The notes beneath the pieces are model-generated. The model made no database searches, was not told the DNA's origin, and saw nothing but the letters and a program-made list of their open reading frames with translations. The position numbers were made by a program, and so were the translations under genes. Source: a bacterium (GTDB lineage: Bacteria > UBA8248). Taken from it: a stretch of DNA of 64,000 nucleotides. Location: positions 1,530,212-1,594,211 of the forward strand of contig OZ241875.1 in assembly GCA_965203325.1 (NCBI GenBank), in the 5' to 3' direction. Below are positions 1 to 64,000 of this stretch, piece by piece (the stretch's first letter is position 1; each line of letters opens with the position of its first letter).

Positions 1-917
1 TACGCCACGACCTGTTTCGCCACGCTCATGGCTACGTTTTCCTGGGCTTCCGCGGTAGATGCCCCCAGATGCGGCGTGCAGACGACGTCGTCGCGCCCGA
101 TGAGCGGATCGTCCGGGTCGGGGGGTTCCTGTTGGTATACGTCCACCGCCGCGCCTCCGACCTTCCCGCTGTCGAGCGCCTCGGCCAGCGCCACCTCGTT
201 TATCAGCCCCCCGCGCGCGCAGTTGATGATGCGAACGCCGTCGCGCATCTGGGCGATTTCCGCAGCGCCGATCAGGTTCCCCGTCTCCGTGTTCTTCGGC
301 ACGTGCAGGGTGATGTAGTCGGATTTGGCCAGAAGCTCCTCGAAATCCACCGGGTTCACCCCGCGCTGGGAGAGCACTTCGGCGGAGATGTATGGATCGA
401 AGGCGAGGACGTTCATGCCCAGGTTGCGGGCGAACGTCGCCGTCTGCGAACCCACGCGCCCCATGCCCACGACGCCCAGTGTTTTAGAAGATAGCTCGCT
501 GCCCACGAAGCGGTTTCGCTCCCATTTCCCTCCCTTGAGGGAGGAGACGGCCGAGGGAATCTTGCGCGCCAGCGAGAACATCATGGCGATGGTGTGCTCC
601 GCCGTGGTGATGACGTTGCCGTCGGGCGCGTTCACCACCAGAATGCCGCGCATGCTGGCGGCTTCGAGGTCCACGTTGTCCACGCCAATCCCTGCGCGCG
701 CGACCATCTTGAGCGTATCCCCGGCACCCATCAGTTCATCATCCACCTGCGTGCCGCTCCGGACGATGAGCGCGTCGGTTGTCTTCACGGCCTCGAGAAT
801 TTCTTCCCGCGAGGAGGCGGTGCGGTCGAGGACTTCAAAGCCCTGCTGGTCCTCGAGTATCTCGTGCGCCCTCGGCGAGATCGGCTCGGCAATCAGAACT
901 CGAAACGTCTGGTTCAT
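1..917 (-). CDS. serA: D-3-phosphoglycerate dehydrogenase, N-terminal part (gene runs off the window start)
   Basis: Reverse complement of 871-917 translates MNQTFRVLIAEPISP..., a typical SerA / 2-hydroxyacid dehydrogenase N-terminus. The ATG at 917-915 overlaps the downstream stop (ATGA). The plus-strand ORFs in this stretch are antisense artefacts. Confidence 0.75.
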   Translation of the reverse strand, partial: MNQTFRVLIAEPISPRAHEILEDQQGFEVLDRTASSREEILEAVKTTDALIVRSGTQVDDELMGAGDTLKMVARAGIGVDNVDLEAASMRGILVVNAPDGNVITTAEHTIAMMFSLARKIPSAVSSLKGGKWERNRFVGSELSSKTLGVVGMGRVGSQTATFARNLGMNVLAFDPYISAEVLSQRGVNPVDFEELLAKSDYITLHVPKNTETGNLIGAAEIAQMRDGVRIINCARGGLINEVALAEALDSGKVGGAAVDVYQQEPPDPDDPLIGRDDVVCTPHLGASTAEAQENVAMSVAKQVVA

Positions 918-2053
918 TCGTTGAACACCTCTTGCGCTGCGGCGAGGCCGCGCCCTCTATCCAGTGAAAAGCCCAGATCGGCCAGGGTCGATTCCAGCGC
1001 GCCGACCGCCGCCAGCACGTCGGAGGAATCGACATACCCCAGATGCCCGATCCGGAAAATCTTGCCGCTCAGGCCGCCCTGCCCCCCGGCGATGGTCACC
1101 CCGTGCGCATCCTGCATCCTGCCGGGGACGGCTTTTCCGTCGACTCCCTCGGGTACGCAGACGGCGGTGACGGCCTCACTCCTCAAGTCGCGGGGGAATA
1201 TGGCGAGGCCCATCGCTTCAACAGCCGCTCCCGTCGCCCGCGCCAGAAGCGCATGGCGCGCGAAGACGTTCTCCAGCCCCTCCTCGCGCATCATGTCGAG
1301 CGCGACCGACAGGCCCGCCAGAAGGGAGATCGCAGGCGTCCAAGCGGTGGTGTTCTTCATCTGGCTCTTGCGCTCGATCTCGAGGTCGAAATAATACCGG
1401 GGCGAAGTCGATTCCGCGGCGGCGCGCCGGGCCCGCTCGCTCAGCCAGACGAAGGCCAGCCCCGGCGGGAGCATGAGCGCCTTCTGGCTCCCCGTGATCA
1501 CGGCGTCCAGGTCCCATTCATCGGTCTTGAGGTCGTACACGCCCAAGGCGGTGATGGCGTCCACCACCACGAGCGTATCGGGCGACCGCTCTCGCACAAG
1601 CTTCGCAACGGCCTGCACGTCGTGCTTGGACCCAGTGGAGGTTTCGCTCGCCTGCATCAGCAGCGCCTTGTGCCCTCCGCGCTCCAGGCGCGCCTCCAGG
1701 GCACCTAGGTCGACCGAACGGCCCCATTCCACCTCCAGGACGTCCGCCTTTACGCGAAAGGCCTCGCAAAGCTCCGTCCATCGCTCCCCGAATTTGCCGC
1801 CCTCGATGACGAGCGCCGAATCGCCCGGAGAGAGCAGGTTCGCCACCGCCGCCTCCATGCCGCCCGTACCCGAAGCGGCGAGGGTGATGACGTCGCCGCT
1901 CGTCTGGAAGAGCCATTCGAGGCCGCGCCGCGCTCCTTCGAAGTGCGCCTCGAACTCTCTGGTGCGATGGTGGATCAGGGGCCGCGCCATGGCTTCGAGC
2001 ACCCGGTGGGGGACCGGCGTGGGGCCGGGGGCCATGAGGTGGTGCTTGTTCAT
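914..2053 (-). CDS. class V aminotransferase (serine-pyruvate / phosphoserine aminotransferase type)
   Basis: ORF 914..2122 trimmed to the internal Met (MNKHHLMAPGPTPVP...). Shows the class-V AGT-like fold signature (SGTGGMEA, GSQKAL). Stop TGA at 914-916. Sits next to serA. Confidence 0.85.
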   Translation of the reverse strand: MNKHHLMAPGPTPVPHRVLEAMARPLIHHRTREFEAHFEGARRGLEWLFQTSGDVITLAASGTGGMEAAVANLLSPGDSALVIEGGKFGERWTELCEAFRVKADVLEVEWGRSVDLGALEARLERGGHKALLMQASETSTGSKHDVQAVAKLVRERSPDTLVVVDAITALGVYDLKTDEWDLDAVITGSQKALMLPPGLAFVWLSERARRAAAESTSPRYYFDLEIERKSQMKNTTAWTPAISLLAGLSVALDMMREEGLENVFARHALLARATGAAVEAMGLAIFPRDLRSEAVTAVCVPEGVDGKAVPGRMQDAHGVTIAGGQGGLSGKIFRIGHLGYVDSSDVLAAVGALESTLADLGFSLDRGRGLAAAQEVFNE

Positions 2054-2178
2054 TTCTGCTCTTTCCCTGATGTCTGTCGTAGCGGGCGAACACGTGACCA
2101 TACGCCTCAAAGGATATACCACTCCCCGCCAAACCCCTCAAGCGATGTTCATGCCGCCCGTTTTCGTGGGGGTTTGTA

Positions 2179-3688
2179 GGGGCCGCATATATGCGGCCCT
2201 TGCGGGTCGGATCGTCAAGCCGTCGTAAAACCCATCCAGGAATTGCGCCGTTAGACGGGACGGAACTATCAATGGCGAAAACCACTCTGCGCGGGACGAT
2301 GGGATGGACGCCTCCTTCCGGCAGTTTAGAATGTGGCGAGGTAACGTCACACACCGCCCGGAAGGAGACGACCATGGAAGGAGTCTACATCATCGGCATC
2401 GATCTGGCGAAGAACAGTTTTCAACTCCACGGGGCGCGGGCGGACGGTTCGGTCGCGTACCGCAGGAAGCTGACGCGCGCGAAGGTGCTGGGCTTTCTGG
2501 CCTCGCAGCCGCGTTGCGTGGTGGCGATGGAGGCGTGCGCGGGGGCGCACCATTGGGGCCGGGCGCTCGGTCGTCTCGGCCACGAGGTGAAGCTGCTGCC
2601 GCCGGCCTACGTGAAGCCCTACGTGAAGCGCCACAAGAACGACGCGGCGGACGCGGAGGCGATTAGCGAGGCGGCCACTCGCCCGACGATACGTCCGGTG
2701 GCGGTAAAGAGCGAGGAACAGCAGACGCACGGGATGCTGTACCGGGCGCGCGATTTGCTGGTGGGTCACCGGACCCGGACGATCAACGCCTTGCGGAGTC
2801 ATCTGGCGGAGTTCGGGGTCGTCGCGCGTCAGGGGCCCGTTGGCCTCACGAGATTGGTGGTTGCGGTTCGGGGAGCGGAATCGGGTCTGCCCGAGGCGGT
2901 CCGGGAGCTGGGCGAGGTTCTGCTGGAGGAGATCGCCGGCCTGAAGGCGAAGATAGAGGAGTTGGAGAGGCGGCTGTGCGCGAGCGTCCGCGATGACGAG
3001 GAGGCGCAGCGGCTGATGAGCATTCCGGGGGTCGGGCCGATAACGGCGTCGGCGATCCGGGCGTTCGCGCCGCCGATGGAGAACTTCCGTCGGGGCCGGG
3101 ACTTCTCGGCCTGGCTGGGTCTGGTCCCCCGGCAGCACACCACGGGGGGCAAGCCCCGCCTGGGGCGGATATCGAAGATGGGCCAGCGCGACGTGAGGCG
3201 GCTGTTGATCATGTGCGCGATGTCGGTGATTCGCCAGGCCGTTCGGCGCGGCGCGCCGCGGGGTTCGTGGCTGGCCCGGATGCTGGCGCGCAAGCCTCGT
3301 ATGCTCGTCGCGGTGGCGCTGGCCAACAAGATGGCGCGCATCGCGTGGGCGCTGCTGCGGAACAAGGAGTTCTACAGGGAACCGGCGCCCCTCGCCTGAG
3401 CGGCGCGCGGATAGAGTCGGGAGGAATGTGAGCCGGTCGGAGGAAGGGTAAGGGCAAACGGTCATCGAGACGGGATCGGGGCAACCAGGTACATGCGACG
3501 AGCGAACCACCGAGCTCGCCGGGACGATTCGGACCCGATCCGCGCATCTCCATACGGGCCCGCGGCCAGCATGAAGCGCCGCAACGAAGAGGCCGAATGT
3601 ACGACTGAGCCGAACCGCTTTGCGCCGAACCCTCCAAAAAACCGCTTGCATTCCAAGGGGGCGTCCATGTACGCATATATGCGTCCCC
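2179..3688 (+). mobile_element. IS110-family insertion sequence, about 1.5 kb, no terminal inverted repeats
   Basis: A single DEDD-type transposase ORF with long non-coding ends. It is flanked by two related palindromes, GGGGCCGCATATATGCGGCCC (2179-2199) and GTCCATGTACGCATATATGCGTCCCC (3663-3688). The boundaries are approximate. Confidence 0.55.
2374..3399 (+). CDS. IS110 family transposase
   Basis: MEGVYIIGIDLAKNSFQLHG... N-terminal DEDD RuvC-like motif and a C-terminal Transposase_20 region (MSIPGVGPITASAI...GRISKMGQRDVRRLL). RBS GAAGGAGA at 2361-2368. Confidence 0.9.
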   Translation: MEGVYIIGIDLAKNSFQLHGARADGSVAYRRKLTRAKVLGFLASQPRCVVAMEACAGAHHWGRALGRLGHEVKLLPPAYVKPYVKRHKNDAADAEAISEAATRPTIRPVAVKSEEQQTHGMLYRARDLLVGHRTRTINALRSHLAEFGVVARQGPVGLTRLVVAVRGAESGLPEAVRELGEVLLEEIAGLKAKIEELERRLCASVRDDEEAQRLMSIPGVGPITASAIRAFAPPMENFRRGRDFSAWLGLVPRQHTTGGKPRLGRISKMGQRDVRRLLIMCAMSVIRQAVRRGAPRGSWLARMLARKPRMLVAVALANKMARIAWALLRNKEFYREPAPLA

Positions 3689-3763
3689 TACACAATTCGT
3701 ATATACCGAACCAAATAAGCCATAAATGTTAGTTAAAAAGGCACGGCAAAGTGTTCTCCACAC

Positions 3764-3798
3764 ACAAAAAAACCGGGGGGCCGAAGCCCCCCGGTTGT
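3764..3798 (-). terminator. rho-independent terminator downstream of the porin gene
   Basis: Hairpin CCGGGGGGCcgaaGCCCCCCGG followed by a T-run on the minus strand (A-run at 3766-3772 on plus). Confidence 0.6.
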
Positions 3799-3836
3799 CG
3801 TCGCGTCAGGTGAGGACGCGAGCGTCCTTCATGCTG

Positions 3837-5084
3837 CTAGAAGATGTGGCGCAGCGTCCAGCCGACCGCCCAGCCGTCGTCGATCTCCGGGCCATCAACC
3901 GCTCTGCCGTAATCGCCGCGCAGGATAACGGCGCCCACACCGCGAAGCTCGAGGTTCGAGTGGATCTTCCACTTGAAGGCGGCGTTGAGCTCTGTGCCGA
4001 ATTCCTTCGCGTCCATCGTGTTCGGTGCGAGGGAAGGCTCTGCGGAATTGTAGAGGGATACACCGCCGCCCAGCGTCAGGGTCTTGCTGACCTTGAAGTC
4101 GGCCAGCCCCTCGATCACGGTCGCGCCGTTCAAGGCGCCCAGGTGCACGCTTCTGATGCCGTTGCCCAGAGTCGTCCAGCGGCGCGAAGTCATAATGTGG
4201 CCGCCGAAGAACCAGCCGGAACCGCCTTCCTGAGGCGTCCTGAACCGGCCGTCCTCACCGGCCCTGGCACCGTCATTGCCGGAGAGCATCGTGAGGTTGC
4301 CGCTCAGCTTCAGTTTGCCCAGACTCGTGGAAGTCCTCACCAGAACGGCCCAACCCGAGAGCTCATCGCCGGGTTCGCGGGGATCATCGCTCGAGAGGTC
4401 ACCTTCCTGGATGACCATAGAACCGTTCACGTTGAGGATGCCTACCTTGGTCTTGACGTGGATGCCGAGGAAGCTGTAGTCGTAGCCGCCGAGCACCGCG
4501 TCCCTGGAGTTGGCCGCCCACGGTGTAACCGTTAGCGTCGGGTTCACCTTGATGCCCACGCCGACGTAGTAATCCGTCTTGTCGTCGTTTTCGGCGCTGG
4601 TATCTTCCTTCGACTTGGTCATGAACGCGCTGAGCGACATGTTCTTGCTGAGCTTACCGTAGATCGCAATGCCCGGTTCACGGGAACGACCGCTGCTGTC
4701 GTAGATTTCCTTGTCCGGCGAGAAATAGTCCGTCCGGCCCATACGCATGCGGAGCGCGCTGCCCGGAACGGCGAAGTCGATCACCCAGCGGTTGACGCCG
4801 ACAGTCTGCCGGCCGGGACCGATTGAGAAGCCGCCGTTCGCGCTTACGAATTCGGGCTCCCACACGGCCGTGACGGCGCCGCTTTTCGCCGTGAAGCGCG
4901 GGCGGATGAGCGCGTCCAGGTAATTACTCTTGTCATTTACGTCATCGTTTCCGTCTTTGTTGACGTTTTCGCTGGATCCGCGCACTCGGAAGAAGCCGCT
5001 GAACTTGAGGTCGGCCGCGTACGAGGGCGCTACAAACGTCGCCAAGAGCGCCAGCGCAAATAGAGTTAACAGAATTTTCCTCAT
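3837..5084 (-). CDS. outer-membrane beta-barrel porin
   Basis: Signal peptide MRKILLTLFALALLATFVAPSYA. Alternating amphipathic beta-strand pattern. C-terminal ...WTLRHIF ending in Phe. RBS AGGAGAAA 8 nt upstream. Confidence 0.65.
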   Translation of the reverse strand: MRKILLTLFALALLATFVAPSYAADLKFSGFFRVRGSSENVNKDGNDDVNDKSNYLDALIRPRFTAKSGAVTAVWEPEFVSANGGFSIGPGRQTVGVNRWVIDFAVPGSALRMRMGRTDYFSPDKEIYDSSGRSREPGIAIYGKLSKNMSLSAFMTKSKEDTSAENDDKTDYYVGVGIKVNPTLTVTPWAANSRDAVLGGYDYSFLGIHVKTKVGILNVNGSMVIQEGDLSSDDPREPGDELSGWAVLVRTSTSLGKLKLSGNLTMLSGNDGARAGEDGRFRTPQEGGSGWFFGGHIMTSRRWTTLGNGIRSVHLGALNGATVIEGLADFKVSKTLTLGGGVSLYNSAEPSLAPNTMDAKEFGTELNAAFKWKIHSNLELRGVGAVILRGDYGRAVDGPEIDDGWAVGWTLRHIF

Positions 5085-5340
5085 GTGTATTTCTCCTCAT
5101 CGAGGTTTCATAAAAAAATGTTGCCGTCTTCCTTCGTGTTCAACATCTTGATTTTGTCAATGTGTCTGCATTCGTGCTTCGTCGTCTGCAACAGGGCTTC
5201 CCGTTCCCGCATCACCCCCTCTCTTCTCTTCCATGTCGCCCCGTACGTCGACAAGGTTCTAACGAGCGAACCGGTTTTTTGCCGCTTATGTAGACGATTC
5301 CCTGTCTGAGAAAACAATCATTCCATTCCCCGTTTCTCAA

Positions 5341-5370
5341 AGAATAGAGGAAGAAGATTCTTCTTGTCAA
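5341..5370 (-). promoter_or_regulatory. candidate sigma70 promoter for the porin gene
   Basis: On the minus strand TTGACA-N18-TATTCT. The spacer is the near-palindrome AAGAAGA-T-TCTTCTT, a possible operator. Would give a ~250-nt 5'UTR. Confidence 0.25.
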
Positions 5371-5639
5371 CAAACAATCCGAATGGAAACCCGAAAATTA
5401 GCCCCTACTCGATCCGAATCCCGCGCTTGGCCGTGAGACGGAAGAAAGTATTTAATGATTGTAAAATCAGTCCTTTACGAAAATTCTCGTGTCATGAATA
5501 AGCGGCGCGAGATTCCCCGGCCCGTCCGGCTTCCCCAGGTTCAAGAATTTTTTTTCTTTCGCAGGCCATAAATGTCGCGGAAATACGCCTTTCGCCTCTG
5601 GTAATCCGACCAAGCCCCACACCATTGAAGTAGAGGATT

Positions 5640-7568
5640 CTATTCCCTGATCCTGTAGAAAAAGAGTCGGCTCTTCGCTCCGGCGAACAGACCCGAACTC
5701 GCCGCCGCGACAACGAGATCGTCGTAGCCGTCGTTGTCCGCGTCGCCGAAAGCGAAATCCACGACTCCGCTGCTCAGCTTCCTCGTGCGCCAGGTTTCGC
5801 TCAAGCCGCTTCCGTCCCATATAAGACTTGCAAGCTGGCCACCCGAAATCCCCAGGCCGGGAGCAATGGCGGCGCCGTATTCGTTTTTGATCACCAGAAC
5901 CTCGTCCACACCGTCCCCGTCGACGTCATTAAACAGCACGCGCGAGCGGATGGGGAGATCCGGCACATGATCCCCGTCCCCGGTGCTTTCAGTATTGGCC
6001 TGGGAGAAGAATTTATGGACGGGCACGCCATAGGTTTCAGAACTGGAGAATATCTCCGAGCCGCTTCTGGAAAAAACCCTCAGCCTGTCGTCTTTCCCGA
6101 CCTCGATGACTTCCTGCGCGCCGTCCTTGTTGAGGTCCCACAAGCCGAAGCCCAGTATCGTTATATCGGGCGGAAGCGCATAAGGGGCAGCGGGCGTGAG
6201 CTTTCCACCCGACCAGCGGTAGCTGCGGATGGGGCCGTCGAAAGCGCTCTCGATCCCTTCGCTCTGTCCCAGAAGCAGATAGGCTTCCGAATCGGGAATC
6301 TTCTCACCCCTCTTGGGCCGCCGCATCCGTATCAGGCGATAAAAAGTTCTGTCGTTCCGTACTAGGGGCGTGAACTTCCCGCCCTTGAACTGCAAGATTA
6401 TAGAGAACAACTCGTTCGAGCGGTAAGAGGCGAGGTAGAACTCCGGCGCGCCGTCTCCGTTCATGTCGGCGACGTCGAGCCAGCGGAAGTCGTTCGCCGC
6501 CCCCTCGTCGAAGCGTGCGACCTCGCGCATCCGGTTTCCCTCGAAGCGGTTGACGATGACCTGCGTCTGCGTGATGAGCACGACTTCGCTTTTTCCGTCC
6601 CCGTCCACGTCCGCCAGGGACAGCCCCCGGATGGCGACCTTGTCGAACGAGTAGCTTTTTTGGCCGCCTCCTCTATTTGGTACGCCCTCACGTGCGAGCA
6701 CGAAGCTCTCGTTCGCGGGTCCCGCGCGCACACCGTCCCCGCCGCGCCTTAATTCCTGCACCTTGGGCGGGCCCTGCTCGAAGGGCAACTCATCCGCAAT
6801 GGCCACGGCCTTGAAGAGTTCTTCCTTCGTGGTGAGAGATAAAAGACGGGTGGAGAGGATTTTCTTCCCCCGGATTTCGCGGAGTTCGTTCTCGATCGCC
6901 ATGTCGCTCCGCACCTGGTTCCGCAGGCGGATGGGGTTCTGATTTTTAAGAATTTCATCGGTGGCGACACCCGTCTCCAGGAGCCATACCTGGAGCCTGT
7001 CCACGTCGTAGACATCGAAGCGTCCGCTCCTCAGGAGTTGGCGGCTCAGCTCCCTCGTGAGGGTCTCCATGCTGATGGGTTCTTTCGTCTGGTTCACGAA
7101 AGGCAGTATCGCCAGGCGAACCTTCGCGGCGGACATGCGCACCGTGTCCTTGACGCGCGGGGAGAGCCGCCCGCCAGGCGCCAGGCGGACCAGACGCGCG
7201 ATGGAGAATTTCTCCCGCACCTCGACGACCTCGACTTCGCCGATTTCCTCTTCCAGCTTGCCGAGAACGACGCCCGTCGTCGGGTGGCGAAACGGCGCGC
7301 CCTCGCGGTAGACGTTCAGCTTGACGCCCTTCACCACCTCATCCTTCTCTCCGAGGCTCAAGTAAAGATCCGCCCCCCTGACGGCGACCACCGCGCCGCG
7401 CAGGTTCGGGAATCGCTGGTGCAGCTTTTCGCTGATGAGGCCCAGGGCCTTGCGGTAATCATTCTCCTGGGCATGAACCGAACTGCCGGATGCGCAGAGG
7501 AGAATCATGAGCGCCGGCAGGACGAGCGACGCCTTCTTGAGGAGGTGAGAGAACATGAAAAACCCCAT
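5640..7568 (-). CDS. secreted FG-GAP/VCBS-repeat protein
   Basis: Signal peptide. Repeated DVDGDG / DADNDGYDDLVV / DLNKDGAQEV motifs (FG-GAP-like Ca-binding repeats). The N-terminal domain contains LAILPFVNQT (CsgG/LpoB-like). Confidence 0.65.
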   Translation of the reverse strand: MGFFMFSHLLKKASLVLPALMILLCASGSSVHAQENDYRKALGLISEKLHQRFPNLRGAVVAVRGADLYLSLGEKDEVVKGVKLNVYREGAPFRHPTTGVVLGKLEEEIGEVEVVEVREKFSIARLVRLAPGGRLSPRVKDTVRMSAAKVRLAILPFVNQTKEPISMETLTRELSRQLLRSGRFDVYDVDRLQVWLLETGVATDEILKNQNPIRLRNQVRSDMAIENELREIRGKKILSTRLLSLTTKEELFKAVAIADELPFEQGPPKVQELRRGGDGVRAGPANESFVLAREGVPNRGGGQKSYSFDKVAIRGLSLADVDGDGKSEVVLITQTQVIVNRFEGNRMREVARFDEGAANDFRWLDVADMNGDGAPEFYLASYRSNELFSIILQFKGGKFTPLVRNDRTFYRLIRMRRPKRGEKIPDSEAYLLLGQSEGIESAFDGPIRSYRWSGGKLTPAAPYALPPDITILGFGLWDLNKDGAQEVIEVGKDDRLRVFSRSGSEIFSSSETYGVPVHKFFSQANTESTGDGDHVPDLPIRSRVLFNDVDGDGVDEVLVIKNEYGAAIAPGLGISGGQLASLIWDGSGLSETWRTRKLSSGVVDFAFGDADNDGYDDLVVAAASSGLFAGAKSRLFFYRIRE

Positions 7569-7778
7569 ATTGGAAATGCGTTCTTAAGAGACTCCGGCGG
7601 CGCCGTTTCCGCTCCGTGACGGAGGATGGCTCTGGATAATCAATCAGCCGTTATATTATCATGATTTCGAAGACAGAATGCCCCCAACACCCACAAATAT
7701 ACCGCGTAAGAAGCAGAAAGCAAGTTGAATCCGTCCATGCGGAAAGCCGCTCCGACCCAACGCAGGCCGTGTTTCGCC

Positions 7779-9692
7779 TCAAGGCGCGGCGAGGCCCAAC
7801 TCTCTCATCATTTTCGGGTGAAGCGGCGAGCCGAACCTGCCGGCCTCTCTCGCGTGTTTTCGCGCGCCCGTGCGATCGCCTTCCACATAGAGGGCCAGCG
7901 CCAGATTGTGATGGACGCCTCCGTGGCCCGGCTCCAGCCTGAGGGCCGCCCTGAACTGCGCTATCGCCAGCCGCCTCGAACCCGCCTTGAGGTACAGGGT
8001 GCCCAGGTTGAATCGCGCCTCCACCAGCGAGGGTTTGAGGCTTATCGCGCGCTCGAAACGGGGTCTGGCCAGATCGCCGCGACCGGCGCCCATATACAGC
8101 ACTCCCAGGGCCAGGTGCGCCTCGGCGTTCTCATCGTTCAGACGCAGGGCGCGCTGCAAGGAAGTTTCGGCGGCGGCCGGGTCGCCGCTTTGCATCTGCG
8201 CTATCCCCAAATCCACCCAGGCGTAATCGTAGACGGGATAGATCTCGACGGATTTCTCGAGCGGCGCAATGGCTTCGCGGAACCTGTTCCGGTCGATCAG
8301 GGCCTGCCCGTACACCCGGAGCGCGCGCGCGCTTTTGGGCGATACCTCCGCCATTCGCCGCCAGAAACGAAGCGCATCGCCCCACTCGTGGTTTCGCTTT
8401 ATCGTCAGCGCCCCGAAGGTCAGGCATGCGACTACGAGCAGCGCCGCGCCGACCCGCCAGTCCCTTTGGTTGAGCCAGACGCCCGCTGTGGGAACGAGGG
8501 CGATCAGGAAGCCGGCCGAGGGGATATACAGCACCCGCTCCGCCATGATGGTGCCCATGGGGATTAGCAGGTTGCTCACGGGCAGATACGCGCCGATGAA
8601 AACGACGAGCCCGAAGGCGATCCACGGCATGTCTTTCCTCAGGCGCCAGGAGGCGTACCCCCACGCCAGAGAGCCCAGTGTCCCAGCCAGCATCCAAAGC
8701 GCGGCCTCAGTCCCCTCCACAGGAATCTGCGCGAAGGAATAATCCATGCTCAAAGGCCACGGCCAGACCAGTAACTTGAAATAGCGGCCCAGTACGCCGA
8801 CCGCGCCCAGGATACGTTCGCCGGCCGGCATCAGCGCCAGGACGTTGTCGAGTTTCGACGGGGGATAGGGGCGCGCCAGCATGCCCAGTGCGGCGTATCG
8901 CATCCACACGTAGACGATGAGCACGAGGACGAGCGCGCAGACGGCGGTGAGCGTGTGCTTGAGAGGCGGGCGCTCGGTCTTTCCCAATACACAGCGGCTC
9001 CAGAGCCACCATAAAAGGGCGCTGAACAGCAGGGCGACGCCGATTTCCTTGGACAAAAGCGCAAAAAGGCAAAGCGCGCATGTGAGGCCGACGGGCGTGA
9101 GCACTCCTCGATAAGAGAGGCCTCCTTCGCCTCCCCTCTCGTGGATCCCCTCCGCAACGCCTGGTTTCGTCCCCGGAAGCGCGACGCCCACCAGGAGGCC
9201 CAATCCCCCGAACACGCCGGCGGCGGCCATCAGGTCGGCGCGCGCGACGACGGCGTTCACCGCCTCGGTATGCACCGGATGAAGGGCGAACAGCAGGGCG
9301 CCAGCTCCCGCCGCGCCGCGCGAAAGCCCGAAACGCATGCACAGCCAGAACAGCGCGAGCGAGGCGAGGGCATGAAACAAGGCGTTGGCGATTCTGTAAC
9401 CCAAAGGGTTCAGGCCGCCCGCGGCGTGGTTCAGCGCAAAAGAGACGATGGTGAGGGGCCGGTAGAGGCGGTCTCTTCTCTCGTTCGTCTCTATCACGGC
9501 CCAGTAGTCGCGCTGAAAGGCTTCCAGAATGCGGCCGCTCTCGCGAACCAGGGGATTCTCGCCGATGATGGCGATGTCGTCGTGCAGAAACGGGTTCGTA
9601 AACGCGCCCGCGAAGATGAAAAACGCGGCGCCGGCGATGGCGCAGGCCCAACCCCATTTCACGAGCGACCCCATTCGTCCTGTCTCATCCAT
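7779..9692 (-). CDS. multipass membrane protein with C-terminal TPR repeats (TMTC/PMT-like glycosyltransferase family)
   Basis: N-terminus HDDIAIIGENPLV and more than 10 TM helices. Four to five C-terminal TPR units (AEAHLALGVLYMGAG...). Start chosen at ATG 9692; the ORF track's 9719 is TTG. Confidence 0.65.
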   Translation of the reverse strand: MDETGRMGSLVKWGWACAIAGAAFFIFAGAFTNPFLHDDIAIIGENPLVRESGRILEAFQRDYWAVIETNERRDRLYRPLTIVSFALNHAAGGLNPLGYRIANALFHALASLALFWLCMRFGLSRGAAGAGALLFALHPVHTEAVNAVVARADLMAAAGVFGGLGLLVGVALPGTKPGVAEGIHERGGEGGLSYRGVLTPVGLTCALCLFALLSKEIGVALLFSALLWWLWSRCVLGKTERPPLKHTLTAVCALVLVLIVYVWMRYAALGMLARPYPPSKLDNVLALMPAGERILGAVGVLGRYFKLLVWPWPLSMDYSFAQIPVEGTEAALWMLAGTLGSLAWGYASWRLRKDMPWIAFGLVVFIGAYLPVSNLLIPMGTIMAERVLYIPSAGFLIALVPTAGVWLNQRDWRVGAALLVVACLTFGALTIKRNHEWGDALRFWRRMAEVSPKSARALRVYGQALIDRNRFREAIAPLEKSVEIYPVYDYAWVDLGIAQMQSGDPAAAETSLQRALRLNDENAEAHLALGVLYMGAGRGDLARPRFERAISLKPSLVEARFNLGTLYLKAGSRRLAIAQFRAALRLEPGHGGVHHNLALALYVEGDRTGARKHAREAGRFGSPLHPKMMRELGLAAP

Positions 9693-9895
9693 CGCCCGAA
9701 CTGCCGAGCGTTTCTCCAATGCGCCGTCAACCGCCTGAAAAAGAACGGTATCCGCATGAAAAGACTCCCGATGTCACGGCCCGGCCCCAGTAATTTCAAA
9801 AACATCCGAATCATTGAGCCGCCATCATGACAACAAAACTTCCGCCCCGCCACCGGAAACCTCGATAAAATCGCCCTCCTCGTCCGCTTTTCCTT

Positions 9896-9924
9896 TTGAC
9901 TCCCGGCGTAACGACTGATAGTCT
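9896..9924 (+). promoter_or_regulatory. candidate promoter of the thiC leader
   Basis: TTGACT-N17-TAGTCT immediately upstream of the riboswitch. The same hexamer pair recurs at 32992-33020. Confidence 0.3.
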
Positions 9925-11915
<1,991 letters not shown>

Positions 11916-11942
11916 GCCGTCCGCAGCCGACTCGCCTCATCA

Positions 11943-11979
11943 AACCCCGCTCGGGCCGACGCCCGGGCGGGGTTTTTCT
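11943..11979 (+). terminator. rho-independent terminator after thiC
   Basis: CCCCGCTCGGGCCGACGCCCGGGCGGGG hairpin followed by TTTTTCTT. Confidence 0.6.
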
Positions 11980-12061
11980 TATGGCTCGATAACCACCACA
12001 AGACTTTGACACGGGATTGATGATAGATTCCTCTTATCGTACCAAGTCGATGGGAGCCGCC

Positions 12062-13120
12062 ATGACGCTGAGAATGGGTGTGTGGGCGCCCGTGTGGGGC
12101 ACGTTTCTGGGGCGGGTCGAAAAACCCGAGACAGTGAAAGAGGCCTCATTCGCGCACAATGCGCGCTATATCCAGCGCGCCGAGGAGTTGGGATTCGAGA
12201 GCACCCTGTTGCTCGACAGGAGCCTCAACAGCATCAAGGGCGTGGGCGCGCCGGTTCTCGAAGCCTGGATAACGGCGGCGGCGCTGGCACCCATTACGAA
12301 GAAAATCGAACTCATCATCGCCGCCAAGAGCGCCTACCGCCACCCTTCGCTCGTCGCCCAGATGGGGGCGAACATCGACTGCATCAGCGGGGGGCGCTTC
12401 GCCATCAACATCGTCTCGGGCTGGTGGGCGCTGGAAAACGAGATGGCGGGCATCCCCTTCCCGCCGCACGATGAGCGCTACGATCTATCCGAAGAGGTCA
12501 TGCACATCCTCAAATCCTACTGGACGAAGGAGCGCTTCAGCTTCAAGGGCAGGTATTTCCAGATAACAGACGGCGTCACCGCGCCCAAACCCGTCCGAAA
12601 GCCCTGGCCCACGTTTTATTTCGGGGGCGAATCCACCGCCGCCGTGAAGCTGGCGGGCAAGGCGGCGGACGTTTTCCTGTTCAACGGCCGTTCGCTCGCG
12701 GACGCGAAGGAGTTGATGGCCGCCGTGAACCAGGAAGCGGAAGCAAACGACAGATCCATCCGCCACGGGATGAGCTCGTTCATCGTCTGCCGCGACACAG
12801 ACGAGGAGGCCCGGGCGGAACTCGATCGCCTTTTCTCGCTCATCACCGAACCGCCCAAGCTGAAGAGAGTCGACAGGGCCGCCCAGCACAGGAAAACGAG
12901 CGGGAAGGCCGGCGGCGTCGGCTCGAACGGCGGCACGGCGACGGGCCTCGTCGGCTCGCCTGAGACCATCGCCGAGCGCATCATGGCGTTTCACGAGGCG
13001 GGCGTGGAGTTGTTCCTGCTCCAGTTCCATCCCATGTTCGAGGAGATGGAGCGCTTCGCCTCGGAGGTCATGCCGCTTCTGCCCCTGGGCGAGAAAGCGC
13101 CCGAGGCGGCGAGAGCCTAG
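12062..13120 (+). CDS. LLM-class (luciferase-like) flavin/F420-dependent oxidoreductase
   Basis: MTLRMGVWAP... TIM-barrel LLM signature. RBS GGGAG 6 nt upstream. ORF track start 12017 trimmed. Confidence 0.8.
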   Translation: MTLRMGVWAPVWGTFLGRVEKPETVKEASFAHNARYIQRAEELGFESTLLLDRSLNSIKGVGAPVLEAWITAAALAPITKKIELIIAAKSAYRHPSLVAQMGANIDCISGGRFAINIVSGWWALENEMAGIPFPPHDERYDLSEEVMHILKSYWTKERFSFKGRYFQITDGVTAPKPVRKPWPTFYFGGESTAAVKLAGKAADVFLFNGRSLADAKELMAAVNQEAEANDRSIRHGMSSFIVCRDTDEEARAELDRLFSLITEPPKLKRVDRAAQHRKTSGKAGGVGSNGGTATGLVGSPETIAERIMAFHEAGVELFLLQFHPMFEEMERFASEVMPLLPLGEKAPEAARA

Positions 13121-13127
13121 GCCGCGC

Positions 13128-13595
13128 TCACTCCAGCGATACGCGCGCGCCCAGCCCGAAGCCGTTTCTCAGGAACCAGCCCTGGTTCACCTCCAGCACC
13201 CGGCGGACCTTGTGGCGGGAGGTGTAGGAGGGAATCCGCGTCCCCGGCTTGTGGGGCTGTAAGTGTATGATTTCCAACACTTCTCCGCTCTTGTCGATGA
13301 AGGCGAGCGAGAGCGGAATCCGCGTGTTCTTCATCCAGAAAAACCGCCGCGCATCATCATCGTAGACGAAGAGCATCCCGGCGTTCTCCGCCAGCCGCTC
13401 CCGGCCCATGAGGCCCTGCGCGCGGGCTTTGGGGGTATTTGCGATCTCGACCGAAAGCGTCGCCTCGCGCCCGTTCTGGGTGATGCGCACCACGCCGCGC
13501 TCGAAGGTCTGGGCGGCGGCGGATGAGGGCGCGAGCAGGCCCCAGGCGAGGAGCAAGGCGCAGGCGGCGAGACCCCCGAAAACCCTCCGTTTCAC
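13128..13595 (-). CDS. DUF192 domain protein (secreted)
   Basis: Signal peptide VKRRVFGGLAACALLLAWGLLAPSSAAA. The conserved DUF192 core LFVYDDD...FWMKNTRIPLSLAFID. Start is probably GTG 13595; the track start is TTG 13616. Confidence 0.55.
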   Translation of the reverse strand: MKRRVFGGLAACALLLAWGLLAPSSAAAQTFERGVVRITQNGREATLSVEIANTPKARAQGLMGRERLAENAGMLFVYDDDARRFFWMKNTRIPLSLAFIDKSGEVLEIIHLQPHKPGTRIPSYTSRHKVRRVLEVNQGWFLRNGFGLGARVSLE

Positions 13596-14063
13596 GTATA
13601 ACCTCAAATAAATCAAATGGATAAATTTTCACTTATTTTCACGAAAACATCGTGAATTTATCGAATTTTTCACTATTTTTCAGCAATTCGTTTTTCGGGG
13701 AAACGTTTTTCGCGCACCGCCACCATACCCGACCCGAACCCCCGCCGCCACGGGCAAATGCGGGAAATTGCGTGATCAACCCCGACCGATGAGGGGTCGA
13801 ACCCGATTGATGAATGAGGGTTCGCCGCGACCGATGAAGGATCGATTGCTCCCGGATGACCACCGCGCCCGTTCGCATCAAAACCCGTTCGGTGAGAAAA
13901 TACGGTTCAAGTCTCATGGCGCTTGCACCGAGTCCGGTAGAAGCGCCTGAATTTCCGGGCGGGTATCCTGACTCGATCGCACATCGAGGGAGCATCTAAC
14001 GGCAAACGGCGGGCGCGCCCGGACGCCGCGCCTTTCATCCGAGTTGAGCCTGGAGGGATTACA

Positions 14064-14531
14064 ATGGCCGAAGATCATCATCACTTCATGGGATTGACGC
14101 TCGAGGAGTCGCGTCTTGCGCTTGAGGCGGGGAACTCCCCCGTCGGCTCCATCATCGTCAGGGACGGCGAAATCATCGGCAGGGGGCAGAACCGCGTCAT
14201 CTCCCACAACGACCCCACCTGCCACGGCGAGACCGACGCCATCCGGAACGCGTGCAGCGCGCTGGGCACGCCCGACCTCTCCGGCGCCACGCTCTACACG
14301 GCGATGGAGCCCTGCCCGATGTGCTGCTGGTCCATCGTCCTGGCGAAGGTCGAAACGCTCGTCCTGGGCGCGCGCCACGCCGAGATGGGACGAACCGACT
14401 ACGGGGACTATTCCGTCGAGAAACTCCTGGAGATGGGGAACCAGACGATTCGTATCGTCACCGGGGTCCGGGTCGCCGAATGCGAGGCCTTGAGGCGCAG
14501 CTGGTCGGGCTGGGTGGAGCCCGGAGCGTAG
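14064..14531 (+). CDS. CMP/dCMP-type nucleoside deaminase family protein
   Basis: Zn-binding motifs CHGETDAI and EPCPMCCW. RBS GGAGGG. Confidence 0.75.
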   Translation: MAEDHHHFMGLTLEESRLALEAGNSPVGSIIVRDGEIIGRGQNRVISHNDPTCHGETDAIRNACSALGTPDLSGATLYTAMEPCPMCCWSIVLAKVETLVLGARHAEMGRTDYGDYSVEKLLEMGNQTIRIVTGVRVAECEALRRSWSGWVEPGA

Positions 14532-14568
14532 CCCTCGGTCGTCGAGCCAAATAGAGGAGAAAGAATTC

Positions 14569-15393
14569 ATGAGCCGCTGGATACAGGAACTCACCTGGCC
14601 GGACGTGGAGGAATACCTGAAGCGCGGGGATACGGCGCTCGTCCCCGTCGGCGCCACGGAGCAGCACGGGCCGCACTGCCCCATCGGAACGGACGCGGCC
14701 GAGGCCATCGCGACCGCAGAGGAAGTGGCGGAGCGTGCGGACGCGCTGGTCGCCGCTCCCCTGTGGTTCGGCTGGTCGCCCCATCACCTCGCGTTCCCGG
14801 GGACGATATCGCTCGCCGCGGAGACGCTGACGCGCGTCGTCGAGGACGTATGCAACAGCCTCGTGGTCCACGGCTTCCGGCACATCGTGATCCTGAACGG
14901 GCACCGGGTCGCGAACCTCCCGCCGCTCGAGATTGCGATCGTAAGGGTCAGGAACGTAACGGGCGCGGCCATAGCCATCGTGGACCTGGCCCTCATCGCC
15001 GGCAAGGAGATTCGCGACGTATGCGAGAGCCCCCCGGGCGGCGTCGGCCACGGGTGCGAATCCGAGACCTCCTTCATGCTGTATAAATACGGCGAGCAGG
15101 TGAAGATGGAGCGCGCGGTGGACGCCGTCCCCGAGGTGGGCGAATTCGAGCACCGCTTCGTGTCCGTGGACCACGCCGTCAACCGGGTCGAGAACCCGAA
15201 GCTCTCCTTTCCGCCGACGACCGAGGAATACGGGCGGAACCGCGAAGCGATGGGAGTGGGCGGCGCGGCGACCTTCGCATCGGCGGAGAAGGGGGAGAAA
15301 ATCTTCGAGGCCATCGCCGCGAACACGACGAGATTCGTAAAGACCTTCCAGAACGTACCCGTCACCATCAAGGCGACCGCCCCGCCCTTATAA
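14569..15393 (+). CDS. creatininase family amidohydrolase
   Basis: GATEQHGPHCPIGTD signature. RBS GAGGAGA. Confidence 0.85.
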   Translation: MSRWIQELTWPDVEEYLKRGDTALVPVGATEQHGPHCPIGTDAAEAIATAEEVAERADALVAAPLWFGWSPHHLAFPGTISLAAETLTRVVEDVCNSLVVHGFRHIVILNGHRVANLPPLEIAIVRVRNVTGAAIAIVDLALIAGKEIRDVCESPPGGVGHGCESETSFMLYKYGEQVKMERAVDAVPEVGEFEHRFVSVDHAVNRVENPKLSFPPTTEEYGRNREAMGVGGAATFASAEKGEKIFEAIAANTTRFVKTFQNVPVTIKATAPPL

Positions 15394-15480
15394 GAGAAGA
15401 GGCGGGTGGCAGGGCCGGGTCGCGGCCTCGGACAGGCGCGGGGGGCCTGTCCGCTACGAAACCACTGCGTTTGGGTGCGC

Positions 15481-15735
15481 TCTCCCCTTGAGGGTATTTG
15501 CCTACCTAGAGCGAGGAAATCAACTCCCCCCTTGAGGGGGAGTCGAGGAAGCCGAGCGTTTTTTGCGAAGGCTGACTCGGTGGGGGGACATGCCACAGAT
15601 AAAACTCCCCCCACCGAATCGCTTGCGGGCATTCGCCCTTAGCTCTTCGACTCCCCCTCAAGGGGGGAGTTGATCTTGCTCGTTCATCGGGGTTTTTTAC
15701 CCCCCTGACAAGGGGGGGTAGGGGGGGTTGGTTTT
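15481..15735. repeat. composite GC-homopolymer palindromic element, copy A
   Basis: Hairpins ACTCCCCCCTTGAGGGGGAGT and CGGTGGGGGG...CCCCCCACCG, then the family arm TACCCCCCTGACAAGGGGGGGTAGGGGGGGTT. Duplicated at 17221-17490. Confidence 0.7.
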
Positions 15736-15933
15736 CCGGCCAATCGGACAACCACGGGGGAGGGTTGTCCCTACGCCCCGCGGCGTATCGAGACGACCCG
15801 TAGGGGCGCTTCGTGAAGCGCCCGTTTCTCCGGCAAGGACCGTTCACGAATGTGGGCGGTTCGCGAACCGCCCCTACGGTGGGTGCGGCGTTTGTCCGTC
15901 ATTCCGACCAGGGATGATTTTTTCAACAATCCC

Positions 15934-16347
15934 CTACTCCCCCGCCCGGTCTCCCCTCGCCTTCTTCGCCCTCATCAGAAACGCGCCCAGGGCGGGCAGG
16001 AGCGCGATGGCGCCCACCATGTTGACGAGGAACATGAACGAGAGCACCGTGCCCATGTCGGCCTGGAGCTTGAGCGGCGCGAATATCCAAGTCGCCACCC
16101 CCACCGCCAGAGTGAGGCCGGTGAGCACCACGCCCGCCCCCATGGTGGCGAGGGTGCGTTCGTAGGCGGCGGCGAAATCGAGTCCCTCCCTCATATAGGC
16201 GAGAAGCCGCCCGCAGATGTATATCCCGTAATCCACGCCGATGCCGACCCCCAGGGCCACCACGGGAAGCGTCGAGACCTTGAGGCCGATCTCCAGAAAC
16301 GCCATCAGGGCGCAGGCCAGGGTGGTGAATTTCTTTCCGGCTTGCAT
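15934..16347 (-). pseudogene. orphan 3'-terminal fragment (137 codons) of the RND/MMPL transporter gene
   Basis: About 95% identical to the last ~130 codons of the full gene at 17685..20033. Part of an ~0.8-kb segmental duplication. Confidence 0.7.
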
Positions 16348-16427
16348 TTGTTCTCTTTGAATTGTTCTTGATTTTTGGACCCCAATCAGACATATTGTTA
16401 TTATTTATTTTAATATAAGGACATCAA

Positions 16428-17033
16428 ATGAACCCGCAACTGATTGCACAACCCGAAGATATCTTCCGCAAAAACGGCGGCCAGCTTCGAATGAGCGAGG
16501 CTCTCGCCGGCGGGATGACGCGCTACACCCTGTATGCGCTCAGGGACAGGGGCGTCGTCGAGCAGATCACCAGGGGCGTTTATCGGCTTCGGGAACTGCC
16601 CCCGCTCGGCAATCCGGACCTGGTGACGGTGAGCCTTCGCTTTCCCAGGGCCGTCGTTTGCCTTGTCTCTGCACTTGCCTGGCACGAGATCACGACCCAG
16701 ATACCACGTGAAGTCTCCGTGGCGGTGCCGAAAGACTCTCGGACGCCGGTGCTCGACTATCCCCCCCTCAAGGCGCACAAATTCTCCCACGAAGCATACG
16801 AACCCGGCATCGAAGTACACCTGCTCGATGGAGCACCCGTCAAGATATACAACCCGGAAAAAACCCTGGCCGACAGCTTCAAGTTCCGCAACAAGATCGG
16901 CATGGACGTGGTGCTTGAGGCGCTGAAACTCCACAAGGAGCGAAACGGGATCAACCTCGGCGAACTTATCAAGTACGCAAAGATTTGCCGGGTCGAAAAC
17001 GTGATGCGGCCTTACCTGGAGATGCTCGTATGA
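16428..17033 (+). CDS. AbiEi-family antitoxin (type IV TA system transcriptional regulator)
   Basis: N-terminal wHTH ...LRDRGVVEQITRGVYRL typical of AbiEi_4. Followed by the start of an AbiEii-like ORF. Confidence 0.6.
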   Translation: MNPQLIAQPEDIFRKNGGQLRMSEALAGGMTRYTLYALRDRGVVEQITRGVYRLRELPPLGNPDLVTVSLRFPRAVVCLVSALAWHEITTQIPREVSVAVPKDSRTPVLDYPPLKAHKFSHEAYEPGIEVHLLDGAPVKIYNPEKTLADSFKFRNKIGMDVVLEALKLHKERNGINLGELIKYAKICRVENVMRPYLEMLV

Positions 17034-17112
17034 CGCCTCCGAGAAACGTATCCGCCTCCGTGCAGCAACGCCTCCTGAACCAGGCCAGGAGCGAAGGACG
17101 CCTCTTCGGATG
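17029..17112 (+). pseudogene. truncated AbiEii (DUF1814 nucleotidyltransferase toxin) remnant, ~28 codons
   Basis: MTPPRNVSASVQQRLLNQARSEGRLFG* matches the conserved AbiEii N-terminus. Start overlaps the AbiEi stop (ATGA). The rest of the gene is absent. Confidence 0.5.
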
Positions 17113-17220
17113 AGCCGATCCCTGCAAACTGGGCCGCGTCCGGCCCATGGAACTGATCTGGATTTTCTTCACATTTTTCTCATATTGAGGCTGTCCTTGA
17201 GATCGCAGCCGTAGGGACAA

Positions 17221-17490
17221 CCCCTTGTCAGGGGGGTAGGTGGGGTACTCCCTCCACCGAGGAGAATCCTAAATTCACTCCCCCCTTTTTTGAGGGGGAG
17301 TCGATGAGGCCGAGCCTTGGCGAAGGCCGATTCGGTGGGGGGACATGCCACAGAAAAACTCCCCCCACCGGTTCGGTTTCGGGCAAAAACCCCCTCACCT
17401 CACCGACTCCCCCTCAAGGGGGGAGTTGATCTTGCTCGTCCATCGGAGTTTTCATACCCCCCTGACAAGGGGGGGTAGGGGGGGTTGGTT
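17221..17490. repeat. composite GC-homopolymer palindromic element, copy B
   Basis: Left arm CCCCTTGTCAGGGGGG, internal hairpins, right arm CCCCCCTGACAAGGGGGGGTAGGGGGGGTT. Paralogous to 15481-15735. Confidence 0.7.
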
Positions 17491-17684
17491 TTCCGGCCAA
17501 TCGGACAACCACGGGCGCCTGTCCCTACGCCCCGCGTATCGAGACGACCCGTAGGGGCGCTTCGTGAAGCGCCCGTTTCTCCGGCAAGGGCCGTTCACGA
17601 ATGGGGGCGGTTCGCGAACCGCCCCTACGGTGGGTGCGGCGTTTGTCCGTCATTCCGAGCAGGGATGATTTTTTCAACAATCCC

Positions 17685-20033
17685 CTACTCCCCCGCCCGC
17701 TCTCCCCTCGCCTTCTTCGCCCTCATCAGAAACGCGCCCAGGGCGGGCAGGAGCGCGATGGCGCCGACCATGTTGACGAGGAACATGAACGAGAGCACCG
17801 TGCCCATGTCGGCCTGGAGTTTGAGGGGCGCGAATATCCAGGTCGCCACCCCCACCGCCAGAGTGAGGCCGGTGAGCACCACGCCCGCCCCCGTGGTGGC
17901 GAGCGTCCGCTCATAAGCCGCCGCGAAATCGAGACCCTCTCTCATATAGGCGAGTAGCCGCCCGCAGATGTATATCCCGTAATCCACGCCGATGCCGACG
18001 CCTAAGGCCACGACGGGAAGCGTCGAGACCTTGAGGCCGATCTCCAGAAACGCCATGAGGGCGTAGGCGAGGAGCGAGACGAGCGCGAGGGGCGCGATGA
18101 TGCAGACGGTCGCCGCCAACGAGCGGAAAGACAGCAGGCAGAGCAGGATGACCGCGGCGTAGACGTAGCCCAAGATCGGGAACTGCGACGCCTCTATCTC
18201 CTCGTTCGTCGCCGCCATCACCCCGACGTTCCCCGAGGCGAGGCGAAAGGTGGTGCGTTCATCGCGCTCCGCCAGGCTGAAGGCCTTGACGGCCGAGACG
18301 ACCCGGCGGATGGTCTCCGCCTTGTGGTCGGCGGTGTAGATGCGCACCGGCATCGCCGAGCAGTCGCCGTTCAGGAGCCCCGTGCTCGTCGGCACGAGGG
18401 AGACCGACTCGGCGAGCGCGTGGCGGTTGCGCGGCAGCGCGCGCCACTTGAGGCTGCCCTCGTTCCAGCCCGCGTTCAGCTTGCGGACGATGCCGGGGAG
18501 CGCGACCACCGAGCGCACGCCCTCCACGTTCCGCATGCGCCACTCGAACTCGTCGATGAGGCGCATCACGCGGTAATCGACGCACCCCTGGGGTATGGTC
18601 TCGACGATCACGGTCAACACGTCCACGCCGATGTTGAAGCGCTCGACGATGGCGGCGGTATCGCGGTTGTAGGTGGAAGTCGCGCGCAACTCCGGCACGC
18701 CCTGGTGCTGGTCGCCCACGCGGACCTCGGGCGCATAGCGCGCGCCGAGAGCGAGCAGGACGGCGGCGACGGCTATCGTCGCGATGGCGGGGCGCGGCCT
18801 GGCCGCCCGCGCGGCGCGCTTCCAGAGACCCGCCAAGAGTCCCGGTGAGGCCGCGCGCCCCCCGCCCTCCCCCGGCTTGAGGAAGGAAAGCGCCACCGGC
18901 AGTAATCCTAAGTTCGTCAGGATGATCGCGGCCACGCCCAGGCTGGCGGTGACGGCGATCTCTTGGATGACGCGCACGGGGATGAGCGCGATGGCCACGA
19001 AGCCGATGGCGTCCGAGGCCAGCGCCACCGAACCCGGCAGCAGCAGGCGGCGGAAACTCGCCCGCGCGGCGCGGACGCCGCCGCCCCCTTCGGCCCCCAC
19101 CGCGTTCACCATCTGCACCCCGTGGCTCACCCCGATGGCGAAGACCAGAAACGGCACCAGGATCGACATCGGGTCGACGCCGAAACCCAGGCCCGTGAGC
19201 GCGCCGAGCTGCCAGACGACCGCGACGAGCGAGCACGCCAGGGGCATCGCCGTGAGGCGGACCGAGCGGGTGTAGGCGTACACGAAAAGGGCGGTGATCA
19301 CGACGGCGAGGCCGAAGAACAGGAGCACCTGCGCCGCGCCGTCCGCTATCTCTCCCACGACCTTGGCGAACCCGATGATGTGGACGTTCGCGACGCCGCC
19401 GGCTTCTGCGTCGCGGCGGATGACCTCGAGCGCGCGCGCGACTTCGAGATAATCGAGCCGCTCCCCGGTGTCCGGGTGGAACTCCTGGAGCCTCGCGCTC
19501 ACGAGCGCGCCCGAGAAGTCGTTCGCCACCAGCCGTCCCACGATGCCCGCCTTGATGATGTTCTCGCGCACTCGCGCGAGGCCGGCCCTGGTGGGCTTGA
19601 AGTCCGCGGGCAGCACGTTGCCCGCGACGATGCCGTCCTCGACCACCTCGTTGTAGCGCACGTTCGGCGTGACCACCGAATAGACCTGGGTGCGGTCGAC
19701 GCCCGGCAGGAAGAATACGGCGTCGTTCACCTTCTGGAGCAGGGCGAAGAACTCCGGGCTGAAGATGTCGCCCTTCCGCGCGACGAGCGCCACCGCCACG
19801 CGGTCCGCGCCCCCGAAAGCGGCGCGGTGCTTGAGGAAGGTGCGCATGTACTCGTGTTCGAGCGGAATCAGCTTGGTGAAGCCCGCGTCGACGCGCAGCC
19901 CCGACGCCAGCCAGGCCATCGCCAGCGTGACCAGGAGGAACGCCGCGAGCACCCGCTTGCGGCGCGAGAACAGCGCGCGCTCGAGCCAAGCCGTCACCGA
20001 GGATGTCTTGGGAGAAGCGGAGGCGTCCGGCAT
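17685..20033 (-). CDS. RND superfamily / MMPL-type exporter (HpnN-like)
   Basis: 12-TM RND topology with two large periplasmic loops. Start taken at MPDASASPK (ATG 20033); the ORF-track start 20102 is GTG and would overlap the upstream gene. Confidence 0.8.
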   Translation of the reverse strand: MPDASASPKTSSVTAWLERALFSRRKRVLAAFLLVTLAMAWLASGLRVDAGFTKLIPLEHEYMRTFLKHRAAFGGADRVAVALVARKGDIFSPEFFALLQKVNDAVFFLPGVDRTQVYSVVTPNVRYNEVVEDGIVAGNVLPADFKPTRAGLARVRENIIKAGIVGRLVANDFSGALVSARLQEFHPDTGERLDYLEVARALEVIRRDAEAGGVANVHIIGFAKVVGEIADGAAQVLLFFGLAVVITALFVYAYTRSVRLTAMPLACSLVAVVWQLGALTGLGFGVDPMSILVPFLVFAIGVSHGVQMVNAVGAEGGGGVRAARASFRRLLLPGSVALASDAIGFVAIALIPVRVIQEIAVTASLGVAAIILTNLGLLPVALSFLKPGEGGGRAASPGLLAGLWKRAARAARPRPAIATIAVAAVLLALGARYAPEVRVGDQHQGVPELRATSTYNRDTAAIVERFNIGVDVLTVIVETIPQGCVDYRVMRLIDEFEWRMRNVEGVRSVVALPGIVRKLNAGWNEGSLKWRALPRNRHALAESVSLVPTSTGLLNGDCSAMPVRIYTADHKAETIRRVVSAVKAFSLAERDERTTFRLASGNVGVMAATNEEIEASQFPILGYVYAAVILLCLLSFRSLAATVCIIAPLALVSLLAYALMAFLEIGLKVSTLPVVALGVGIGVDYGIYICGRLLAYMREGLDFAAAYERTLATTGAGVVLTGLTLAVGVATWIFAPLKLQADMGTVLSFMFLVNMVGAIALLPALGAFLMRAKKARGERAGE

Positions 20034-20043
20034 GGGAATGCGC

Positions 20044-21018
20044 CTATCGGGCCCCGGGCAGGCGTTTGACCCCGAACTCGCCGAGCAGCAGCACCCGCCC
20101 ACCGGAAAGCGCGAGCGCTTTCGAGATTCCCAGGCGGGAGGTCAGGGGTTTGAACTTCGGATCGGTCGATACGCTGCGCCCGCCGTCGCGGCTGACGAGC
20201 AGTGCGCCCTCGAGGCCGGTGACGAGCAACAGACCCGGCTTCACGAGGAGCGCTCCGGTGAGGGTCGCTTTCGTCCGCGTGCGAACGCGCGTCCAGCTCT
20301 CGCCCCCGTCGTCCGAGCGATACATGCTGCCCCGCAAGCCGAACAGCAGCAGCCTGTCCGCATCGAGCGCGAGCGCACCGAACCACGAACCCGCATAGGG
20401 CGAGGGGAGCTTGCGCCAGGTGGAGCCGCCGTCGTCGCTTCGGTAGATAGCCCCCGCTTCCCCAGCGATGAACAGCCGACCGGCGCCTGCGGGAACGATG
20501 GCGTTCAGGTGGAAATCGTCCCTGTCGATGGTGCGCGGCTTCCAGGTGCGGCCGCCGTCCGAGGTGGCGAGGAAATAGCCGTACGCCCCCACGGCGAAGC
20601 CGTTTCGCTCATCGCGGAACCAGACGTCGAGCAGGGGGCGTTCTTCTTTAGGGGCGTAATGGGCCACGCTCCATGTCGCGCCGCCGTCTTCGGTGCGCAG
20701 GATGAGCGCGTCGTGCCCGACCGCCCAGCCGAGGCGCGCATCGCGCATGTGCACGGCGGTCAGCAAGGCGCGGACGGGAACCCGAGCCTGCTTCCACTTC
20801 AAGCCGCCGTCGTCTGAGACCAGCACGTGGCCGCGCTCGCCCACCACCACCAGGCGCGGGCCTGCGGACGCTCCGCCAATCAGCAGGGATTCGGGCGCGA
20901 GACGGGCCTGAACGGCCGGTTCGGCGTTCGCCGCGCCAATGGGCAGCAGACAGACGATGAGGGCGGGCAGGAGGCGTCGCCGCCGTTTTCTCAAAACCCC
21001 GAAGGTCGCCGCTATCAT
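20044..21018 (-). CDS. Ycf48-like BNR/Asp-box beta-propeller protein (secreted)
   Basis: Signal peptide MIAATFGVLRKRRRRLLPALIVCLLPIGAANA. Repeated S/TxDGGxTW motifs. Start ATG overlaps the DUF1329 stop (ATGA). The N-terminal 400 codons of the long ORF are antisense read-through. Confidence 0.75.
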   Translation of the reverse strand: MIAATFGVLRKRRRRLLPALIVCLLPIGAANAEPAVQARLAPESLLIGGASAGPRLVVVGERGHVLVSDDGGLKWKQARVPVRALLTAVHMRDARLGWAVGHDALILRTEDGGATWSVAHYAPKEERPLLDVWFRDERNGFAVGAYGYFLATSDGGRTWKPRTIDRDDFHLNAIVPAGAGRLFIAGEAGAIYRSDDGGSTWRKLPSPYAGSWFGALALDADRLLLFGLRGSMYRSDDGGESWTRVRTRTKATLTGALLVKPGLLLVTGLEGALLVSRDGGRSVSTDPKFKPLTSRLGISKALALSGGRVLLLGEFGVKRLPGAR

Positions 21019-22373
21019 CTCCTGCCCATGCGGCGCAGCGCCGAAGGCGTGAAACCTCTGGACGAGTAGTTCGAGCCGAAGACGTTCATGGGATACTCGT
21101 TGTTGAGCCCCAGCGCGAGGTAGCGCCCCGCCTGAATATCGGTGTGCACCTCGAGGGTAAAGCCCAGCAAGGGTTTTTCGTAATAGTTGACGGAGTGCCC
21201 CTCGGATACGCGCCAGAGCTGATCCCGGTTGTCGTAAATGTCGGAGAGCAGGATCATCCACGAGTCCTCGTCCACGTAGAACACCCGTTTCTTGTAGATG
21301 TGGCGCGCCCCTTCCTTGAGCGTCGCCTCGACCACCCAGACCCGGTGCAGCTCGTAGCGCAGATATTTCGGATTGACGTGCAGCGGCTTCAGAACGTCGG
21401 CGAAGGTGATCTTGTCGCTGTGCAGCTTGTAGCTGTTGTAGGGCACGTACATCTCGCGCTTGCCGAGTAGCTTCCAGTCGTAGCGGTCGAGCGCCCCGTT
21501 GAACATGTCGAACTGATCGCTCGTCCTGAGCCCGTCCGCGGCGGTGCCCGGATTGTCGTAGGCGATGTTCGGCGCGCGGCGCACCCGCCGCTGGCCGGGG
21601 TTGTACACCCAGGCGTGGCGCGGCTCGGCGACCTGGTTGAGCGTCTCGTAGGCCAGCAGGATCCTTCCCGCCAGACGCGCCGGCGCCGCCACCTTCTGCC
21701 GGAAGAGGATCATCCGGTTGTCGAGTTTCGCCTCCGTCATGCCCGGCAGGGAATAGCGCGCGAGGTATGCGTCCTCGAGCCGGACGAGGGTGTAATCGCC
21801 CCCCCTGGTGACGGCGGCCTGGCCGATGACGCGCGAGGCGGCCTCGCCCCGGTAGCGCAGCAGGTGATTCCAGATCACCTCTGCTCCGTTTTTGGGAACC
21901 GGAAACGGAATCCCGATCACAGCACCCGTCACGCCGCTGCCGCCCTCGGCGAGTTTCGCGGTGGCGGCGACGCGCCTGGTGGCGTCGTAGATGCGCTTCG
22001 GAAACGCGGCGCTGCGCCGGGTCGGGTAGACCGGCAGCCGGAGCGTCGGGTAAAGCTCCACCATCTTCTGGAGCCCGGCCGAGAGCTTCCCCCGATATTT
22101 GTCGAGGTTCGCGCGGGTGATGGTGAAGAGCGGCTTGTCGCCCGGATAAGGGTCGGGATGGTGGTCGCCCACCTTGTAGCCGGCCGGCGGGGTCGTGATG
22201 CCGCCCTTCCACTCCGGGATGGAGCCTTCGGCGTTGCCCCCCCGCTCCGCGCCGAGGGGGGTCAGGTCCTTCCCGAGCCGGGCGATCTCGTCGGCGGAAA
22301 CCGCGGCGGAGGCATTGGTCGCGATGAAGGTGAAAAGCATCGCGACGCTGATTCTCAAGATGATGGTTTTCAT
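21015..22373 (-). CDS. DUF1329 family lipoprotein (AupB-like)
   Basis: Signal peptide MKTIILRISVAMLFTFIATNASA and a DUF1329-like core. Confidence 0.75.
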   Translation of the reverse strand: MKTIILRISVAMLFTFIATNASAAVSADEIARLGKDLTPLGAERGGNAEGSIPEWKGGITTPPAGYKVGDHHPDPYPGDKPLFTITRANLDKYRGKLSAGLQKMVELYPTLRLPVYPTRRSAAFPKRIYDATRRVAATAKLAEGGSGVTGAVIGIPFPVPKNGAEVIWNHLLRYRGEAASRVIGQAAVTRGGDYTLVRLEDAYLARYSLPGMTEAKLDNRMILFRQKVAAPARLAGRILLAYETLNQVAEPRHAWVYNPGQRRVRRAPNIAYDNPGTAADGLRTSDQFDMFNGALDRYDWKLLGKREMYVPYNSYKLHSDKITFADVLKPLHVNPKYLRYELHRVWVVEATLKEGARHIYKKRVFYVDEDSWMILLSDIYDNRDQLWRVSEGHSVNYYEKPLLGFTLEVHTDIQAGRYLALGLNNEYPMNVFGSNYSSRGFTPSALRRMGRR

Positions 22374-22402
22374 GGCGGTTACCCCATTTTCATCGCTGTT
22401 GG

Positions 22403-24598
22403 TCAGAACAGGTATTTGACGGTGGCGGAGACGAAGTCGCGGTCGTTCGCCTGGTTGTGCCTGCCGGCGCCGCCGAACATGGTGAAGCTCACGTCGAAAT
22501 GCCAGCGGTTGAGATAGCTCGCGCCCAGCCCGAGGGTCACGGCGGTCCGGTCTTCTATGAACGGCCCGCCCGGACCGGGGCTGGTGCCCTTCACGTCGTG
22601 CTGGAACGACACGCGCGGCGCGACGTTCACCGCGCCGATGGCGTTGAGATACGACAGCCGCGCCGCCAGCCGATAGCCGTAGGAGGTGGCGCTCGCGAAC
22701 CGATCCAGCGGATCCGCCGGGAGGCCGGCGTGCGCGCCCGTCGGCGTGGAATGAAAGGGCTCCCCGCTGGTCTGCGTGCCCGGCCCCTCGAGGCGAAGCT
22801 CGCTCTTGTCCGGCATGTCGTGCACGTACATGAGCGCCGCCTCCGCGACGAACGCCAGGCTGTCCGCCCCCAGGGTGGGGCCGAACACCTTGGTGGCCGT
22901 GGCCTGGATCTGGCTCACGTCGCGCTCGATGTAGCCCTGGACATAGCTTTCGGGGGCAAAGACGCCGACCTGGTTCCGGCAGTAGGGGAAATCATTCGAG
23001 CAAGGCCTGTTGGTTGTGGGGTCGATGGTGAGCGGCGTCAGGGCCGCGAAGAACACTTCGGCGTCGTCTATCTGCAGGGGCGCGTCCATGCGGTAGGAGA
23101 GTTCTCCCTGCAGCGCCCATCCCGAGGTTCCGAGCACGGTGTTGAAGCTCAGGCCGAAGAGCTGGATGTCTTCGGGATATTCGGCGAAGTAGCTTGCCGT
23201 CTTCGTGTAGCGGTCAATGGCGAGGAGGCCGGCCATCCTGCTCACGTTGCTGGTGACCTGCTTGGCGACCTCGCCGGGGACTATGGCGGCGACTTGCCTT
23301 CGAACCTCCGCCTGAATGATCGCCGGCGGCGTGCCGGGCGGAACTTGCGCCGTAACCGCAGCGGTGACCTGCCGGGTGACCGCCTGTGTTACCAGCGGGG
23401 TGACCGCCTGCGTCACCGCCCGTGCGGTCGTGGAAGTGGGCGAACCGACCGCCGCCGCCGCGAAGAGGCCGTCCTGTATCCCCTGCACGGTGCCGGTGCG
23501 CCCGCTCAGGACGGGCAGGCGGCTGTGGTAGTTGACGAAGTAGACGCCGAACTCGGTGTTGTTGAGACCCTCGGCGAGGTAGCGCAGCGCGACCCCCCAC
23601 TGGCCGGAGTCTTCGGGTTCGTTGTCCGCATTGCGGAACACGTTCAGGAAATGGGGGTCGAAGGCCGCCTGCGCTCTCTGGGGCAGGGGCGTCAGGACGC
23701 CCGGCGCCGCGGGGCTGGGGATGCGGAAACCACGGAGGTCGGCGTTGATCGCCTGGGTCAGGCCGGGCCCCAACGCCTCGTAACTGAATCCCGTGTCGGG
23801 GATGGCCCCCCAGCCGAGCACGACCCTCCTCCCGCCCGCGCCGACGAAGTCGCTCGTCGAGAAGAAGCTGCCGGGCGGGTCGATCTCGGTCTTCTCCCAC
23901 TTCACCTGGTAGAAACCCTCCACGGAGAGGCTCTCGTGCAGTGAAGCCGAGACGGAGACCATCGGGACCGGCACGAGCCCGTCGCGCAACTCCGCGCCCG
24001 GCGTTCTCAGTTTGGTCACGTCGAAGGGGTTGATGACGTTGATGCTGTTCTGGATGAAGGTGCTCTCGCCCCAGCTGAGCACGTGATTGCCGAGCCGAAG
24101 GTCGATCGGCGCGCCGCCCAGATCGAACGAGCCGGTGAGGTAGAGATCGAGCACTTCGAAATCGTTTCCGACCAGATCCTTCGCTTCCGGCGATAGTTCG
24201 TCCCGCGCCCTGTCGCCGTTTTCGTTCTCGAAGTCGAAAAAGCCGTGCACGCGGGCGAAGGCGCCGAAGTTCCGGTAGTTGAGGTCGAGCTCGCCGATGA
24301 ACTTCGAAGCGTTGCTCACGACGCCTCTGTCGAAGTTGAGGTTGCCGTCGTCGCTGTTGACGGAGGTCGCCGTGCCTCCGTTGGCGATGCCGAGCAGGTT
24401 CTCGTCGCGCTCCCCGACGCGAAGGGTGACGCCGTGCGAGAGCGTGATGTCGAGGCTGCCTTCGAGTTCGCCGTGGGTGAAATCCTCCGCGCCCGCGGGC
24501 GCAGATGAGAAGGCGAAGACAAGGGCCAACGCGCAGGCCGCAAAACGAAGCGAGCGGGAGATGGATTCGAAATCGCCCCCTCGGGAGAGGCTGTTCAT
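22403..24598 (-). CDS. DUF1302 family outer-membrane beta-barrel protein (AupA-like)
   Basis: Signal peptide. C-terminal ...ATVKYLF ending in Phe. DUF1302-like length. Contains an internal (QAVT)n low-complexity insert. Confidence 0.75.
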   Translation of the reverse strand: MNSLSRGGDFESISRSLRFAACALALVFAFSSAPAGAEDFTHGELEGSLDITLSHGVTLRVGERDENLLGIANGGTATSVNSDDGNLNFDRGVVSNASKFIGELDLNYRNFGAFARVHGFFDFENENGDRARDELSPEAKDLVGNDFEVLDLYLTGSFDLGGAPIDLRLGNHVLSWGESTFIQNSINVINPFDVTKLRTPGAELRDGLVPVPMVSVSASLHESLSVEGFYQVKWEKTEIDPPGSFFSTSDFVGAGGRRVVLGWGAIPDTGFSYEALGPGLTQAINADLRGFRIPSPAAPGVLTPLPQRAQAAFDPHFLNVFRNADNEPEDSGQWGVALRYLAEGLNNTEFGVYFVNYHSRLPVLSGRTGTVQGIQDGLFAAAAVGSPTSTTARAVTQAVTPLVTQAVTRQVTAAVTAQVPPGTPPAIIQAEVRRQVAAIVPGEVAKQVTSNVSRMAGLLAIDRYTKTASYFAEYPEDIQLFGLSFNTVLGTSGWALQGELSYRMDAPLQIDDAEVFFAALTPLTIDPTTNRPCSNDFPYCRNQVGVFAPESYVQGYIERDVSQIQATATKVFGPTLGADSLAFVAEAALMYVHDMPDKSELRLEGPGTQTSGEPFHSTPTGAHAGLPADPLDRFASATSYGYRLAARLSYLNAIGAVNVAPRVSFQHDVKGTSPGPGGPFIEDRTAVTLGLGASYLNRWHFDVSFTMFGGAGRHNQANDRDFVSATVKYLF

Positions 24599-24915
24599 TG
24601 GTCGCCCGGCGCGGGTGCGGCGGGTGAAGTGGCTGGAGCGGGCTGGTTGCATGCCAGTGGGTCCCCCCTCGTTGCAGACAAGGTAATTTATTTCCTGGAA
24701 GTTCTCTTATCTTGTTTTGATGTGCGCTTCTGCAAGATATAGTTATCGCCTTGAGCTAGTCAAGAGAAATTCGAGCGCAACAAACCAGAAAATGGCGTTT
24801 TACGGATTGATTCCAGGATAGCGGTACGAACGAAGTGCTTCGGCGCTCCTGCACCATGGATCACGCCGATCGCGAGTGACCCGATACTTTTCGTGCCGGC
24901 TCTTTTGAGGAAGTG

Positions 24916-25989
24916 CTAACGTACGCGCGTTCCGTCGGGTTCGAAGAGGTAGACGCGCTCGGAGTCGAAGGTGACGTTCAACCGCTCGCCTTCCTTGAAG
25001 CGATCGCTCGCCTCGATGATCGCGATGGTCGGACGCTCGGCGCCGTGCTCGAAGTAGAGCAGCGTGTCCTTGCCGAGGGGCTCGACGAGCTGAATGTCGC
25101 ACGAGAAGGCGGCATCCTGGCTTCCCACCACGATGTGCTCGGGCCGCACGCCCAGGGTGTAGTCCCCCGGAGATACGCCCGCGTAGGCGTCGGGGAGTCT
25201 GAATTCAATTCCGGCGCCCGTGAAGGCGGTGGCGCCGTTCGATCCCTCCACCTTCCCCGCGATGAGGTTCATGGAGGGGCTGCCGAAGAAATCGGCCACG
25301 AAGTAGCTGACCGGGTCGTTGTAGATTTCCAGCGGAGTGCCCACCTGCTCGATGACGCCGTCGCGCATCACCACGATGCGGTCGGCCAGCGTCATGGCCT
25401 CCTCCTGATCGTGCGTGACGTAGACGAAGGTTTTCTTGAGTTCCTCGTGCAGCCTGTCGATCTCGGCGCGCATCTCACGCCTGAGCTTGGCGTCGAGGCT
25501 CGAGAGCGGCTCGTCCAGCAGAAAAGCGGCCGGGTCGGTGATGAGGGTGCGGGCCAGTGCGGCGCGCTGCGCCTCGCCGCCCGAGCATTCGACGGGCAGC
25601 TTGTGGAGAAGGTGTGTGATGCGCACCATGTCGGCCACCTCCCGCACCTGCTGTTTGCGCGTTTCCTCCGGCACCTTCTTCATCCGTGGGCCGAACTCGA
25701 TGTTCTCGGCCACCGTCTTGTGCGGGAACAGGGCGTGCGTCTGGAAGACCATGCCGACGCCGCGGTCTCCGGGGTCGACGTCGTTCACGAGCCGCCCGTC
25801 GATCTCGATCTCACCCGCAGTGGGCTCCTCGAAACCCGCGATCATGCGCAGCGTGGTCGTCTTCCCGCATCCCGAAGGGCCGACGATGACGACGAACTCG
25901 CCTTCCTCGATGGTGAAGTCGAGGTTCTTCACGGCCTCGATGTTCCTGCCGAATACCTTGCGTAAGCCCTTGAGTTCGATTCTCGCCAT
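24916..25989 (-). CDS. ABC transporter ATP-binding protein (MalK/UgpC type)
   Basis: Walker A GPSGCGKTT, signature SGGEAQR, Walker B FLLDEP. C-terminal TOBE/MalK regulatory domain. Confidence 0.9.
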   Translation of the reverse strand: MARIELKGLRKVFGRNIEAVKNLDFTIEEGEFVVIVGPSGCGKTTTLRMIAGFEEPTAGEIEIDGRLVNDVDPGDRGVGMVFQTHALFPHKTVAENIEFGPRMKKVPEETRKQQVREVADMVRITHLLHKLPVECSGGEAQRAALARTLITDPAAFLLDEPLSSLDAKLRREMRAEIDRLHEELKKTFVYVTHDQEEAMTLADRIVVMRDGVIEQVGTPLEIYNDPVSYFVADFFGSPSMNLIAGKVEGSNGATAFTGAGIEFRLPDAYAGVSPGDYTLGVRPEHIVVGSQDAAFSCDIQLVEPLGKDTLLYFEHGAERPTIAIIEASDRFKEGERLNVTFDSERVYLFEPDGTRVR

Positions 25990-25996
25990 TGTCCTT

Positions 25997-26899
25997 TTAC
26001 CTCTTCACCATTCCGAAAGTGAAACCTCGCACCAGGTGTTTTCGAATAAAAATGCCGATGACCATGAGCGGCAGCGTGATTCCCACCGCCAGAGCGGCCT
26101 GGTGGCCGTAGACGCGGCCCTCGTCGGAGCCTTCGTATTTCGCCAACTGGACGGGCAGCGTCACCACGTCCACCTTCGACAGCATGAGAGAGAGCAGATA
26201 TTCGCTCCACGTCAGGATGAGGATAAACAGGAACGTCGCCACGATGCCGGAGCGTATGAGCGGGAATATCACCTCGCGGATCGCCTGCCACTTGGTCGCG
26301 CCCAGAATCTCGGCGGCCTGTTCGATCTCGACGGGAACCTCGTCCACGAAGCTCTTCGTCATCCAGACGGAATACGGCAGTGTGGTGATGAAATAGACGA
26401 TAATCAGCCCCAGCGCCGTGTCCATCAGATGGATCGCCGAATAGTAGAGCGTCAGCGGCGCCGCCACCACGATGGGCGGAATCATCCTGAGCACAAGGAG
26501 CTGGAACATCCGTATCTCCGATAATATCCGGTACCGCGAGACCCCATAGGCCAGAATGGCTCCGAATGCGACCGAAAGCGCCGTGGCGGTGATGGCGATG
26601 TAGAGGCTGTTCCAGAGCGCCTGCCAGGGCTTGTTCGCCGAAGCCGACTCGTAGCGGGCCGTCTGTGTTTTCTCTTCGGTGGCGGTGCGGGGACTTTCGG
26701 GCCTGCCCCACACGGCCTGGTAATTGACCCAGGAGGCCTCCTTCGACCAGTAGACCGGCGGCCAGGCGTGCCATTCCCAGTCGGGCTTGAACGAGGTGGA
26801 AACTATCCAGAAAATCGGGAACGCCACGATCACCGACCATATGAAAAGCATGGCGTAGCGGAAGATGGTGAACAGGCGCGCCTTCTGTACTCGGTTCAT
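25997..26899 (-). CDS. carbohydrate ABC transporter permease (MalG/UgpE type)
   Basis: EAA-loop motif. Six TM helices. Confidence 0.85.
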   Translation of the reverse strand: MNRVQKARLFTIFRYAMLFIWSVIVAFPIFWIVSTSFKPDWEWHAWPPVYWSKEASWVNYQAVWGRPESPRTATEEKTQTARYESASANKPWQALWNSLYIAITATALSVAFGAILAYGVSRYRILSEIRMFQLLVLRMIPPIVVAAPLTLYYSAIHLMDTALGLIIVYFITTLPYSVWMTKSFVDEVPVEIEQAAEILGATKWQAIREVIFPLIRSGIVATFLFILILTWSEYLLSLMLSKVDVVTLPVQLAKYEGSDEGRVYGHQAALAVGITLPLMVIGIFIRKHLVRGFTFGMVKR

Positions 26900-26901
26900 G
26901 T

Positions 26902-27864
26902 CTAGGCCTCCGTGCGCGACGTTTCATGCAGGGCGTCGAGCGCCCGCTTCTCGCGGCGCAGCACGTAGATCGCCGTGAGAACGATGAATATCATGAGCAC
27001 CATGACTACGTAGGACATCGCCGCGCCCTTCGATATGTCGAACGACACCCAGGTCGTGAAATAGAGATAGATGGGTATCGTCTCTGTAGCGGTGCCGGGC
27101 CCTCCCTGGATTAGGCCCCACGTTTTGGGAAATTCCGCCATGGCCTCCAGGAAGCGCAGGATGAGCGCCAGGAATATGACGGGCCTTAAAAGCGGAAGCT
27201 GGATCTCGCGGAATATCTGCAGGCGGTTCGCCCCCAGAATACGCGCAGCCTCCACCGGTTCGGTCGGCAGCGAGGAGAGGCCGGCCAGCATGATGATGAA
27301 GACGAAAGGCGTCCAGTTCCATATTTCGAGCAATATAATCGTGAAGATGGCGAAATTGGGATTCGACAGCCAGGTGAACTTCGAGAGGTCCCCCGGCAGG
27401 AAATAACTCAAAAACCCGTTGATGGGCCCTTTCTCGTACAAGAGCATGTCGGCGGTGTAGGCTATCACCACGGGCACCGTCAGCATCGGGAGGATGAAGA
27501 GAATGTAGAAAAACGCCTGTCCCCGGAAGGGCTTGTACATCAACAGCGCCAGAATGAAGCCGCATATGAAACAACCCAGCGTCGAGAGACCCGCGAACAT
27601 GAGCGAGCGCCCCATGGCTCTCCAGAAACGACCTTCGGTCAACACCTCCTGGAACAACTCCAGCCCCACGAACTCCGCGTCGAACCACGTGGAGAGATAA
27701 ACCGTCCAGGAATGGAACGAAAAATATATCTGCAAGAGAAAGACGGGTATCAGGAACGCGAACAGGAGAATCAGCGGAGAGAGCACGCTCCATTTGAATA
27801 TGCGCACGCCCCGGGCGCGCGTAGAGCGTCTACCCTTGGGTTGCGCAATTGTGGCCGTCGCCAT
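26902..27864 (-). CDS. carbohydrate ABC transporter permease (MalF/UgpA type)
   Basis: EAARILGANRLQIFREIQLP EAA motif. Confidence 0.85.
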   Translation of the reverse strand: MATATIAQPKGRRSTRARGVRIFKWSVLSPLILLFAFLIPVFLLQIYFSFHSWTVYLSTWFDAEFVGLELFQEVLTEGRFWRAMGRSLMFAGLSTLGCFICGFILALLMYKPFRGQAFFYILFILPMLTVPVVIAYTADMLLYEKGPINGFLSYFLPGDLSKFTWLSNPNFAIFTIILLEIWNWTPFVFIIMLAGLSSLPTEPVEAARILGANRLQIFREIQLPLLRPVIFLALILRFLEAMAEFPKTWGLIQGGPGTATETIPIYLYFTTWVSFDISKGAAMSYVVMVLMIFIVLTAIYVLRREKRALDALHETSRTEA

Positions 27865-28028
27865 TCAACAAGACTCCTGCGGTATCGAATGAATCGGAGC
27901 GTACGCCGGAAACCATTCGGAAGCGATAATCGCGTCGGCAGCCGGGGCGGGCGATTCCCCGCCCGCCCCAACCGGCGAAACATGAAACCTCCGCCCCGGA
28001 GCCGCGCCCCGGGGAGAGAAGGTTCGTC

Positions 28029-29480
28029 TTACATGGGTTTGTCAACCTTCGGCATCATGGCCTTGTAGAAGGGAATCTCCTTCTTGAGCTTGCGCTTGCC
28101 GACCTTGCGGATGATCTTGGCCCATTCGCTCTGGATGTCGCCCATCACCTTCTTGGCGCCCTTCTTGCGGCCCGCGTAGGCCTCGGAGAGGTTCCGGTCG
28201 ACGACTTCCTTGAACTCCTGGTAGCCGGTCACATACGGCGGCGGGCAGGTGACGAGGAGGTTGTCCTCCACGGACTTGATGCCCGGCTTGGTGTAGACCT
28301 TCGTCACCTGCGGGTCGGTCATGTGCTTGGGATGCCAGGGATCGTGGAACGTGAACTTCGGATGGCCCACGACCTCGGCGCTGTTCTTGTAGGTGCTCAT
28401 GTACATGGCCCATGCGACGGCCTGTTTCTTGCGCGGGCTGTGACGGTTCACCACCATGGCCATCACCGGAGCGGAGAAGGCGCGGTGGATGAGCTTGCCG
28501 GAGAATTTCGAACCCGGAACCAGGCCGTAATGCCACATGCCCCTGGTTTTGGTGCCCGCCGTCGGGCTTTCGATAGCGGCGATAATTCCGTCCCAGTACT
28601 GGCAGGAGAAAATCTTGCCGTTGCGGATCCGGGGGATCATCTGCGGCGAACCCCAGGCGCCCGCCTCGGGGTGGGAAACCTGCTTGCGAGCAAGCCAGGT
28701 GTCGAAGGCGTATTCGGCCGCCGGCGTGTTCAGCGTGGGGTTGGCGTCGTCGTCGAACGGGAAGCCGCCCGCGCTGTAGAGATACATCCAGTACCAGAAG
28801 CTGCTGTTCGCCTTGTCGCGCAGGCCGCCGAAGCCGTAGAGTTCCTTGTCGGGCCTGTGGAAGTGTTTCATCATTTCGAGTTCGTCTTCCCAGGTAACAG
28901 GCCACTTGAGAGGCTTGCCGTGCTTGTCGGCGAAGGCCTTGCGCTCATCGGGATTGTCGAACAGGTCCTTGCGGATGAACTGCGGGCAGACGTTGCCGTC
29001 CGTGGGCATGGCGTAGGTCTTGCCCTGATACGTCATGAAGGTCTCAAAGTTGCCCACCATCTTGAGGTCGAAGCCGGCGGCCTTCATGTAGTCGTCGAGG
29101 GGCTCGAGCATTCCCGCCGCCACGAGGGAGGGAATCATCATGGACTCGACGTGGAAGATGTCGAACTTGCCCGAGCGCGTGATGGCCTCGGCCATGGCCC
29201 GCTGGGGAATCTGCAGGTTGGGAACGTCACTGACCTTGTCCATGGAGATGCCGGTGGCTTTATTGAACTCGCGGTTGAGGTCAGGGTAGTTCCGCCAGTA
29301 GAGGCCCCACATCATACCGTTCAGCTTGGCGCCGCCCAGCTTCTTGCCCGCTTTGATGACGACGTCCTCCTCGGGCCCGGCATGGGATTTGCCCGCGCCG
29401 CCGAGAACGGCGGGACCCGCCACCGCAGTGGCCAGACCGGCCTTGAGGAGGCTTCTTCTTTTAATCTGCTTCTCGCTCAT
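28029..29480 (-). CDS. ABC transporter substrate-binding protein (family 1), Tat-exported
   Basis: Twin-arginine signal KRRSLLKAGLATAVAGPAVLGGAGKSHA. RBS GAAGGAGGAA. Confidence 0.85.
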   Translation of the reverse strand: MSEKQIKRRSLLKAGLATAVAGPAVLGGAGKSHAGPEEDVVIKAGKKLGGAKLNGMMWGLYWRNYPDLNREFNKATGISMDKVSDVPNLQIPQRAMAEAITRSGKFDIFHVESMMIPSLVAAGMLEPLDDYMKAAGFDLKMVGNFETFMTYQGKTYAMPTDGNVCPQFIRKDLFDNPDERKAFADKHGKPLKWPVTWEDELEMMKHFHRPDKELYGFGGLRDKANSSFWYWMYLYSAGGFPFDDDANPTLNTPAAEYAFDTWLARKQVSHPEAGAWGSPQMIPRIRNGKIFSCQYWDGIIAAIESPTAGTKTRGMWHYGLVPGSKFSGKLIHRAFSAPVMAMVVNRHSPRKKQAVAWAMYMSTYKNSAEVVGHPKFTFHDPWHPKHMTDPQVTKVYTKPGIKSVEDNLLVTCPPPYVTGYQEFKEVVDRNLSEAYAGRKKGAKKVMGDIQSEWAKIIRKVGKRKLKKEIPFYKAMMPKVDKPM

Positions 29481-29738
29481 CGGGGTGTTCCTCCTTCATT
29501 CTTGGGGTGACCGAGTGGGCGAATGGAATCCGCGTTAAGCGTCCATCGCACGATGAAACGCCGGCCGGCGGATAAACCCGCCTCTCGGCCCGTATATGCA
29601 ACTCATAATGCCTTGGTAACAGCGCATTGTATGAAAGCGTCGTTTTTTGTCAACAAGCGCAGCAAGTCCGTCTCAAGTAATTCGCGAGCCGCAAACCGAA
29701 CGACACGCAAAAGGAGACGGCGGCGGGAAACAGGCGCA

Positions 29739-29790
29739 AAAAACCGCCCTCCCCGGCGAGGTTCCAGAGCCGGAGAGGGCGATGCGGTGC
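29739..29790 (-). terminator. candidate intrinsic terminator after the usp gene
   Basis: Imperfect hairpin CCCTCTCCGGC...GCCGGGGAGGG followed by TTTTTT on the minus strand. Confidence 0.4.
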
Positions 29791-29799
29791 GGCTTGAAT

Positions 29800-30312
29800 C
29801 TAGCCTTCGACCGATTCCGCTTCCATTTCCTCCAGCTTTTTCAGGGCCACCTTGTCCCTCAGCAGGAACACCGGACAGGGCGCGCGCCGGAGAACCTGCT
29901 CGGAGACGCTGCCAATCAGGAAGCGGCTCACCATGTTGTGGCCGTGCGTTCCCATGACGAGGAGGTCGAAATCCCCCGTGTCGGCGAATTGCACGATCTC
30001 CTTCACCGGTTCGCCGAAAACGACGAGAGTTTCGATGGGCACGGCCGACTCGATCTGTTTCGTCATCACGTCGAGATTGCTCTGCAACTCGATGCGCGTA
30101 TCCTCGAGCAGCCGGCTCGGAGAGATGGTGCCCACGAGTTCCGCACCGTAGCCGCCGTATTTGGCCGCGTAGTCGGGGTTTCTGGCCACGTGGATGGCCA
30201 TGACTTCCGCGTTGCGGTTCTCCCCGATCTCCGCCGCGACCTTCAGGACGCCCCGGCTGAGTTCCGAGAAATCGACGGCTGCCAGTACTTTCTTGGGGTC
30301 ATATATTCGCAT
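29800..30312 (-). CDS. universal stress protein (UspA family)
   Basis: GTHGHNMVSRFLIGSVSEQVLRRAPCPVFLL C-terminal USP signature. RBS GGAGGG. Confidence 0.8.
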   Translation of the reverse strand: MRIYDPKKVLAAVDFSELSRGVLKVAAEIGENRNAEVMAIHVARNPDYAAKYGGYGAELVGTISPSRLLEDTRIELQSNLDVMTKQIESAVPIETLVVFGEPVKEIVQFADTGDFDLLVMGTHGHNMVSRFLIGSVSEQVLRRAPCPVFLLRDKVALKKLEEMEAESVEG

Positions 30313-30365
30313 GGCGTTTCCCTCCGATATGAATGAAATAAGATGTTTCCGTCCTTGCACCAAGC

Positions 30366-30400
30366 AAAAAGCGGAGCCTTTGGAGGCCCCGCTTTCCTTC
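30366..30400 (-). terminator. candidate bidirectional intrinsic terminator after the quinone oxidoreductase gene
   Basis: AGCGGAGCCTTTGGAGGCCCCGCT hairpin flanked by A5 and T-rich runs. Confidence 0.4.
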
Positions 30401-30591
30401 TTGTTTTTTCGCCTGCGGAGGCCTGCCGAATTCCTTGCGCCGGCTGTCTTTTGACATCCCCCGAGAGGCCGGCGCGCTGCTTCAGGGGACTAGACTCCAT
30501 CACTCCATCAACCCCCTATGGTCTGTTTCAAATATAGGCCCTCATGCGCCATCTTTCAAGAAGATTCCGCGCGCAAGCCGCCCCGCCCGCC

Positions 30592-31575
30592 TTAATCGAT
30601 CTCCACCACCACGTTACCGACGTTCGCGAAATTCTCCATGATCTCGTGCGCGGCGGCGGTATCCTCCAGGGAAAAGCGCGCAGCGATGTGGTGGGTGAGC
30701 GCCCCCGCCTTGCACGCTGTGTTGATGTCGCTGCACGCCTGATCAATCGCCGCGTCCGGCATGGTGTAGACGAACACCATGCGGATGGCCGTGTTCCCGG
30801 GCATCATCTGGTACCAGGGCAGCACGGGTTCGGGAACGCGCGTGGAGCCGTAAGCGGCGACGGTCCCGTTTCCCTTGAGCACCTTGCGGGTGACGTCCAG
30901 GTTCTCGCCGAAATCCACCTCGCAAATCCTGTCCACGCCCGCGCCGCCGGTGATCTCCAGGATGCGCTCCGCTGCGTCCTCATCGCGGTAGTTCACCACG
31001 TGGTCCGCACCCGCCTCGCGCGCGATCCGCGCCTTCTCCTCGTTGCTGACGGTGGCGATGACATCGGCGCCCCCCCACTTGGCGAGCTGCACGCCGTAGC
31101 GCCCCACGGCGCCCGCCCCGCCGGTGACGAGCGCAGTCTGCCCCATGATTGGCCCGTCGATAAAAAGCGCCCTGTGGGCGGTCATCGCCGGAATCGCCAG
31201 ACACGCGCCCTGGGCGAAATCCACCGAATCCGCCAGCGGCACCGCCTGCCGCTCGGGCAGAACGATGAACTCGGCGGCCGTGCCGTAAGGCCTTTGCCAC
31301 TGGCCGTTGAATATCCAGACGCGCTCGCCCACGCGGGCCGCGTCCACACCCTCGCCCACGCTCTCGATGACGCCCGCGCCGTCCGAGTGGGGGATGATTC
31401 TCGGCCAGCGCATCTCGCCGCGCGAACCCAGGCGGCCTTTGTAGTCCGAAGGGTTCGCGCCCGAGGCGTGGAGGCGCACGCGCACTTCGCCCGCGCCGGG
31501 CTCGGGGGTATCGAGTTCACCGAATTTCAGCACTTCATTCGCCGGGCCATACGCTTCATACCAGACGGCTCGCAT
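30592..31575 (-). CDS. NADPH:quinone oxidoreductase / zinc-type MDR family
   Basis: GVNPSDY-like and GGAGAVG Rossmann motifs. RBS GAAGGAGAG. Confidence 0.85.
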   Translation of the reverse strand: MRAVWYEAYGPANEVLKFGELDTPEPGAGEVRVRLHASGANPSDYKGRLGSRGEMRWPRIIPHSDGAGVIESVGEGVDAARVGERVWIFNGQWQRPYGTAAEFIVLPERQAVPLADSVDFAQGACLAIPAMTAHRALFIDGPIMGQTALVTGGAGAVGRYGVQLAKWGGADVIATVSNEEKARIAREAGADHVVNYRDEDAAERILEITGGAGVDRICEVDFGENLDVTRKVLKGNGTVAAYGSTRVPEPVLPWYQMMPGNTAIRMVFVYTMPDAAIDQACSDINTACKAGALTHHIAARFSLEDTAAAHEIMENFANVGNVVVEID

Positions 31576-31669
31576 GATCTCTCCTTCATATAATCATTAT
31601 GAATTGCCTGACAGGATAAAGAACGGAAAACGCCTCCCGCCCGTTAAAGCGCAAAACCTTGCGCCGGTC

Positions 31670-32788
31670 TTACGCCGCGGTACGCTCTCGCTCGATCATC
31701 TCCTTGATTCGGGGAATCAGGTCGCGCGCGGCGCGGTGGCATTCCTCCACGTGGGGGTAGCCCGAGAGGATGAACTCATCGATGCCCAATCGCCAGTAGC
31801 CGAGAAGCTCCTCCGCAATTTGCTGGGGCGTTCCCACGAGCGCGGAGCCGCAGTTCACCCGCACCTGGGAGATGCCGTTCCAAAGATGCGGCCCGACCCG
31901 GAAATCCTCGAACGCGCGCGCCTGTGCGGCGGCGCCGACCATGCTCGTGCCGGCCACCAGCGCGCCGCGCTGCGCCTTCACGGTATCCTCCGCGCGGCTG
32001 AGCAACTCGCGCGTCTCATCCCAGGCATCTTCTTCAGTGTCGCGCATTACCAAGTGGGAGCGCACGCCGAAGACGGGCGTCCGCCCCGCCTCGGCGAAAG
32101 AGGCCCGTGCGCGCTCAAGGTGCTTTCGGGTCTCCTCCACCGGCCCTATCCAACCGAGGTAAACGTCCGACTGCGTTCCCGCGAGCTTGAGTGCGGCGGG
32201 CGATGCGCCGCCGAGATAGAACTGGGGCGTCTCTCCCGCCGGGCCGGGCGAGCAGTGCACATCGCTCAGCTTCACGAACTTCCCGTCGAAGCTGACGGGC
32301 TCGGGTTTTTCCCATAGCTTGCGGATGGCGGCTATGAACTCCTCCGCGCGTTCGTAGCGCGTATCGTGGTCGATCCGCTCGCCCATCTTCTCGAACTCGC
32401 CCTTGATGCCGCCGGGCACGACGTTCAGGTCCACGCGCCCGCCCGTAATCTGGCTGAGCGTGGCCGCCATCTGCGCGAACAGGCCGGGGTTCACGAAGCC
32501 GGGGCGCACGGCGATGAGAAAACGTATCTTCTCGCTCCGCGCGGCCAGCGCCGTCACCATCGTCCAGGTCTCCGCCAGGGGGGCGCCCTGGTCGAAAAGC
32601 CCGTTGGCAAAGCGCGTGGGGATGAGCATGGAGTAGAAGCCGTTCTCCTCCGCCGCCTTCACCACCTCGCTCAGGTATTCAAACGTGGGCGGACGCTCGG
32701 CCCGCAGCGTGCCGATGTGCGCGCCGTCACCGTCGATCGGAATGAACCAGTCGAAGCGCGGCGCCGGACGTTCGTGATTGTTGGCCAT
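31670..32788 (-). CDS. LLM-class flavin/F420-dependent oxidoreductase (SsuD-like)
   Basis: MANNHERPAPRFDWFIPIDGDG... N-terminal region of the luciferase-like monooxygenase family. Confidence 0.8.
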   Translation of the reverse strand: MANNHERPAPRFDWFIPIDGDGAHIGTLRAERPPTFEYLSEVVKAAEENGFYSMLIPTRFANGLFDQGAPLAETWTMVTALAARSEKIRFLIAVRPGFVNPGLFAQMAATLSQITGGRVDLNVVPGGIKGEFEKMGERIDHDTRYERAEEFIAAIRKLWEKPEPVSFDGKFVKLSDVHCSPGPAGETPQFYLGGASPAALKLAGTQSDVYLGWIGPVEETRKHLERARASFAEAGRTPVFGVRSHLVMRDTEEDAWDETRELLSRAEDTVKAQRGALVAGTSMVGAAAQARAFEDFRVGPHLWNGISQVRVNCGSALVGTPQQIAEELLGYWRLGIDEFILSGYPHVEECHRAARDLIPRIKEMIERERTAA

Positions 32789-32991
32789 GCGGAATACTCC
32801 CCTGCGTTTTCAGTATGAAATTCCGGCGATTCTATTACAGAAGCAGGGGGCTTGAAAGGCGGTGGCGCTCCGCAATTCCAGTCACTTCCGAACCTGCCAT
32901 TTCTTCATACAGCAGGGCGGTTCGCGAACCACCCCTGCCAAAGGGGGATATCCGTAAAGAATGGAGAACGAGAAACAGGCTGCTTATGATG

Positions 32992-33020
32992 CCCTTTTGA
33001 CTTTTCGGTCCAAAATCGCT
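32992..33020 (+). promoter_or_regulatory. candidate promoter for 33076 gene
   Basis: TTGACT-N17-TAGTCT, same hexamers and spacing as the thiC leader promoter. Confidence 0.3.
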
Positions 33021-33075
33021 AGTCTCCGTGTAGAGGACCCGTACTCTTTCTTACTCACCGGAGGCGGGGGGAACC

Positions 33076-33525
33076 ATGCAAAAACTCTTCGATCATTTCA
33101 AAACCAACGCCGGCGTATGGACGTTCGGGCTATTCATGGCCGCGATAGCGGGCGGCATCTATCAATTCACGGTATTCATGGTCAGCGCCCAGGTCACGCC
33201 CGTCAGCGAGCGCGTCGATGCGGAAGTCAAGAGGCTCGACGCGGCGGATGGGAACACGAACATCAGAATCGCCGATTTCAAGGAGCACATGGACGAGCGT
33301 TTCGACGAATTGAAGAGAGGCGTGGGTGACCTCAAAGAAGATGTAAAGCGCAACAGGGAGCGAATCGATCTTCTCGACAAAAAAATCGAGAGGAAAATAG
33401 AATTCCTGGATCGGAAAATAAGCCGTTTGGATGCGAAAATCGACAAGAAATTCGACCTGCTGGATGCGAAAATGGACGAGAAGTTCAACCTCATCCTGCT
33501 GAGGCTCCCGCCGCTCAAGAAATAG
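33076..33525 (+). CDS. hypothetical membrane-anchored coiled-coil protein with 11-residue repeats
   Basis: N-terminal TM helix. The C-terminus carries four 11-mers (IDLLDKKIERK, IEFLDRKISRL, DAKIDKKFDLL, DAKMDEKFNLI). RBS GGAGG. The antisense ORF 33162..33554 is rejected. Confidence 0.55.
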   Translation: MQKLFDHFKTNAGVWTFGLFMAAIAGGIYQFTVFMVSAQVTPVSERVDAEVKRLDAADGNTNIRIADFKEHMDERFDELKRGVGDLKEDVKRNRERIDLLDKKIERKIEFLDRKISRLDAKIDKKFDLLDAKMDEKFNLILLRLPPLKK

Positions 33526-33578
33526 TTTTCAGATATCGGTCTATGAGCGCTCACGCTCGAATACCCGCCGCATAACCC

Positions 33579-34211
33579 TCAAGCCAGCGTTTCGCCGAGC
33601 GCCGCCAGTTCATCGAGCGCATCCCTGGCGAAGGAACTCTGGAAGACGGCCTCCGCTGCAGCCCCCGGATAGACGGCCCACAGCGCGTCCTTATCGCAGA
33701 ACAAGATGGTGGTGAGAGGCCGCAAAACGATCGCGCCTACAGTTTCGTGCACGTCGGGCCGGTTGATCCACCTGCGGAACGAGGCTTCGCAGTCCGCCGC
33801 AAGTGTGAGTTCTGAATCCCAGAGCGGATCGCCCGAATAGAAGTTCTGAAGATTCGGGCCGGCGAATTCATTCTCAAGATATGCGCGCTCAAGCGGCTGG
33901 AGGCTTTCCGCTTTCTTGTGGATTCTGAACGAATGAGACGCCGCGCAGGCGACGCCTATCCGCATCGTGGCGGGGCTTTGGCGAGATTGCGCGCGATACT
34001 CGAACCACACGCTCTTGCCCGAATAGCGGCCCCGCAAATGGCCGCCTTCGAGATGCGACGTTCCCGCATCCAGAATTTCTGCCAGCGGCTTCATCCGGCG
34101 GGCGAGCCACACGTCGCGGAAGAAGACGTAATAGACGACTGCGCCGAGAACCACCGCCAGGGCGAGGAGGCTCGGTCCGTCCAAATGCACTCCAAAAAGC
34201 GACAAACCCAT
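33579..34211 (-). CDS. hypothetical protein with one N-terminal TM helix
   Basis: ORF with hydrophobic N-terminus LLALAVVLGAVVYYVFF. No recognisable family. Lies downstream, same strand, of the NTPase gene. Confidence 0.45.
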   Translation of the reverse strand: MGLSLFGVHLDGPSLLALAVVLGAVVYYVFFRDVWLARRMKPLAEILDAGTSHLEGGHLRGRYSGKSVWFEYRAQSRQSPATMRIGVACAASHSFRIHKKAESLQPLERAYLENEFAGPNLQNFYSGDPLWDSELTLAADCEASFRRWINRPDVHETVGAIVLRPLTTILFCDKDALWAVYPGAAAEAVFQSSFARDALDELAALGETLA

Positions 34212-34336
34212 AGGCTCAAAACCTTTTGGTGAACCATCTCACAAGTCTACAAACCATCTTTGAGAATCCTACGCTCCGCGAGTCTGGATTCCGGCTTTCG
34301 CCGGAATGACGATGAGAAAAACATTCCCGCAAGAGT

Positions 34337-36685
34337 CTATTCAGCATCACTAAACCTTACTTTTCCTCCGCTAGATTCAACAGCTTCGATTATGATCTTC
34401 CGTATCTCGGACAGAAACTTTCTTGACAGCGGGGGCATCACAGCTTCGGGAAGCGGTGCCGTCTCGTCATAGATATTGCGGATATCACGGGTTCGCAGGC
34501 GTGTGGAACCCCTGCCGCGACGATCATAGGCAGTCCGCCAATCTTCAAGATGTTCTTTGATCAAACGTCGATGAGCCAAACCATCTATAGCCCCGGATAC
34601 TCTTTCCCGCACACTTTCGATCGCCGCTTGCCTCTCTCTTTCATCCCCCTCATTCTTGAGTTCACGAGTCCAACTGGTCGGCTGGTCCAGAAACCGCGAA
34701 ATGGATTCAGTCAATCGATCACTCAGATCCGCAACGGGACGAAGTTCAACATATTCGACGTTGAGTTCGTCCGCGATGCGTCGATTGAGAGCTTTGATAC
34801 TAGCCCAGTGTGCCTTATTTGTTCCTTCGTAACTGCCGAACCCAAGTATAGCCAGCCAACGATTCTGAAATTTCTCAACCGCTTCTCTCACAGCAAGAGC
34901 AATGCCGTCTGTGTCGTAGACAGGACAGGCTTCGGACAATGGCGTTGGTGAGATAGCTTGCTCACAGAATTGGGTCAGTCTCTTCATTTCTTCTTGCACG
35001 AAATTGTTTGCCGCTGGAGGTAACTTGGAAAGTTTCTTATCGACGCCGCCGAGTATGAAACATCGGCCGTCAATTTCCTGTTCCATGCTTCTGGCGACTG
35101 GTTCACTTAGAATGTCCATGTCCCTCAAGCTGGATAGAGCATTCCGGACTGAATCCATAACATGGTTCCGCTTGTCGCTGAATGTTCGAAGATTTTGCCC
35201 CTTTATCTGATCAAAGTGAGTAAAAGCGATTGCGGTTTTGCTGTTGTGGCCACGAGTGGCAACAGCGCGGAGCACTGAAAGAGGAGCAGCCTGCATCGGC
35301 TGCTGAGCATTGTCTACGAGGAGAATGACGTCTGCTTGGTTAAACCGCTCGGTGATATGAGTGGGGACACTAGAGGAAGAATCCGCCGTATGCCCCAAGC
35401 CTTGTCCGTCTATGAGTACTAGTTTTGGTGTATCGTTGGAAAAGTCTGGAAACAAAGGCCCTTTAACGCGAATCCCCTCTACGAGGGGTGTCAACAATCG
35501 ACCAAAATCCCGCCAAAAATTGCTGGAGAACCAGCGGATATTGCGAATGAATTCATCCCGGTCTTCTGTGTTGAACAACCAAAATATGGGCCACCCCTCC
35601 GAGGAATGCCGACATATCTCTCCCGCTTTCAAAAGGTCGAACCGCGCCCGGAGCGCATCCAACACATTATGGACAAGCGCATAATAATGATCGTCATTGC
35701 TGATGTAGGTGTCGAGTTCTTCTTCGATTAACTGCTTCGCTGCATCACGGTCGGGGTTAGCAGGATTATCGAAATCAACGCCGAGGTCGGCTGATAATCG
35801 TTCGCGGGCTCTCTTTGTCAACTGCAAGATCTGATCGATGAACCCTTCAAGAACGTCCCGGTTTTCGGCTCTTTCACCATCCGTGAGACCCGTTTCTTCA
35901 TTAGTGTTTGGGCTCACGCTCACATCTTCCTCATAATCGAAAGAAAACTCATCTTCTTCACTGTGCTGTTCAGTGGCCTCTCGCCATCCCCCGAGAACAT
36001 AGCTGAGACGGAATTTTTGGTCGCGATGATTCAGGAAGCGTTCGGCTATTTTGTCTCTGAGAGCACCTTCGTACGCAGCAAGACAGGCATCAATGATGCA
36101 TTCTTCTACGTTCGCTTGAACCTGAAACTCGGTAAAGAATGTAACGACAGCCTCAAAACTGCCCTCTGCCTGCACGACTTCGATGTCGGCAATCGTAGTC
36201 TTGTTAGGGGCTGTTGACGGGAACCGGTCATTATCGGGGTCCGATCCGATAAGTTGCCTTAGCAGCGAAGTCTTTCCGGCCCCGGTCGTCCCAACGAATA
36301 AAACGCGTGAATAGCCATCTTCCTTTCTAGGAAGTGGGATGTGGACTTCTCGCAGGTCTCCCGGCTTGGATCGCCCGGCTTGGATCGCATCATAGAATGC
36401 GTTGACAATGACCTTTGAGAAGCGTTGCTCCGCTTCGGGACGTTTGGTGCTGTTCCACCAGGATCGGTCAGAAAGAATCGTATTCATTTCAGCAACTAGA
36501 CTATCCGCCTCGATTTCGTTTTCCGTCCCCAGACCACGACGCATTTTGAGACCCGTCTTCCCTTTGGCGTCCTTTCGGAGGGGATGACGAAAGCTGATTG
36601 ACCATCCTGGACGATTCGTGCGTGATTTCGAGGCGGTATAGGTTCGGTCAGGCGCGTCATTGTTTTTTGCCACTTTTCTCACCAT
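34337..36685 (-). CDS. large P-loop NTPase of unknown family (782 aa); candidate defence-island protein
   Basis: Walker A VLFVGTTGAGKTSLLRQLIG, DxxG-like KLVLIDGQGLGH and TxxD-like AFTHFDQIKG motifs. AGGAGG RBS. Visibly lower GC than the flanks. Confidence 0.7.
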   Translation of the reverse strand: MVRKVAKNNDAPDRTYTASKSRTNRPGWSISFRHPLRKDAKGKTGLKMRRGLGTENEIEADSLVAEMNTILSDRSWWNSTKRPEAEQRFSKVIVNAFYDAIQAGRSKPGDLREVHIPLPRKEDGYSRVLFVGTTGAGKTSLLRQLIGSDPDNDRFPSTAPNKTTIADIEVVQAEGSFEAVVTFFTEFQVQANVEECIIDACLAAYEGALRDKIAERFLNHRDQKFRLSYVLGGWREATEQHSEEDEFSFDYEEDVSVSPNTNEETGLTDGERAENRDVLEGFIDQILQLTKRARERLSADLGVDFDNPANPDRDAAKQLIEEELDTYISNDDHYYALVHNVLDALRARFDLLKAGEICRHSSEGWPIFWLFNTEDRDEFIRNIRWFSSNFWRDFGRLLTPLVEGIRVKGPLFPDFSNDTPKLVLIDGQGLGHTADSSSSVPTHITERFNQADVILLVDNAQQPMQAAPLSVLRAVATRGHNSKTAIAFTHFDQIKGQNLRTFSDKRNHVMDSVRNALSSLRDMDILSEPVARSMEQEIDGRCFILGGVDKKLSKLPPAANNFVQEEMKRLTQFCEQAISPTPLSEACPVYDTDGIALAVREAVEKFQNRWLAILGFGSYEGTNKAHWASIKALNRRIADELNVEYVELRPVADLSDRLTESISRFLDQPTSWTRELKNEGDERERQAAIESVRERVSGAIDGLAHRRLIKEHLEDWRTAYDRRGRGSTRLRTRDIRNIYDETAPLPEAVMPPLSRKFLSEIRKIIIEAVESSGGKVRFSDAE

Positions 36686-36741
36686 TCAATCCTCCTAATG
36701 AATGTATCCCGAAACAACAATGCGTTGTTCCTTGTTGTGGC

Positions 36742-36770
36742 AATATATGACGAACGCAGGATTTTGTCAA
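36742..36770 (-). promoter_or_regulatory. near-consensus sigma70 promoter of the NTPase gene
   Basis: Minus strand TTGACA-N17-TATATT. The 5'UTR contains the inverted repeat AACAACgcattGTTGTT. Confidence 0.45.
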
Positions 36771-36866
36771 GAATTTTAGTACAACTCGGAACAACATTTT
36801 TAGAATAAATTAAAGAGTAAGTTCATCTCACCAAAAAACAACCCCACCAACCATCCGTGTATGACT

Positions 36867-37370
36867 CTATGAAAGACCCTCCTGCGCATCCCGCCAGGCG
36901 GGGCGGCTGCCGGGGAACATGTCCGAATCGTGGAACACCTCGATGCGGTTGCCGTCGGGGTCCAGGAAATATATGCCTTCGTGTCCGCCCCAGAGGCCGT
37001 TGCTCGCATCGAGGCGCAAGGGGCCCCAGACGACCTCGATGTCGGGGCGCGAGCGGATGTAGGCCACCGCGTCGTCGAACGCTTGCTGGTCGGCCACCTC
37101 GAACGCGAGGTGGTGCAGGCCTACGTCGCGGCGCGGCACGGTGTCCTCGCCTTCTTCTTCCACCCAGTCTTCGGGCACGCTGAATATCGCCAGTTGGTGG
37201 TGGTAGTCATCCAGATACATGAACGCCGAGCCGAACGGCGCCGCCGGGTGGCTGCCCGCCTCGTGGCGCGAGCGCAGCTTGAAGCCCAGGACTTCGGAAT
37301 AGAACTTGATGGCGCGATCCAGATCGCGCACCTTGATGCCCATGTGCTGCAGGCGGATGGAGCGAATCAT
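36867..37370 (-). CDS. VOC family protein (glyoxalase / extradiol dioxygenase fold)
   Basis: Paired beta-alpha-beta-beta-beta modules, HHLAFEV motif. RBS GGGAGG. Confidence 0.8.
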   Translation of the reverse strand: MIRSIRLQHMGIKVRDLDRAIKFYSEVLGFKLRSRHEAGSHPAAPFGSAFMYLDDYHHQLAIFSVPEDWVEEEGEDTVPRRDVGLHHLAFEVADQQAFDDAVAYIRSRPDIEVVWGPLRLDASNGLWGGHEGIYFLDPDGNRIEVFHDSDMFPGSRPAWRDAQEGLS

Positions 37371-37580
37371 CGAAGGCCTCCCGAGAGTATGACCCGATAA
37401 GCGAAAGCAGCTCAGCGTTTGGTTCGAGGATACGCGATCCGCCCGCCGGCGTCATCGCCCGGACAGTCCCCTCATGGCCGATCCCCCGCCGCCCTTGCCG
37501 AGATGGCCCAAGTGGAGTATTCCATGAGGGCACGGGAACCCATATCGGTCGATTCCGCAATTTCAGATGTTTTTCCTCGC

Positions 37581-38381
37581 ATGGAGGTCTTCGCCTTGCC
37601 CATCATCACGAACGAGACGAAAAGAAAATCCTACGCCGGAGAGGTCACCCTGGGCGCGGGCGTGCGCATGGCGCGAACGGTGGAGGTCGGCCTCGCCATG
37701 AAGGCCGCCGGCTTCGACTGGCTCTTCATCGATCTCGAACACGGACCCTTCGATCTGGAAACCGCACAGCAGATATCCATCGCCGCCCTGACACAAGGGA
37801 TCACGCCGCTCGTGCGCGTGGCGTCGCTCGACCCGCACCTGAGCACGCGGATTCTGGACTCAGGCGCGCAGGGCATCGTCCTGCCGCACGTGAACAACGC
37901 GCAAGAGGCCGAGGAATTCGTCAAAATCTGCAAATTCCCGCCCGAGGGCGGACGCAGCGCGGGCGGGGGGCTGGCCCACGGCCGCTTCGAGGCCATGGAC
38001 CCGATGGCGCTTCTGAGCGGCATCAACGACGAGACGCTGCTCGTCGCCATGATCGAGACGCCCGAAGCAGGCGATGAGGCGGACGCCATCGCCGCCGTGG
38101 AGGGAATCGACGTGCTGCTCATCGGCACGAACGACCTGAGCCTGGGGATGGGCATCGTCGGCCAGCACGACCACCCCAAAGTCAACAAGGTGTATGACCA
38201 GGTGAACGCCGCCTGTCAGAAACACGGCAAGATAGCCGGCATGGGCGGGTCCTATGATCCCAGGATGATCGAGCGCAGAATCAAGGAGGGGATGCGCTTC
38301 ATCCTCTCGGGCAGCGACCTGAACTTCATGAGCGCCGGCGCCAAGGCCCAGGCGGACATGATTCGAGAACTCGCGGGTTGA
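37581..38381 (+). CDS. HpcH/HpaI family aldolase
   Basis: GFDWLFIDLEHGP and LLVAMIET motifs. Start trimmed to MEVFAL. Confidence 0.8.
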   Translation: MEVFALPIITNETKRKSYAGEVTLGAGVRMARTVEVGLAMKAAGFDWLFIDLEHGPFDLETAQQISIAALTQGITPLVRVASLDPHLSTRILDSGAQGIVLPHVNNAQEAEEFVKICKFPPEGGRSAGGGLAHGRFEAMDPMALLSGINDETLLVAMIETPEAGDEADAIAAVEGIDVLLIGTNDLSLGMGIVGQHDHPKVNKVYDQVNAACQKHGKIAGMGGSYDPRMIERRIKEGMRFILSGSDLNFMSAGAKAQADMIRELAG

Positions 38382-38438
38382 GTTTCCCGCTCAAACTCCA
38401 ATTGCCATTCGCAATTTTCATGATAACGGGGAGAAAAA

Positions 38439-39281
38439 ATGAAACTTTTGACTTATGAATCGGATACGGGCCCGCGCGTCGCTGTATTAACGGAAAACGG
38501 CGTGGAGGACGTCGTCCCCCAGACGGGCGACGCTGCGGAAGTCATCGCCCGGGGCGGGACGCCCGAGACCAGCGGCGAGCCGGTGGCGTTCGAATCCATC
38601 AAAATGCTCCCGCCGGTGGCGAAACTCGCGCGGCCCGTCATCGCCGTGGGGCTCAACTACAAGAAACACGCCGATGAGGGTGCGCGCAAATACGGACGCC
38701 CGGTGGGCGTCTACCCCGAGATTCCGGTGTTCTTCTGCAAGTGGCCGGGTTCGCACAACAGGCCGGACGGGGAAATCATCATGCACGGGAACGTGAACGA
38801 ACTCGACTATGAGTGCGAACTCGTCATCGTGATCGGCAAGGAGGGAATCAACATCTCCGTCGAAGAAGCCATGAATCACGTATACGGCTACACCATCATG
38901 AACGAGGTATCGGCGCGGGACGTGCAGCGCGCCCACAACCAGTGGTTCAAGGGCAAGGCGCTCGACAGCTTCGGCCCCTTGGGCCCCTGGATCGTCACCA
39001 AGGACGAGGCGGGCGACGGGAACAATCTGGCCGTGATGACGCGCGTGAACGGCCGGACGCGGCAGAGCTCGAACACGAACGACATGATCTTCGATATCGC
39101 CACCGTCGTCTCTGTGCTTTCGGAGAGCTTCACGCTCGTGCCCGGCGACATGATCGCCACCGGCACGCCCGAGGGCGTGGGCTTCGCCATGGACCCGCCG
39201 GGGCTTCTGAACGTGGGCGACGTGGTGGAGTGCGAGGTCGAGAACATCGGCGTGCTCAGGAGCACCGTCGTCGCGCCGTAA
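38439..39281 (+). CDS. fumarylacetoacetate hydrolase (FAH) family protein
   Basis: IIAVGLNYKKHA...ELDYECELVIVIGK FAH signature. RBS GGGGAGAAAA. Confidence 0.85.
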   Translation: MKLLTYESDTGPRVAVLTENGVEDVVPQTGDAAEVIARGGTPETSGEPVAFESIKMLPPVAKLARPVIAVGLNYKKHADEGARKYGRPVGVYPEIPVFFCKWPGSHNRPDGEIIMHGNVNELDYECELVIVIGKEGINISVEEAMNHVYGYTIMNEVSARDVQRAHNQWFKGKALDSFGPLGPWIVTKDEAGDGNNLAVMTRVNGRTRQSSNTNDMIFDIATVVSVLSESFTLVPGDMIATGTPEGVGFAMDPPGLLNVGDVVECEVENIGVLRSTVVAP

Positions 39282-39372
39282 ACCCTTGATGAAGGTGGGC
39301 TGATTCCGGCGATTTTGGAGATACGAGCGCACCGAGGACATTCCGTGGAACTTCGCCCCGGCGAATGGGACT

Positions 39373-39873
39373 TTACGTCAGCGTTTGCTTGAGGTAGGGC
39401 ACGAGGCCGCCCGCCTTCACCATGTCCATGATGTGGTCGGGCAGGGGCTCGGCTTGTAAGGTCTGGCCCTTCGTGAGGTTCTCGACCCTGCCCGCGATGG
39501 GGTCGACGCGGACGCGGTCGCCCTGCGCTATCGATTCCGCATCGGCGCAGATGAGCACGGGCAGCCCGATGCAAAGAGAATTCCTGAAAAAATTCCGCGC
39601 GAACGTCCGCGCGATGACGGCGCCCACGCCCGCGCCCTTGATGCCGCGCGGGGCCGTCTCGCGGCTCGAGCCGCAGCCGAAGTTCCGCCCGCCGATGATG
39701 ACGTCGCCCGCCTGCACGTTTTTGGGGAAATCGGGGTCGACCCCCTCCATGGCGTGCGCGCCCAGTTCCTCATCGGGCAGGCTCGCGTATTTGGAAGGCA
39801 TGATGTAACCCGTATCCACGTTGTCGCCGAACACCCAGGCGCCGCCCTCGATGGTTTGCGTCTCGCCCCTCAT
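39373..39873 (-). CDS. leuD: 3-isopropylmalate dehydratase small subunit family (LeuD-like)
   Basis: Aconitase swivel domain GDNVDTGYIMP...GGRNFGCGSSRE. ATG overlaps the leuC stop (ATGA). The 314-aa track ORF is in the wrong frame upstream. Confidence 0.85.
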   Translation of the reverse strand: MRGETQTIEGGAWVFGDNVDTGYIMPSKYASLPDEELGAHAMEGVDPDFPKNVQAGDVIIGGRNFGCGSSRETAPRGIKGAGVGAVIARTFARNFFRNSLCIGLPVLICADAESIAQGDRVRVDPIAGRVENLTKGQTLQAEPLPDHIMDMVKAGGLVPYLKQTLT

Positions 39874-41135
39874 GAGATGAACTCCCTCGGGTCGGCCACG
39901 CGGCCCTTGACGGCGCTCGCCGCCACCGTGGCGGCCGAGGCCAGGTATATCGACGCCTCGGCGCTTCCCATGCGTCCCTTGTAGTTGCGGTTGGCCGAGG
40001 AGATGCACACCTCCCCGTCCCCGAGTTGTCCCGGCCCCCGGCCCGCGCATACCCCGCACGTGGTGGGCAGGAGCACGCCGCCCGCGTCGATGAGCGCGCC
40101 GAGCGTTCCGTCCGCCATGGCCTTGCTCATGATGTCCTTGCTCGCGGGCGCGATGAGAAGCTGAAGCCCGTGGGCGACCCGCCTGCCCTTCAAGACGGCC
40201 GCCGCCGCCTGCAGATCGAGGAGCTTCGCGCCCGTACACGAGCCGATGTGCGCGCGATGGAGAGGCGGCGAGTCCACCTCCTCGACCGGGTAGACGTTGT
40301 CCATCCTGTGGGGACACGCCACCTGGGGCGACAGATCCGACACGTCGTAATCGTAGGAGGAAAAGTAAGTCGCATCCGCGTCTGAGCGCACGGCCTCCCA
40401 GCCGTCCTCCACACCTGCGTCTTTGAGATATTCCGCCGTCGCCTCGTCCACGTCGATGATGGCGCTTTTGGCGCTGAACTCGGCCGCCATGTTGGAGAGC
40501 GTCATGCGGTCCTCCACGGGCAGCGCCATGAGCGCCTCGCCCTCGAACTGGAGCACTTTATACTCCGCCCCGTCGACCTTGAGGTCCTTGAGCGCGAGCA
40601 GCGCCATGTCCTTCCCGTAAATCCCGGCGGGAACCCGGCCCTTGAAGTGGACCCGTATCGTCTCGGGCACGCGCAGCCAGACCTCGCCCTTGGCGAGCAC
40701 GCCGATGCTCTCCGTCGGGCCGATGGCCACACCCAGTGCCCCCAGCGCGCCGGTGTTGGTCGTATGGCTGTCCGTGCCGGTGACGAGAACGCCCGGGCGC
40801 ACGAAGCCCTTCTCCGCCATCAAGATGTGGCAGATGCCCTCCGCGTCGTAGAAATGGGAGAGTTCCTGCTCGGCCGCCCAGGCTCTGGTGACGTTCAGCA
40901 CCTTCGACTGCGAGTCGCCGGTGGGCGGGTTGTGGTGGTCGGCCGTGAGCATGAAGCGATCCTTGTTCCAGATGGGGAGGCCGAGTTCGGCGAAATCCTT
41001 CCCCATGCGGAACGGCCCCTGGTTGTCGTGCATGACGTGGGCGTCGACCTTGGCCCATACGATGTCGCCCACGTCCACGCGCTCGCGCCCGCTGGCGCGG
41101 GCCAGGATTTTCTGTGTGGCGGTATCCCCGGACAA
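39870..41135 (-). CDS. leuC: 3-isopropylmalate dehydratase large subunit family (LeuC-like)
   Basis: Aconitase family motifs (GICHQ-like GICHIL, GTDSHT, SCTNG-like). TTG start with AAGGAG RBS. Confidence 0.85.
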   Translation of the reverse strand: MSGDTATQKILARASGRERVDVGDIVWAKVDAHVMHDNQGPFRMGKDFAELGLPIWNKDRFMLTADHHNPPTGDSQSKVLNVTRAWAAEQELSHFYDAEGICHILMAEKGFVRPGVLVTGTDSHTTNTGALGALGVAIGPTESIGVLAKGEVWLRVPETIRVHFKGRVPAGIYGKDMALLALKDLKVDGAEYKVLQFEGEALMALPVEDRMTLSNMAAEFSAKSAIIDVDEATAEYLKDAGVEDGWEAVRSDADATYFSSYDYDVSDLSPQVACPHRMDNVYPVEEVDSPPLHRAHIGSCTGAKLLDLQAAAAVLKGRRVAHGLQLLIAPASKDIMSKAMADGTLGALIDAGGVLLPTTCGVCAGRGPGQLGDGEVCISSANRNYKGRMGSAEASIYLASAATVAASAVKGRVADPREFIS

Positions 41136-41240
41136 AGACGTTCTCCTTCAAATGAGGGGATGCGAAAACGCGACAGTCTTGTATACTCGCCTTGTCGCAT
41201 ACTATCGGACGCGAAGCAAGACTTGAGAGGTCTTGAGCAA

Positions 41241-41846
41241 ATGGCCGAAGACAAGCAAATCGACCGCAAGGCGTTCTTCACCGAAGGCCCCCTCTCCTTC
41301 ATGCGCGCTTTCATGCAGGGGGTGCACCAGGGGGAAACGAGAATCCAGCCCTCGAACCTCGAAGGACCTGTTCTGCGCCCGCCGGGCGCGGCGGCGGAAG
41401 CCGATTTCCTGGACCTCTGCACGGGCAGTGCGCAATGCGCGCTCGCGTGCCCGGCAGACGCCATCCTCATGCTCCCCCGCGAGGACGGCTCGGGCCTCGA
41501 GGCGCCCCGCATCATTCCCGTGGACGGGGCCTGCGTAGTCTGCGACGACCTCTCCTGCATGAAGGTCTGCCCCACGGGCGCGCTCACCCTCGTCCCCCGC
41601 GAGGAGATTCGGGTCGGTCTGGCCGAAGTGAACCTCGAGACGTGCTACGCCTGGAACGGGACGGATGAGGAATGCAACTTCTGCGCGACGCGCTGCCCCA
41701 TCGGCGAGAGCGCGATACGCATCGAGGAGCGAGAGGACGGGAAAGGCCCCGTCATCGGCGATACGTGCGTGGGCTGCGGCACCTGCGAGCAGCACTGCCC
41801 CGAATACCCGGGCGCCGTGCGCGTGTTCCCCATCGAATCTTCCTGA
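41241..41846 (+). CDS. 4Fe-4S ferredoxin-type protein (NapG/MauM-like)
   Basis: Four Cys clusters (CxxxxCxxxCP, CxxCxxLxCxxxCP, CxxCxxxCP, CxxCGTCxxxCP). Confidence 0.7.
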   Translation: MAEDKQIDRKAFFTEGPLSFMRAFMQGVHQGETRIQPSNLEGPVLRPPGAAAEADFLDLCTGSAQCALACPADAILMLPREDGSGLEAPRIIPVDGACVVCDDLSCMKVCPTGALTLVPREEIRVGLAEVNLETCYAWNGTDEECNFCATRCPIGESAIRIEEREDGKGPVIGDTCVGCGTCEQHCPEYPGAVRVFPIESS

Positions 41847-41908
41847 AACGGGGCTGCTGAAAAAGCCCCCGTCGGTCGGTTTGATTTCCCCCTCACCGGT
41901 ATGAAAAG

Positions 41909-42023
41909 CACCCCCCCCCTACCCCCCCTTGTCAGGGGGGCAAGAAAAAGCAAAACCCCCTCGGCCCGGCGGGGGCGCATCGCCTTTTTATACCCCCCTG
42001 ACAAGGGGGGTAGGGGGGGGTGG
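41909..42023. repeat. dual-arm GC-homopolymer palindromic element (inverted orientation)
   Basis: CACCCCCCCCCTACCCCCCCTTGTCAGGGGGG ... TACCCCCCTGACAAGGGGGGTAGGGGGGGG with a central CCCCC/GGGGG hairpin. Confidence 0.75.
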
Positions 42024-42139
42024 TTTCAAAGAGGGAGGTCGAGGGTTCGCGCGAAAGCGGCCTTCCCGCTAAAGGCAATGTCCCCCCGACGAGGGGTTTT
42101 TCAACAACCCCGATTGCGCCGCAGGTGTGCGGCTTATGA

Positions 42140-42640
42140 TCAGGAAAATTCCTCTTTCAGGATTTCGTGGATGAACCGCTGGACGGCGAGGGGGTAGAAC
42201 CGGATGTCCGGCGTTCGGACGACGGCGGTGTCCGTGGTCTCCAGGCGCGCGAGTTCGTTCAGCACCTTTTCCACCAGAACCTCCGGGCTCCACTCGTGGT
42301 GGGTGATCTTCAGGTGCTCGTTCTCGATGTTGAAGTTGCCCGCCGCAACGGCGGGGAACGCGAACACGCGGCCGATGAGGTCGGAATCCATCATCTCGGA
42401 ATCCTCGAAAATCTCGCCGAACGTCTTCTGCGCCTCGGCGGGCGTCCACACCAGCTTGGGAGACACCAGCAGCTTGCCGGATATCTGGACCGAACCCGCC
42501 TGCTCTTCCACCTCCGGCCCCAGCACCCGGTAGCCGAGTTCGTGATAGCCCGAGACGATGCCCACGTAAGGCCGCTGGAGGATGCGTATCTCCTCGCTCA
42601 CCTGCCTGTGGAAATCGCGCTGCATGTCGTCGTCGAACAT
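42140..42640 (-). CDS. hypothetical protein
   Basis: ORF with RBS GGAGA. No family recognised by eye. Confidence 0.45.
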   Translation of the reverse strand: MFDDDMQRDFHRQVSEEIRILQRPYVGIVSGYHELGYRVLGPEVEEQAGSVQISGKLLVSPKLVWTPAEAQKTFGEIFEDSEMMDSDLIGRVFAFPAVAAGNFNIENEHLKITHHEWSPEVLVEKVLNELARLETTDTAVVRTPDIRFYPLAVQRFIHEILKEEFS

Positions 42641-42765
42641 CGAAACGTCTCCGTCAGGACCGAAAACCAAAAAAACGCAAGCAGGTGTTGATACCAAATG
42701 CCGCCGCGCCGGGTCAAACAAAACGAGACCACGGACGCGCCCCGTCTCTATTCTCTTCTTTTTCC

Positions 42766-44201
42766 TCAGGAATTGATAGCCCGCAAATCGCCTAAAATCT
42801 TCTCCGCCGCATCACCCGCAGATTTCACGCAATCGGGAATCCCGACGCCCCGGTAGGCGTTGCCGGCGAGAGCGAGACCCGGCGTTGCGCTCAGTCCATC
42901 CTCTATTCTGCCCACTTTCTCCAGGTGGCCCACCAGATAATGCGGCAGGGATTCCTCGTAGCGATAAAAGACTTTTCCTTCGGGTTCTCCCGAAATCCCC
43001 AGAATCGGGCGAAGCTCCTCGATCAGCTTGCGAGTCAACTCCTCATCCGTGAGCCCGGCCCGGGAGGCGGCCTCGCCTCCGGCGAAGGCGCGGATGAGCA
43101 CCTTGCCCTCGGGCGCTCTGCCCGCGAACTTGGTGCTCGAAAACGAACACGCGAGGAGCGTCTTGTTCTCTATCGCCGGTACGACGAAACCCATGGCGTG
43201 GAGCGGATTCGCCACCTGCTCGGCCCGGTAGACGAGGTTGAGCGTCGCCAGAGAGCCGCTCGGGATGCTCATCAACTCTGCCGAAATACCGGGCGCGGCT
43301 TTCTCCAGCATCCGCGCCGCAGCACTTGGCGGCAGGGTGACGCAGACTGCATCGGCATCTATCTCCTCTCCGTCCTCAAGACGAACGCGCCAGCTTTTTC
43401 GTTTCTTTCGAGTGATTCCGCCCGGCATCCCGTCCGAACCATAGCGCCTGAAATCTTCTCCGCCAGCGCGTCCGCCAGGGCGTCCATTCCACGCTCGAAA
43501 CTCACGAACAGGCCGTACCTCGGCCCGCTCGCCGAGACGCCCTCGCCAGTTCCTCGCTTTTGCATCCGCTTCCTGAGTCCCAGGATGAGGCTCCTGTGCT
43601 CTCGCTCTATCTCGTGAAACTGCGGCATGGTGGCTTTCAGGCTCAAATGTTCGGGGTCTGCCGAATAGATGCCCGCCACCATGGGCTGCGCCATTCTTTC
43701 CAACGCCTCGCGCCCGAAGCGCCTGCGCACGAAATCGGCCAGGGATTCATCCGCATCCCCACGCCTTCCGGGCAGGAGTACGTCCATCGCCATCCGGAGC
43801 TTGCCGAGCGGGCTGAAGACGGGACTCATCAAGAACGGACCGATTTGGTATGGCGCGAGAAGGTAATATCCCTGGGGCACGGGGAGCAGTTCGTCGCCCC
43901 GCAGGACGAAGCTGCGGCGATGGCGCTCGTTCGTGCCGATGAGTTGACTTCCGAGCCCCAGTTCCTCGCAGAGTTCGACGCCTTCGGGCTTAGATGCGAG
44001 AAAGCAGTCCGGGCCTTTTTCCATCAGGACACCGTCTGAGAACTCGGTCTCGATGACGCCGCCGAGCCGGGAAGACGCCTCGATGAGATGAATATCCAGA
44101 GAGAGATTCTGCGCCTTCGAGGCCTCAAGGAGCCGGTAACAGGCCACAAGCCCCGTAACGCCTCCGCCAAGCACGACCACCCGCCGGGTTTTTGCGGTCA
44201 A
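42766..44201 (-). pseudogene. hemY: protoporphyrinogen/coproporphyrinogen oxidase (HemY/CgoX family), interrupted by a 1-nt frameshift
   Basis: N-terminal FAD half (VVVLGGGVTGL...) in ORF 43359..44201. C-terminal half in ORF 42766..43428, one frame over. The junction lies in a T5 run at 43396-43400 (plus). Adding one A on the coding strand gives ...SLERNEKSWRVRLEDGEEIDADAV.... TTG start overlaps the hemH stop. Confidence 0.7.
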
Positions 44202-45160
44202 CTTCCGCTCTCCGCCATCTTCGCGCGCACCAACTCGGAGAGCATCCCGATAAAGGCGGGGTGCGTGCCCACCGTGGGCGCACGGTAGAAGCGAAGCCCC
44301 GCCGCTTCGGCCGCTTCGCGCGCCTCGATGTCCAAGTCGAAGAGCACCTCCACGTGATCGCATATGAAACCGACCGGGACCACCAGGACGGCCTTTGCGC
44401 CACCGGCGGCGACGCTTCCGATCACCTCCGTCACGTCCGGGCCGAGCCAGGTGCCGGGAGGAACGTCCGGGCTGCTCTGAAAGCCGACCTCGTAGCTCTC
44501 AAGACCCAGTTTTTGCGCCGCGAGAGCCGCCGTTTCCCGGAATTCCTCCTCATAAGAAGAGGCCTTGGCCATGGAAACGGGTATGGAGTGGGCCGTAAAG
44601 ATGACTCTCGCCACATCCGGGCCGTCCTCTTCGGGGAGGGCCTGCCTCATCCGATCGACGACGGCGTCGATGAAGCCCGGATGCTCGTGCCAGGGTTTTT
44701 CGAGAAATTCGACTTCGGGCGCATCTTCGCCCAACTCCTCGCGCGCTGTGGCGACGGCGCCCCGATAAGCCTCCCAGCTTATTTTCGTGCGATGAGGGGC
44801 CAATATGACGCCCAGCGCGCGCCTGAGTCCGCGCCCCCCCATCTCGGCCAGCGTCTCTTCCACGTAAGGCGTCCAGAAGCGATGGCCGGTATAGACGGGA
44901 ACGCCCGCACCCGCTTGTTCGAGCGCCATCTCGAGCGCGCCCGCCTGTTTCTGGGAGAAAAACGTGAAGGGCGATACGCCGCCGAAGTATTCATAGTGCG
45001 CGGCCACCTCCCGGATGCGCTCGGGGCCGCCCGACCTCTGGCCCACGATGCCCTCCACGTAGCAATACGCCTCGCCCGGACATTCCTCGTAGCGGCGGCA
45101 GCAGCCCCGCGTGGGGCCGCCGAAGCCGATCATGATGATGGAATCGAACTTGTCCTTCAT
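44198..45160 (-). CDS. hemH: ferrochelatase
   Basis: MKDKFDSIIMIGFGGP... ferrochelatase signature. ATG overlaps the hemE stop (ATGA). RBS GGAGG. Confidence 0.9.
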   Translation of the reverse strand: MKDKFDSIIMIGFGGPTRGCCRRYEECPGEAYCYVEGIVGQRSGGPERIREVAAHYEYFGGVSPFTFFSQKQAGALEMALEQAGAGVPVYTGHRFWTPYVEETLAEMGGRGLRRALGVILAPHRTKISWEAYRGAVATAREELGEDAPEVEFLEKPWHEHPGFIDAVVDRMRQALPEEDGPDVARVIFTAHSIPVSMAKASSYEEEFRETAALAAQKLGLESYEVGFQSSPDVPPGTWLGPDVTEVIGSVAAGGAKAVLVVPVGFICDHVEVLFDLDIEAREAAEAAGLRFYRAPTVGTHPAFIGMLSELVRAKMAESGS

Positions 45161-46221
45161 TCGGCCTCCGCTTCCCATTCCTGAACGAACCCGATGAGTC
45201 TCTTGACGTTCTCGACCGGCGTGCCCGGCAATATCCCGTGTCCCAGGTTGAATATGTGGCCCGGACGCGCAGCCCCCTGCCGCAGGACATCCTCCGTTCG
45301 CTCATAGATACGCTCAGGCGCCGCGAACAGGACGCACGGGTCGAGGTTCCCTTGAACGCCCATATCGCCCAGCCGCTCCCTGGCGTCGGCCAGTTCCACG
45401 CGGAAATCCACCCCCGCCACGTCGCCGCCCGCCCCTGCGAACGCTTCCAGATAGGGCGCGGTTCCCGTGCCGAAGTGGATGACGGGCGCGCCCTTTTCGA
45501 TTCCCGCGATCAGCGCGCGGCTGTGCGGCAGGACGAACTCCCGGAAATCAGCGGGCGAGAGGCAACCCACCCAGCTGTCGAAAATCTGCACCGCCTGCGC
45601 GCCCGCGCGTATCTGTTCGTTCAGGTAGATGGTCAACCCGCGCACGAGCTTTTCCATCAGCGCGTGCCACGCGCCCGAATCGGCGTACATGAACCTCTTG
45701 GTGTTCTCGAAATTGCGCGAGCCGCCGCCTTCGATCATATAAGACGCGAGCGTGAAGGGCGCGCCGCAGAAGCCGATGAGCGGAAGGGCGGGGTTCATCT
45801 GCTCCCTGGTTTTCCGGACCGCATCGAAGACAAAGCCAAGGCTCTCGCGCGGCTCCGCCTCCCGCAGGCGCTCCACGTCCGAAGCCTCCCGGACCGGGTT
45901 GTGGAGAACGGGGCCTCCCTCCGGGTATTCCAGGTCCATGCCCATGGGTTGCAAGATGAGCAGAATGTCCGAGAACAGGATGGCTGCGTCCGCCCCGATG
46001 GCGTCGAGCGCCGTTACGGCGACCTCGGCGGCCAGATCGGGCGTGCGGCAAAGCTCGATGAAGGAGACCTTCTCGCGAACGGCGCGGTACTCGCGCATGT
46101 ACCTGCCCGCCTGACGCATGAGCCAGACGGGCGTCCTCGCGTTGGGAAGCCCCCGGCAGGCGCGCATGAAGGCGGAATCCGCATACGCGGGCGCGTTTTC
46201 CACTGCTGGATGCGCCGACAT
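45157..46221 (-). CDS. hemE: uroporphyrinogen decarboxylase
   Basis: PVWLMRQAGRYMREY signature. Start at MSAHP with RBS AAGGAGGGG. Confidence 0.9.
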   Translation of the reverse strand: MSAHPAVENAPAYADSAFMRACRGLPNARTPVWLMRQAGRYMREYRAVREKVSFIELCRTPDLAAEVAVTALDAIGADAAILFSDILLILQPMGMDLEYPEGGPVLHNPVREASDVERLREAEPRESLGFVFDAVRKTREQMNPALPLIGFCGAPFTLASYMIEGGGSRNFENTKRFMYADSGAWHALMEKLVRGLTIYLNEQIRAGAQAVQIFDSWVGCLSPADFREFVLPHSRALIAGIEKGAPVIHFGTGTAPYLEAFAGAGGDVAGVDFRVELADARERLGDMGVQGNLDPCVLFAAPERIYERTEDVLRQGAARPGHIFNLGHGILPGTPVENVKRLIGFVQEWEAEAE

Positions 46222-46416
46222 GAACCCCTCCTTCAAAACATGTGAGAACCCGTCCTTCCGGGCGGGCCGGATGAAGCCAGTCTAATCCAAAAACCGCGCC
46301 CTCGCCTATCGGGCGAGCCGAATTGACACAAGAGAATGAATGCCGCTCGCTGGACAACGCCGGTTCAGGTAGGATAATAAAGATTCTTGATTTCGGGCAT
46401 CACGCCCCGACACCCC

Positions 46417-46491
46417 GGCGCCATAGCCAAGTGGTAAGGCAGAGGACTGCAAATCCTTTATTCCCCGGTTCGAATCCGGGTGGCGCCTCCA
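46417..46491 (+). tRNA. tRNA-Cys (GCA)
   Basis: Acceptor stem GGCGCCA/TGGCGCC, anticodon loop CTGCAAA, T-arm GGTTCGAATCC, CCA encoded. Confidence 0.9.
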
Positions 46492-46516
46492 ATATCCCCC
46501 GGAGGGAGACGATTCG

Positions 46517-47149
46517 ATGGAGCAGACGACAGCGTCCAGGATAGAAACGAAAGAAGAGCTTCGCGAGTTCTACGGCCCGGCCAACGAGCGCAGCGTCAAG
46601 AAGCAGATGGCGAAGCTCGACGAGCACGCCAGGAATTTCATCGCGCTCTCTCCTTTCATGGTCATCTCCTCCGCCACGCCGGACGGCGCGGACGCATCTC
46701 CTAAAGGGGATCCGCCCGGATTCGTCAAGGTGATCGACGAGAGCACGCTGATCATCCCCGACAGGCCGGGCAACAACCGCGTCGACACCATGAGCAACAT
46801 CGTGGAGAACAACCACGTCGGCCTCCTCTTCCTCGTACCCGGCATGTGCGAGACGCTGCGCGTGAACGGGCGGGCGCGCATCACGACGGACCCCGAAGTC
46901 CTCGAACCGCACTCGGTGAAGGGCCGGCCCCCCCGGTCGGCGATGATCGTCGACGTGGACGACGTGTATCTCCACTGCGGAAAGGCGCTCATCCGCGCGG
47001 ACCTCTGGAACGCGGAAAAACACATCGAGAGAAAGTCTTTTCCCTCGATGGGCCAGATGCTCTCCGATCAGATAGCCGAAGACGGCTACGGCGACGGAGA
47101 GGAAATGGACAAGGGCATCCAGGAGAGGTACAAGACGGGCCTCTATTAG
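46517..47149 (+). CDS. pyridoxamine 5'-phosphate oxidase family FMN/F420-binding protein
   Basis: PNPOx-like split-barrel motifs. RBS GGAGGGAG. Confidence 0.7.
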   Translation: MEQTTASRIETKEELREFYGPANERSVKKQMAKLDEHARNFIALSPFMVISSATPDGADASPKGDPPGFVKVIDESTLIIPDRPGNNRVDTMSNIVENNHVGLLFLVPGMCETLRVNGRARITTDPEVLEPHSVKGRPPRSAMIVDVDDVYLHCGKALIRADLWNAEKHIERKSFPSMGQMLSDQIAEDGYGDGEEMDKGIQERYKTGLY

Positions 47150-47423
47150 CCACAAGCAGGGCGGACGCACGGATCCGCCTCTGATAAAACATTGCGTTTT
47201 CGTTTCTCCGTAGGGGCGCTTCGCGAAGCGCCCAACCCCTCCGACAAGGGGCTGTTGAAATAGTCCTCTTCAGTTGGTATTCACCACCGTCGTCATTCCG
47301 GCAATCAATGCCGACTGAGGAGGGAGGGATTGCCCGGAATCCATTTTCAAGCAGAATGACAATACGCCGGCTTTTCATCTCCCCGTCATTGGCGGGAACC
47401 AATCAGAAAATAAAATACAAAAC

Positions 47424-47538
47424 CAACCCCCCCCTACCCCCCCTTGTCAGGGGGGTATGAAAAGGCGACGGCCGCCACCGGTAGAGGGGCATTTGTTTTT
47501 TCTTGCCCCCCTGACAAGGGGGGGTAGGGGGGGTTGCC
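47424..47538. repeat. dual-arm GC-homopolymer palindromic element
   Basis: ACCCCCCCCCTACCCCCCCTTGTCAGGGGGG ... CCCCCCTGACAAGGGGGGGTAGGGGGGGTTGCC. Downstream module with TTTTTCAACAA to ~47590. Confidence 0.75.
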
Positions 47539-47591
47539 TTTATCCCCTGAGGAGGGGGACTTTTTCAACAACTCCCCTCAGTCGGGACTGA

Positions 47592-49508
47592 CTAATGCGT
47601 TTCTCTTAGATAAACGACCGCAAGCGGCGGCAGTGTGATCTCTATCGAATAGGGCTGGTCATTCAGGGGCGCCGCCGCCGCGTGGCAGCCATCCGGATTT
47701 CCCATACCGCTGCCCCCGTAGGTTTCCGCATCGCTGTTCAGCACCTCGATCCAATCGCCGTCGGCGGGAACGCCCATCCGGTAGTGCATCCGGGGCACGG
47801 GCGTCAGGTTCGCCGCCACGAGCAGCATGGGCTCATCCTCCGTGGCGATCCGCACGAACCCCAGCACACTGTCATCGGCCGCATCCGCCGCCACCCACTT
47901 GAAGCCGCTCGGGTCGTAATCCCTCCGGAACAGGGCGCGCTCCTGATGGTACAAGGCGTTCAGGTCGCGCACCCACTTCATCAGCCCCGCCCTCAGCGGC
48001 TCCTGGGTCAAATCCCAGTCGAGCGCGCCGTCGTGGTTCCATTCGCGCCACTGGCCGAATTCACCGCCCATGAAGAGGAGCTTCTTGCCGGGCTGGGCGA
48101 ACATCAGCCCGTAGAGCGCGCGAAGGTTCGCGAATTTCCGTCCGTTATCTCCCGGCATCTTCCCGAGCAGGGAACTCTTGCCGTGCACCACCTCGTCGTG
48201 GGAGAGCGGCAGCACGAAATTCTCGTTATAGGCATAGAGCATCCGGAACGTGAGCAGTTTGTGATGAAATTTCCGGTGGACGGGGTCTTTTTTCATGTAC
48301 GCGAGCGAGTCGTGCATCCAGCCCATGTCCCACTTCATGCCGAAACCCAGGCCCCCCGTATCCACGGGTCTCGATACCATCGGCCAGGCGGTCGATTCTT
48401 CCGCGATGGTCTGCACGTCGGGAAACCGGCGATAGACCTCGGTGTTCAGCCGCCTGAGGAAAGAAATGGCATCGAGATTCTCCCGGCCCCCCTCTTCGTT
48501 GGGAAGCCACTCGCCCTCTTTCCTCGAATAATCGAGATAGAGCATCGAGGCCACGCCGTCGACGCGCAGCCCGTCGGCGTGGAAAATTTCGAGCCAGTAC
48601 AGGGCGCTGTTTATCAGGAAGGCGGCGACTTCGTTACGCCCGTAATTGAAGATGTGGCTTTGCCAGTCGGGATGAAACCCCCGCCGGGGGTCGGCGTGCT
48701 CGAAGAGATGGGTCCCGTCGAAAAAGCCCAGCCCGTGCCCGTCCGTGGGAAAGTGCGAGGGCACCCAGTCGAGTATCACGCCCAGGCCGCGCTGGTGGAG
48801 ATAATCGATGAGATACATCAAGTCCTGAGGCGTCCCGAAGCGGCTCGTGGGCGAGAAGTAACCCGTGATCTGATATCCCCATGAGCCGTTGAAGGGGTGT
48901 TCCATCACCGGGAGAAACTCGACGTGGGTGAACCCCATGTGGAGCATGTGCTCGGCGAGTTGGGGGGCGAGTTCCCGGTAGGTGAGCGGGCGATCTTCTT
49001 CATGCGGCGCCCGTCTCCAGGAGCCGATATGAAGCTCATAGATGGAGATGGGGGCTTCGCGGCCGTTGCACGCTCCCCGGCACTCCATCCAGTTTCCATC
49101 CCCCCATTCGTAGTCGAGGTCCCAGACGACCGAGCCGCTCTTGGGAGGAACCTCGCTGTAGAACCCGAAAGGATCCGCCTTTTCCACGCGGTAATCGCCG
49201 AACTGCGAATGAATCCGGTATTTGTAGACCTCACCCGTCCCCACGCCCGGGATGAACCCCGCCCATATTCCCGAGCTTTCCACCGGAGCCAGCGCGTGGC
49301 TCTCCTCGTCCCAGCCGTTGAAATCCCCGATGACGCTCACCGAATCCGCATTCGGCGCCCATACGGCGAAGTGAACGCCCTCCTCCCCGTCCACCGTCAT
49401 CGGATGCGCGCCCATTTTTTCGTACAAGGTGAAGTGCGAGCCCTGGTTGAACAGGTAAATGTCGTAATCCGTGATGTAGGAAAGCGCGGGGTAGCGGACG
49501 ACGCTCAT
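47592..49508 (-). CDS. glgB: 1,4-alpha-glucan branching enzyme
   Basis: GH13_9 signatures throughout. ATG overlaps the glgX stop. Confidence 0.95.
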   Translation of the reverse strand: MSVVRYPALSYITDYDIYLFNQGSHFTLYEKMGAHPMTVDGEEGVHFAVWAPNADSVSVIGDFNGWDEESHALAPVESSGIWAGFIPGVGTGEVYKYRIHSQFGDYRVEKADPFGFYSEVPPKSGSVVWDLDYEWGDGNWMECRGACNGREAPISIYELHIGSWRRAPHEEDRPLTYRELAPQLAEHMLHMGFTHVEFLPVMEHPFNGSWGYQITGYFSPTSRFGTPQDLMYLIDYLHQRGLGVILDWVPSHFPTDGHGLGFFDGTHLFEHADPRRGFHPDWQSHIFNYGRNEVAAFLINSALYWLEIFHADGLRVDGVASMLYLDYSRKEGEWLPNEEGGRENLDAISFLRRLNTEVYRRFPDVQTIAEESTAWPMVSRPVDTGGLGFGMKWDMGWMHDSLAYMKKDPVHRKFHHKLLTFRMLYAYNENFVLPLSHDEVVHGKSSLLGKMPGDNGRKFANLRALYGLMFAQPGKKLLFMGGEFGQWREWNHDGALDWDLTQEPLRAGLMKWVRDLNALYHQERALFRRDYDPSGFKWVAADAADDSVLGFVRIATEDEPMLLVAANLTPVPRMHYRMGVPADGDWIEVLNSDAETYGGSGMGNPDGCHAAAAPLNDQPYSIEITLPPLAVVYLRETH

Positions 49509-51643
49509 AGGATCGTTTCCCCCTGCGCCACGGGCGATTCGTTGCGAACTCTCAGCAAGGCCAGGGTCTCTCCGGCGAGGAGGTAGGAATCGCCCGAGTG
49601 AATCCGCCAGTTCCAGCCTTTTTCATCGACCTGAGACGTATCCATCACGACGGTCCATCTCTTCATTCTGTCTTCTTCGAGGAAAACGAAGGGTATCGCT
49701 TCATGATGGGCGTTCATGAGCACGAGGAAGGTATCACGATTCACATGCTCGTGCCGAGAAAAAAGATTTCCTTCCCGCGCTCCCCACAACCTGAAACCCA
49801 GACACTTCATGTAATTTACATCCCACTCATTCGCTCCCAACTCATGACCCAAGTGGTGAAGCCAGACGAGCTCGGGTTTTTCCGCCTCGGCCTGGCTTTG
49901 TTGCGGGAAAAACGCCGTGCGCCGAAACGCCTGCCGGGCCCCTCTCCAACGGATGAGGTTTTTCACGAAAAAAAGCAGATTTCCGTTTTTTTCAACCAAA
50001 GCCCAGTCCACCCAGGAGGTCTCGTTGTCCTGGCAATAGGCGTTGTTGTTCCCCGACTGCGTGCGCCCGAACTCGTCTCCCGCCTGGAGCATCGGCACGC
50101 CCTGGGCGAGAAACAGGCTCGCGAGCAGATTCTTCTTGCGCCGCGCGCGCATGGTCGATACGAAGGGGTCGTCCGTCGGGCCCTCCACCCCGCCGTTCCA
50201 GCTATGGTCCTCATCCGCGCCGTCGTTGTTGCCCTCCCTGTTCGCATCATTGTGCTTGTGCTGAAAGCTCACCAGATCCTCGAGCGTGAACCCGTCGTGA
50301 CAGGCGATGAAATTGAGGCTGGCTTGCGGGGCCCGCCCGCCGGTCTCGAAAACGTCGCTGCTCCCCGTCACGCGCGTGGCGAACTCCGCCGCCTGGTCGA
50401 AATCCGCGCGCCAGAACCGGCGCGCCGCATCCCGGAACTTCCCGTTCCACTCCGTCCAGCCTTTCGGGAAATTCCCCAGTTGATAGCCCTTCTCGCCCAA
50501 ATCCCAGGGTTCGGCGATGAGCTTGCGCTTCGAGAGAACAGAGTCGTCCGCGACCGCCCTGAAAAACGCGGATTCGGGGTCGAAGCCCCTCTCCGTCCGC
50601 GCGAGAGTGGGAGCGAGGTCGAACCGGAAACCGTCGACGTGAAACTCCTCCGCCCAGCAGCGCAGGCTGTCCACGATGAGGCGCAGGACCGCCGGATGCG
50701 AGGCGTTCAGCGAATTGCCGCAGCCGGTGGTGTCGACGTAGCGGCTCCCATCCCTCGGATCCAAGCGGTAATAGGCCCTGTTGTCGAGCCCGCGAAAAGA
50801 GAGGTGCGACCCCCGGAACCCCCCCTCCCCGGTGTGGTTGTAGGCCACGTCGAGAATCACCTCGATTCCCGCGCGGTGATACGTCTTCACCAATTCCTTG
50901 AACTCATCGACCTGCCCGCCCCGATCGCCGCGGCTGGAGAAGCGCGCATCGGGCGCGAAAAAGCCGAGCGTCGCGTACCCCCAATAATTGGAAAGCCCCA
51001 GCATCTGGAGACGCTGCTCCGAGACCCGGTGATGTACGGGCAAAAGCTCGATAGCCGTCACGCCCAGATCTTTCAGGTATTCGACCACGGACGGGTGGGC
51101 CAGGCCCGAATACGTGCCCCGGAGCTCTTCTGGCACGTCGGGATGCCGCATGGTGAAGCCCTTGACGTGCAGCTCGTATACGACGGTCTCGGACCAGGAC
51201 GTCCCGGGCGGGGAGACGTCCTCCCAATCGAAGGAAGAATCCACGAGCACGCTCTTGGGCGCCGCGTGGGCGTTGTCCCTTGCATCGAAATGGTGGATGT
51301 CGCCATCCCGGTAGGCGTACATCTCCTCGCACCAGTGAACCTCGCCCGCAATCGCCCGCGCATACGGGTCCAGCAGCACCTTGTAACCGTTGAAGCGATG
51401 CCCATGCGCGGGGTCATAAGGGCCGTGGACGCGGAATCCATAGGGCAGGCCCGCCCCCAAGCCTTCCACCTCCGCGCGCCAGACGTCGCCATGCCTTTCG
51501 AGAGGGACACGCGCCGTCTCCCTGCCGGGGTCATCCGGGTCGAACAGGCAAAGCTCGACCCCCTCCGCGTGCTCCGAGAAAAGGGAAAACCGCACGCCCC
51601 CATCCATCCACTCGGCGCCCAGGCGCCCTTCCGGCTGACTCAT
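49505..51643 (-). CDS. glgX: glycogen debranching enzyme GlgX
   Basis: CBM48 plus GH13 catalytic motifs (GIEVILDVAYNHT, GFRFDLAP). RBS GGGGGAAAG. Confidence 0.9.
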   Translation of the reverse strand: MSQPEGRLGAEWMDGGVRFSLFSEHAEGVELCLFDPDDPGRETARVPLERHGDVWRAEVEGLGAGLPYGFRVHGPYDPAHGHRFNGYKVLLDPYARAIAGEVHWCEEMYAYRDGDIHHFDARDNAHAAPKSVLVDSSFDWEDVSPPGTSWSETVVYELHVKGFTMRHPDVPEELRGTYSGLAHPSVVEYLKDLGVTAIELLPVHHRVSEQRLQMLGLSNYWGYATLGFFAPDARFSSRGDRGGQVDEFKELVKTYHRAGIEVILDVAYNHTGEGGFRGSHLSFRGLDNRAYYRLDPRDGSRYVDTTGCGNSLNASHPAVLRLIVDSLRCWAEEFHVDGFRFDLAPTLARTERGFDPESAFFRAVADDSVLSKRKLIAEPWDLGEKGYQLGNFPKGWTEWNGKFRDAARRFWRADFDQAAEFATRVTGSSDVFETGGRAPQASLNFIACHDGFTLEDLVSFQHKHNDANREGNNDGADEDHSWNGGVEGPTDDPFVSTMRARRKKNLLASLFLAQGVPMLQAGDEFGRTQSGNNNAYCQDNETSWVDWALVEKNGNLLFFVKNLIRWRGARQAFRRTAFFPQQSQAEAEKPELVWLHHLGHELGANEWDVNYMKCLGFRLWGAREGNLFSRHEHVNRDTFLVLMNAHHEAIPFVFLEEDRMKRWTVVMDTSQVDEKGWNWRIHSGDSYLLAGETLALLRVRNESPVAQGETIL

Positions 51644-51907
51644 CTTTCCCCCGCCTGAAAAATTTCATCCCTCACGATGCGCAAAATCGCGAGCCGTCAA
51701 ACGCATTCACCATGCGAAGGATCATCATACCCGATTTTTGTTGTGGTTTTATTACACGGACCGTCAAAAACCGGGTTGAATCGCCCTTCGCCTGTTTCAA
51801 GGCTTTTGCGGCGCCCGGCTCCGCTTCACCTTTTCCCCGGATAAGCTGTAGAATCGCCGCGTCCACCGGGAGGTCGAAACGTCGAATCCACGCCGAAGGA
51901 GAGCGCC

Positions 51908-53077
51908 TTGAAGATCATCGATATCCGCGAGACGGTGGTTCCCATTCAATCGGACCTGAGAAACGCGTTCATCGATTTTTCCCTGATGACGGTGAGCGTC
52001 GCCGCCCTCGTCACGGACGTGGTGCGCGACGGGAGGCGCGTCGTCGGCTTCGGCTTCAACTCGAACGGACGCTACGCCCAGCAGGGGCTTTTGCGCGAGC
52101 GCTTCATCCCCAGGCTCAGAGAAGCGGCGCCCGAGTCGCTGCTGAACGAGGCGGAATCGAACTTCGAGCCCGCCAGAATCTGGGACTGCATGATGAAGAA
52201 CGAAAAGCCCGGCGGGCACGGCGACCGCTCCGTCGCCGTGGGCATCATCGACATGGCGGTCTGGGACATGGTGGCCAAAATCGAGGAAAAACCGCTCTAC
52301 CGCCATCTGGCGGATACCTATCGCGACGGAGAGTGCGATGAGAAGGTATCCGTCTACGCCGCAGGCGGCTATTACTATCCGGGCAAGGACCTGAAAGCCC
52401 TCCAGAACGAGATGCGAAGCTATCTCGATCGCGGCTACACCACGGTGAAAATGAAGATAGGCGGCGAATCGCTCGACGACGATATCCGGAGAATCGAGGC
52501 GGTGCTCGAGGTCGTGGGCGAGGGCCGGAACCTGGCGGTGGACGCCAACGGGAAATTCGATCTCGAAACCGCCGTCGCCTACGCGGAGGCGCTGGCGCCC
52601 TACAATCTGCATTGGTACGAGGAGGCGGGCGACCCGCTCGATTACGCGCTTCAGGCCGAACTCGCCAAACACTACGACAACCCCATGGCGACGGGCGAGA
52701 ACCTCTTCTCCACCCAGGATGCGAGAAACCTGATCCGCTACGGGGGGATGCGGCCGGGCGTGGACATCCTGCAGTTCGACTGCGCTTTGAGCTACGGCCT
52801 GGTGGAATACCTTAGAACGCTCGATATGGCGGAGGAACACGGCTGGTCGTCCCGCTCGTTCATCCCCCACGGCGGACACCAGCTCTCGCTCAACATCGCG
52901 GGCGGGCTGGGCCTGGGAGGCAGCGAGTCCTACCCCGACGTGTTCAAGCCCTTCAACGGCTTCGCCGACTCCGTGGCGGTGGAAGACGGCTACGTCGGCT
53001 TTCCCGACCTGCCGGGCCTCGGCATCGAGGACAAGGCGGCTCTCAAGGACGTGCTGAGGGAGTTGTCTGAAACTTGA
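51908..53077 (+). CDS. enolase superfamily protein (mandelate racemase/muconate lactonizing enzyme family)
   Basis: KMKIGG, LAVDANGKFD, ATGENLF metal-ligand motifs. TTG start with RBS GAAGGAGAG. Confidence 0.8.
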   Translation: MKIIDIRETVVPIQSDLRNAFIDFSLMTVSVAALVTDVVRDGRRVVGFGFNSNGRYAQQGLLRERFIPRLREAAPESLLNEAESNFEPARIWDCMMKNEKPGGHGDRSVAVGIIDMAVWDMVAKIEEKPLYRHLADTYRDGECDEKVSVYAAGGYYYPGKDLKALQNEMRSYLDRGYTTVKMKIGGESLDDDIRRIEAVLEVVGEGRNLAVDANGKFDLETAVAYAEALAPYNLHWYEEAGDPLDYALQAELAKHYDNPMATGENLFSTQDARNLIRYGGMRPGVDILQFDCALSYGLVEYLRTLDMAEEHGWSSRSFIPHGGHQLSLNIAGGLGLGGSESYPDVFKPFNGFADSVAVEDGYVGFPDLPGLGIEDKAALKDVLRELSET

Positions 53078-53094
53078 ACCCGGGCATCACCTCT

Positions 53095-54399
53095 TCACGA
53101 CACACGAAGCGCGACGCGGTGCATCGTGTTGTTGAGGTATCCCCTCGGGTTCCAGTCGATGGCGTGGGGCTGCATCACCCCCGCGCTGTCCGTCGCCCGC
53201 GCCCAGATCTCGTAGTACCCGGCTTCGGGCAGCCTTACGTCGGCGCGGAAGTTCTGCCAGGCGCCGTCGTTCACGGGGGCGTCCAGCGCAGCCGGCCTCC
53301 AGGTCGCGCCGAAGTCATGGGAGAGGTCGACCGCCGCGACCGTCCGGTCTCCCGACCAGGCATGGCCGCGCACCTCTACGGCGCGCCCCGCCGCCGCTCC
53401 GTTCGCGGGGTGGGTGATCAGCGATTTGACGGGCATCCGCTCGATGATGACGAAATCTTTCTCCTCGACCTTCTCGCCCGGCTCGATCCTGTATCGCGGC
53501 ACGCGGTAGGAGGCGCCGGTCATCTTGGGGCCGTCGTGCACGACGTCGCGGAGGTAGATGCGCCGCAGCCATTTCTGCGAGCACGACCCCGGCCAGCCGG
53601 GGACGACGAGCCGCAGCGGCGCCCCGTTCATCGAATGAATGGGGCCGCCGTTCTGGCCGAAGGCGATGAGCACGCCCTCCGTCATCGCCTTGGCGACCGG
53701 CACGCCGCGCGAGATGGGCAGCCTGCCCGGCTCACCGGAGAGGTCCCCGTCTGCGCCGACGTGGGCGGTGTAGACGACGCCGGGCCGCACGCCGGCCGCC
53801 AAGAGCACGTCCTTGAGCCGTACCCCCGTCCACTGCGAACAGGCGACCGCCCCGTGGGTCCACTGGGTTCCTTTCACCGGCGGTTTGAAGAAGGCCCGCC
53901 CGTTGCCCCCGCATTCGATGACGAGGGCCTTCGTGACGACTTCGAACTTCGAGCGGAGCTCGGCGATCGACAAGGTCATGGGGCGCTCCACGAGGCCATC
54001 GACGGTGAGGGTCCAGGCGTCCGCCGACGCTTCAGCGGGCGGAACGCCGTTGTTCCGAATGAAGTGGCGCGAAGTCGGGGTGATCGGGTCGTCGAGCAGA
54101 TGCGGCGGAGTCTCGGCGTTCATCGGCCGCTCGTTCAGCAGCGTCAGGCCGTCCTTCCCGACCAGCACGCTCTCGTCAGCGAAAGCCGCCGGAATGAACC
54201 CCGCCGGCATGTTGCGGTGAAAGGGGATCGCCGCGCCCACCATCGCCGCCATGGCGGCAAGCCCTGCGCCGCGCAGAAAACCGCGCCGGTCGAGATACGA
54301 CTTTCGCCCGAAGAAGGCATAATCCGCCGCCACCGGGTCCTCGGCGAAGAATTCGTGCATATCCGGGTTTTCAGAGGATGCGTATTCCTCTTTCGGCAT
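53095..54399 (-). CDS. sulfite-oxidase-family molybdopterin oxidoreductase, Tat-exported
   Basis: Tat motif DRRGFLRGAGLAAMAAM. Moco-binding core and dimerisation domain. RBS AGGAGG. Confidence 0.8.
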   Translation of the reverse strand: MPKEEYASSENPDMHEFFAEDPVAADYAFFGRKSYLDRRGFLRGAGLAAMAAMVGAAIPFHRNMPAGFIPAAFADESVLVGKDGLTLLNERPMNAETPPHLLDDPITPTSRHFIRNNGVPPAEASADAWTLTVDGLVERPMTLSIAELRSKFEVVTKALVIECGGNGRAFFKPPVKGTQWTHGAVACSQWTGVRLKDVLLAAGVRPGVVYTAHVGADGDLSGEPGRLPISRGVPVAKAMTEGVLIAFGQNGGPIHSMNGAPLRLVVPGWPGSCSQKWLRRIYLRDVVHDGPKMTGASYRVPRYRIEPGEKVEEKDFVIIERMPVKSLITHPANGAAAGRAVEVRGHAWSGDRTVAAVDLSHDFGATWRPAALDAPVNDGAWQNFRADVRLPEAGYYEIWARATDSAGVMQPHAIDWNPRGYLNNTMHRVALRVS

Positions 54400-54447
54400 G
54401 GCGTCCTCCTCTCGCGGACAACCGCTCAGAGAAAATCGCACTGAATT

Positions 54448-55452
54448 CTAGACGAACGCGGGCATCACCTCTTCGGCGAAGCGCTCGAGCGTCCTCAGGA
54501 CGAGTTCCTGCGGCATCCCCGGCCACTGGACGCGGAACGCCATGTGGTCGACGCCCAGTTCGTCGCGGTGGCGTGCGATGTCCTCGGCCACGTCCTCCGC
54601 CGAGCCGATGAGGAACCTGTCGGAGCGAAGCTCGTCGAGCGGCATCCGTAGCGTGTCGCTGCTCGGCAGCGCCTCGCTCTGGCCCCACTTCACGTAGACG
54701 TCGTATTTCACCGCCAGATAATCCGCGCATTCGCGAAAGGCGCTCTCCCTGTCCTCGCCGATGAACATCTCCTTGATCACTGGCATCGCATCGGGCGCGC
54801 CTTTTCCTGCAGCTTCGCGCTCTTCGTGGAACATCTCCATCTGGCGCTTCAAGGTGTCGAAGCGCGCATGGGGGTTCAGGAACCAGGCCTCTCCCATCCT
54901 GGCCGCGCGCTTCACCGCGCCGTCGCCGTTCGCCGCTATCCAGATGGGCGGTCTGGGCCGTTGGATGGGCCGCATGGTGAGATTTACGTCTTCGAGTTGG
55001 ACGACCTCGCCTTCATAATCGAGCGTCCCCTCTTCGAGCAGGCGGGTGACGGCTTCGAGTTTCTCTTCGAACGCCTTCACGCGCCAGGGTTTCGTGAGGC
55101 CGAACGCGCGGTATTCGGGCTCGCGGTAGCCCAGCCCCACGCCGAGGACGAAGCGGCCCTTCGTCATGGCGTCGAGCGTGGCGACCTGTTCGGCCACGTC
55201 CACCGGGTTGTGGAGCGCGAGCAGGAGGATGCCCGTGCCGACGGTCATATCGCCCGCGTGGGCCGCCACCTGGGCGACGCTCGGCCAGGTCTGCATCATC
55301 CACACGCCCTCGGTGAGGTAGTGCTGGCCGCACCACACGCTGTGAAATCCCAGGTCTCTAATGAGGCGTACCTGCGCGAGATGCTCCTCCCAGCGCTCTG
55401 CAGGGTCGTCCCCCAGGGCGTGCTGGTTCATGACGAACATGCCGAATTTCAT
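54448..55452 (-). CDS. LLM-class flavin/F420-dependent oxidoreductase
   Basis: MKFGMFVM... luciferase-like TIM barrel. Confidence 0.8.
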   Translation of the reverse strand: MKFGMFVMNQHALGDDPAERWEEHLAQVRLIRDLGFHSVWCGQHYLTEGVWMMQTWPSVAQVAAHAGDMTVGTGILLLALHNPVDVAEQVATLDAMTKGRFVLGVGLGYREPEYRAFGLTKPWRVKAFEEKLEAVTRLLEEGTLDYEGEVVQLEDVNLTMRPIQRPRPPIWIAANGDGAVKRAARMGEAWFLNPHARFDTLKRQMEMFHEEREAAGKGAPDAMPVIKEMFIGEDRESAFRECADYLAVKYDVYVKWGQSEALPSSDTLRMPLDELRSDRFLIGSAEDVAEDIARHRDELGVDHMAFRVQWPGMPQELVLRTLERFAEEVMPAFV

Positions 55453-55476
55453 ATCATCCTCGCTCGTGTTTACGAA

Positions 55477-56382
55477 TCAATCCTTGGTTCCGAAAGCATC
55501 GGCCAGGGCGATGACTTTCTCCGCCGCCTCGACCACCGGATAGTCGATCATGCGCCCGCCGACGGAGACGCTCGCCTCCCCGCGCGCCGTCGCCTCCTCG
55601 AATGCCACCACCACCTCGCGCGCCTTTTCGACCTCCTCCTGCGTCGGCGTGAACGCGTGGTTCACGATTTCCACCTGCCTGGGGTGGATGCAGAACTTGC
55701 CGAACATGCCGAGCGCGCGGCATCTGTCCGCGCTGGCGGCGAGTCCCTCCTGATCGTCCAGGGCAATCCACACCGTGTCGAGCGGCTTTTCAAGGCCCGC
55801 GGAGCGCGAGGCCACCGCGATGCGTGAGCGTGGGTAGTCGAAGGTGAACTCATCGCGCGGCCACTCGACGTCCAGATCGTTGGTGTAATCCCCCGCCCCG
55901 AAGGCGAGCTGGAATCGCCGCTCCCCCGTATCGGCGGAGGCGATGGCGAAGGCGTCCTCCACGCCCCGGGCGTTCTCGAGGATGGCGAGCAGGTGCACGC
56001 TCCCCGCTTCACAGCCCGCCTCTCTCTCCGCGTCGCGAAGCAGCCTGTCCGCCGCGAGTATCTGCCCGGCGTTCTCCGCCTTGGGCAGCACGATTCCCCG
56101 GAGCGCCGGCCCCACGACGGCCGCGATGTCCTCTGGCCCGCAGGCGATCGAAAAACCCGTCACGTCGTCCAGAGGATTCACGCGCACGAAAACGTCCGCC
56201 CCGTCTTCTTCGGCTATCGTCTTGACCGCCGCACCGAGCGCATTCCGCGTCGATTTCTTCTCATCGGCGGGCACGGCGTCTTCCAGGTCCAGAACGACGG
56301 CGTCGGCCCCGGCCTTGCCCACCTTCGCGAGCATTCTCTCCCTGTTACCGGGAGCGAACAGAATCGTCCGGTAGAGTTTCAT
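55477..56382 (-). CDS. HpcH/HpaI aldolase / citrate lyase beta (CitE)-like lyase
   Basis: ILFAPGNR...VVLDLEDAV CitE signature. RBS AAGGAG. The upstream 260 codons of the track ORF are antisense to the amidase gene. Confidence 0.75.
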   Translation of the reverse strand: MKLYRTILFAPGNRERMLAKVGKAGADAVVLDLEDAVPADEKKSTRNALGAAVKTIAEEDGADVFVRVNPLDDVTGFSIACGPEDIAAVVGPALRGIVLPKAENAGQILAADRLLRDAEREAGCEAGSVHLLAILENARGVEDAFAIASADTGERRFQLAFGAGDYTNDLDVEWPRDEFTFDYPRSRIAVASRSAGLEKPLDTVWIALDDQEGLAASADRCRALGMFGKFCIHPRQVEIVNHAFTPTQEEVEKAREVVVAFEEATARGEASVSVGGRMIDYPVVEAAEKVIALADAFGTKD

Positions 56383-56578
56383 GAAAATCTCCTTCTCGTT
56401 CATCGTCTCAGGTGATGTGCTTTTACCCTTGATGGCGGCTCTTGCCAAGCGATAGAGACCGCCCCGGCACACTATGGGCGTCCGCCGCGCTTCGGGACGA
56501 ACGCCCGCTTTCGTTTCGGCTCCCCTGCTACCTGGAATATAATCGCGCCAAAAATAACCCCATTTACGGAGCCTCCCC

Positions 56579-58255
56579 ATGAATCCCGACGAACTGCTGC
56601 ACCGCCCCATCACGGAACTGGCCGCCCAGATCAAAAGCGGCGAAGCGAAGCCGAGCGAGGTGCTCGAGGCCCACGTCGCCAGAATCGAGGCCGCTGACCC
56701 GACCATCAACGCTTTCATCAGGACCACCTTCGAACTCGCCGGGGAACAGGCGGAGCGGCTGGATTCCGAACTCGCCGATGGAAACTTCCGGGGGCCGCTC
56801 CACGGGATTCCCATCGCGCTCAAGGACCTGTTCGACCTGGAGGGCCACCCGACCACGGCGGGCAGCCGGATTCTAGGCAAAAGCGCGGCGAACGAAACGG
56901 CGGACTGCGTGCGCAGACTTATAAATGCGGGGGCGGTCATCATCGGGAAGACGAACTTGCAGGAATTCGCGCGCGGCGGGACCGGGGCGAACAGCGCTTT
57001 CGGCCCGGCGCGAAACCCCTGGAGCCTCGAACACACGCCCGGGGGGAGCAGCAGCGGCTCGGCCGCCTGCGTGGCGGCGGGGATGGCGGCGGCCGCGCTC
57101 GGTTCCGACACGGGCGGCTCGGTGCGCCTGCCCGCATCGTTCTGTAATCTGGTGGGCATCCGCTCCACCTATGGCCGGGTGAGCCGGGCGGGGGCTGTGC
57201 CGCTGGGACTCAGCTTCGACAACGTGGGTCCCCTCGCGCGCACAGTGGAGGACGCCGCCCTCATCCTGGGAGCCATCGCAGGCCCCGACCCCAAAGACCC
57301 GACGACGGGCACGAAACCTGCGCCCGATTTCCTGGAAAGCGTGAACGAGGGCGTGGGCGGCATGACGCTGGGTGTTCCGACCAACCATTTCTGGCCGGGC
57401 GAGGACACAGAAGCGGAAGCGGTCGTCCGCGAGGCCATCGCGCGATACGAGAAGATGGGCGCGAGTCTTGTTGAGGTGGAAATCCCCTGGGCGAGGCTCG
57501 GCCAGGTCGCCTACGCCGCGACGGTGGGGCCCGAGGGTGCGGAATATCACCGCAAATTCCTCGAAAACCACCGGGACGGCTACGTCTCGCCCGGAGCGGA
57601 TTTCTTCGAGTACAGCCTGTTCATTCCGGGCTGGCGATACGTGCAGGCGCAAAAGGCCCGCACATTCTTCATCCGCCAGGCGGCGGAGGTTTTTAGACGT
57701 GTGGACGCCGTGCTCACGCCCACCGTCGCCATTGCGCCGCCCACCATCGCGGATTGCCTCGACGGCATGAAAATGTGGCCGATAGTGAGCGACAACACGG
57801 CCGCCTTCAGCACCATCGGCAACCCCGTCCTCCAGGTCCCATGCGGGTTCACGAAAGGGTGCCTGCCCGTCGGACTACAGATTGCGGGGAGATGGGGGAA
57901 TGAGGCGCGCCTGTTCCGAATCGGCAAGGCGCTGGAAGACGACAATCCGCTGTGGCAGATGAAGCCGCCCGAGGTCGACGAGCAGCCGCCTCCCGAACCA
58001 TTCCCGGGCGAAGGCTCCGCTTCCTCATCCCAAGGAGGATCGGAGTCAGAAGCCGCCGCACAGGTTCTCGCCATGGCGGAAACTATGGGCTATGCGATCG
58101 ACAGGAATAAAATATCACCGGAGGCGCTCGCACAAGGCGTTGCGAACATATTCGCGGGACTGGAAAAACTGGACGATCTCGACCTTGATGACTGCGAGCG
58201 CGCCGAAACGCTGAACCTGCTGGAGATGGACTTCGACTCGATTCCGAGGCCCTAA
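56579..58255 (+). CDS. amidase (amidase-signature family) with ~100-aa acidic C-terminal extension
   Basis: GGSSSGSAAAVA-type AS motif and the Ser-cisSer-Lys triad region. Confidence 0.85.
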   Translation: MNPDELLHRPITELAAQIKSGEAKPSEVLEAHVARIEAADPTINAFIRTTFELAGEQAERLDSELADGNFRGPLHGIPIALKDLFDLEGHPTTAGSRILGKSAANETADCVRRLINAGAVIIGKTNLQEFARGGTGANSAFGPARNPWSLEHTPGGSSSGSAACVAAGMAAAALGSDTGGSVRLPASFCNLVGIRSTYGRVSRAGAVPLGLSFDNVGPLARTVEDAALILGAIAGPDPKDPTTGTKPAPDFLESVNEGVGGMTLGVPTNHFWPGEDTEAEAVVREAIARYEKMGASLVEVEIPWARLGQVAYAATVGPEGAEYHRKFLENHRDGYVSPGADFFEYSLFIPGWRYVQAQKARTFFIRQAAEVFRRVDAVLTPTVAIAPPTIADCLDGMKMWPIVSDNTAAFSTIGNPVLQVPCGFTKGCLPVGLQIAGRWGNEARLFRIGKALEDDNPLWQMKPPEVDEQPPPEPFPGEGSASSSQGGSESEAAAQVLAMAETMGYAIDRNKISPEALAQGVANIFAGLEKLDDLDLDDCERAETLNLLEMDFDSIPRP

Positions 58256-58276
58256 GAAAACCATTGTTAAAGGAGC

Positions 58277-58392
58277 AACCCCCCCTACCCCCCCTTGTCA
58301 GGGGGGTATAAAAAGGCGATGCACCTCCACCGGGCTGAGGGAGGTTTGCTTTTTCTTGCCCCCCTGACAAGGGGGGGTAGGGGGGGTTGCCT
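58277..58392. repeat. dual-arm GC-homopolymer palindromic element
   Basis: AACCCCCCCTACCCCCCCTTGTCAGGGGGG ... CCCCCCTGACAAGGGGGGGTAGGGGGGGTTGCC. Central CCTCC/GGAGG hairpin. Downstream module to ~58435. Confidence 0.75.
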
Positions 58393-58440
58393 TAATCCCC
58401 TCAGGAGAAGGACTTTTTCAACAACCCCCTCAAGAAAGAC

Positions 58441-59565
58441 CTAATCCGGCTTGAGCAGGACTTTCAGACATTCTCCCGTTCCGGTGACCTCGATGCCCGC
58501 CTGCACCTGGGAGAGGGGCAGACGGTGGGTGAAGATGTCGTCAATCGGCAGGTCCGTTCTCAGGAGCATGTCCATCGCCGGTTCGAACTGCACCTGAGGA
58601 TACGCCCATGAGCCGCAGATGTCCACGTCCTTGTTGCACACTTGGTGGGGCCTGATCTCCACCCCGCCCGGGTCGCCGTAATGACCGACTTCGACGAGTT
58701 TCCCGCCCCGGCGGACGATGTCCAGCCCCTCGGCGAAGGCCGCGGGAACGCCCGCCGCCTCGACCACCACGTCCGGCCCCACCCCGTCCGTCCAGGAGAG
58801 GATCTGCTCTTTTCTCTCCTCTTGTGTAAGCGCCGCCAGGCTCACCGTCTTCGTGGCGCCGAACTTTTTGGAGAACGCGAGTCTTTCCTCGGTCATGTCC
58901 ACCGCGATGATCTCGCCCGCCCCCATCGTCTTGAGAGCGGCCACCACGAGCAGTCCGATAGGGCCCACACCCATGACGGCGCAGCGCGCCCCCACGCCGA
59001 ACCCTTCCCCCGCGTAGGGGATGCCTGGCGAAAGCGAGCGGCCCGCCGCCCTCTGGGCCACCGCCAGGGGTTCGCAGAGCGTGGCCCGCTCGAGCGAGAG
59101 ACCCTCGGGCAACTTCAACACGAAGGAGTTTCCGGGAATGTACATGTATTCGGAAAACGCCCCGAAAAGGTGCGGCGCCTCGGCGGAGGTGCGGAAGCCG
59201 AACACCGTGCGGTTCGGGCACAACTGGGGCCGGTGCGGCACGTGAATGCAGAACCAGCATTTTCCGCACGCCTGGCTGCCCGGCGTCACGGTGATGGCGT
59301 CGCCCTCCTTGATGGGGCCGCCCACGACTTTCATGTTCGAATTCGCCTGTGGCCCCAACTTCTCAACGATGCCGCTGAACTCATGGCCCGGAATGACGGG
59401 CCACGCCAGATCCAAGTTGCCCCCGTACATGTGCTTGTCCGAACCACAGACGCCGACGGCGGCCACCCGCATCAAAAGGGCGTCGTCCTCAATCTCGGGC
59501 ATGGGATATTCGCGCAGGGCGATTTCGCCCGGCTGTAGAATCGTGGCGGCCTGAACGGTGGACAT
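58441..59565 (-). CDS. zinc-dependent alcohol/polyol dehydrogenase (MDR family)
   Basis: GHEFSG, C-x2-C-x2-C-x7-C structural zinc site, GVGPIG Rossmann motif. RBS GAGGAG. Confidence 0.85.
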   Translation of the reverse strand: MSTVQAATILQPGEIALREYPMPEIEDDALLMRVAAVGVCGSDKHMYGGNLDLAWPVIPGHEFSGIVEKLGPQANSNMKVVGGPIKEGDAITVTPGSQACGKCWFCIHVPHRPQLCPNRTVFGFRTSAEAPHLFGAFSEYMYIPGNSFVLKLPEGLSLERATLCEPLAVAQRAAGRSLSPGIPYAGEGFGVGARCAVMGVGPIGLLVVAALKTMGAGEIIAVDMTEERLAFSKKFGATKTVSLAALTQEERKEQILSWTDGVGPDVVVEAAGVPAAFAEGLDIVRRGGKLVEVGHYGDPGGVEIRPHQVCNKDVDICGSWAYPQVQFEPAMDMLLRTDLPIDDIFTHRLPLSQVQAGIEVTGTGECLKVLLKPD

Positions 59566-59715
59566 CGAATCCGTCTCCTCGAAATAATGGCTGTACGCTT
59601 AAGAAAAATCGGCGTGAGCCTCTCTGGATGTTGTGATGAACGCCACTTTAGCGTATCTCTGATTCGCGCCACAACGAACGCAGTGGAAGCGAACCCCGAA
59701 TCTTTTGAGGAGCCC

Positions 59716-60579
59716 ATGCCGCTCGAGAAGACGCTCGCCATCTTCGGCTATCCCCTGGGGCACACGCTCTCGCCCGTCATGCACAACGCGGCGGCGCAGG
59801 CGCTGGGTCTGCCCTACCGCTTCCAGGCGTACGAGGTTCACCCGGACAAGTACGAAGAAGCGGTGCGCGGCGCGGGCGCGATGGGTTTCGCGGGCTTTTG
59901 CGTCACCATCCCCCACAAGGTGGCCACCTTCCGGCTGGTGGACGAGTTGAGCGAGGACGCGAGACTCATGGGCGCGGTGAACATGGTGACCTTCGAGGAG
60001 GGCGGCACGCTCAAGGGCCACAACACCGACGGCGCGGGCTGGCTGCGCTCCCTGGAAGAGGAAACGGGCGTTTCGCCTGAGGGGAAAAGGTGCCTCCTTC
60101 TCGGCGCGGGCGGGGCCGCGCGGGCCATCGCCATCAAGCTCGCGCAAACAGGGGCGGCGCACGTCGAGATCAGGAACCGCACGGCGGAAAAAGCGGTGGC
60201 GCTGGCGAGCGAGGTGAAATCGCATTTCCCGGAAGTCGAAATACACGGAGACGGCCTGGAGGAGCTTGAATCCGCCGCCAGTGGGCGGGATATTATCGTC
60301 AACACGACGAGCCTGGGGATGACCGGCGACAAGGCGCGGGAGGCGGCCTGCTGCCTGCCCGAGGAGTTCATACCGCCTGCGAGCATTTGCGCCGACGCGG
60401 TCTACAACCCGCTCGACACCCCGTTCCTGAAAGCCGCCCGCCGGAGAGGCGCGCGCGCCGTCTCGGGGGTCGGCTGGCTTTTGCACCAGGGCGCCCTGGG
60501 CTGGGAGCTTTGGACCGGCACGCAGATGCCGGTCGAGCACGTGCGCGAGAAGATGCTCGAAGCGCTTCGGAACCGATAG
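59716..60579 (+). CDS. aroE: shikimate dehydrogenase
   Basis: GYPLGHTLSP...VTIPHK...LLGAGGAARA motifs. RBS GAGGAG. Confidence 0.85.
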   Translation: MPLEKTLAIFGYPLGHTLSPVMHNAAAQALGLPYRFQAYEVHPDKYEEAVRGAGAMGFAGFCVTIPHKVATFRLVDELSEDARLMGAVNMVTFEEGGTLKGHNTDGAGWLRSLEEETGVSPEGKRCLLLGAGGAARAIAIKLAQTGAAHVEIRNRTAEKAVALASEVKSHFPEVEIHGDGLEELESAASGRDIIVNTTSLGMTGDKAREAACCLPEEFIPPASICADAVYNPLDTPFLKAARRRGARAVSGVGWLLHQGALGWELWTGTQMPVEHVREKMLEALRNR

Positions 60580-60612
60580 TATCTACATAAGAAAAGGAGC
60601 CAGAGAGATTCC

Positions 60613-61803
60613 ATGAGTATGCCGCTTGAGGGGATTCGCGTCCTCGATCTTTCCAGAATACTGGCGGGGCCGTTCTGCACGATGATGCTCGGCGACATGG
60701 GGGCCGAAGTCATCAAGGTCGAAAACCCCGTCGGTGGAGACGACACACGCGGCTGGCCGCCTTTTTACGAGGGGGGCGAAAGCAGCTATTTCCAGTCCGT
60801 GAACCGCAACAAGAAAAGCCTCACGCTGAACCTGAAAGCCGATGAAGGAAAAGAGGTTTTAAGAGCGCTCGTCGAGAAATCGGACGTCCTCATCCAGAAT
60901 TTCCGGCCCGGCGCCATCGAGCGGCTCGGCTTCGACTGGGATACCTGCCACGCCCTCAACCCCCGGCTCATCTACGCCAGCGTCTCGGGCTACGGCCAGA
61001 GCGGCCCCTCCAAGGAGAGACCCGCCTACGACATTCTCTTACAAGGCGAAGGCGGACTCATGAGCATCACGGGCGCCGAGGCAGGCGGCGGCTTCAAGAC
61101 GGGCATCGCCATCGCCGACCTCACCACCGCCATGTTCGCGACCCAGGGGATCCTGCTGGCCATCATCGCCCGCGAGAGGACGGGGGAGGGCCAATACGTC
61201 GACACAGCGATCCAGGACGGGCAGGCCGCGCTGATGAGCCACGCAGCGGGGAACTTCTTCGCCACGGGCACCCCGCCCGGACGCCTCGGGAACCGCCATC
61301 CGAGCATCGCGCCGTACCGCGATTTTCCCTGCTCGGACGGGGAACTCATCGTCGCGGCGGCCAACGACTCCTTGTGGCAGCGCTTCGCCCGCGCCATCGG
61401 CAGGGCAGATCTGGCGGACGACCCCAAATGGGATACGAACGCGGCGCGCGTCTCGGGGCGCGATGAACTCGAAGCCGAGATCGAGGAGACCATGCGGGCC
61501 AGAACCCGCGCTGAGTGGGCTGAAATCGTATCGGATGCGGGCGTGCCCTGTGGGCCGGTGCGGACGATCGAGGAGTTGTGCGCGGACCCGCAGATCCATC
61601 ACCGCGAGATGGTGGTCGAGATGGAGCACGCGAGGACCGGCGCCCTGAAGGTGATGGGAAACCCCATGAAGCTCTCGGACACGCCCGGCGAACTCCGCCT
61701 TCCCCCTCCCCTGCTGGGCGAGCACACCGAAGAAGTTCTCTCGGGCCTGCTCGGCAAGTCGGGCGAGGAGATCGCCGCGCTGAAAGAAAAGGGCGTCGCC
61801 TAG
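60613..61803 (+). CDS. CoA-transferase family III (CaiB/BaiF) protein
   Basis: LEGIRVLDLSRILAGPFCTMMLGDMGAEVIKVE N-terminal signature. Confidence 0.85.
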   Translation: MSMPLEGIRVLDLSRILAGPFCTMMLGDMGAEVIKVENPVGGDDTRGWPPFYEGGESSYFQSVNRNKKSLTLNLKADEGKEVLRALVEKSDVLIQNFRPGAIERLGFDWDTCHALNPRLIYASVSGYGQSGPSKERPAYDILLQGEGGLMSITGAEAGGGFKTGIAIADLTTAMFATQGILLAIIARERTGEGQYVDTAIQDGQAALMSHAAGNFFATGTPPGRLGNRHPSIAPYRDFPCSDGELIVAAANDSLWQRFARAIGRADLADDPKWDTNAARVSGRDELEAEIEETMRARTRAEWAEIVSDAGVPCGPVRTIEELCADPQIHHREMVVEMEHARTGALKVMGNPMKLSDTPGELRLPPPLLGEHTEEVLSGLLGKSGEEIAALKEKGVA

Positions 61804-61896
61804 CGTTCATGAGGAGCCAAGCCTTGTCAGACGCGGCCCTCGCCGATAGGATGCGGGAGAAATCGCGGACTTGACTCGAAAATACGGAGAAACGTC

Positions 61897-62898
61897 CTGA
61901 GAACGGTCACGTATTCATTCAACTTCACCCTGCCCATCACGAACTGGTGCGTGAACCACTGCGGCTATTGCAGCTTCCGCAGCAGCGTTCCCCTCCTGCT
62001 CTCCATGGAGGAGTGCGAGCGGCTCGCGAGGGGGGCATTCGAGCAGGGCGTCGTCGAGGCGCTCGTCATGACGGGCGAGGGAATCGACCGGCACAAGGGC
62101 CTCAAGAATCAGCTCAAAGAATGGGGGTATGACTCCTACGCCGCCTATACGGCCGAGGTATGCAGAATGTGCCTCGACGTGGGTCTGCTGCCCCACGCCA
62201 ACATCGGCACGCTGGAGGAGTGGGAATACGAGATTCTAAAACCCTACAACGTCTCGATGGGCATGATGATGGAGACCGTCAGCGCAGAAGCCACACGTAT
62301 CGCCCACCGGGCGGCGCCGACGAAAACGCCCGAAGTCCGGCTCGCCTCGCTCGAGGCGGCGGGCAAGCTCGGAATCGCGTTCACGACGGGAATCCTCGTC
62401 GGCATCGGGGAATCGCCCCAAGAGCGCGTCGAGACGCTGGAAGCCATCGCCGGGGTGCACAGCCGTTACGGGCACATTCAGGAGATTATTTTGCAGCCCT
62501 TGAACCCCCAGCCCATGACCCCCATGGCCAGATGGACCCGTCCGCCGGATGAGGATATCGCGGCGCTTATCCCGGAAGTGCAAAGGCTCATGCCGGGCGT
62601 GCACATCCAGGTGCCGCCGAACCTGGTGGACGATCTGCTCGGCCTCATCATGGCGGGGGCGGACGACATCGGCGGCATTGCGCCGGAACCGGATCACATC
62701 AACCCGAACCGCGGCTGGCCCAAACTGGGGAATCTCGACCAGTCCCTCCACCAGGAGGACATCGCGCTGCGCCTGCGGATGCCGGTGTACGATGAATTCA
62801 TCGAGGCGGGCTGGTGCCCGCCCGAGACTATGCCCGCGCTCCGCCGGATGCTGGAGCGGCGCGAAGCGCAGGAAGCCCTGCCCGTGGAGATCGCATGA
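61897..62898 (+). CDS. cofG: 7,8-didemethyl-8-hydroxy-5-deazariboflavin (FO) synthase subunit CofG; start uncertain
   Basis: Radical-SAM CxxxCxYC (NWCVNHCGYC) preceded by VTYSFNFTLPITN. The track start GTG 61951 would remove the first Cys, so the true start is upstream (CTG 61897 or a frameshifted ATG 61809). Confidence 0.7.
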   Translation: MRTVTYSFNFTLPITNWCVNHCGYCSFRSSVPLLLSMEECERLARGAFEQGVVEALVMTGEGIDRHKGLKNQLKEWGYDSYAAYTAEVCRMCLDVGLLPHANIGTLEEWEYEILKPYNVSMGMMMETVSAEATRIAHRAAPTKTPEVRLASLEAAGKLGIAFTTGILVGIGESPQERVETLEAIAGVHSRYGHIQEIILQPLNPQPMTPMARWTRPPDEDIAALIPEVQRLMPGVHIQVPPNLVDDLLGLIMAGADDIGGIAPEPDHINPNRGWPKLGNLDQSLHQEDIALRLRMPVYDEFIEAGWCPPETMPALRRMLERREAQEALPVEIA

Positions 62899-64000
62899 AC
62901 GCCCTTTTCGCCCATGAAATTCTGGACGCCTTCGAGACGGGGGAGGAAATCTCGCGCGAGGGCGCGACCGCCCTGCTCGCCGAGCAGGATGCGGAGTTCA
63001 CCGAGCGTCTTTACGCGACGGCGGACGCGGAGAGGAAGAAAACCGTCGGCGATGAGGTGAGCTACGTCATCAACGCGAACGTGAACTTCACGAACGTATG
63101 CTACACGGACTGCAAATACTGCGGTTTCTGGCGGCGGCCGAACGCGCCTGACGCCTATACGCACGACGACGACGTGCTGCGCGAAAAATTCGAGCGCGCC
63201 AGGGACTTCGGCGTGCGCGAAATCTGCATGCAGGGGGGGCTGAACCCCCAGATATCGATCGACCGCTACGAGGAAGTGCTCCGGCTCGCGCGCGAAATCA
63301 TTCCCGGCGTCCACATGCACGCCTATTCGCCCGCGGAGGTCGACCACATCCAGCGGAAAACCAGGCTGCCCCTCGAAGTGGTGCTCACGCGGCTCAAGGA
63401 AGCGGGTCTCGGCTCCGTCCCCGGAACGGCGGCGGAGATACTCGTGGAGAGGGTGAAGAAGCTCATCAGTCCGGGGAGAATCCCCGTCGAGAGGTGGTGC
63501 GAGATCATCCGGACCGCCCACGCCGTGGGCATCCCGACGACGTCCACCGTCATGTACGGCCACATCGAGAGCAGCTCCGATCTGGCCGAGCACATGGATA
63601 TCCTCCGAAAAATGCAGAAAGACTCGCTCCAGACGGACGGAGAGGGCCGGTTCACGGAGTTCGTTCCCCTCCCCTTCATCCCGTACGACAACAAGATGGG
63701 CGAGGAGTTCGGCATCGAGAAGATGGCGGACCTGGAAACCATCTTCAGGCTCCACGCCGTGGCGCGGCTGTTCTTCCGGGGGACCATCGCCAACATCCAG
63801 GTGGCGTGGCCCAAGATCGGAATCGACGCGGCCCAGAAGGCGCTCTCCCTCGGGGTGAACGACCTGGGCGGGACGCTGATCGAGGAGAACATCTCGCGCG
63901 AGTCGGGTTCCGAATACGGGCAAAGCCTGAGCCCCAAACAGTTCAACGACGCCATCCTGGGAGCGGGGCGCACTCCCGTTCAGCGCACGACCACCTACGA
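62895..64000 (+). CDS. cofH: FO synthase subunit CofH (3' end beyond window)
   Basis: FTNVCYTDCKYCGF radical-SAM motif. ATG overlaps the cofG stop (ATGA). The open frame continues to the window edge. Confidence 0.85.
   Translation, partial: MNALFAHEILDAFETGEEISREGATALLAEQDAEFTERLYATADAERKKTVGDEVSYVINANVNFTNVCYTDCKYCGFWRRPNAPDAYTHDDDVLREKFERARDFGVREICMQGGLNPQISIDRYEEVLRLAREIIPGVHMHAYSPAEVDHIQRKTRLPLEVVLTRLKEAGLGSVPGTAAEILVERVKKLISPGRIPVERWCEIIRTAHAVGIPTTSTVMYGHIESSSDLAEHMDILRKMQKDSLQTDGEGRFTEFVPLPFIPYDNKMGEEFGIEKMADLETIFRLHAVARLFFRGTIANIQVAWPKIGIDAAQKALSLGVNDLGGTLIEENISRESGSEYGQSLSPKQFNDAILGAGRTPVQRTTTY

Follow-up and report, generated by a model that had tools for sequence, protein, structure and literature searches.

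The window, a 64,000-nt stretch of contig OZ241875.1 (positions 1,530,212 to 1,594,211 of the forward strand), carries a 782-aa P-loop gene on the minus strand of a Nitrospinota chromosome, with a VOC gene upstream of it and a 210-aa gene and a coiled-coil gene downstream (Table 1). The low-GC block noticed by eye in the original prediction is real: GC is 0.475-0.535 across 34200-36999, compared with 0.60-0.70 in the flanks.

Table 1. Features of the GTPase locus (window coordinates)
Feature	Position	Strand	Remarks
149-aa ORF (coiled-coil gene)	33076..33525	+	one N-terminal hydrophobic segment
210-aa ORF	33579..34211	-	one N-terminal hydrophobic segment
Horizontally acquired insert, 2,694 bp	34182..36875	-	blastn vs empty-site relatives, junction alignment
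New start codon and first 10 codons (MGLSLFGVHL) of native 210-aa gene	34182..34211	-	supplied by insert
Stem-loop TCATTCCGGC-GAAA-GCCGGAATC	34287..34309	-	28 nt after stop codon; unique in window
CDS, 782-aa dynamin-superfamily GTPase (DLP)	34337..36685	-	
G4 variant THFD, aa 489-492	35210..35221	-	FTHFD invariant in 26 homologues
G3 DGQG, aa 426-429	35399..35410	-	IDGQGLGHT invariant in 26 homologues
G1/P-loop GTTGAGKTS, aa 132-140	36266..36292	-	invariant in alignment of 26 homologues
N-terminal β3-α domain, aa ~14-75	36461..36646	-	RPGW..FRHPLR..RRGLGT motif; candidate DNA-binding, autoregulatory
Shine-Dalgarno AGGAGG	36691..36696	-	5 nt before ATG at 36685
Extra GTTGTT	36713..36718	-	6-N5-6 hairpin with AACAAC 36729-36724; window-specific
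Downstream operator-like arm, inverted 8-mers GCCACAAC-AA-GGAACAAC	36724..36741	-	directly after -10 (~+1)
σ70-type promoter TTGACA (36770-36765)-N17-TATATT (36747-36742)	36742..36770	-	11/12 consensus
Upstream operator-like arm, direct 8-mers GTTGTTCC-GA-GTTGTACT	36778..36795	-	ends 7 nt upstream of -35
New VOC gene 3' end (…EG-LS-stop)	36867..36875	-	supplied by insert

The gene sits on a single-gene horizontal insertion between two native genes. In blastn comparisons with relatives whose site is empty (L076, L077, L080-L082), homology ends at window position 36876 and restarts at 34181, and the GC of the segment between is 0.493, whereas the window as a whole has 0.625. At the empty sites (L076-L083) the order is VOC, a 202/203-aa gene overlapping it by 7 nt, the coiled-coil gene and LLM. 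Junction alignment places the insert in the VOC/203-aa overlap, where it takes the place of ~11 bp (GAATGCTAATC); the native gene start in relatives, MLIDGPSLLALAVV, overlaps the VOC stop, and the start supplied by the insert is also kept in the occupied alleles (L084-L087), whose junctions are identical. The borders carry neither a mobility gene nor a tRNA or a target-site duplication. An ancestral gene in these Nitrospinota, lost by precise deletion at the empty sites, is unlikely, because those sites retain an intact overlapping junction. As had been predicted, horizontally acquired DNA of deviant composition lies between ordinary metabolic genes; it is absent from L076-L083 and present in L084-L087, but the ‘~4-kb island’ shrinks to the insert alone.

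The two small genes fall outside the foreign DNA. The original prediction grouped them with the P-loop gene as a co-acquired defence or abortive-infection module, an NTPase sensor with two membrane effectors, one a one-TM protein (210 aa), the other an N-anchored coiled-coil protein (149 aa). The genes are adjacent, the 210-aa gene lies downstream of the NTPase on the same strand, the hydrophobic N-terminal segment ascribed to each small protein is there, and the coiled-coil gene also has a low GC. Relatives without the NTPase nevertheless have both small genes in unchanged order, with the 203-aa gene overlapping the VOC stop codon, and so both are native core genes; the second patch of low GC corresponds to the coiled-coil gene, whose GC is likewise 0.47-0.50 in relatives with an empty site. 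Neither protein recurs beside ~70 homologues of the NTPase in other genomes or has a Pfam or PADLOC match. Synteny refutes the three-gene arrangement, to which we attach next to no probability. The palindrome TTCGCGAA, proposed as an island boundary, occurs 7 times against 3.25 ± 1.6 expected, and its copy at 32921 is in native DNA outside the insert.

The 782-aa ORF and its GTTGAGKTS, LIDGQG and THFD motifs are as described, although the protein does not lack a recognisable architecture. Foldseek searches of the structure model (moderate overall confidence, pLDDT 73.8, pTM 0.60) against the PDB identify SynDLP as the best match (E = 9e-7), followed by CjDLP1/2, Fzo1, MFN1/2, Drp1 and LeoA. 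LIDGQG follows a predicted β-strand (422-426) and THFD another (484-489), and on this model they are the G3 and G4 motifs of a dynamin-superfamily GTPase. The protein is by its fold class a soluble GTPase of about 765-782 aa of the bacterial-DLP/mitofusin-like type, predicted to consist of a small β3-α domain, a large G domain with a ~200-aa helical insertion and long helical bundles; GTPase activity is presumed. Searches with Pfam, PADLOC (2023) and NCBIfam match the P-loop region alone and below cut-offs, and no PADLOC model for the block reaches beyond it. The gene has a dN/dS of 0.14-0.19; it is functional and under purifying selection.

The N-terminal domain superposes on the integrase arm-type DNA-binding domain 3jtz with an r.m.s.d. 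of 1.4 Å over 47 aa, and also on 2wcc (λ Int DBD-arm DNA complex, 2.7 Å) and 1z1b. Integrase arm-type domains (λ Int N-domain, HPI integrase; Pfam Arm-DNA-bind_3) likewise have a three-stranded antiparallel sheet packed against a helix, and they recognise short direct repeats, as the phased 8-mers of the GTPase cassette are. Profile similarity is, however, absent (hhalign probability 0.16, no Pfam match), and unlike in tyrosine integrases no recombinase domain follows.

Far from being an orphan, the NTPase has at least 2,059 matches among 8,000 candidates scored, of which the best 120 are full-length and 59-76% identical. At 50% identity the family forms 1,520 clusters, with a patchy distribution over >10 phyla; 75 loci were located in 185,579 species genomes (>10 phyla), with ~60% identity between phyla. 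Homologues are found on 11 plasmids, as Tn7-like cargo (one) and on an ICE-like element adjoining replication and partition genes (one), and integrases lie nearby in 11 loci; none was found in phage records, the family being essentially absent from phages. Many, including that of the window, are surrounded by housekeeping genes. Immediate neighbours are heterogeneous (107 Pfam families among 140 proteins), and no co-travelling gene is conserved across >10 phyla. PADLOC matches are among these neighbours. Of the type I R-M proteins, HsdR occurs near homologues at 10 loci, HsdM at 8 and HsdS at 5; in L048, L058, L062 and L067 hsdM immediately follows the homologue in the same orientation. A Caballeronia plasmid homologue adjoins CBASS and an AbiE-like pair, and Rhodococcus homologues have Abi or type I R-M alongside. 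The mobile, defence-type context that had been predicted is therefore seen near homologues elsewhere, and these observations support the view of the family as cargo of the accessory, mobile-element or defence-island type. Since it is patchy, moves on mobile elements and lies repeatedly beside type I R-M or other defence genes, we infer a role in genetic conflict or defence; by this association, a single-gene defence function is plausible.

The same contexts would suit a gene that serves the mobile element rather than the host, for example an anti-defence or establishment factor, an entry-exclusion protein, or a DNA-segregation or remodelling protein carried by ICEs, plasmids and transposons and binding DNA through its N-terminal domain. 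Presence on plasmids, the ICE-like element, Tn7-like cargo and integrase-adjacent islands fits such a selfish or maintenance function, as do the putative DNA-binding domain with strict self-contained regulation, which suits a gene working in any host, and the near-absence from phages. We consider it fairly unlikely: the head-to-tail position before hsdMSR is typical of defence cargo, and in the window and at many other loci the gene stands by itself in the chromosome, where no backbone of a mobile element surrounds it and where purifying selection has kept it in several lineages that have diverged, which points to an advantage for the cell.

The cis-elements of the insert are conserved with the gene. 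The promoter and Shine-Dalgarno sequence that had been picked out are present, so that the NTPase has a strong promoter of its own; the promoter is conserved in the occupied alleles, and TTGACA recurs at the equivalent position in most homologue loci. Around the promoter lie four copies of GTTGT(T/A/G)(C/G)C in 10-bp phase, the inverted downstream copies overlapping the Shine-Dalgarno sequence in most homologues. Of 60 loci with an N-terminal domain in the homologue, 48 show this arrangement, across phyla; the strict form, with forward pair, -35 and reverse pair at fixed offsets, is seen in 47 of the 60, or 49 with L007 and L012. Forward and reverse pairs occur together in none of 1,831 control windows, and no sites are found at the homologues lacking the N-terminal domain (0/5); recognisable sites are missing at six loci whose homologue has it. 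The forward and reverse pairs are also present in the further loci L084-L094 and L097 and absent from the empty-site loci. In the window, GTTGT-N5-GTTGT has two exact matches (0.05 expected), one being the upstream arm, whose 8-mer pair is conserved in L084-86. Operator-like repeats do flank the promoter, and the AACAAC-N5-GTTGTT proposed earlier as the operator in the 5'UTR exists (36729-36713), but that hairpin is not conserved in L084-L086, which are among the closest occupied alleles, the conserved element being a different and larger arrangement. The stem-loop beyond the stop codon, conserved in L084 and L085 and degenerate in L086 and L087, is probably a transcription stop or 3' end on its sequence; lacking a T-run, it does not qualify as an intrinsic terminator of the canonical kind, and a terminator scan did not call it.

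The repeats might instead form a DNA cruciform or hairpin (e.g. in single-stranded DNA on entry) or be sites for a host factor. The two arms are reverse complements, match better within than between loci (81 mismatches against 100 ± 5 shuffled) and in L048, L054 and L029 show perfect 15-nt complementarity with locus-specific spacers. The pentamer is, however, near-invariant across phyla (positions 1-5 of the 8-mer at least 97% invariant in 188 units) and does not covary, while the 2-nt spacers show no more complementarity than chance would give (56/94 mismatches against 61.9 ± 4.1 in shuffles) and an Rfam search gave no match. A cruciform would place -35 and -10 in the unpaired loop, an arrangement not known from single-strand promoters. 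No one host factor is common to >10 phyla, and the sites are missing where the homologue has no N-terminal domain; we judge these readings improbable.

The GTPase gene travels as a self-contained expression cassette with its own promoter and operator-like sites. Because there is no co-travelling gene and homologues without the N-terminal domain have no sites, the most parsimonious mechanism would be that this domain binds the GTTGT sites and represses its own promoter. The most likely role would be that of a single-gene anti-phage or anti-MGE system, its effector step being perhaps GTP-driven oligomerization, as in Eleos/LeoABC, DynA and Mx. This account as a whole, with insertion of a dynamin-like GTPase cassette, self-repression and a conflict or defence role, is one that we favour with modest confidence.

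Like DynA or IniA, the protein could also be a dynamin of general membrane stress or repair, beneficial when antibiotics, pore formers or the like stress the envelope; it would not be specifically antiviral, and HGT would have spread it as a gene for accessory fitness. Its closest folds are the membrane-remodelling SynDLP, CjDLP1/2, IniA and mitofusins, and DynA, itself a housekeeping gene, is described in two sources as protecting against phage through membrane integrity (10.1101/2022.05.11.491447; PMC8844932). We think this unlikely. No hydrophobic or TM-like segment is present (maximum KD 0.92), which gives no sign of a membrane mechanism of the DynA kind; membrane DLPs have nothing that corresponds to the extra N-terminal domain or the DNA operator system; and the neighbourhoods are enriched for type I R-M, a DNA-directed defence, and mobile elements, not envelope genes.

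With the BDLP/mitofusin class (Synechocystis SynDLP, Campylobacter DLP1/DLP2, IniA, B. subtilis DynA) the protein shares a large G domain with G1, G3 and G4, helical bundles on both sides of it and a size of ~600-800 aa. Sequence likeness is confined to the P-loop (Pfam Dynamin_N 22 bits, cut-off 27), and the protein differs from the class in its THFD as G4, its G1-G3 gap of ~290 aa (due to the helical insertion, including an acidic disordered loop at aa 238-264), the additional β3-α domain and the lack of a hydrophobic paddle or TM segment. It stands alone rather than as a tandem DLP pair or two-headed fusion, and is mobile and patchily distributed, unlike lineage-conserved BDLPs.

WYL/CapW/BrxR-type control places defence operons under a dedicated repressor. 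The logic would be similar, in that repressor sites bracket the promoter of the locus itself and control works after transfer to any host; here, however, there is no separate regulator gene, the effector GTPase itself contains the putative DNA-binding module, and the candidate fold is a predicted β3-α domain instead of wHTH-WYL (PMC13622015 concerns WYL repressors of defence systems). Eleos or ‘Dynamins’ (LeoA with LeoBC) are likewise dynamin-superfamily GTPases found in defence islands of many phyla (10.1101/2022.05.11.491447), and Eleos defence requires the P-loop (Millman et al., 2022, 10.1101/2022.05.11.491447). In contrast to Eleos, which has neither an N-terminal DNA-binding-like domain nor a GTTGT operator, the present system is one gene with no conserved partner, and PADLOC LeoA/LeoBC match its P-loop only (E = 0.014; with distant homologues, 1.9e-4 to 0.08). 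The insert carries a stand-alone mobile dynamin-like GTPase with a conserved promoter/operator-like cassette, which lies beyond the curated defence models save for its P-loop.

The NTPase gene of the window lies on a single-gene insertion of 2,694 bp. Windowed GC is 0.475-0.535 over 34200-36999 and ~0.52-0.53 over 32800-33600, with flanks at 0.60-0.70, and an ORF scan of this low-GC block returns the 782-, 210- and 149-residue frames that the original prediction had described. The genes on either side of the block, a glyoxalase-type gene (VOC) and a luciferase-like monooxygenase (LLM), encode proteins that belong to large 90%-identity clusters whose named members are Nitrospinota. In relatives (L076-L083) the gene order is HpcH, (LLM), VOC, a 202/203-residue gene, a 160-168-residue coiled-coil gene, LLM, ADH and Usp; the 202/203-residue gene overlaps the VOC stop codon by 7 nt, the coiled-coil gene is on the opposite strand and the NTPase gene is absent, that is, the sites are empty. 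Blastn and base-level junction alignment show that homology to these relatives stops at window position 36876 and restarts at 34181; the insert is therefore 34182..36875 (GC 0.493; window, 0.625). It has cost about 11 bp of native sequence (GAATGCTAATC), and it supplies a new tail to VOC (…EG-LS-stop) and, to the 210-residue gene, a new start codon together with its first ten residues. The orthologous site is empty in close relatives and the composition is deviant; the insert is horizontally acquired, as had been proposed.

Coordinates of the features in the window and of related features in fetched loci
Feature	Position	Strand	Remark
782-aa ORF (NTPase)	34337..36685	-	ORF scan
210-aa ORF	33579..34211	-	ORF scan
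149-aa ORF	33076..33525	+	ORF scan
LLM	31670..32788	-	one side of block
VOC/glyoxalase gene	36867..37370	-	other side of block
TTGACA-N17-TATATT	36770-36742		11/12 consensus positions matched
AGGAGG	36696-36691		5 nt upstream of ATG
AACAAC-N5-GTTGTT	36729-36713		
Exact paired-site pattern	36781-36795; 36724-36738		sole occurrences in the 64-kb window, 0.05 expected
Four-site cassette	36724-36795; L002 7934-8009	- (window)	
Stem-loop 3' of NTPase stop codon	34287-34309	-	
Native one-TM/coiled-coil pair	33076-34211; L076 8498-9681		
TTCGCGAA	15860, 17611, 30623, 32921, 47220, 48127, 54730		
DDE transposase	L081 9843-11216		DUF772/DDE_Tnp_1
Extra monooxygenase gene	L080 6737-7759; L083 2302-3324		5' of VOC
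Branch lacking the N-terminal domain	L095 4527-8010; L096 4513-7986		Rhodococcus plasmids
Methanosarcinaceae MAG matches	L071 8001-8576; L073 8001-10167		
Tn7-like cargo / ICE-like coordinates	L091 / L092 9900-15642; L093 190-16295		

Other Nitrospinota contigs (L084-L087) carry NTPase genes 75-76% identical to that of the window at the same site and with identical junctions, which points to a single ancestral insertion in these Nitrospinota with later divergence. The gene has a dN/dS of 0.14-0.19, which indicates purifying selection. Compared with the core flanks, its dN is about three times as high (0.14; flanks, 0.04), and its dS is higher as well (0.87-1.0; flanks, 0.26-0.64). There is no mobility gene (integrase or transposase) inside the insert, no target-site duplication or terminal inverted repeat at its junctions and no tRNA at the site. 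Close to each end there are short GATGGTT repeats, which were considered as a hallmark and put down to chance. When the non-coding ends were compared at the DNA level with the 75 loci of the family, similarity was confined to the coding sequence. A perfect 9-bp stem-loop, TCATTCCGGC-GAAA-GCCGGAATC, follows the stop codon; it is kept in L084 and L085, decayed in L086 and L087, and resembles the ATTCC…GGAAT palindromic repeats of other bacteria. It was rejected as a host REP-like repeat, being present as a single copy in the 64-kb window.

The NTPase plus small-membrane-protein module of the original prediction does not survive these comparisons. Both small genes belong to the native locus and occur where the NTPase gene is missing, and their products never recur beside its homologues elsewhere. 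Since the coiled-coil gene is equally low in GC in relatives that lack the insert (0.47-0.50; 0.47-0.52 overall), the supposed 4-kb island merges two unrelated things. For this window, a base-accurate single-gene insertion that has rewired two native gene ends replaces a speculative three-gene module.

In these Nitrospinota the one-TM gene (203/210 residues) and the divergently oriented gene for the N-anchored coiled-coil protein, which has 11-residue repeats, form a conserved native pair; the two evolve faster than the genes around them, by a factor of about 3-6 (dN 0.14-0.26). The 210-residue protein has no Pfam, NCBIfam or PADLOC match, and scans of the 149-residue protein against the same collections return generic coiled-coil noise alone. 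One relative (L081) has a DDE transposase inserted between LLM and the coiled-coil gene, so that different lineages have received independent insertions in this small region. Gene content fluctuates further at the locus, with an extra luciferase-like monooxygenase gene 5' of VOC that is intact (340 aa) in some relatives, split (99 + 209 aa) in others and missing from the window and L076. The TTCGCGAA palindromes, thought to bound the island, are in weak excess (7 copies, 3.25±1.6 expected; 2/100 shuffles reach 7), and the relevant copy, at 32921, lies outside the insert, within a native intergenic palindrome of 12 nt, GGTTCGCGAACC.

The NTPase is no orphan. A database search gives 2,059 significant matches among 8,000 candidates scored, the best 120 all being about 764 aa long with 59-76% identity over 98% of the query, and an exhaustive profile search at E ≤ 1e-3 yields 1,520 clusters (50% identity), or 540 at E ≤ 1e-30. 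Homologue names say nothing beyond 'hypothetical' or 'predicted GTPase', and literature searches surfaced no description of the family, which is not proof of absence. No Pfam, NCBIfam or PADLOC model scores above threshold and all matches are local to the P-loop, including those of Pfam MMR_HSR1 and Dynamin_N (22.0 bits, below the cut-off of 27, residues 128-150 alone). A search of the family profile against PDB sequences found nothing.

The three protein motifs of the original prediction, GTTGAGKTS, LIDGQG and THFD, are all present, and the architecture proves recognizable. Mean column identity is 71% in an alignment of 26 sequences, throughout which the G1 P-loop (GxxxxGK[S/T]; GTTGAGKTS, aa 132-140) is invariant. 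Alignment and an AlphaFold2 model of moderate confidence (pLDDT 73.8, pTM 0.60) place the likewise invariant D426-G-Q-G429 after a strand at 422-426 and T489-H-F-D492 after a strand at 484-489. Foldseek comparison of the model with solved structures gives 21 top matches that are all dynamin-superfamily, led by SynDLP (E 9e-7), Campylobacter DLP1/2, Fzo1, MFN1/2 and Drp1 and followed by LeoA, EHD4 and IIGP1; the motifs earlier read as 'DxxG-like' and 'TxxD-like' therefore correspond to dynamin-type G3 and G4, the latter a variant of [N/T]KxD with HF replacing K-x. The gap of about 290 residues between G1 and G3/G4 is due to a helical insertion containing an acidic disordered loop (aa 238-264). 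Residues 500-770 are modelled as long helices, and hydropathy reveals no TM-like segment (maximum KD 0.92). The model has an enlarged G domain and a helical stalk or bundle with a fold like that of solved dynamins. The protein thus shares the fold and the G motifs of the dynamin superfamily, though the Pfam Dynamin_N threshold is not reached, and we file it as an uncharacterized variant within that superfamily, with GTP hydrolysis as a predicted activity; assembly-stimulated hydrolysis and the binding and remodelling of membranes are general hallmarks of the superfamily. Its closest structural relatives are bacterial dynamin-like proteins (DLPs) of the BDLP/mitofusin class.

The family was recovered at 75 loci from 185,579 genomes (one per species), with about 60% identity between phyla. 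Hosts are Nitrospirota, Alpha-, Beta- and Gammaproteobacteria, Acidobacteriota, Planctomycetota, Binatia, Entotheonella, Cyanobacteria, Chloroflexota, Bacillota, Ignavibacteria, Omnitrophota, Thermodesulfobacteriota, Gemmatimonadota, Actinomycetota and Methanosarcinaceae. The matches in Methanosarcinaceae MAGs are fragmentary (L071 covers aa 28-217 alone) or have broken ORFs (L073, gene GC 0.35), which suggests pseudogenized transfers into archaea. The GC of the gene is at least 5 points under that of its flanks in 21/68 loci and elsewhere tracks the host. Eleven plasmids carry the family; one copy adjoins CBASS and an AbiE-like pair, and Abi is adjacent on a plasmid too. Identical copies (P0030) are cargo of a Tn7-like transposon with TnsA, TnsB, TniB and TniQ on 23 contigs, and a Parvibaculum copy (P0020) is carried by an ICE-like element alongside genes for RepA, ParA, DUF736, DUF2840 and Toprim proteins. 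Phage records are all but free of the family: 0 of 50,697 in INPHARED, and 1 of 2.9 million contigs in IMG/VR.

Clustering of all ORFs within ±8 kb of about 70 loci identifies no universally conserved partner gene, and the 140 immediate neighbours fall into 107 Pfam families. These neighbours are a mixture of defence and mobile-element genes (type I MTases, AbiEi, CBASS cyclases, SMC-like ATPases and IS elements) and housekeeping genes. Within ±8 kb, tyrosine integrases occur in 11 loci and type I R-M genes, as raw counts over about 68 loci, as HsdR (10), HsdM (8) and HsdS (5); in L048, L058, L062 and L067 the NTPase gene is 0-81 bp upstream of hsdM, head-to-tail on the same strand. By association only, this company supports a candidate role in conflict or defence, and to that extent the candidate defence function survives, for the single gene and not for a three-gene module. 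Many loci sit among housekeeping genes, and alternative readings are that the protein serves the maintenance of mobile elements or acts against defence on their behalf, or that it has a general role in membrane repair.

The promoter, ribosome-binding sequence and inverted repeat of the original prediction are all found upstream of the gene. In many loci the ORF is over-extended and shares in-frame pseudo-peptides just 5' of the true start codon, so a conserved DNA motif was suspected in the leader. With positions anchored on the FRHP codon in 60 loci, the order GTTGT-N5-GTTGT, about 10 nt, TTGACA, -10 box, ACAAC-N5-ACAAC is found at fixed offsets in 47/60, and in 49/60 when L007 and L012, where the cassette is further upstream, are included; in 1,831 control windows drawn from these loci, either pair taken singly appears in about 1% and the two together in 0. 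Explicit layout of 48 loci defines the operator unit as the 8-mer G-T-T-G-T-[T/A/G]-[C/G]-C, with positions 1-5 at least 97% invariant over 188 units. Two direct 8-mers with 10-bp phasing end about 9-10 nt 5' of the -35 box; two inverted 8-mers start roughly at +1 and in most loci stop about 3 nt short of the ATG, their spacer (nAGGA) doubling there as the Shine-Dalgarno sequence. The four-site cassette accompanies the gene in more than 10 phyla (about 60 loci). Over the 97 fetched loci the exact pattern occurs almost only as a +/- pair just upstream of the gene, including at loci retrieved once the pattern had been fixed (L084-L094, L097), and it is absent from the empty-site loci. The tight control originally proposed thus survives, corrected to a strong self-contained cassette; the hairpin AACAAC-N5-GTTGTT does not stand as its operator, being one conserved pentamer plus a window-specific GTTGTT missing even in L084-L086.

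Two readings of the inverted arrays were compared. A stem-loop or RNA element was rejected: there is no Rfam match, and the sequence is invariant instead of covarying. Between the 2-nt spacers, complementarity does not exceed chance (56/94 mismatches; 61.9±4.1 in shuffles), which favours four putative protein-recognition sites over a base-paired stem.

The protein that would bind these sites may be the NTPase itself. Ahead of the helical and G regions the model has a small N-terminal β3-α domain (NTD; predicted β18-22, β28-38, β44-51 and α57-72) with the invariant signature RPGW..FRHPLR..RRGLGT. It matches no Pfam Arm-DNA-bind family, and homology to the Arm domains of P4-type integrases was rejected (hhalign against those of co-resident integrases, probability 0.16); a weaker, fold-level resemblance of the model to arm-type integrase DNA-binding domains is all that is retained. 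As no regulator gene travels with the NTPase gene, and the sites are present in 0/5 NTD-less homologues (Longimicrobiales, Acidimicrobiales), autoregulation by the NTD is proposed as the most parsimonious reading, with the NTD likely a fused regulator domain. In an NTD-less branch of about 650-683 aa, on Rhodococcus plasmids and at L064-L066, L072, L069 and L074, the gene is the last of a conserved operon of three, and the two upstream genes are small, overlap and belong to no known family; the neighbours are again Abi, integrase and IS genes or else a type I R-M system. The two small genes may be split-off partners standing in for the NTD.

In animals, dynamin-like GTPases (Mx, GBP, IRG) have an established role as antiviral effectors. 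To our knowledge, bacterial dynamin-like proteins have so far been tied to defence solely through the two- or three-gene Eleos systems and the housekeeping DynA. It is conceivable, though we consider it improbable, that the family is a new self-regulating immune module in one polypeptide, a dynamin-like mechanochemical GTPase fused to a putative sequence-specific DNA-binding domain. Bound to the four phased GTTGTWSC sites, the protein would occupy its own promoter; infection or DNA entry would titrate or re-target it onto foreign nucleic acid or nucleoprotein, de-repressing its own gene and assembling the protein as effector. If so, this would be the first case of a dynamin that is directed to DNA and regulates itself, and the single gene would be a portable defence cassette working across more than 10 phyla. 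As a defence gene it would offer a minimal, genetically tractable system for how a dynamin recognizes and stops an invader. With its four-site operator and fused domain, the family is unusually easy to test.

In function, the nearest analogue is Eleos (LeoA/LeoBC), in which two or three dynamin-like genes form an operon within defence islands; it protects against jumbo phages and needs the P-loops of its proteins to do so (Millman et al. preprint, 10.1101/2022.05.11.491447). The PADLOC check of the original prediction gave sub-threshold matches: in PADLOC-DB v2.0.0 there is no significant full-length HMM match, the best (mad8, E 1.9e-4) is local to the P-loop, LeoA reaches E 0.014 over aa 126-150 alone, and distant homologues give E-values of 1.9e-4 to 0.08 with the LeoA/LeoBC models. 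Overall, the original observation is partly confirmed and its interpretation partly supported. Eleos has two (or three) consecutive dynamin-like genes, whereas here there is a single gene with no second DLP adjacent in the window; for this reason, and because the LeoA match is confined to the P-loop, the family falls outside Eleos. It differs from bacterial Eleos and DynA in being large (about 1,500 clusters at 50% identity), unannotated and encoded by a single gene, in moving between phyla on plasmids, ICE-like and Tn7-like elements, and in its conserved promoter/operator cassette.

Follow-up and report, generated by a model that had tools for sequence, protein, structure and literature searches.

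Three long palindromes of C and G runs stand at gene ends in the 64-kb stretch of DNA analyzed here (the window), and they raise the question of what kind of element they are and how they came to lie there. We found that the repeats behave like non-autonomous mobile DNA of the REPIN or MITE type. The best explanation of the whole, to which we assign a probability of about 0.5, is a ~130-nt non-autonomous REPIN-like mobile element with a DUF559 protein acting in trans. The hosts are uncultured, apparently sponge-associated bacteria.

The arm core CCCCCCTTGTCAGGGGGG, allowing up to two mismatches, occurs nine times in the window, compared with zero times in 100 dinucleotide-preserving shuffles. 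The 30-nt arms consist of AAC7-TA-C7-TTGTCA-G6 and its reverse complement, and each arm is itself a C6-N6-G6 hairpin. To find full elements we used a covariance model (CM) built from 13 copies, which retrieved three in the window with scores of 134-148 bits (Table 1). These contain the coordinates given by an earlier sequence-only reading, and the repeat family that it described is real. The element exceeds the ~115 bp given there by ~15 nt, because the inverted repeat runs outward into wkAAAAsC / GsyTTTyA. In all, the window holds three full and two half copies of this ~130-nt imperfect palindrome. Being <300 bp, non-coding and bounded by terminal inverted repeats, the element has the size of a MITE. 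Copy 1 stands 54 nt past the stop of a 4Fe-4S protein ORF (Pfam), and copy 3 has the amidase stop (58255) on one side and the ADH stop (58441) on the other.

Close inspection of the sites at 15.5 and 17.3 kb, previously taken for longer composite versions, showed one canonical arm each, half-matches of 30-36 bits and a different module. In the first, the canonical right arm is joined to the palindromic module ACTCCCCC-TCAA-GGGGGGAGT; the second has in addition a degenerate left arm at 17219-17236. They form a duplicated pair with a spacing of 1751 nt. Further short modules occur in the intergenic mosaics, namely TGTTGAAAAA, ACTCCCCC-TCAA-GGGGGGAGT and a CCGTAGGGGCGCTTCG palindrome. The GGGGGTTGTTGAAAAAG module beside copy 3 resembles the inverted-repeat end of an IS1182-type element.

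Table 1. Positions in the window of the palindromic elements, their arms and the adjoining modules.
Feature	Position	Strand	Remarks
Half copy	15630..15739	+	CM 29.7 bits; one canonical right arm, 15700-15730
Half copy, duplicate of the one at 15.6 kb	17386..17496	+	CM 36.4 bits; canonical arm 17457-17487
Full element, copy 1	41900..42032	-	CM 141.3 bits; orientation opposite to that of copies 2 and 3
Copy 1 arm, B-arm side, AC9-TA-C7-TTGTCA-G6	41910..41940	+	arm-core match
Copy 1 arm, A-arm side, C6-TGACAA-G6-TA-G8-T	41993..42021	+	arm-core match
GGGGGTTGTTGAAAAAG-type module	42077..42111	-	after the stop of ORF 42140-42721
Full element, copy 2	47416..47545	+	CM 134.4 bits; 47 nt from the glgB stop
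Copy 2 left arm	47425..47455	+	arm-core match
Copy 2 right arm	47506..47535	+	arm-core match
GGGGGTTGTTGAAAAAG-type module	47541..47575	-	after the glgB stop
Full element, copy 3	58267..58398	+	CM 147.6 bits; A-arm to B-arm on the + strand
Copy 3 left arm, AAC7-TA-C7-TTGTCA-G6	58277..58306	+	arm-core match
Copy 3 right arm, C6-TGACAA-G7-TA-G7-TT	58359..58388	+	arm-core match
Neighboring module GGGGGTTGTTGAAAAAG with small hairpin	58394..58428	-	directly after the ADH stop; outside the palindrome proper

The arms are inverted around a variable central hairpin, so a single DNA or RNA strand folds into a stem of ~55 bp. Folded whole, the element is predicted to give a single long hairpin, at -106.6 kcal/mol for RNA (z = -12.4; copy 3) and at -54.9 kcal/mol for DNA (z = -10.4). 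Its structure was derived from MAFFT alignments with RNAalifold, for sets of 13 and of 23 copies. The change in the spacer hairpin that had been proposed as covariation (CCTCC/GGAGG at 58.3k against CCCCC/GGGGG at 41.9k) is present in the sequence. Across the 23 copies, compensatory change affects three pairs (seven cells) and the observed score was reached by none of 500 shuffles; 16 of the 34 base pairs are invariant, and the statistical support for covariation is modest. The arm loops co-vary as well, TTGTCA with TGACAA, TTGACA with TGTCAA and TTAACA with TGTTAA.

Because the repeats have inverted arms and spacers that are homologous from copy to copy, they form no CRISPR array, as had been concluded before. 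Nor do the tandem arm arrays near Cas1 in Poribacteria have the appearance of CRISPR, since in L050 the inter-repeat sequence is identical between units; the true CRISPR repeats of L018 and L050 differ in sequence from the arms. No Rfam family reaches its gathering score on the element, which has only sub-threshold matches resembling miRNA precursors (in the window, only a TPP riboswitch and a tRNA score above threshold). A literature search with the arm-hairpin sequence (14-nt strings) found no publication and no description of the element. The statement that the consensus matches no described repeat family thus agrees with both searches.

All five sites in the window lie between convergent genes, as the sequence-only reading held for every copy. 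For copy 1, our crude gene caller gave a tandem placement, which became convergent once a Pfam-supported Fer4 ORF on the left was counted. The rule does not extend to the family. In ~290 kb of related MAG loci the CM found 36 distinct copies, 17 tandem, 9 convergent, 2 divergent and 8 at locus edges, against a background of 95 tandem, 32 convergent and 33 divergent, with genes called crudely there as ORFs filtered on GC3. Family-wide, gene 3' ends are the favored location. Not one of the 36 lies within a gene, and in the window's lineage the element is strictly intergenic. It is both over-represented and extragenic in the sense used for REPINs (9 arm cores per 64 kb, 36 copies per ~290 kb).

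Comparison with relatives, which the earlier reading had proposed, revealed presence/absence polymorphism at two of the three full-copy loci. The ADH and amidase genes overlap by 4 nt in L121 and L122 (ADH 91% and 89% identical), where the window has 185 nt with copy 3. The gap between glgB and PNPOx, which holds copy 2 and measures 442 nt in the window, is 27-28 nt long in L217 and L219; in L215 (glgB 96% identical) it contains other modules and the dual-arm element is missing. Close strains carry different modules at one and the same site. Copies in the window are closer to copies of other genomes (94-96%; for instance, W47k vs L104 95.5% and W58k vs L042 94.7%) than to one another (80-89%), and by sequence the element comes as subfamilies common to several genomes. 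Filled and empty sites at the two loci differ by multi-module blocks with vague TTAG/CTAA-like repeats around them. One arm indel, found on comparing L137 with L138, has at its edges the 11-nt direct repeat TAAAGCAACCC, which is a piece of the arm itself. No clean or fixed-length target-site duplication could be defined at the two loci or at this indel. With empty sites in relatives and many copies in related genomes, the earlier view of a REP/BIME- or MITE-like dispersed palindrome stands, and we are highly confident that the element is mobile now or was so recently.

By sequence comparison, the element belongs to a superfamily whose arm design recurs across many phyla, including compact dual-arm repeats in Geobacter, Gallionella and other MAGs. 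An upstream A-C5-9 block that was not part of the query is present in 83 of 99 non-sponge arms. Some superfamily copies lie in frame within genes, as in Mfd (L097 and L101; MAGs of Gallionella and of Rickettsiales) and in a contig-spanning long ORF of L030, and encode short peptides such as PPDKGG and PLTRGG.

Neither this superfamily nor a second association, with DUF559 genes, could have been shown by the view from the sequence of the locus. The 64-kb window itself contains no DUF559 gene. Among 118 loci selected by their arms there are five, four of which abut arms. We also sampled 80 DUF559 loci independently of the arms, using a domain-only profile. Arms lie ≤120 nt upstream of the gene in 20 of 77 loci and ≤160 nt downstream in 18 of 75; the distal flanks, as a control, contained 4 arms in 89.9 kb, corresponding to a ~40-fold enrichment beside the gene. 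Nine of the 80 loci have a right-form arm upstream together with a left-form arm downstream. In 72 of 120 DUF559 homologues the arm is translated, as PPDKGG[KEQ]GG[YF] (for instance PPDKGGKGGY), directly before a conserved IPYN. The DUF559 genes of the window's clade in L124 and L125 have a full element on each side, and that of L126 has a divergent element upstream and only a right arm after the stop. One sample contained an identical 128-aa DUF559 protein in different flanks. In the alignment, the acidic and histidine residues of the block VDFYC...EIDGD.H are invariant and are probably the catalytic residues; the profile matches the endonuclease-like protein 3HRL in the PDB. We have little doubt that the physical association of DUF559 with the arms is real.

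The association suggests how the repeats might move. The DUF559 nuclease may recognize the arm hairpin and would supply a nick or cut in trans that lets the elements copy themselves, as RAYT does for REPINs. Gene ends would be the places where insertions are tolerated, and termination or mRNA protection by the long stem and its T-rich tail would be a by-product. That DUF559 (Vsr-like, PD-(D/E)XK) is the mobilizing enzyme is a serious possibility, though we would not call it probable; we know of no strand-transfer activity in a Vsr-fold nuclease, which counts against it. More tentatively still, the DUF559 subfamily could consist of dedicated mobilizers of the cross-phylum C-run/G-run palindromes, a second partnership of the REPIN-RAYT type with a different nuclease fold. 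If true, this would be a copying mechanism different from that of REPIN-RAYT and the first role for the widespread DUF559 domain.

It is also conceivable, although unlikely, that DUF559 is a passenger or homing-type parasite that settles at the palindromes, as IS1397 targets REPs, while recombination or another enzyme, unsampled here, moves the palindromes. Homing endonucleases do occur among Vsr-related nucleases (I-Bth0305I family), and the DUF559 gene is external to the elements, with a right arm on one side and the following left arm on the other, rather than enclosed by the short element's pair of terminal repeats. The repeats do serve as insertion targets for other mobile DNA: an IS of the IS1182 family sits in arm loops in L104, with similar cases in L069 and L075, and in L124 an arm contains a matching inverted-repeat junction, beside a gene with the same transposase domains. 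The position of the arm counts against such settling, because in most members of the subfamily, whatever their phylum, it precedes IPYN at a fixed distance of two codons. Arm subtypes also travel with the DUF559 gene, as expected of a single unit inherited together and not of settling that recurred independently. The association could also reflect the arm being a regulatory or coding part of the gene. The doublet hairpins, extragenic location and many copies fit the definition of a REPIN (PMC3116915), and a RAYT elsewhere in the genome might move them, which we consider improbable. In each REP, one end bears a GTAG or CGTC tag that is left unpaired (PMC3733652). The arms contain GTAG, but only as G7-TA-G7, with a G run on each side and its bases paired in the long hairpin, and relatives replace it by ATTGA, CTA, TTG and others; it is therefore not the tag of that study, and we rejected it as such. 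A crude regular expression detected no ORF with the HUH...Y motif in the window or the fetched loci (~1.3 Mb of related DNA), and ORF clustering of the loci revealed no recurrent neighboring transposase. We consider it decidedly improbable that the element is a MITE for which a DDE transposase acts in trans, such as that of the IS1182-family IS of the same genomes (342.7 bits), the sole IS found. The element consists largely of long terminal inverted repeats, IS-end-like TGTTGAAAAA motifs adjoin all three full copies in the window, and its outer flank, TTGAAAAsC, is similar to the central part of GGGsCTGTTGAAAAACC, the end of the IS, but this likeness spans only 8-9 nt. Because the IS inserts into arm loops (with a TTGTC duplication in L104), it fits better as a predator than as a partner. 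No IS with the element arms as its ends was found among the loci examined, and the compared loci yielded no target duplication of fixed length.

We consider it highly improbable that the repeats are a host-selected structure (a bidirectional terminator, an mRNA 3' stabilizer or a G-quadruplex/i-motif) that spread through its function and not through selfish mobility. The 3'-end bias, the rarity in divergent regions and the preserved complementarity of the stem agree with such a structure, and the arms of copies 1 and 2 are the best two terminator-like patterns in 41-59.5 kb (18.5 kb), although copy 3 fails. T-rich tails with weak T-tracts accompany the stem on both strands (GGGGGGGTTGGTTTTCA, GGGGGGGTTGCCTTTAT). 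The G-quadruplex remark of the sequence-only reading is correct as to the motif: G7-TA-G7 is in every arm and makes up 8 of the 16 compact G4 motifs of the window. However, G4-capable spacing is not kept in other lineages, which have G6 runs and other linkers, superfamily copies lie in frame inside genes, and the modules at a given site differ between close strains. In relatives, the orthologous gene pairs function without intergenic DNA, and because there is none there, tolerated insertion explains the gene-end position at least as well. A terminator or stabilizer role is only suggested.

Among known systems, the closest are the REPINs and RAYT transposases of Pseudomonas, E. coli and others (PMC3116915, PMC3337134). 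The element shares with REPINs two inverted short palindromes around a spacer that form one long hairpin, a size of ~100-130 nt, extragenic location, many copies, sequence subfamilies, and a small, low-copy nuclease gene flanked by repeats. Unlike in REPINs, this gene has a DUF559/Vsr fold and is not an HUH tyrosine transposase, the arms are C/G homopolymer runs without an unpaired GTAG or CGTC tag, and the arm design is shared across phyla, in contrast to the lineage-specific families of REPINs. MITEs such as Correia/NEMIS, ERIC, RUP and Nezha are likewise small, non-coding, dispersed and polymorphic with long terminal inverted repeats; here, however, we found neither a cognate IS that encodes a DDE transposase and shares the ends of the element nor a target-site duplication that could be defined. 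The BIMEs of enterobacteria and the RIMEs of rhizobia are mosaic intergenic elements. As in these, the palindromes occur in intergenic mosaics with other modules, mostly past gene 3' ends, and are targeted by specific IS, but no sequence relationship was found, and we know of no IHF, gyrase or Pol I binding for them. A GC-rich stem with a T-rich tail on both strands also recalls a rho-independent terminator, but the ~55-bp stem exceeds what is needed, the T-tracts are weak and the element is dispensable at orthologous sites. Rickettsia palindromic elements (RPEs) sit in frame within protein-coding genes. For the window's lineage we rejected an RPE identity, with 0 of 36 copies inside a gene; the superfamily members in Mfd and in the long ORF of L030 do resemble RPEs in their position. 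Intragenic REPs have been noted as well (PMC3733652).

The window contains nine matches to the 18-nt arm core CCCCCCTTGTCAGGGGGG (≤2 mismatches), and none were found in 100 dinucleotide-preserving shuffles. A covariance model trained on 13 copies delimited three full elements, so the repeated element described in the sequence-only reading is real. As read from the sequence, the arms at the three full sites consist of AAC7-9-TA-C7-TTGTCA-G6 and its reverse complements. Alignment with copies from other genomes showed that the inverted repeat extends ~8 nt outwards on each side (wkAAAAsC ... GsyTTTyA), giving an element unit of 125-132 nt. The two arms are not equivalent, as arm A is always followed by TATrAAAAGGCG and arm B always by CAAGAAAAAGCA. 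The element is therefore directional, and copy 1 runs opposite to copies 2 and 3.

Features of the window and of related loci (L-numbers denote loci fetched from other genomes or metagenomes)
Feature	Sequence	Positions	Strand	Basis or remark
Full element, copy 1	window	41900-42032	-	Covariance model, 134-148 bits (range for three copies)
Full element, copy 2	window	47416-47545	+	Covariance model, 134-148 bits (range for three copies)
Full element, copy 3	window	58267-58398	+	Covariance model, 134-148 bits (range for three copies)
Half-match, composite	window	15630-15739		Covariance model
Half-match, composite	window	17386-17496		Covariance model
Segmental duplication	window	15636-16347 and 17392-18098		98% identity over 300 nt
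Motif GGGG(n)TTGTTGAAAAA	window	58414-58423, 47561-47570, 42097-42106, 17670-17679, 15919-15928	all -	
Third short palindrome, CCGTAGGGGCGCTTCG(T/C)GAAGCGCCC	window	15798-15823, 17549-17574, 47208-47233		Same intergenic mosaics
Other ~135-nt dispersed repeat	window	47291-47426		Directly left of copy 2
Arm arrays, Poribacteria	L077	1627-1852		65-67-nt period
Arm arrays, Poribacteria	L050	3501-3734		65-67-nt period
Two dispersed arm copies, Poribacteria	L018	1089 and 2957		
IS1182-family insertion site	L104	3397-4915		
IS1182-family insertion site	L069	~3973		
IS1182-family insertion site	L075	~6659		
IS1182-family insertion site	L124	~3057-4500 (inverted-repeat junction and adjoining gene with the transposase domains)		

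The single strand folds into one near-perfect ~55-bp hairpin, with energies of -106.6 kcal/mol as RNA (z = -12.4) and -54.9 kcal/mol as DNA (z = -10.4). The arm loop variants come as complementary pairs (TTGTCA/TGACAA, TTGACA/TGTCAA and TTAACA/TGTTAA). In 23 copies, pairing covers 97.6% of cells and three pairs show compensatory change (7 cells), a level of covariation reached by none of 500 shuffles; 16 of the 34 pairs are invariant, and 17 copies carry a T:G mismatch beside the G6:C6 stem. Covariation had previously been taken to suggest selection on structure. The pattern fits either hairpin selection or copying that templates one arm from the other. Every arm in the window contains G7-TA-G7, and the G4-capable spacing is not kept in other lineages. 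G4 or i-motif formation by the arms is a possible by-product, as is termination or RNA stabilisation.

All five sites in the window, including the composites at ~15.5 kb and ~17.3 kb, lie between convergent genes, as had been noted, but the word "always" does not hold more widely. Among 36 copies in related genomes, 17 lie between tandem genes, nine between convergent and two between divergent genes, eight at locus edges and none inside genes (background: 95 tandem, 32 convergent and 33 divergent contexts, from crude, GC3-based gene calls). The counts indicate that the rule is to adjoin a gene 3' end, outside promoters and genes, and not convergence.

Comparison with relatives at two of the three window loci showed that the element is mobile, and at both loci it is absent from some relatives. 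At the ADH/amidase locus, the convergent genes of two genomes (ADH 91% and 89% identical) overlap by 4 nt and leave no intergenic DNA, whereas 185 nt made up of the element and a TGTTGAAAAA module separate them in the window. The element is accompanied by extra modules in a strain with a 99% identical ADH and is replaced by a composite module in another, whose ADH protein is identical and whose neighbouring gene is different. The former strain also has a strain-level indel adjoining this repeat-rich junction (L123 735-2855): an N6/N4 DNA methyltransferase and a 242-aa ORF lie between shikimate dehydrogenase and ADH, where the window has nothing. At the glgB/PNPOx locus, two relatives (glgB 91% and 82% identical) have a gap of 27-28 nt, compared with 442 nt in the window. 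The gap measures 476 nt in a relative with a 96% identical glgB, where it holds other modules without the dual-arm element, and the covariance model found no match at this locus in any compared relative. The short or empty gaps of relatives thus show that the window's intergenic regions built up recently, as nested sets of small mobile modules. A target-site duplication could not be defined, as the insertions form nested blocks of several modules, and no clean one was extractable from the filled and empty sites at the two loci.

The composites had been described as longer versions of the element, a description that we do not retain: they have only one canonical arm in common with it, and the remainder is another palindromic module, with ACTCCCCC-TTGA/TCAA-GGGGGAGT pairs around CGGTGGGGGG...CCCCCCACCG. 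The composites duplicate one another, as parts of a duplication with a spacing of 1751 nt that also takes in the 3' end of an MMPL-family transporter gene with its downstream repeats. The duplication brackets an AbiEi_4-type antitoxin-like gene (16428-17033), for which no AbiEii partner was evident in the window.

Scanned against 185,579 species-representative genomes, the 18-mer returned at least 118 stretches. Among the matches listed, every record title is that of a MAG, and the same ~130-nt element occurs at 90-96% identity in MAGs labelled "bacterium" or "Nitrospinota". A sponge-microbiome origin of the close-relative MAGs bearing the element is suggested by their names and sample codes. 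In megablast comparisons of their loci with the window, matches were limited to the repeats. Copy 2 is 95.5% identical to a copy in L104 and copy 3 is 94.7% identical to one in L042, while the window copies are 80-89% identical to one another. Being nearer to copies in other genomes than to each other, they represent subfamilies common to several genomes.

The 18-mer also matched MAGs labelled Geobacter, Gallionella, Zoogloeaceae, Poribacteria, Omnitrophota, Parcubacteria, Peribacteria, Rickettsiales and others, so that the repeat design extends to groups of the candidate phyla radiation (CPR). Among the matches listed, an A-C5-9 block with a 1-6-nt linker, not part of the query, precedes the 18-mer in 83 of 99 matches from other phyla. 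Many of these copies are compact dual-arm forms of ~85 nt (AAC6-TCAAT-C6TTGTCAG6, ~10 nt, CTCCCCTGAyAAGGGGAGG-CCGGG-AGGGGTT). Many are found at the ends of contigs, which would be predicted for multi-copy repeats and is consistent with their breaking metagenome assemblies. Compact members of the superfamily also occur in frame inside Mfd (transcription-repair coupling factor) genes (L097, a Gallionella MAG, and L101, a Rickettsiales MAG) and in a long ORF spanning the contig L030; the copies in Mfd add peptides such as PPLIRGG, FPPDKGGPRGV and SPPDKGGRGV. Copies of other REP classes within repair genes have also been noted (PMC3733652).

Several other origins for the repeats were weighed. In Poribacteria MAGs the arm motif lies near Cas1 genes, as tandem arrays in L077 and L050 and as dispersed copies in L018, which might point to CRISPR. 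However, the L050 array has the same inter-repeat sequence in every unit, and the genuine CRISPR repeats of L050 and L018 differ from the arms, in agreement with the earlier view that this is not a CRISPR array. Carriage by phages was rejected, with only six matches in a viral collection. An assembly or poly-G artefact was likewise rejected, since chromosome-scale assemblies of several projects contain copies, the asymmetric arms are conserved and insertions are found in frame. An IS1182-family IS (DUF772 and DDE_Tnp_1_6; NCBIfam IS1182, 342.7 bits) is present in related loci and was considered as the mobiliser, but its ends (GGGsCTGTTGAAAAACC) are unlike the arms and it lands inside them. In L104 it sits within an arm loop (CCCCCCCTTGTC / IS / TTGTCAGGGGGG) with TTGTC duplicated, in L069 and L075 it occupies the loop of a sister module, and in L124 a matching inverted-repeat junction lies inside an arm, adjoining a gene with the same transposase domains. 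The IS thus uses the hairpins as targets, and the repeats serve as its landing pads, recalling IS1397, which targets REPs.

No RAYT was found with a regular expression for HUH...Y..NP in six frames of the window and every fetched locus, and all-against-all BLASTP clustering revealed no shared transposase among ORFs within 1.5 kb of arms. The clusters comprised spurious ORFs seeded by the repeats themselves, ABC ATPases, Mfd, Cas1 and a small four-locus cluster of DUF559 proteins. Among the matches listed, the 118 arm-selected loci contain five DUF559 (PF04480) genes, four of which abut arms. In L006 (Omnitrophota), L030 and L057 (a Pseudomonadota MAG), a right-form arm (C6-TGAyAA-G6-N3-5-G6TT) ends a few codons before a conserved (I/L)PY(N/D), and a left-form arm follows the DUF559 stop in L006 and L030. 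In L030, the gene and its flanking arms lie within a stop-free frame spanning the 1973-nt contig. A protein search with a DUF559 copy of the window's clade yielded 120 homologues, 72 of which carry the translated arm, PPDKGG[KEQ]GG[YF], directly before IPYN; proteins of this clade carry PLTRGGRGGWF, exactly the window's arm and flank. Within the clade, full dual-arm elements lie on both sides of the DUF559 gene in L124 and L125. In L126 the element upstream of the gene is divergent and has tandem repeats at its centre, and the stop is followed by a right arm alone.

In order to control for circularity, we fetched 80 further DUF559 metagenome loci with a domain-trimmed profile (scan patterns KFTRQKP[LI] and [IV]EIDGD[ST]H). 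Arms occur ≤120 nt upstream of DUF559 in 20 of 77 of these loci and ≤160 nt downstream in 18 of 75. The distal flanks held four arms in 89.9 kb, predicting ~0.5 per set, which corresponds to a ~40-fold enrichment beside DUF559. Nine loci have a right-form arm upstream and a left-form arm downstream, and the signal is concentrated in closer homologues. Arms are therefore physically associated with DUF559 genes. Two 99.9% identical contigs, L137 and L138, differ solely by a 63-nt segment with an arm downstream of DUF559 (L137 1535-1597), bounded by an 11-nt direct repeat, TAAAGCAACCC. An identical 128-aa DUF559 protein was found in two different genomic contexts of one sample.

The DUF559 proteins align with invariant D...E-I-D-G-D..H residues, match the PDB "endonuclease-like protein" 3HRL and are named "very-short-patch-repair endonuclease" by JGI. 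DUF559 is listed among PD-(D/E)XK families (PMC3424549). It was not recognised as a defence component, with only a marginal PADLOC match. In E. coli K-12, the DUF559 gene ycjD is followed (NC_000913.3 1351040-1351410) by the GC-rich palindromes CCCTCTCCCTGAAAGAGCGAGGGGG and CCCCTCGCCCCTCTGGGGAGAGGGTTAGGGTGAGGGG. These resemble boxC-type repeats and hint at a possibly broader link between DUF559 and palindromes.

We propose, from the sequence arrangement, that the two are functional partners. The elements would be non-autonomous, and the DUF559 nuclease would recognise the arm, either as a C6-N6-G6 hairpin with an extra G run or in duplex form, and make the nick or cut that starts copying. The catalysis by DUF559, the route of strand transfer or repair and any use of the T:G mismatch are what we infer. 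The main alternative casts DUF559 as a homing-type parasite that lives on the repeats and does not drive them. The proposed partnership mirrors the REPIN-RAYT system, in which a small nuclease gene is flanked by hairpin-forming doublets that far outnumber it (PMC3116915). The earlier comparison with REP and MITE elements stands for REPIN- or MITE-like behaviour but not for membership: REPs have an unpaired GTAG/CGTC tag, which the window element lacks, no RAYT was found in the window or the fetched loci, and no cognate IS such as a MITE would have was seen there. It matched no Rfam family, and no paper was found that contained 14-nt strings from the arm hairpin, in keeping with the earlier impression of an undescribed repeat. 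Neither did we find a link between DUF559 and repeats among the 28 papers mentioning DUF559, PF04480 or PPDKGG, or anything on MITEs in sponge Nitrospinota. We therefore classify the elements of the window as palindromic mobile repeats of a new, REPIN-like family, with the putative DUF559 partnership as a new form of the theme that pairs repeats with a nuclease.

Few non-coding features of bacterial genomes are as common as short palindromic repeats and, to our knowledge, a partner enzyme (RAYT) is known only for GTAG-type REPs. Other REP classes apparently have no dedicated transposase (PMC3733652). Here, a repeat design common to Nitrospinota-like sponge MAGs and several phyla has a specific and statistically strong physical link to DUF559 genes. 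If functional, this link would give a role to a large domain-of-unknown-function family, provide a new route for the intragenomic spread of hairpin DNA and account for the unusual N-termini of database proteins that bear PPDKGGKGGY or similar peptides.

Other small features accompany the elements. All five copies of GGGG(n)TTGTTGAAAAA lie directly 3' of the stop codon of a minus-strand gene; they are similar to the inverted-repeat end of the IS1182-family IS in related MAGs and look like solo IS or MITE ends. The ~135-nt repeat beside copy 2 matches other MAGs at 94.6% (L080) and 98% (L081), and the ORF over it (46989-47402) is probably spurious. A tRNA-Cys (GCA) gene lies at 46417-46491 (+), with a promoter-like site at 46351-46378, and a TPP riboswitch (9934-10024, +; 72.1 bits) directly precedes a 621-aa ORF (10050-11915).

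Follow-up and report, generated by a model that had tools for sequence, protein, structure and literature searches.

In Bacillus subtilis, a Firmicute, the haem-biosynthesis genes hemE, hemH and hemY are adjacent and lie in that order (Hansson and Hederstedt 1992, as cited in PMC4231631). The same three genes, likewise adjacent and in the same order, are found in a genome of the phylum Nitrospinota, within the stretch of DNA analysed here (hereafter the window, 64 kb in length). Unlike the B. subtilis system, the Nitrospinota cluster has 4-nt overlaps between its genes, a conserved Cys-rich N-terminal insert in HemH (GCCRRYEECPGEAYCYVEG) and a 1-nt deletion in hemY. Two other kinds of described system resemble the interrupted gene. 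Homopolymer indels are a classic residual error of long-read consensus sequences, in MAGs as well as isolates, and are known to fragment gene calls (PMC9262707). The likeness is that a one-base length error would split an otherwise conserved hemY into ORFs in adjacent frames; however, the runs in hemY are short (A5 and G2), and no second such error was found in the window. Programmed -1 frameshift sites, such as those of dnaX and of the IS3 and IS1 families, consist of A_AAA_AAG heptamers or of Z_ZZN tetramers accompanied by stimulators. Here, the likeness is that a -1 shift on an A-rich, Lys-codon motif would restore the hemY protein, yet hemY offers a weak A_AAA only, which is unconserved and has no stimulators.

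The features of the cluster and of the interrupted gene are collected in Table 1. The genes overlap in an ATGA between hemE and hemH (45157-45160) and in a TTGA between hemH and hemY (44198-44201), the latter containing the TTG start codon of hemY; this is the arrangement that an earlier note on this DNA had described. The start assigned to hemE agrees with the 354-aa call in the closest relative. The number of terminator-like sites in the region does not exceed the shuffled expectation, so the hairpin found past hemY does no more than fit with a transcription unit that ends at hemY.

Table 1 The hemE-hemH-hemY cluster and the parts of the interrupted hemY gene, in window coordinates.
Feature	Coordinates	Strand	Description
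hemE (uroporphyrinogen decarboxylase), first gene of the cluster	45157..46221	minus	354 aa, ATG at 46221; TIGR01464, 407 bits
hemH (ferrochelatase, closest to coproporphyrin III ferrochelatases)	44198..45160	minus	320 aa; TIGR00109, 171 bits
hemY, N-terminal part in the native frame	43395..44201	minus	269 codons, TTG start through Lys269
Lesion site	43394..43400	minus	G-AAAAA-G on the coding strand, C-TTTTT-C on the plus strand; one base short compared with all orthologs
Out-of-frame tail past the lesion	43359..43394	minus	11 aberrant codons (AGAFVLRTERR), then premature TAG at 43359-43361
hemY, C-terminal part in the -1 frame	42766..43394	minus	209 codons and stop
Weak terminator-like hairpin just past the hemY stop	42731..42745	minus	Found by consensus scan

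As given, hemY consists of two minus-strand ORFs, 43359..44201 (with the TTG start) and 42766..43428, which lie in adjacent frames and share the stretch 43359-43428. Re-translation reproduced the positions, the frames and the overlap as they had been listed in the earlier note, and its central claim, that a single-base frameshift splits the gene, also stands, as one additional base at the GAAAAAGC site gives a protein of 478 aa. A correction applies to the plus-strand T5 run, which had been placed at 43396-43400 and is actually found at 43395-43399. The junction reads ...CTC GAA AGA AAC GAA AAA GCT GGC... on the coding strand, where the window carries the allele GAAAAAGCTGG; in short form, the deleted allele is GAAAAAGC, compared with GAAAAAGGC or GAAAAAAGC for alleles with an intact frame. 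Alignment with every close relative places a single 1-nt deletion at 43398/43399. Compared with all relatives, one nucleotide is deleted, and this lesion is present in the given sequence, in which hemY has no uninterrupted frame on one polypeptide, as the deletion is followed by the premature TAG.

When the missing base is restored, the resulting HemY (478 aa) matches TIGR00562 (proto_IX_ox) with 291 bits, the cut-off being 97.85, in one stretch from residue 5 to residue 470 (profile positions 2-465 of 470). PF01593 is matched as well, with 184 bits (residues 16-470), and the alignment of the protein to B. subtilis HemY (PDB 3i6d) crosses the junction without a gap. The GxGxxG FAD-binding motif VLGGGVTGL is located at residues 10-18 in the N-terminal part, and a conserved C-terminal FAD-binding motif, LAGNAYRGVGIPDC, is located near the C-terminus; each of them aligns with the corresponding segment of 3i6d. 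The closest relative of HemY, encoded on a 2.97-Mb MAG contig, is intact, 478 aa long and 95% identical across 100% of the length, and close homologs in the database are all single proteins of ~478 aa. Because of the profile match, the ungapped alignment to 3i6d and the 95%-identical ortholog, the two ORFs have not come together by chance but encode adjoining parts of a single HemY. The gene had been named hemY beforehand, with the proviso that alignment might reveal two halves not belonging to one HemY protein; the TIGR00562, PF01593 and 3i6d matches agree with the name, and the aligned halves proved to be contiguous.

The PDB comparisons liken both HemY and HemH to Bacillus-type enzymes. Repaired HemY scores 317 bits against 3i6d (residues 5-464), 215 bits against the M. 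xanthus PPO 2ivd and ~125 bits against human and tobacco PPOX, and the best PDB matches of HemH are CpfC 9kta (148 bits) and B. subtilis 1ak1 (147 bits), with the human enzyme at ~88 bits. The resemblance of the two proteins to Bacillus CgoX and CpfC suggests a coproporphyrin-dependent pathway, and similarity hints that the substrate of HemY may be coproporphyrinogen III (as for CgoX) rather than protoporphyrinogen IX (as for PgoX). As HemY and HemH look coproporphyrin-dependent, the relevant alternatives include CgoN/YtpQ and ChdC besides HemG and HemJ, CgoN/YtpQ being an oxygen-independent alternative enzyme (PMC10965808). Pfam and NCBIfam scans of the 64-kb window detected none of the alternative oxidases (CgoN/YtpQ, HemG and HemJ) and no ChdC/HemQ. 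If the pathway is coproporphyrin-dependent, ChdC/HemQ should be encoded elsewhere in the genome. As a by-product of the analysis, the cluster looks like a Bacillus-type, hemEHY-like (coproporphyrin-dependent) set in a diderm phylum.

The Cys-rich insert of HemH covers residues ~18-36 (window 45040-45110) and follows the pattern GCC(R/L)RY(E/N/A)ECPGEA(Y/H)CYVEG, in which four Cys are conserved across every ortholog examined. The insert precedes the part of HemH that the PDB search aligned with the B. subtilis CpfC chains, and it may form a metal or Fe-S binding site.

A scan of genome collections returned 22 orthologous hemY loci, several of them from Nitrospinota or Nitrospinaceae MAGs. All 22 are in frame at the site of the lesion, where they read GAA-NNN-GG(C/T)-TGG (Glu-x-Gly-Trp), and two of them carry exactly GAAAAAGGCTGG. 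Since a Gly codon directly precedes TGG in all 22 orthologs, loss of a G is favoured over loss of an A. The most parsimonious lesion would be loss of a G from the conserved Gly codon GGC at the A5/G boundary (GG to G), and a contraction of A6 to A5, with an inserted A as the repair, appears less likely. Repair by G gives ...NEKGWRVR... and repair by A gives ...NEKSWRVR..., and among 121 family members the invariant Trp is preceded by Arg in 72, by Gly in 33 and by Ser in only 2. Full-length HemY, if made, could be recognised by one of two junction-spanning peptides, …SLERNEKGWRVR… or …NEKSWRVR…. The earlier note had repaired the gene by inserting an A into the T5/A5 run; while the one-base repair holds, its placement in the A5 run, with Ser at the junction, is probably one base off, as the lost G of the Gly codon fits better.

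Selection on the cluster was assessed against the closest relative (L001/L026, 94.6-97% nucleotide identity). Pairwise dN/dS is 0.10 for the N-terminal half of hemY and 0.15 for the C-terminal half, values similar to those of hemE (0.12) and hemH (0.17). Apparent internal stops in some orthologs of neighbouring genes were attributed to coordinate extension across 5' indels and set aside. After the differences between the window and L001 had been polarised with ten outgroup orthologs, 16 synonymous codon changes and 5 non-synonymous ones were found to fall on the window's own branch in the N-terminal half of hemY. For the C-terminal half, which lies downstream of the lesion and would go untranslated if the frameshift were real and not bypassed, the counts are 9 and 1, the single non-synonymous change being a conservative V>I. 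Given a neutral expectation of ~3 non-synonymous changes per synonymous change, a binomial test yields P=3.7e-5 for at most 1 non-synonymous change out of 10 in the C-terminal half and P=1.6e-10 for 6 out of 31 in the whole gene. Strong purifying selection has acted on hemY right up to the tip of the branch, and the deletion is its only disabling lesion, with no additional stops or indels. An old, decaying hemY pseudogene is ruled out by the dN/dS values of 0.10-0.15 and by the branch counts, and because 9 synonymous changes stand against a single non-synonymous one downstream of the lesion, any pseudogenisation must be extremely recent. As a rough estimate, the lesion would be no older than ~4-14% of the short window-specific branch, which measures ~0.06 synonymous substitutions per site.

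The remainder of the window was inspected for similar lesions. In a codon-usage gene model, the window comprises ~51 genes, and only at hemY does the frame change within a strand without a start codon. When 48 other predicted genes were scanned with Pfam, most gave a family match, and none of these is split by a frameshift; the sole partial match is a duplicated 3' fragment of an MMPL gene, without a frameshift. Base-level alignments cover ~19.5 kb with the closest relative (window 31121-54212) and ~12 kb with a second relative (window 51825-64000), and every other indel in these ~31 kb whose length is not a multiple of three is intergenic. Across the ~31 kb aligned and the 48 genes scanned, the hemY lesion is an isolated, single frame-breaking lesion.

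With moderate confidence, the lesion is best regarded as an indel artefact of consensus or assembly rather than as a mutation in the cell. The living genome would then have a normal hemE-hemH-hemY cluster, in which the true hemY reads ...GAA AAA GGC TGG... and encodes an uninterrupted 478-aa flavoenzyme, and the base missing at the A5/G boundary (43394-43400) would reflect an indel error at a short homopolymer junction. An artefact is favoured because constraint persists to the very end of the branch, hemE, hemH and the hemY of all relatives are intact, and the lesion lies at an A5-then-G2 homopolymer junction within an otherwise intact and constrained gene. A population-consensus null allele in so constrained a gene is also unlikely a priori. 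The contig of the closest relative is named ctg61267_26.44x_l, presumably in the style of a long-read metagenome assembler, and the fact that the window contains both copies of a near-identical repeat (98% identity over a 300-nt core) hints at long-read assembly. On the other hand, the window is otherwise very clean, with no other coding indel of this type in ~31 kb and no other split gene, so that an error rate of ~1 per 30-64 kb or lower is required, with the single error falling in hemY. Moreover, if the G of GG was lost, the run is only 2 bases long, whereas errors more typically strike runs of at least 5. Two metagenome scans, with a pattern covering the deleted and the repaired alleles, gave 0 matches to an independent copy of the locus, and exact copies of the products of hemH, the C-terminal half of hemY and glgB were absent from the searchable collections.

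The earlier note had left three options side by side, namely a homopolymer sequencing error, a recent pseudogenisation and slippage-dependent expression. The list itself was the right one, but the options have become unequal: an error is favoured, pseudogenisation survives only as an extremely recent event given the 9:1 ratio of synonymous to non-synonymous changes, and slippage falls away, as discussed below. In practical terms, one indel at a homopolymer junction, as an artefact, can mimic the loss of an essential pathway step in a MAG. The hemY call needs to be repaired or flagged as frameshifted before metabolic reconstruction; otherwise, the porphyrinogen oxidase step of this genome would wrongly be scored as absent.

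A smaller share of belief goes to a deletion that is real but very recent, and fixed or at high frequency in the sampled population. HemY would then be truncated after residue 269 and followed by 11 aberrant residues; deprived of the C-terminal parts of its FAD and substrate domains, this product would be inactive. In that case, the organism would have to rely on CgoN/YtpQ, HemG or HemJ, on haem taken from outside or on wild-type cells in the same population, yet the 64-kb window encodes no alternative oxidase. The lack of other coding frame-breaking indels in the window speaks against a generally error-prone assembly, and short runs are natural sites of slippage mutation too. In addition, the window contains real gene remnants and mobile DNA (the MMPL 3' fragment, an IS110 transposase and a 2.7-kb insertion). 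Several related Nitrospinota MAGs bear isolate names that may be sponge-derived, and gene loss would be plausible if the lineage is host-associated. However, selection is not relaxed on the window branch (9 synonymous to 1 non-synonymous, P=3.7e-5), and a real deletion must be younger than roughly a tenth of that branch; hemE and hemH are intact and constrained, though they would be purposeless in a dead pathway; and hemY is intact in all 22 relatives.

It could further be speculated, and is slightly more doubtful still, that a Nitrospinota lineage has just lost its oxygen-dependent, CgoX-like HemY step while hemE and hemH are still intact, residual enzyme perhaps being supplied through background -1 slippage on A_AAA. 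If real, the loss would show haem-pathway erosion, or a replacement of HemY by CgoN, HemG or HemJ, at its very beginning, and as a very recent inactivation of haem biosynthesis it would be of modest interest for symbiont genome reduction. Readings other than an artefact or a very recent null allele are, taken together, improbable.

Among these, a real frameshift might be bypassed during expression, either by a ribosomal -1 slip of tRNA-Lys on A_AAA or by a slip of RNA polymerase on A5, such that some full-length HemY is made; the chance of this is judged to be very small. The shift needed is indeed -1: the 0-frame codons GAA AAA GCU would be followed by re-reading of A AAA and then AGC, with tRNA-Lys re-pairing perfectly on A_AAA, and the product ...NEKSWRV... 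would be full-length. While A_AA.A is among the tetramers of IS-element frameshift sites (PMC4066793), the weak A_AAA tetramer is the sole motif at this site, and the 0 frame, C_GAA_AAA_G, contains no X_XXY_YYZ heptamer, as GAA in the P site would need to re-pair on CGA. When no stimulator is present, Z_ZZ.N tetramers in E. coli showed ~0.15% frameshifting compared with a background of 0.11%, and A_AA.A was the weakest of the six tetramers that responded to a pseudoknot (PMC4066793). No downstream stimulatory structure was detected in the 101 nt from the site (MFE -32.2 kcal/mol compared with a shuffled mean of -33.5, z=+0.38), and no Shine-Dalgarno-like (GGAGG-like) element was found within 40 nt upstream of the lesion. 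Appreciable transcriptional slippage needs an A or T run of roughly 8-9 nt or more, and the A5 run of hemY is far below this threshold. As none of the 22 orthologous loci has the two-frame arrangement, and heptamer, stimulatory structure and a sufficiently long A run are all lacking, slippage-dependent expression of HemY is essentially excluded.

Least credible of all is the proposal that hemY is a long-standing, decaying pseudogene or is stably split into two functional polypeptides: two ORFs do exist, with an in-frame ATG for the second one at 43428, but this ATG is an out-of-frame reading of the conserved codons ACG GGA TGC that nearly all 22 intact orthologs share, it has no properly spaced ribosome-binding site, no relative has a split hemY, and the gene carries one lesion with dN/dS of 0.10-0.15 in both halves. 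A deliberately split functional gene starting from ATG 43428 is ruled out, as the ATG is a by-product of the conserved codons.

Several other features of the window were recorded. Downstream of hemY, at a distance of 125 nt, lies a 166-aa ORF (orf166; window 42140-42640, minus strand) that occupies the same place in 21 orthologous loci. Compared with the closest relative, this ORF has 0 non-synonymous differences, and neither Pfam nor NCBIfam gave a match for it. REP-like intergenic repeats occur at 15636-15735, 17392-17491, 41904-42021, 47419-47576 and 58270-58429, one copy lying 120 nt downstream of orf166 and beyond the hemEHY cluster. Their core consists of a hairpin, CCCCCC-TGACAA-GGGGGG(G), followed by TAGGGGGGG, with G/C homopolymers of 6-9 bases.

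A segment of ~790 bp is duplicated at 15562-16347 and 17317-18100, ~1.75 kb apart, with a 300-nt core that is 98% identical and flanks that are 78-86% identical. It comprises the 3' end of an MMPL/RND transporter gene (17685..19997, minus strand) together with downstream sequence, leaving a 137-aa MMPL fragment at 15934..16347, and the two copies flank an AbiEi-antitoxin-like gene at 16428-17033. The duplication looks like an inserted element that copied the 3' end of the gene. A segment of ~2.7 kb (window 34190-36870) is missing in the closest relative (L026) and is probably a recent insertion; it contains a 782-aa ORF (34337..36685, minus strand) with faint Pfam matches to P-loop NTPases or dynamin-like proteins and a low codon-usage score. 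An IS110-family transposase gene (PF01548 and PF02371) is located at 2299-3399 on the plus strand, and a TPP riboswitch (RF00059, 72 bits) at 9934-10024 on the plus strand lies directly upstream of thiC (10152..11915).

A possible second frameshift, in cofG (61809-61951, plus strand), was considered and rejected. None of the codons ATG, GTG and TTG precedes the CxxxCxxC motif of this gene, and the earliest canonical start, GTG 61951, lies inside the motif. In two relatives (L024 1340-1545 and L025 1470-1680), the stretch upstream differs from the window by 1-nt indels that do not keep a consistent frame, and because of such frame-inconsistent indels among the three aligned sequences it is taken to be non-coding. 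A conserved GGAG-N7-CTG at 61897 would give CofG the N-terminus (M)RTVTYSFNF..., resembling that of the homolog P0140 and of other CofG proteins, and cofG likely starts at this CTG. The CofG homologs P0121 (a cluster of 172 members) and P0127 are called as truncated 315-aa proteins that miss the first Cys, presumably owing to the same start codon.

Finally, cofG and cofH occupy 61897-64000, and three genes for luciferase-like monooxygenases are found at 12050-13120, 31670-32788 and 54448-55452. The relative L027 has, next after its cofG and cofH, genes whose Pfam domains are FrhB_FdhB, nitroreductase, CofD, CofC and F420-ligase. Taken together, these genes suggest F420-dependent metabolism in this Nitrospinota lineage.
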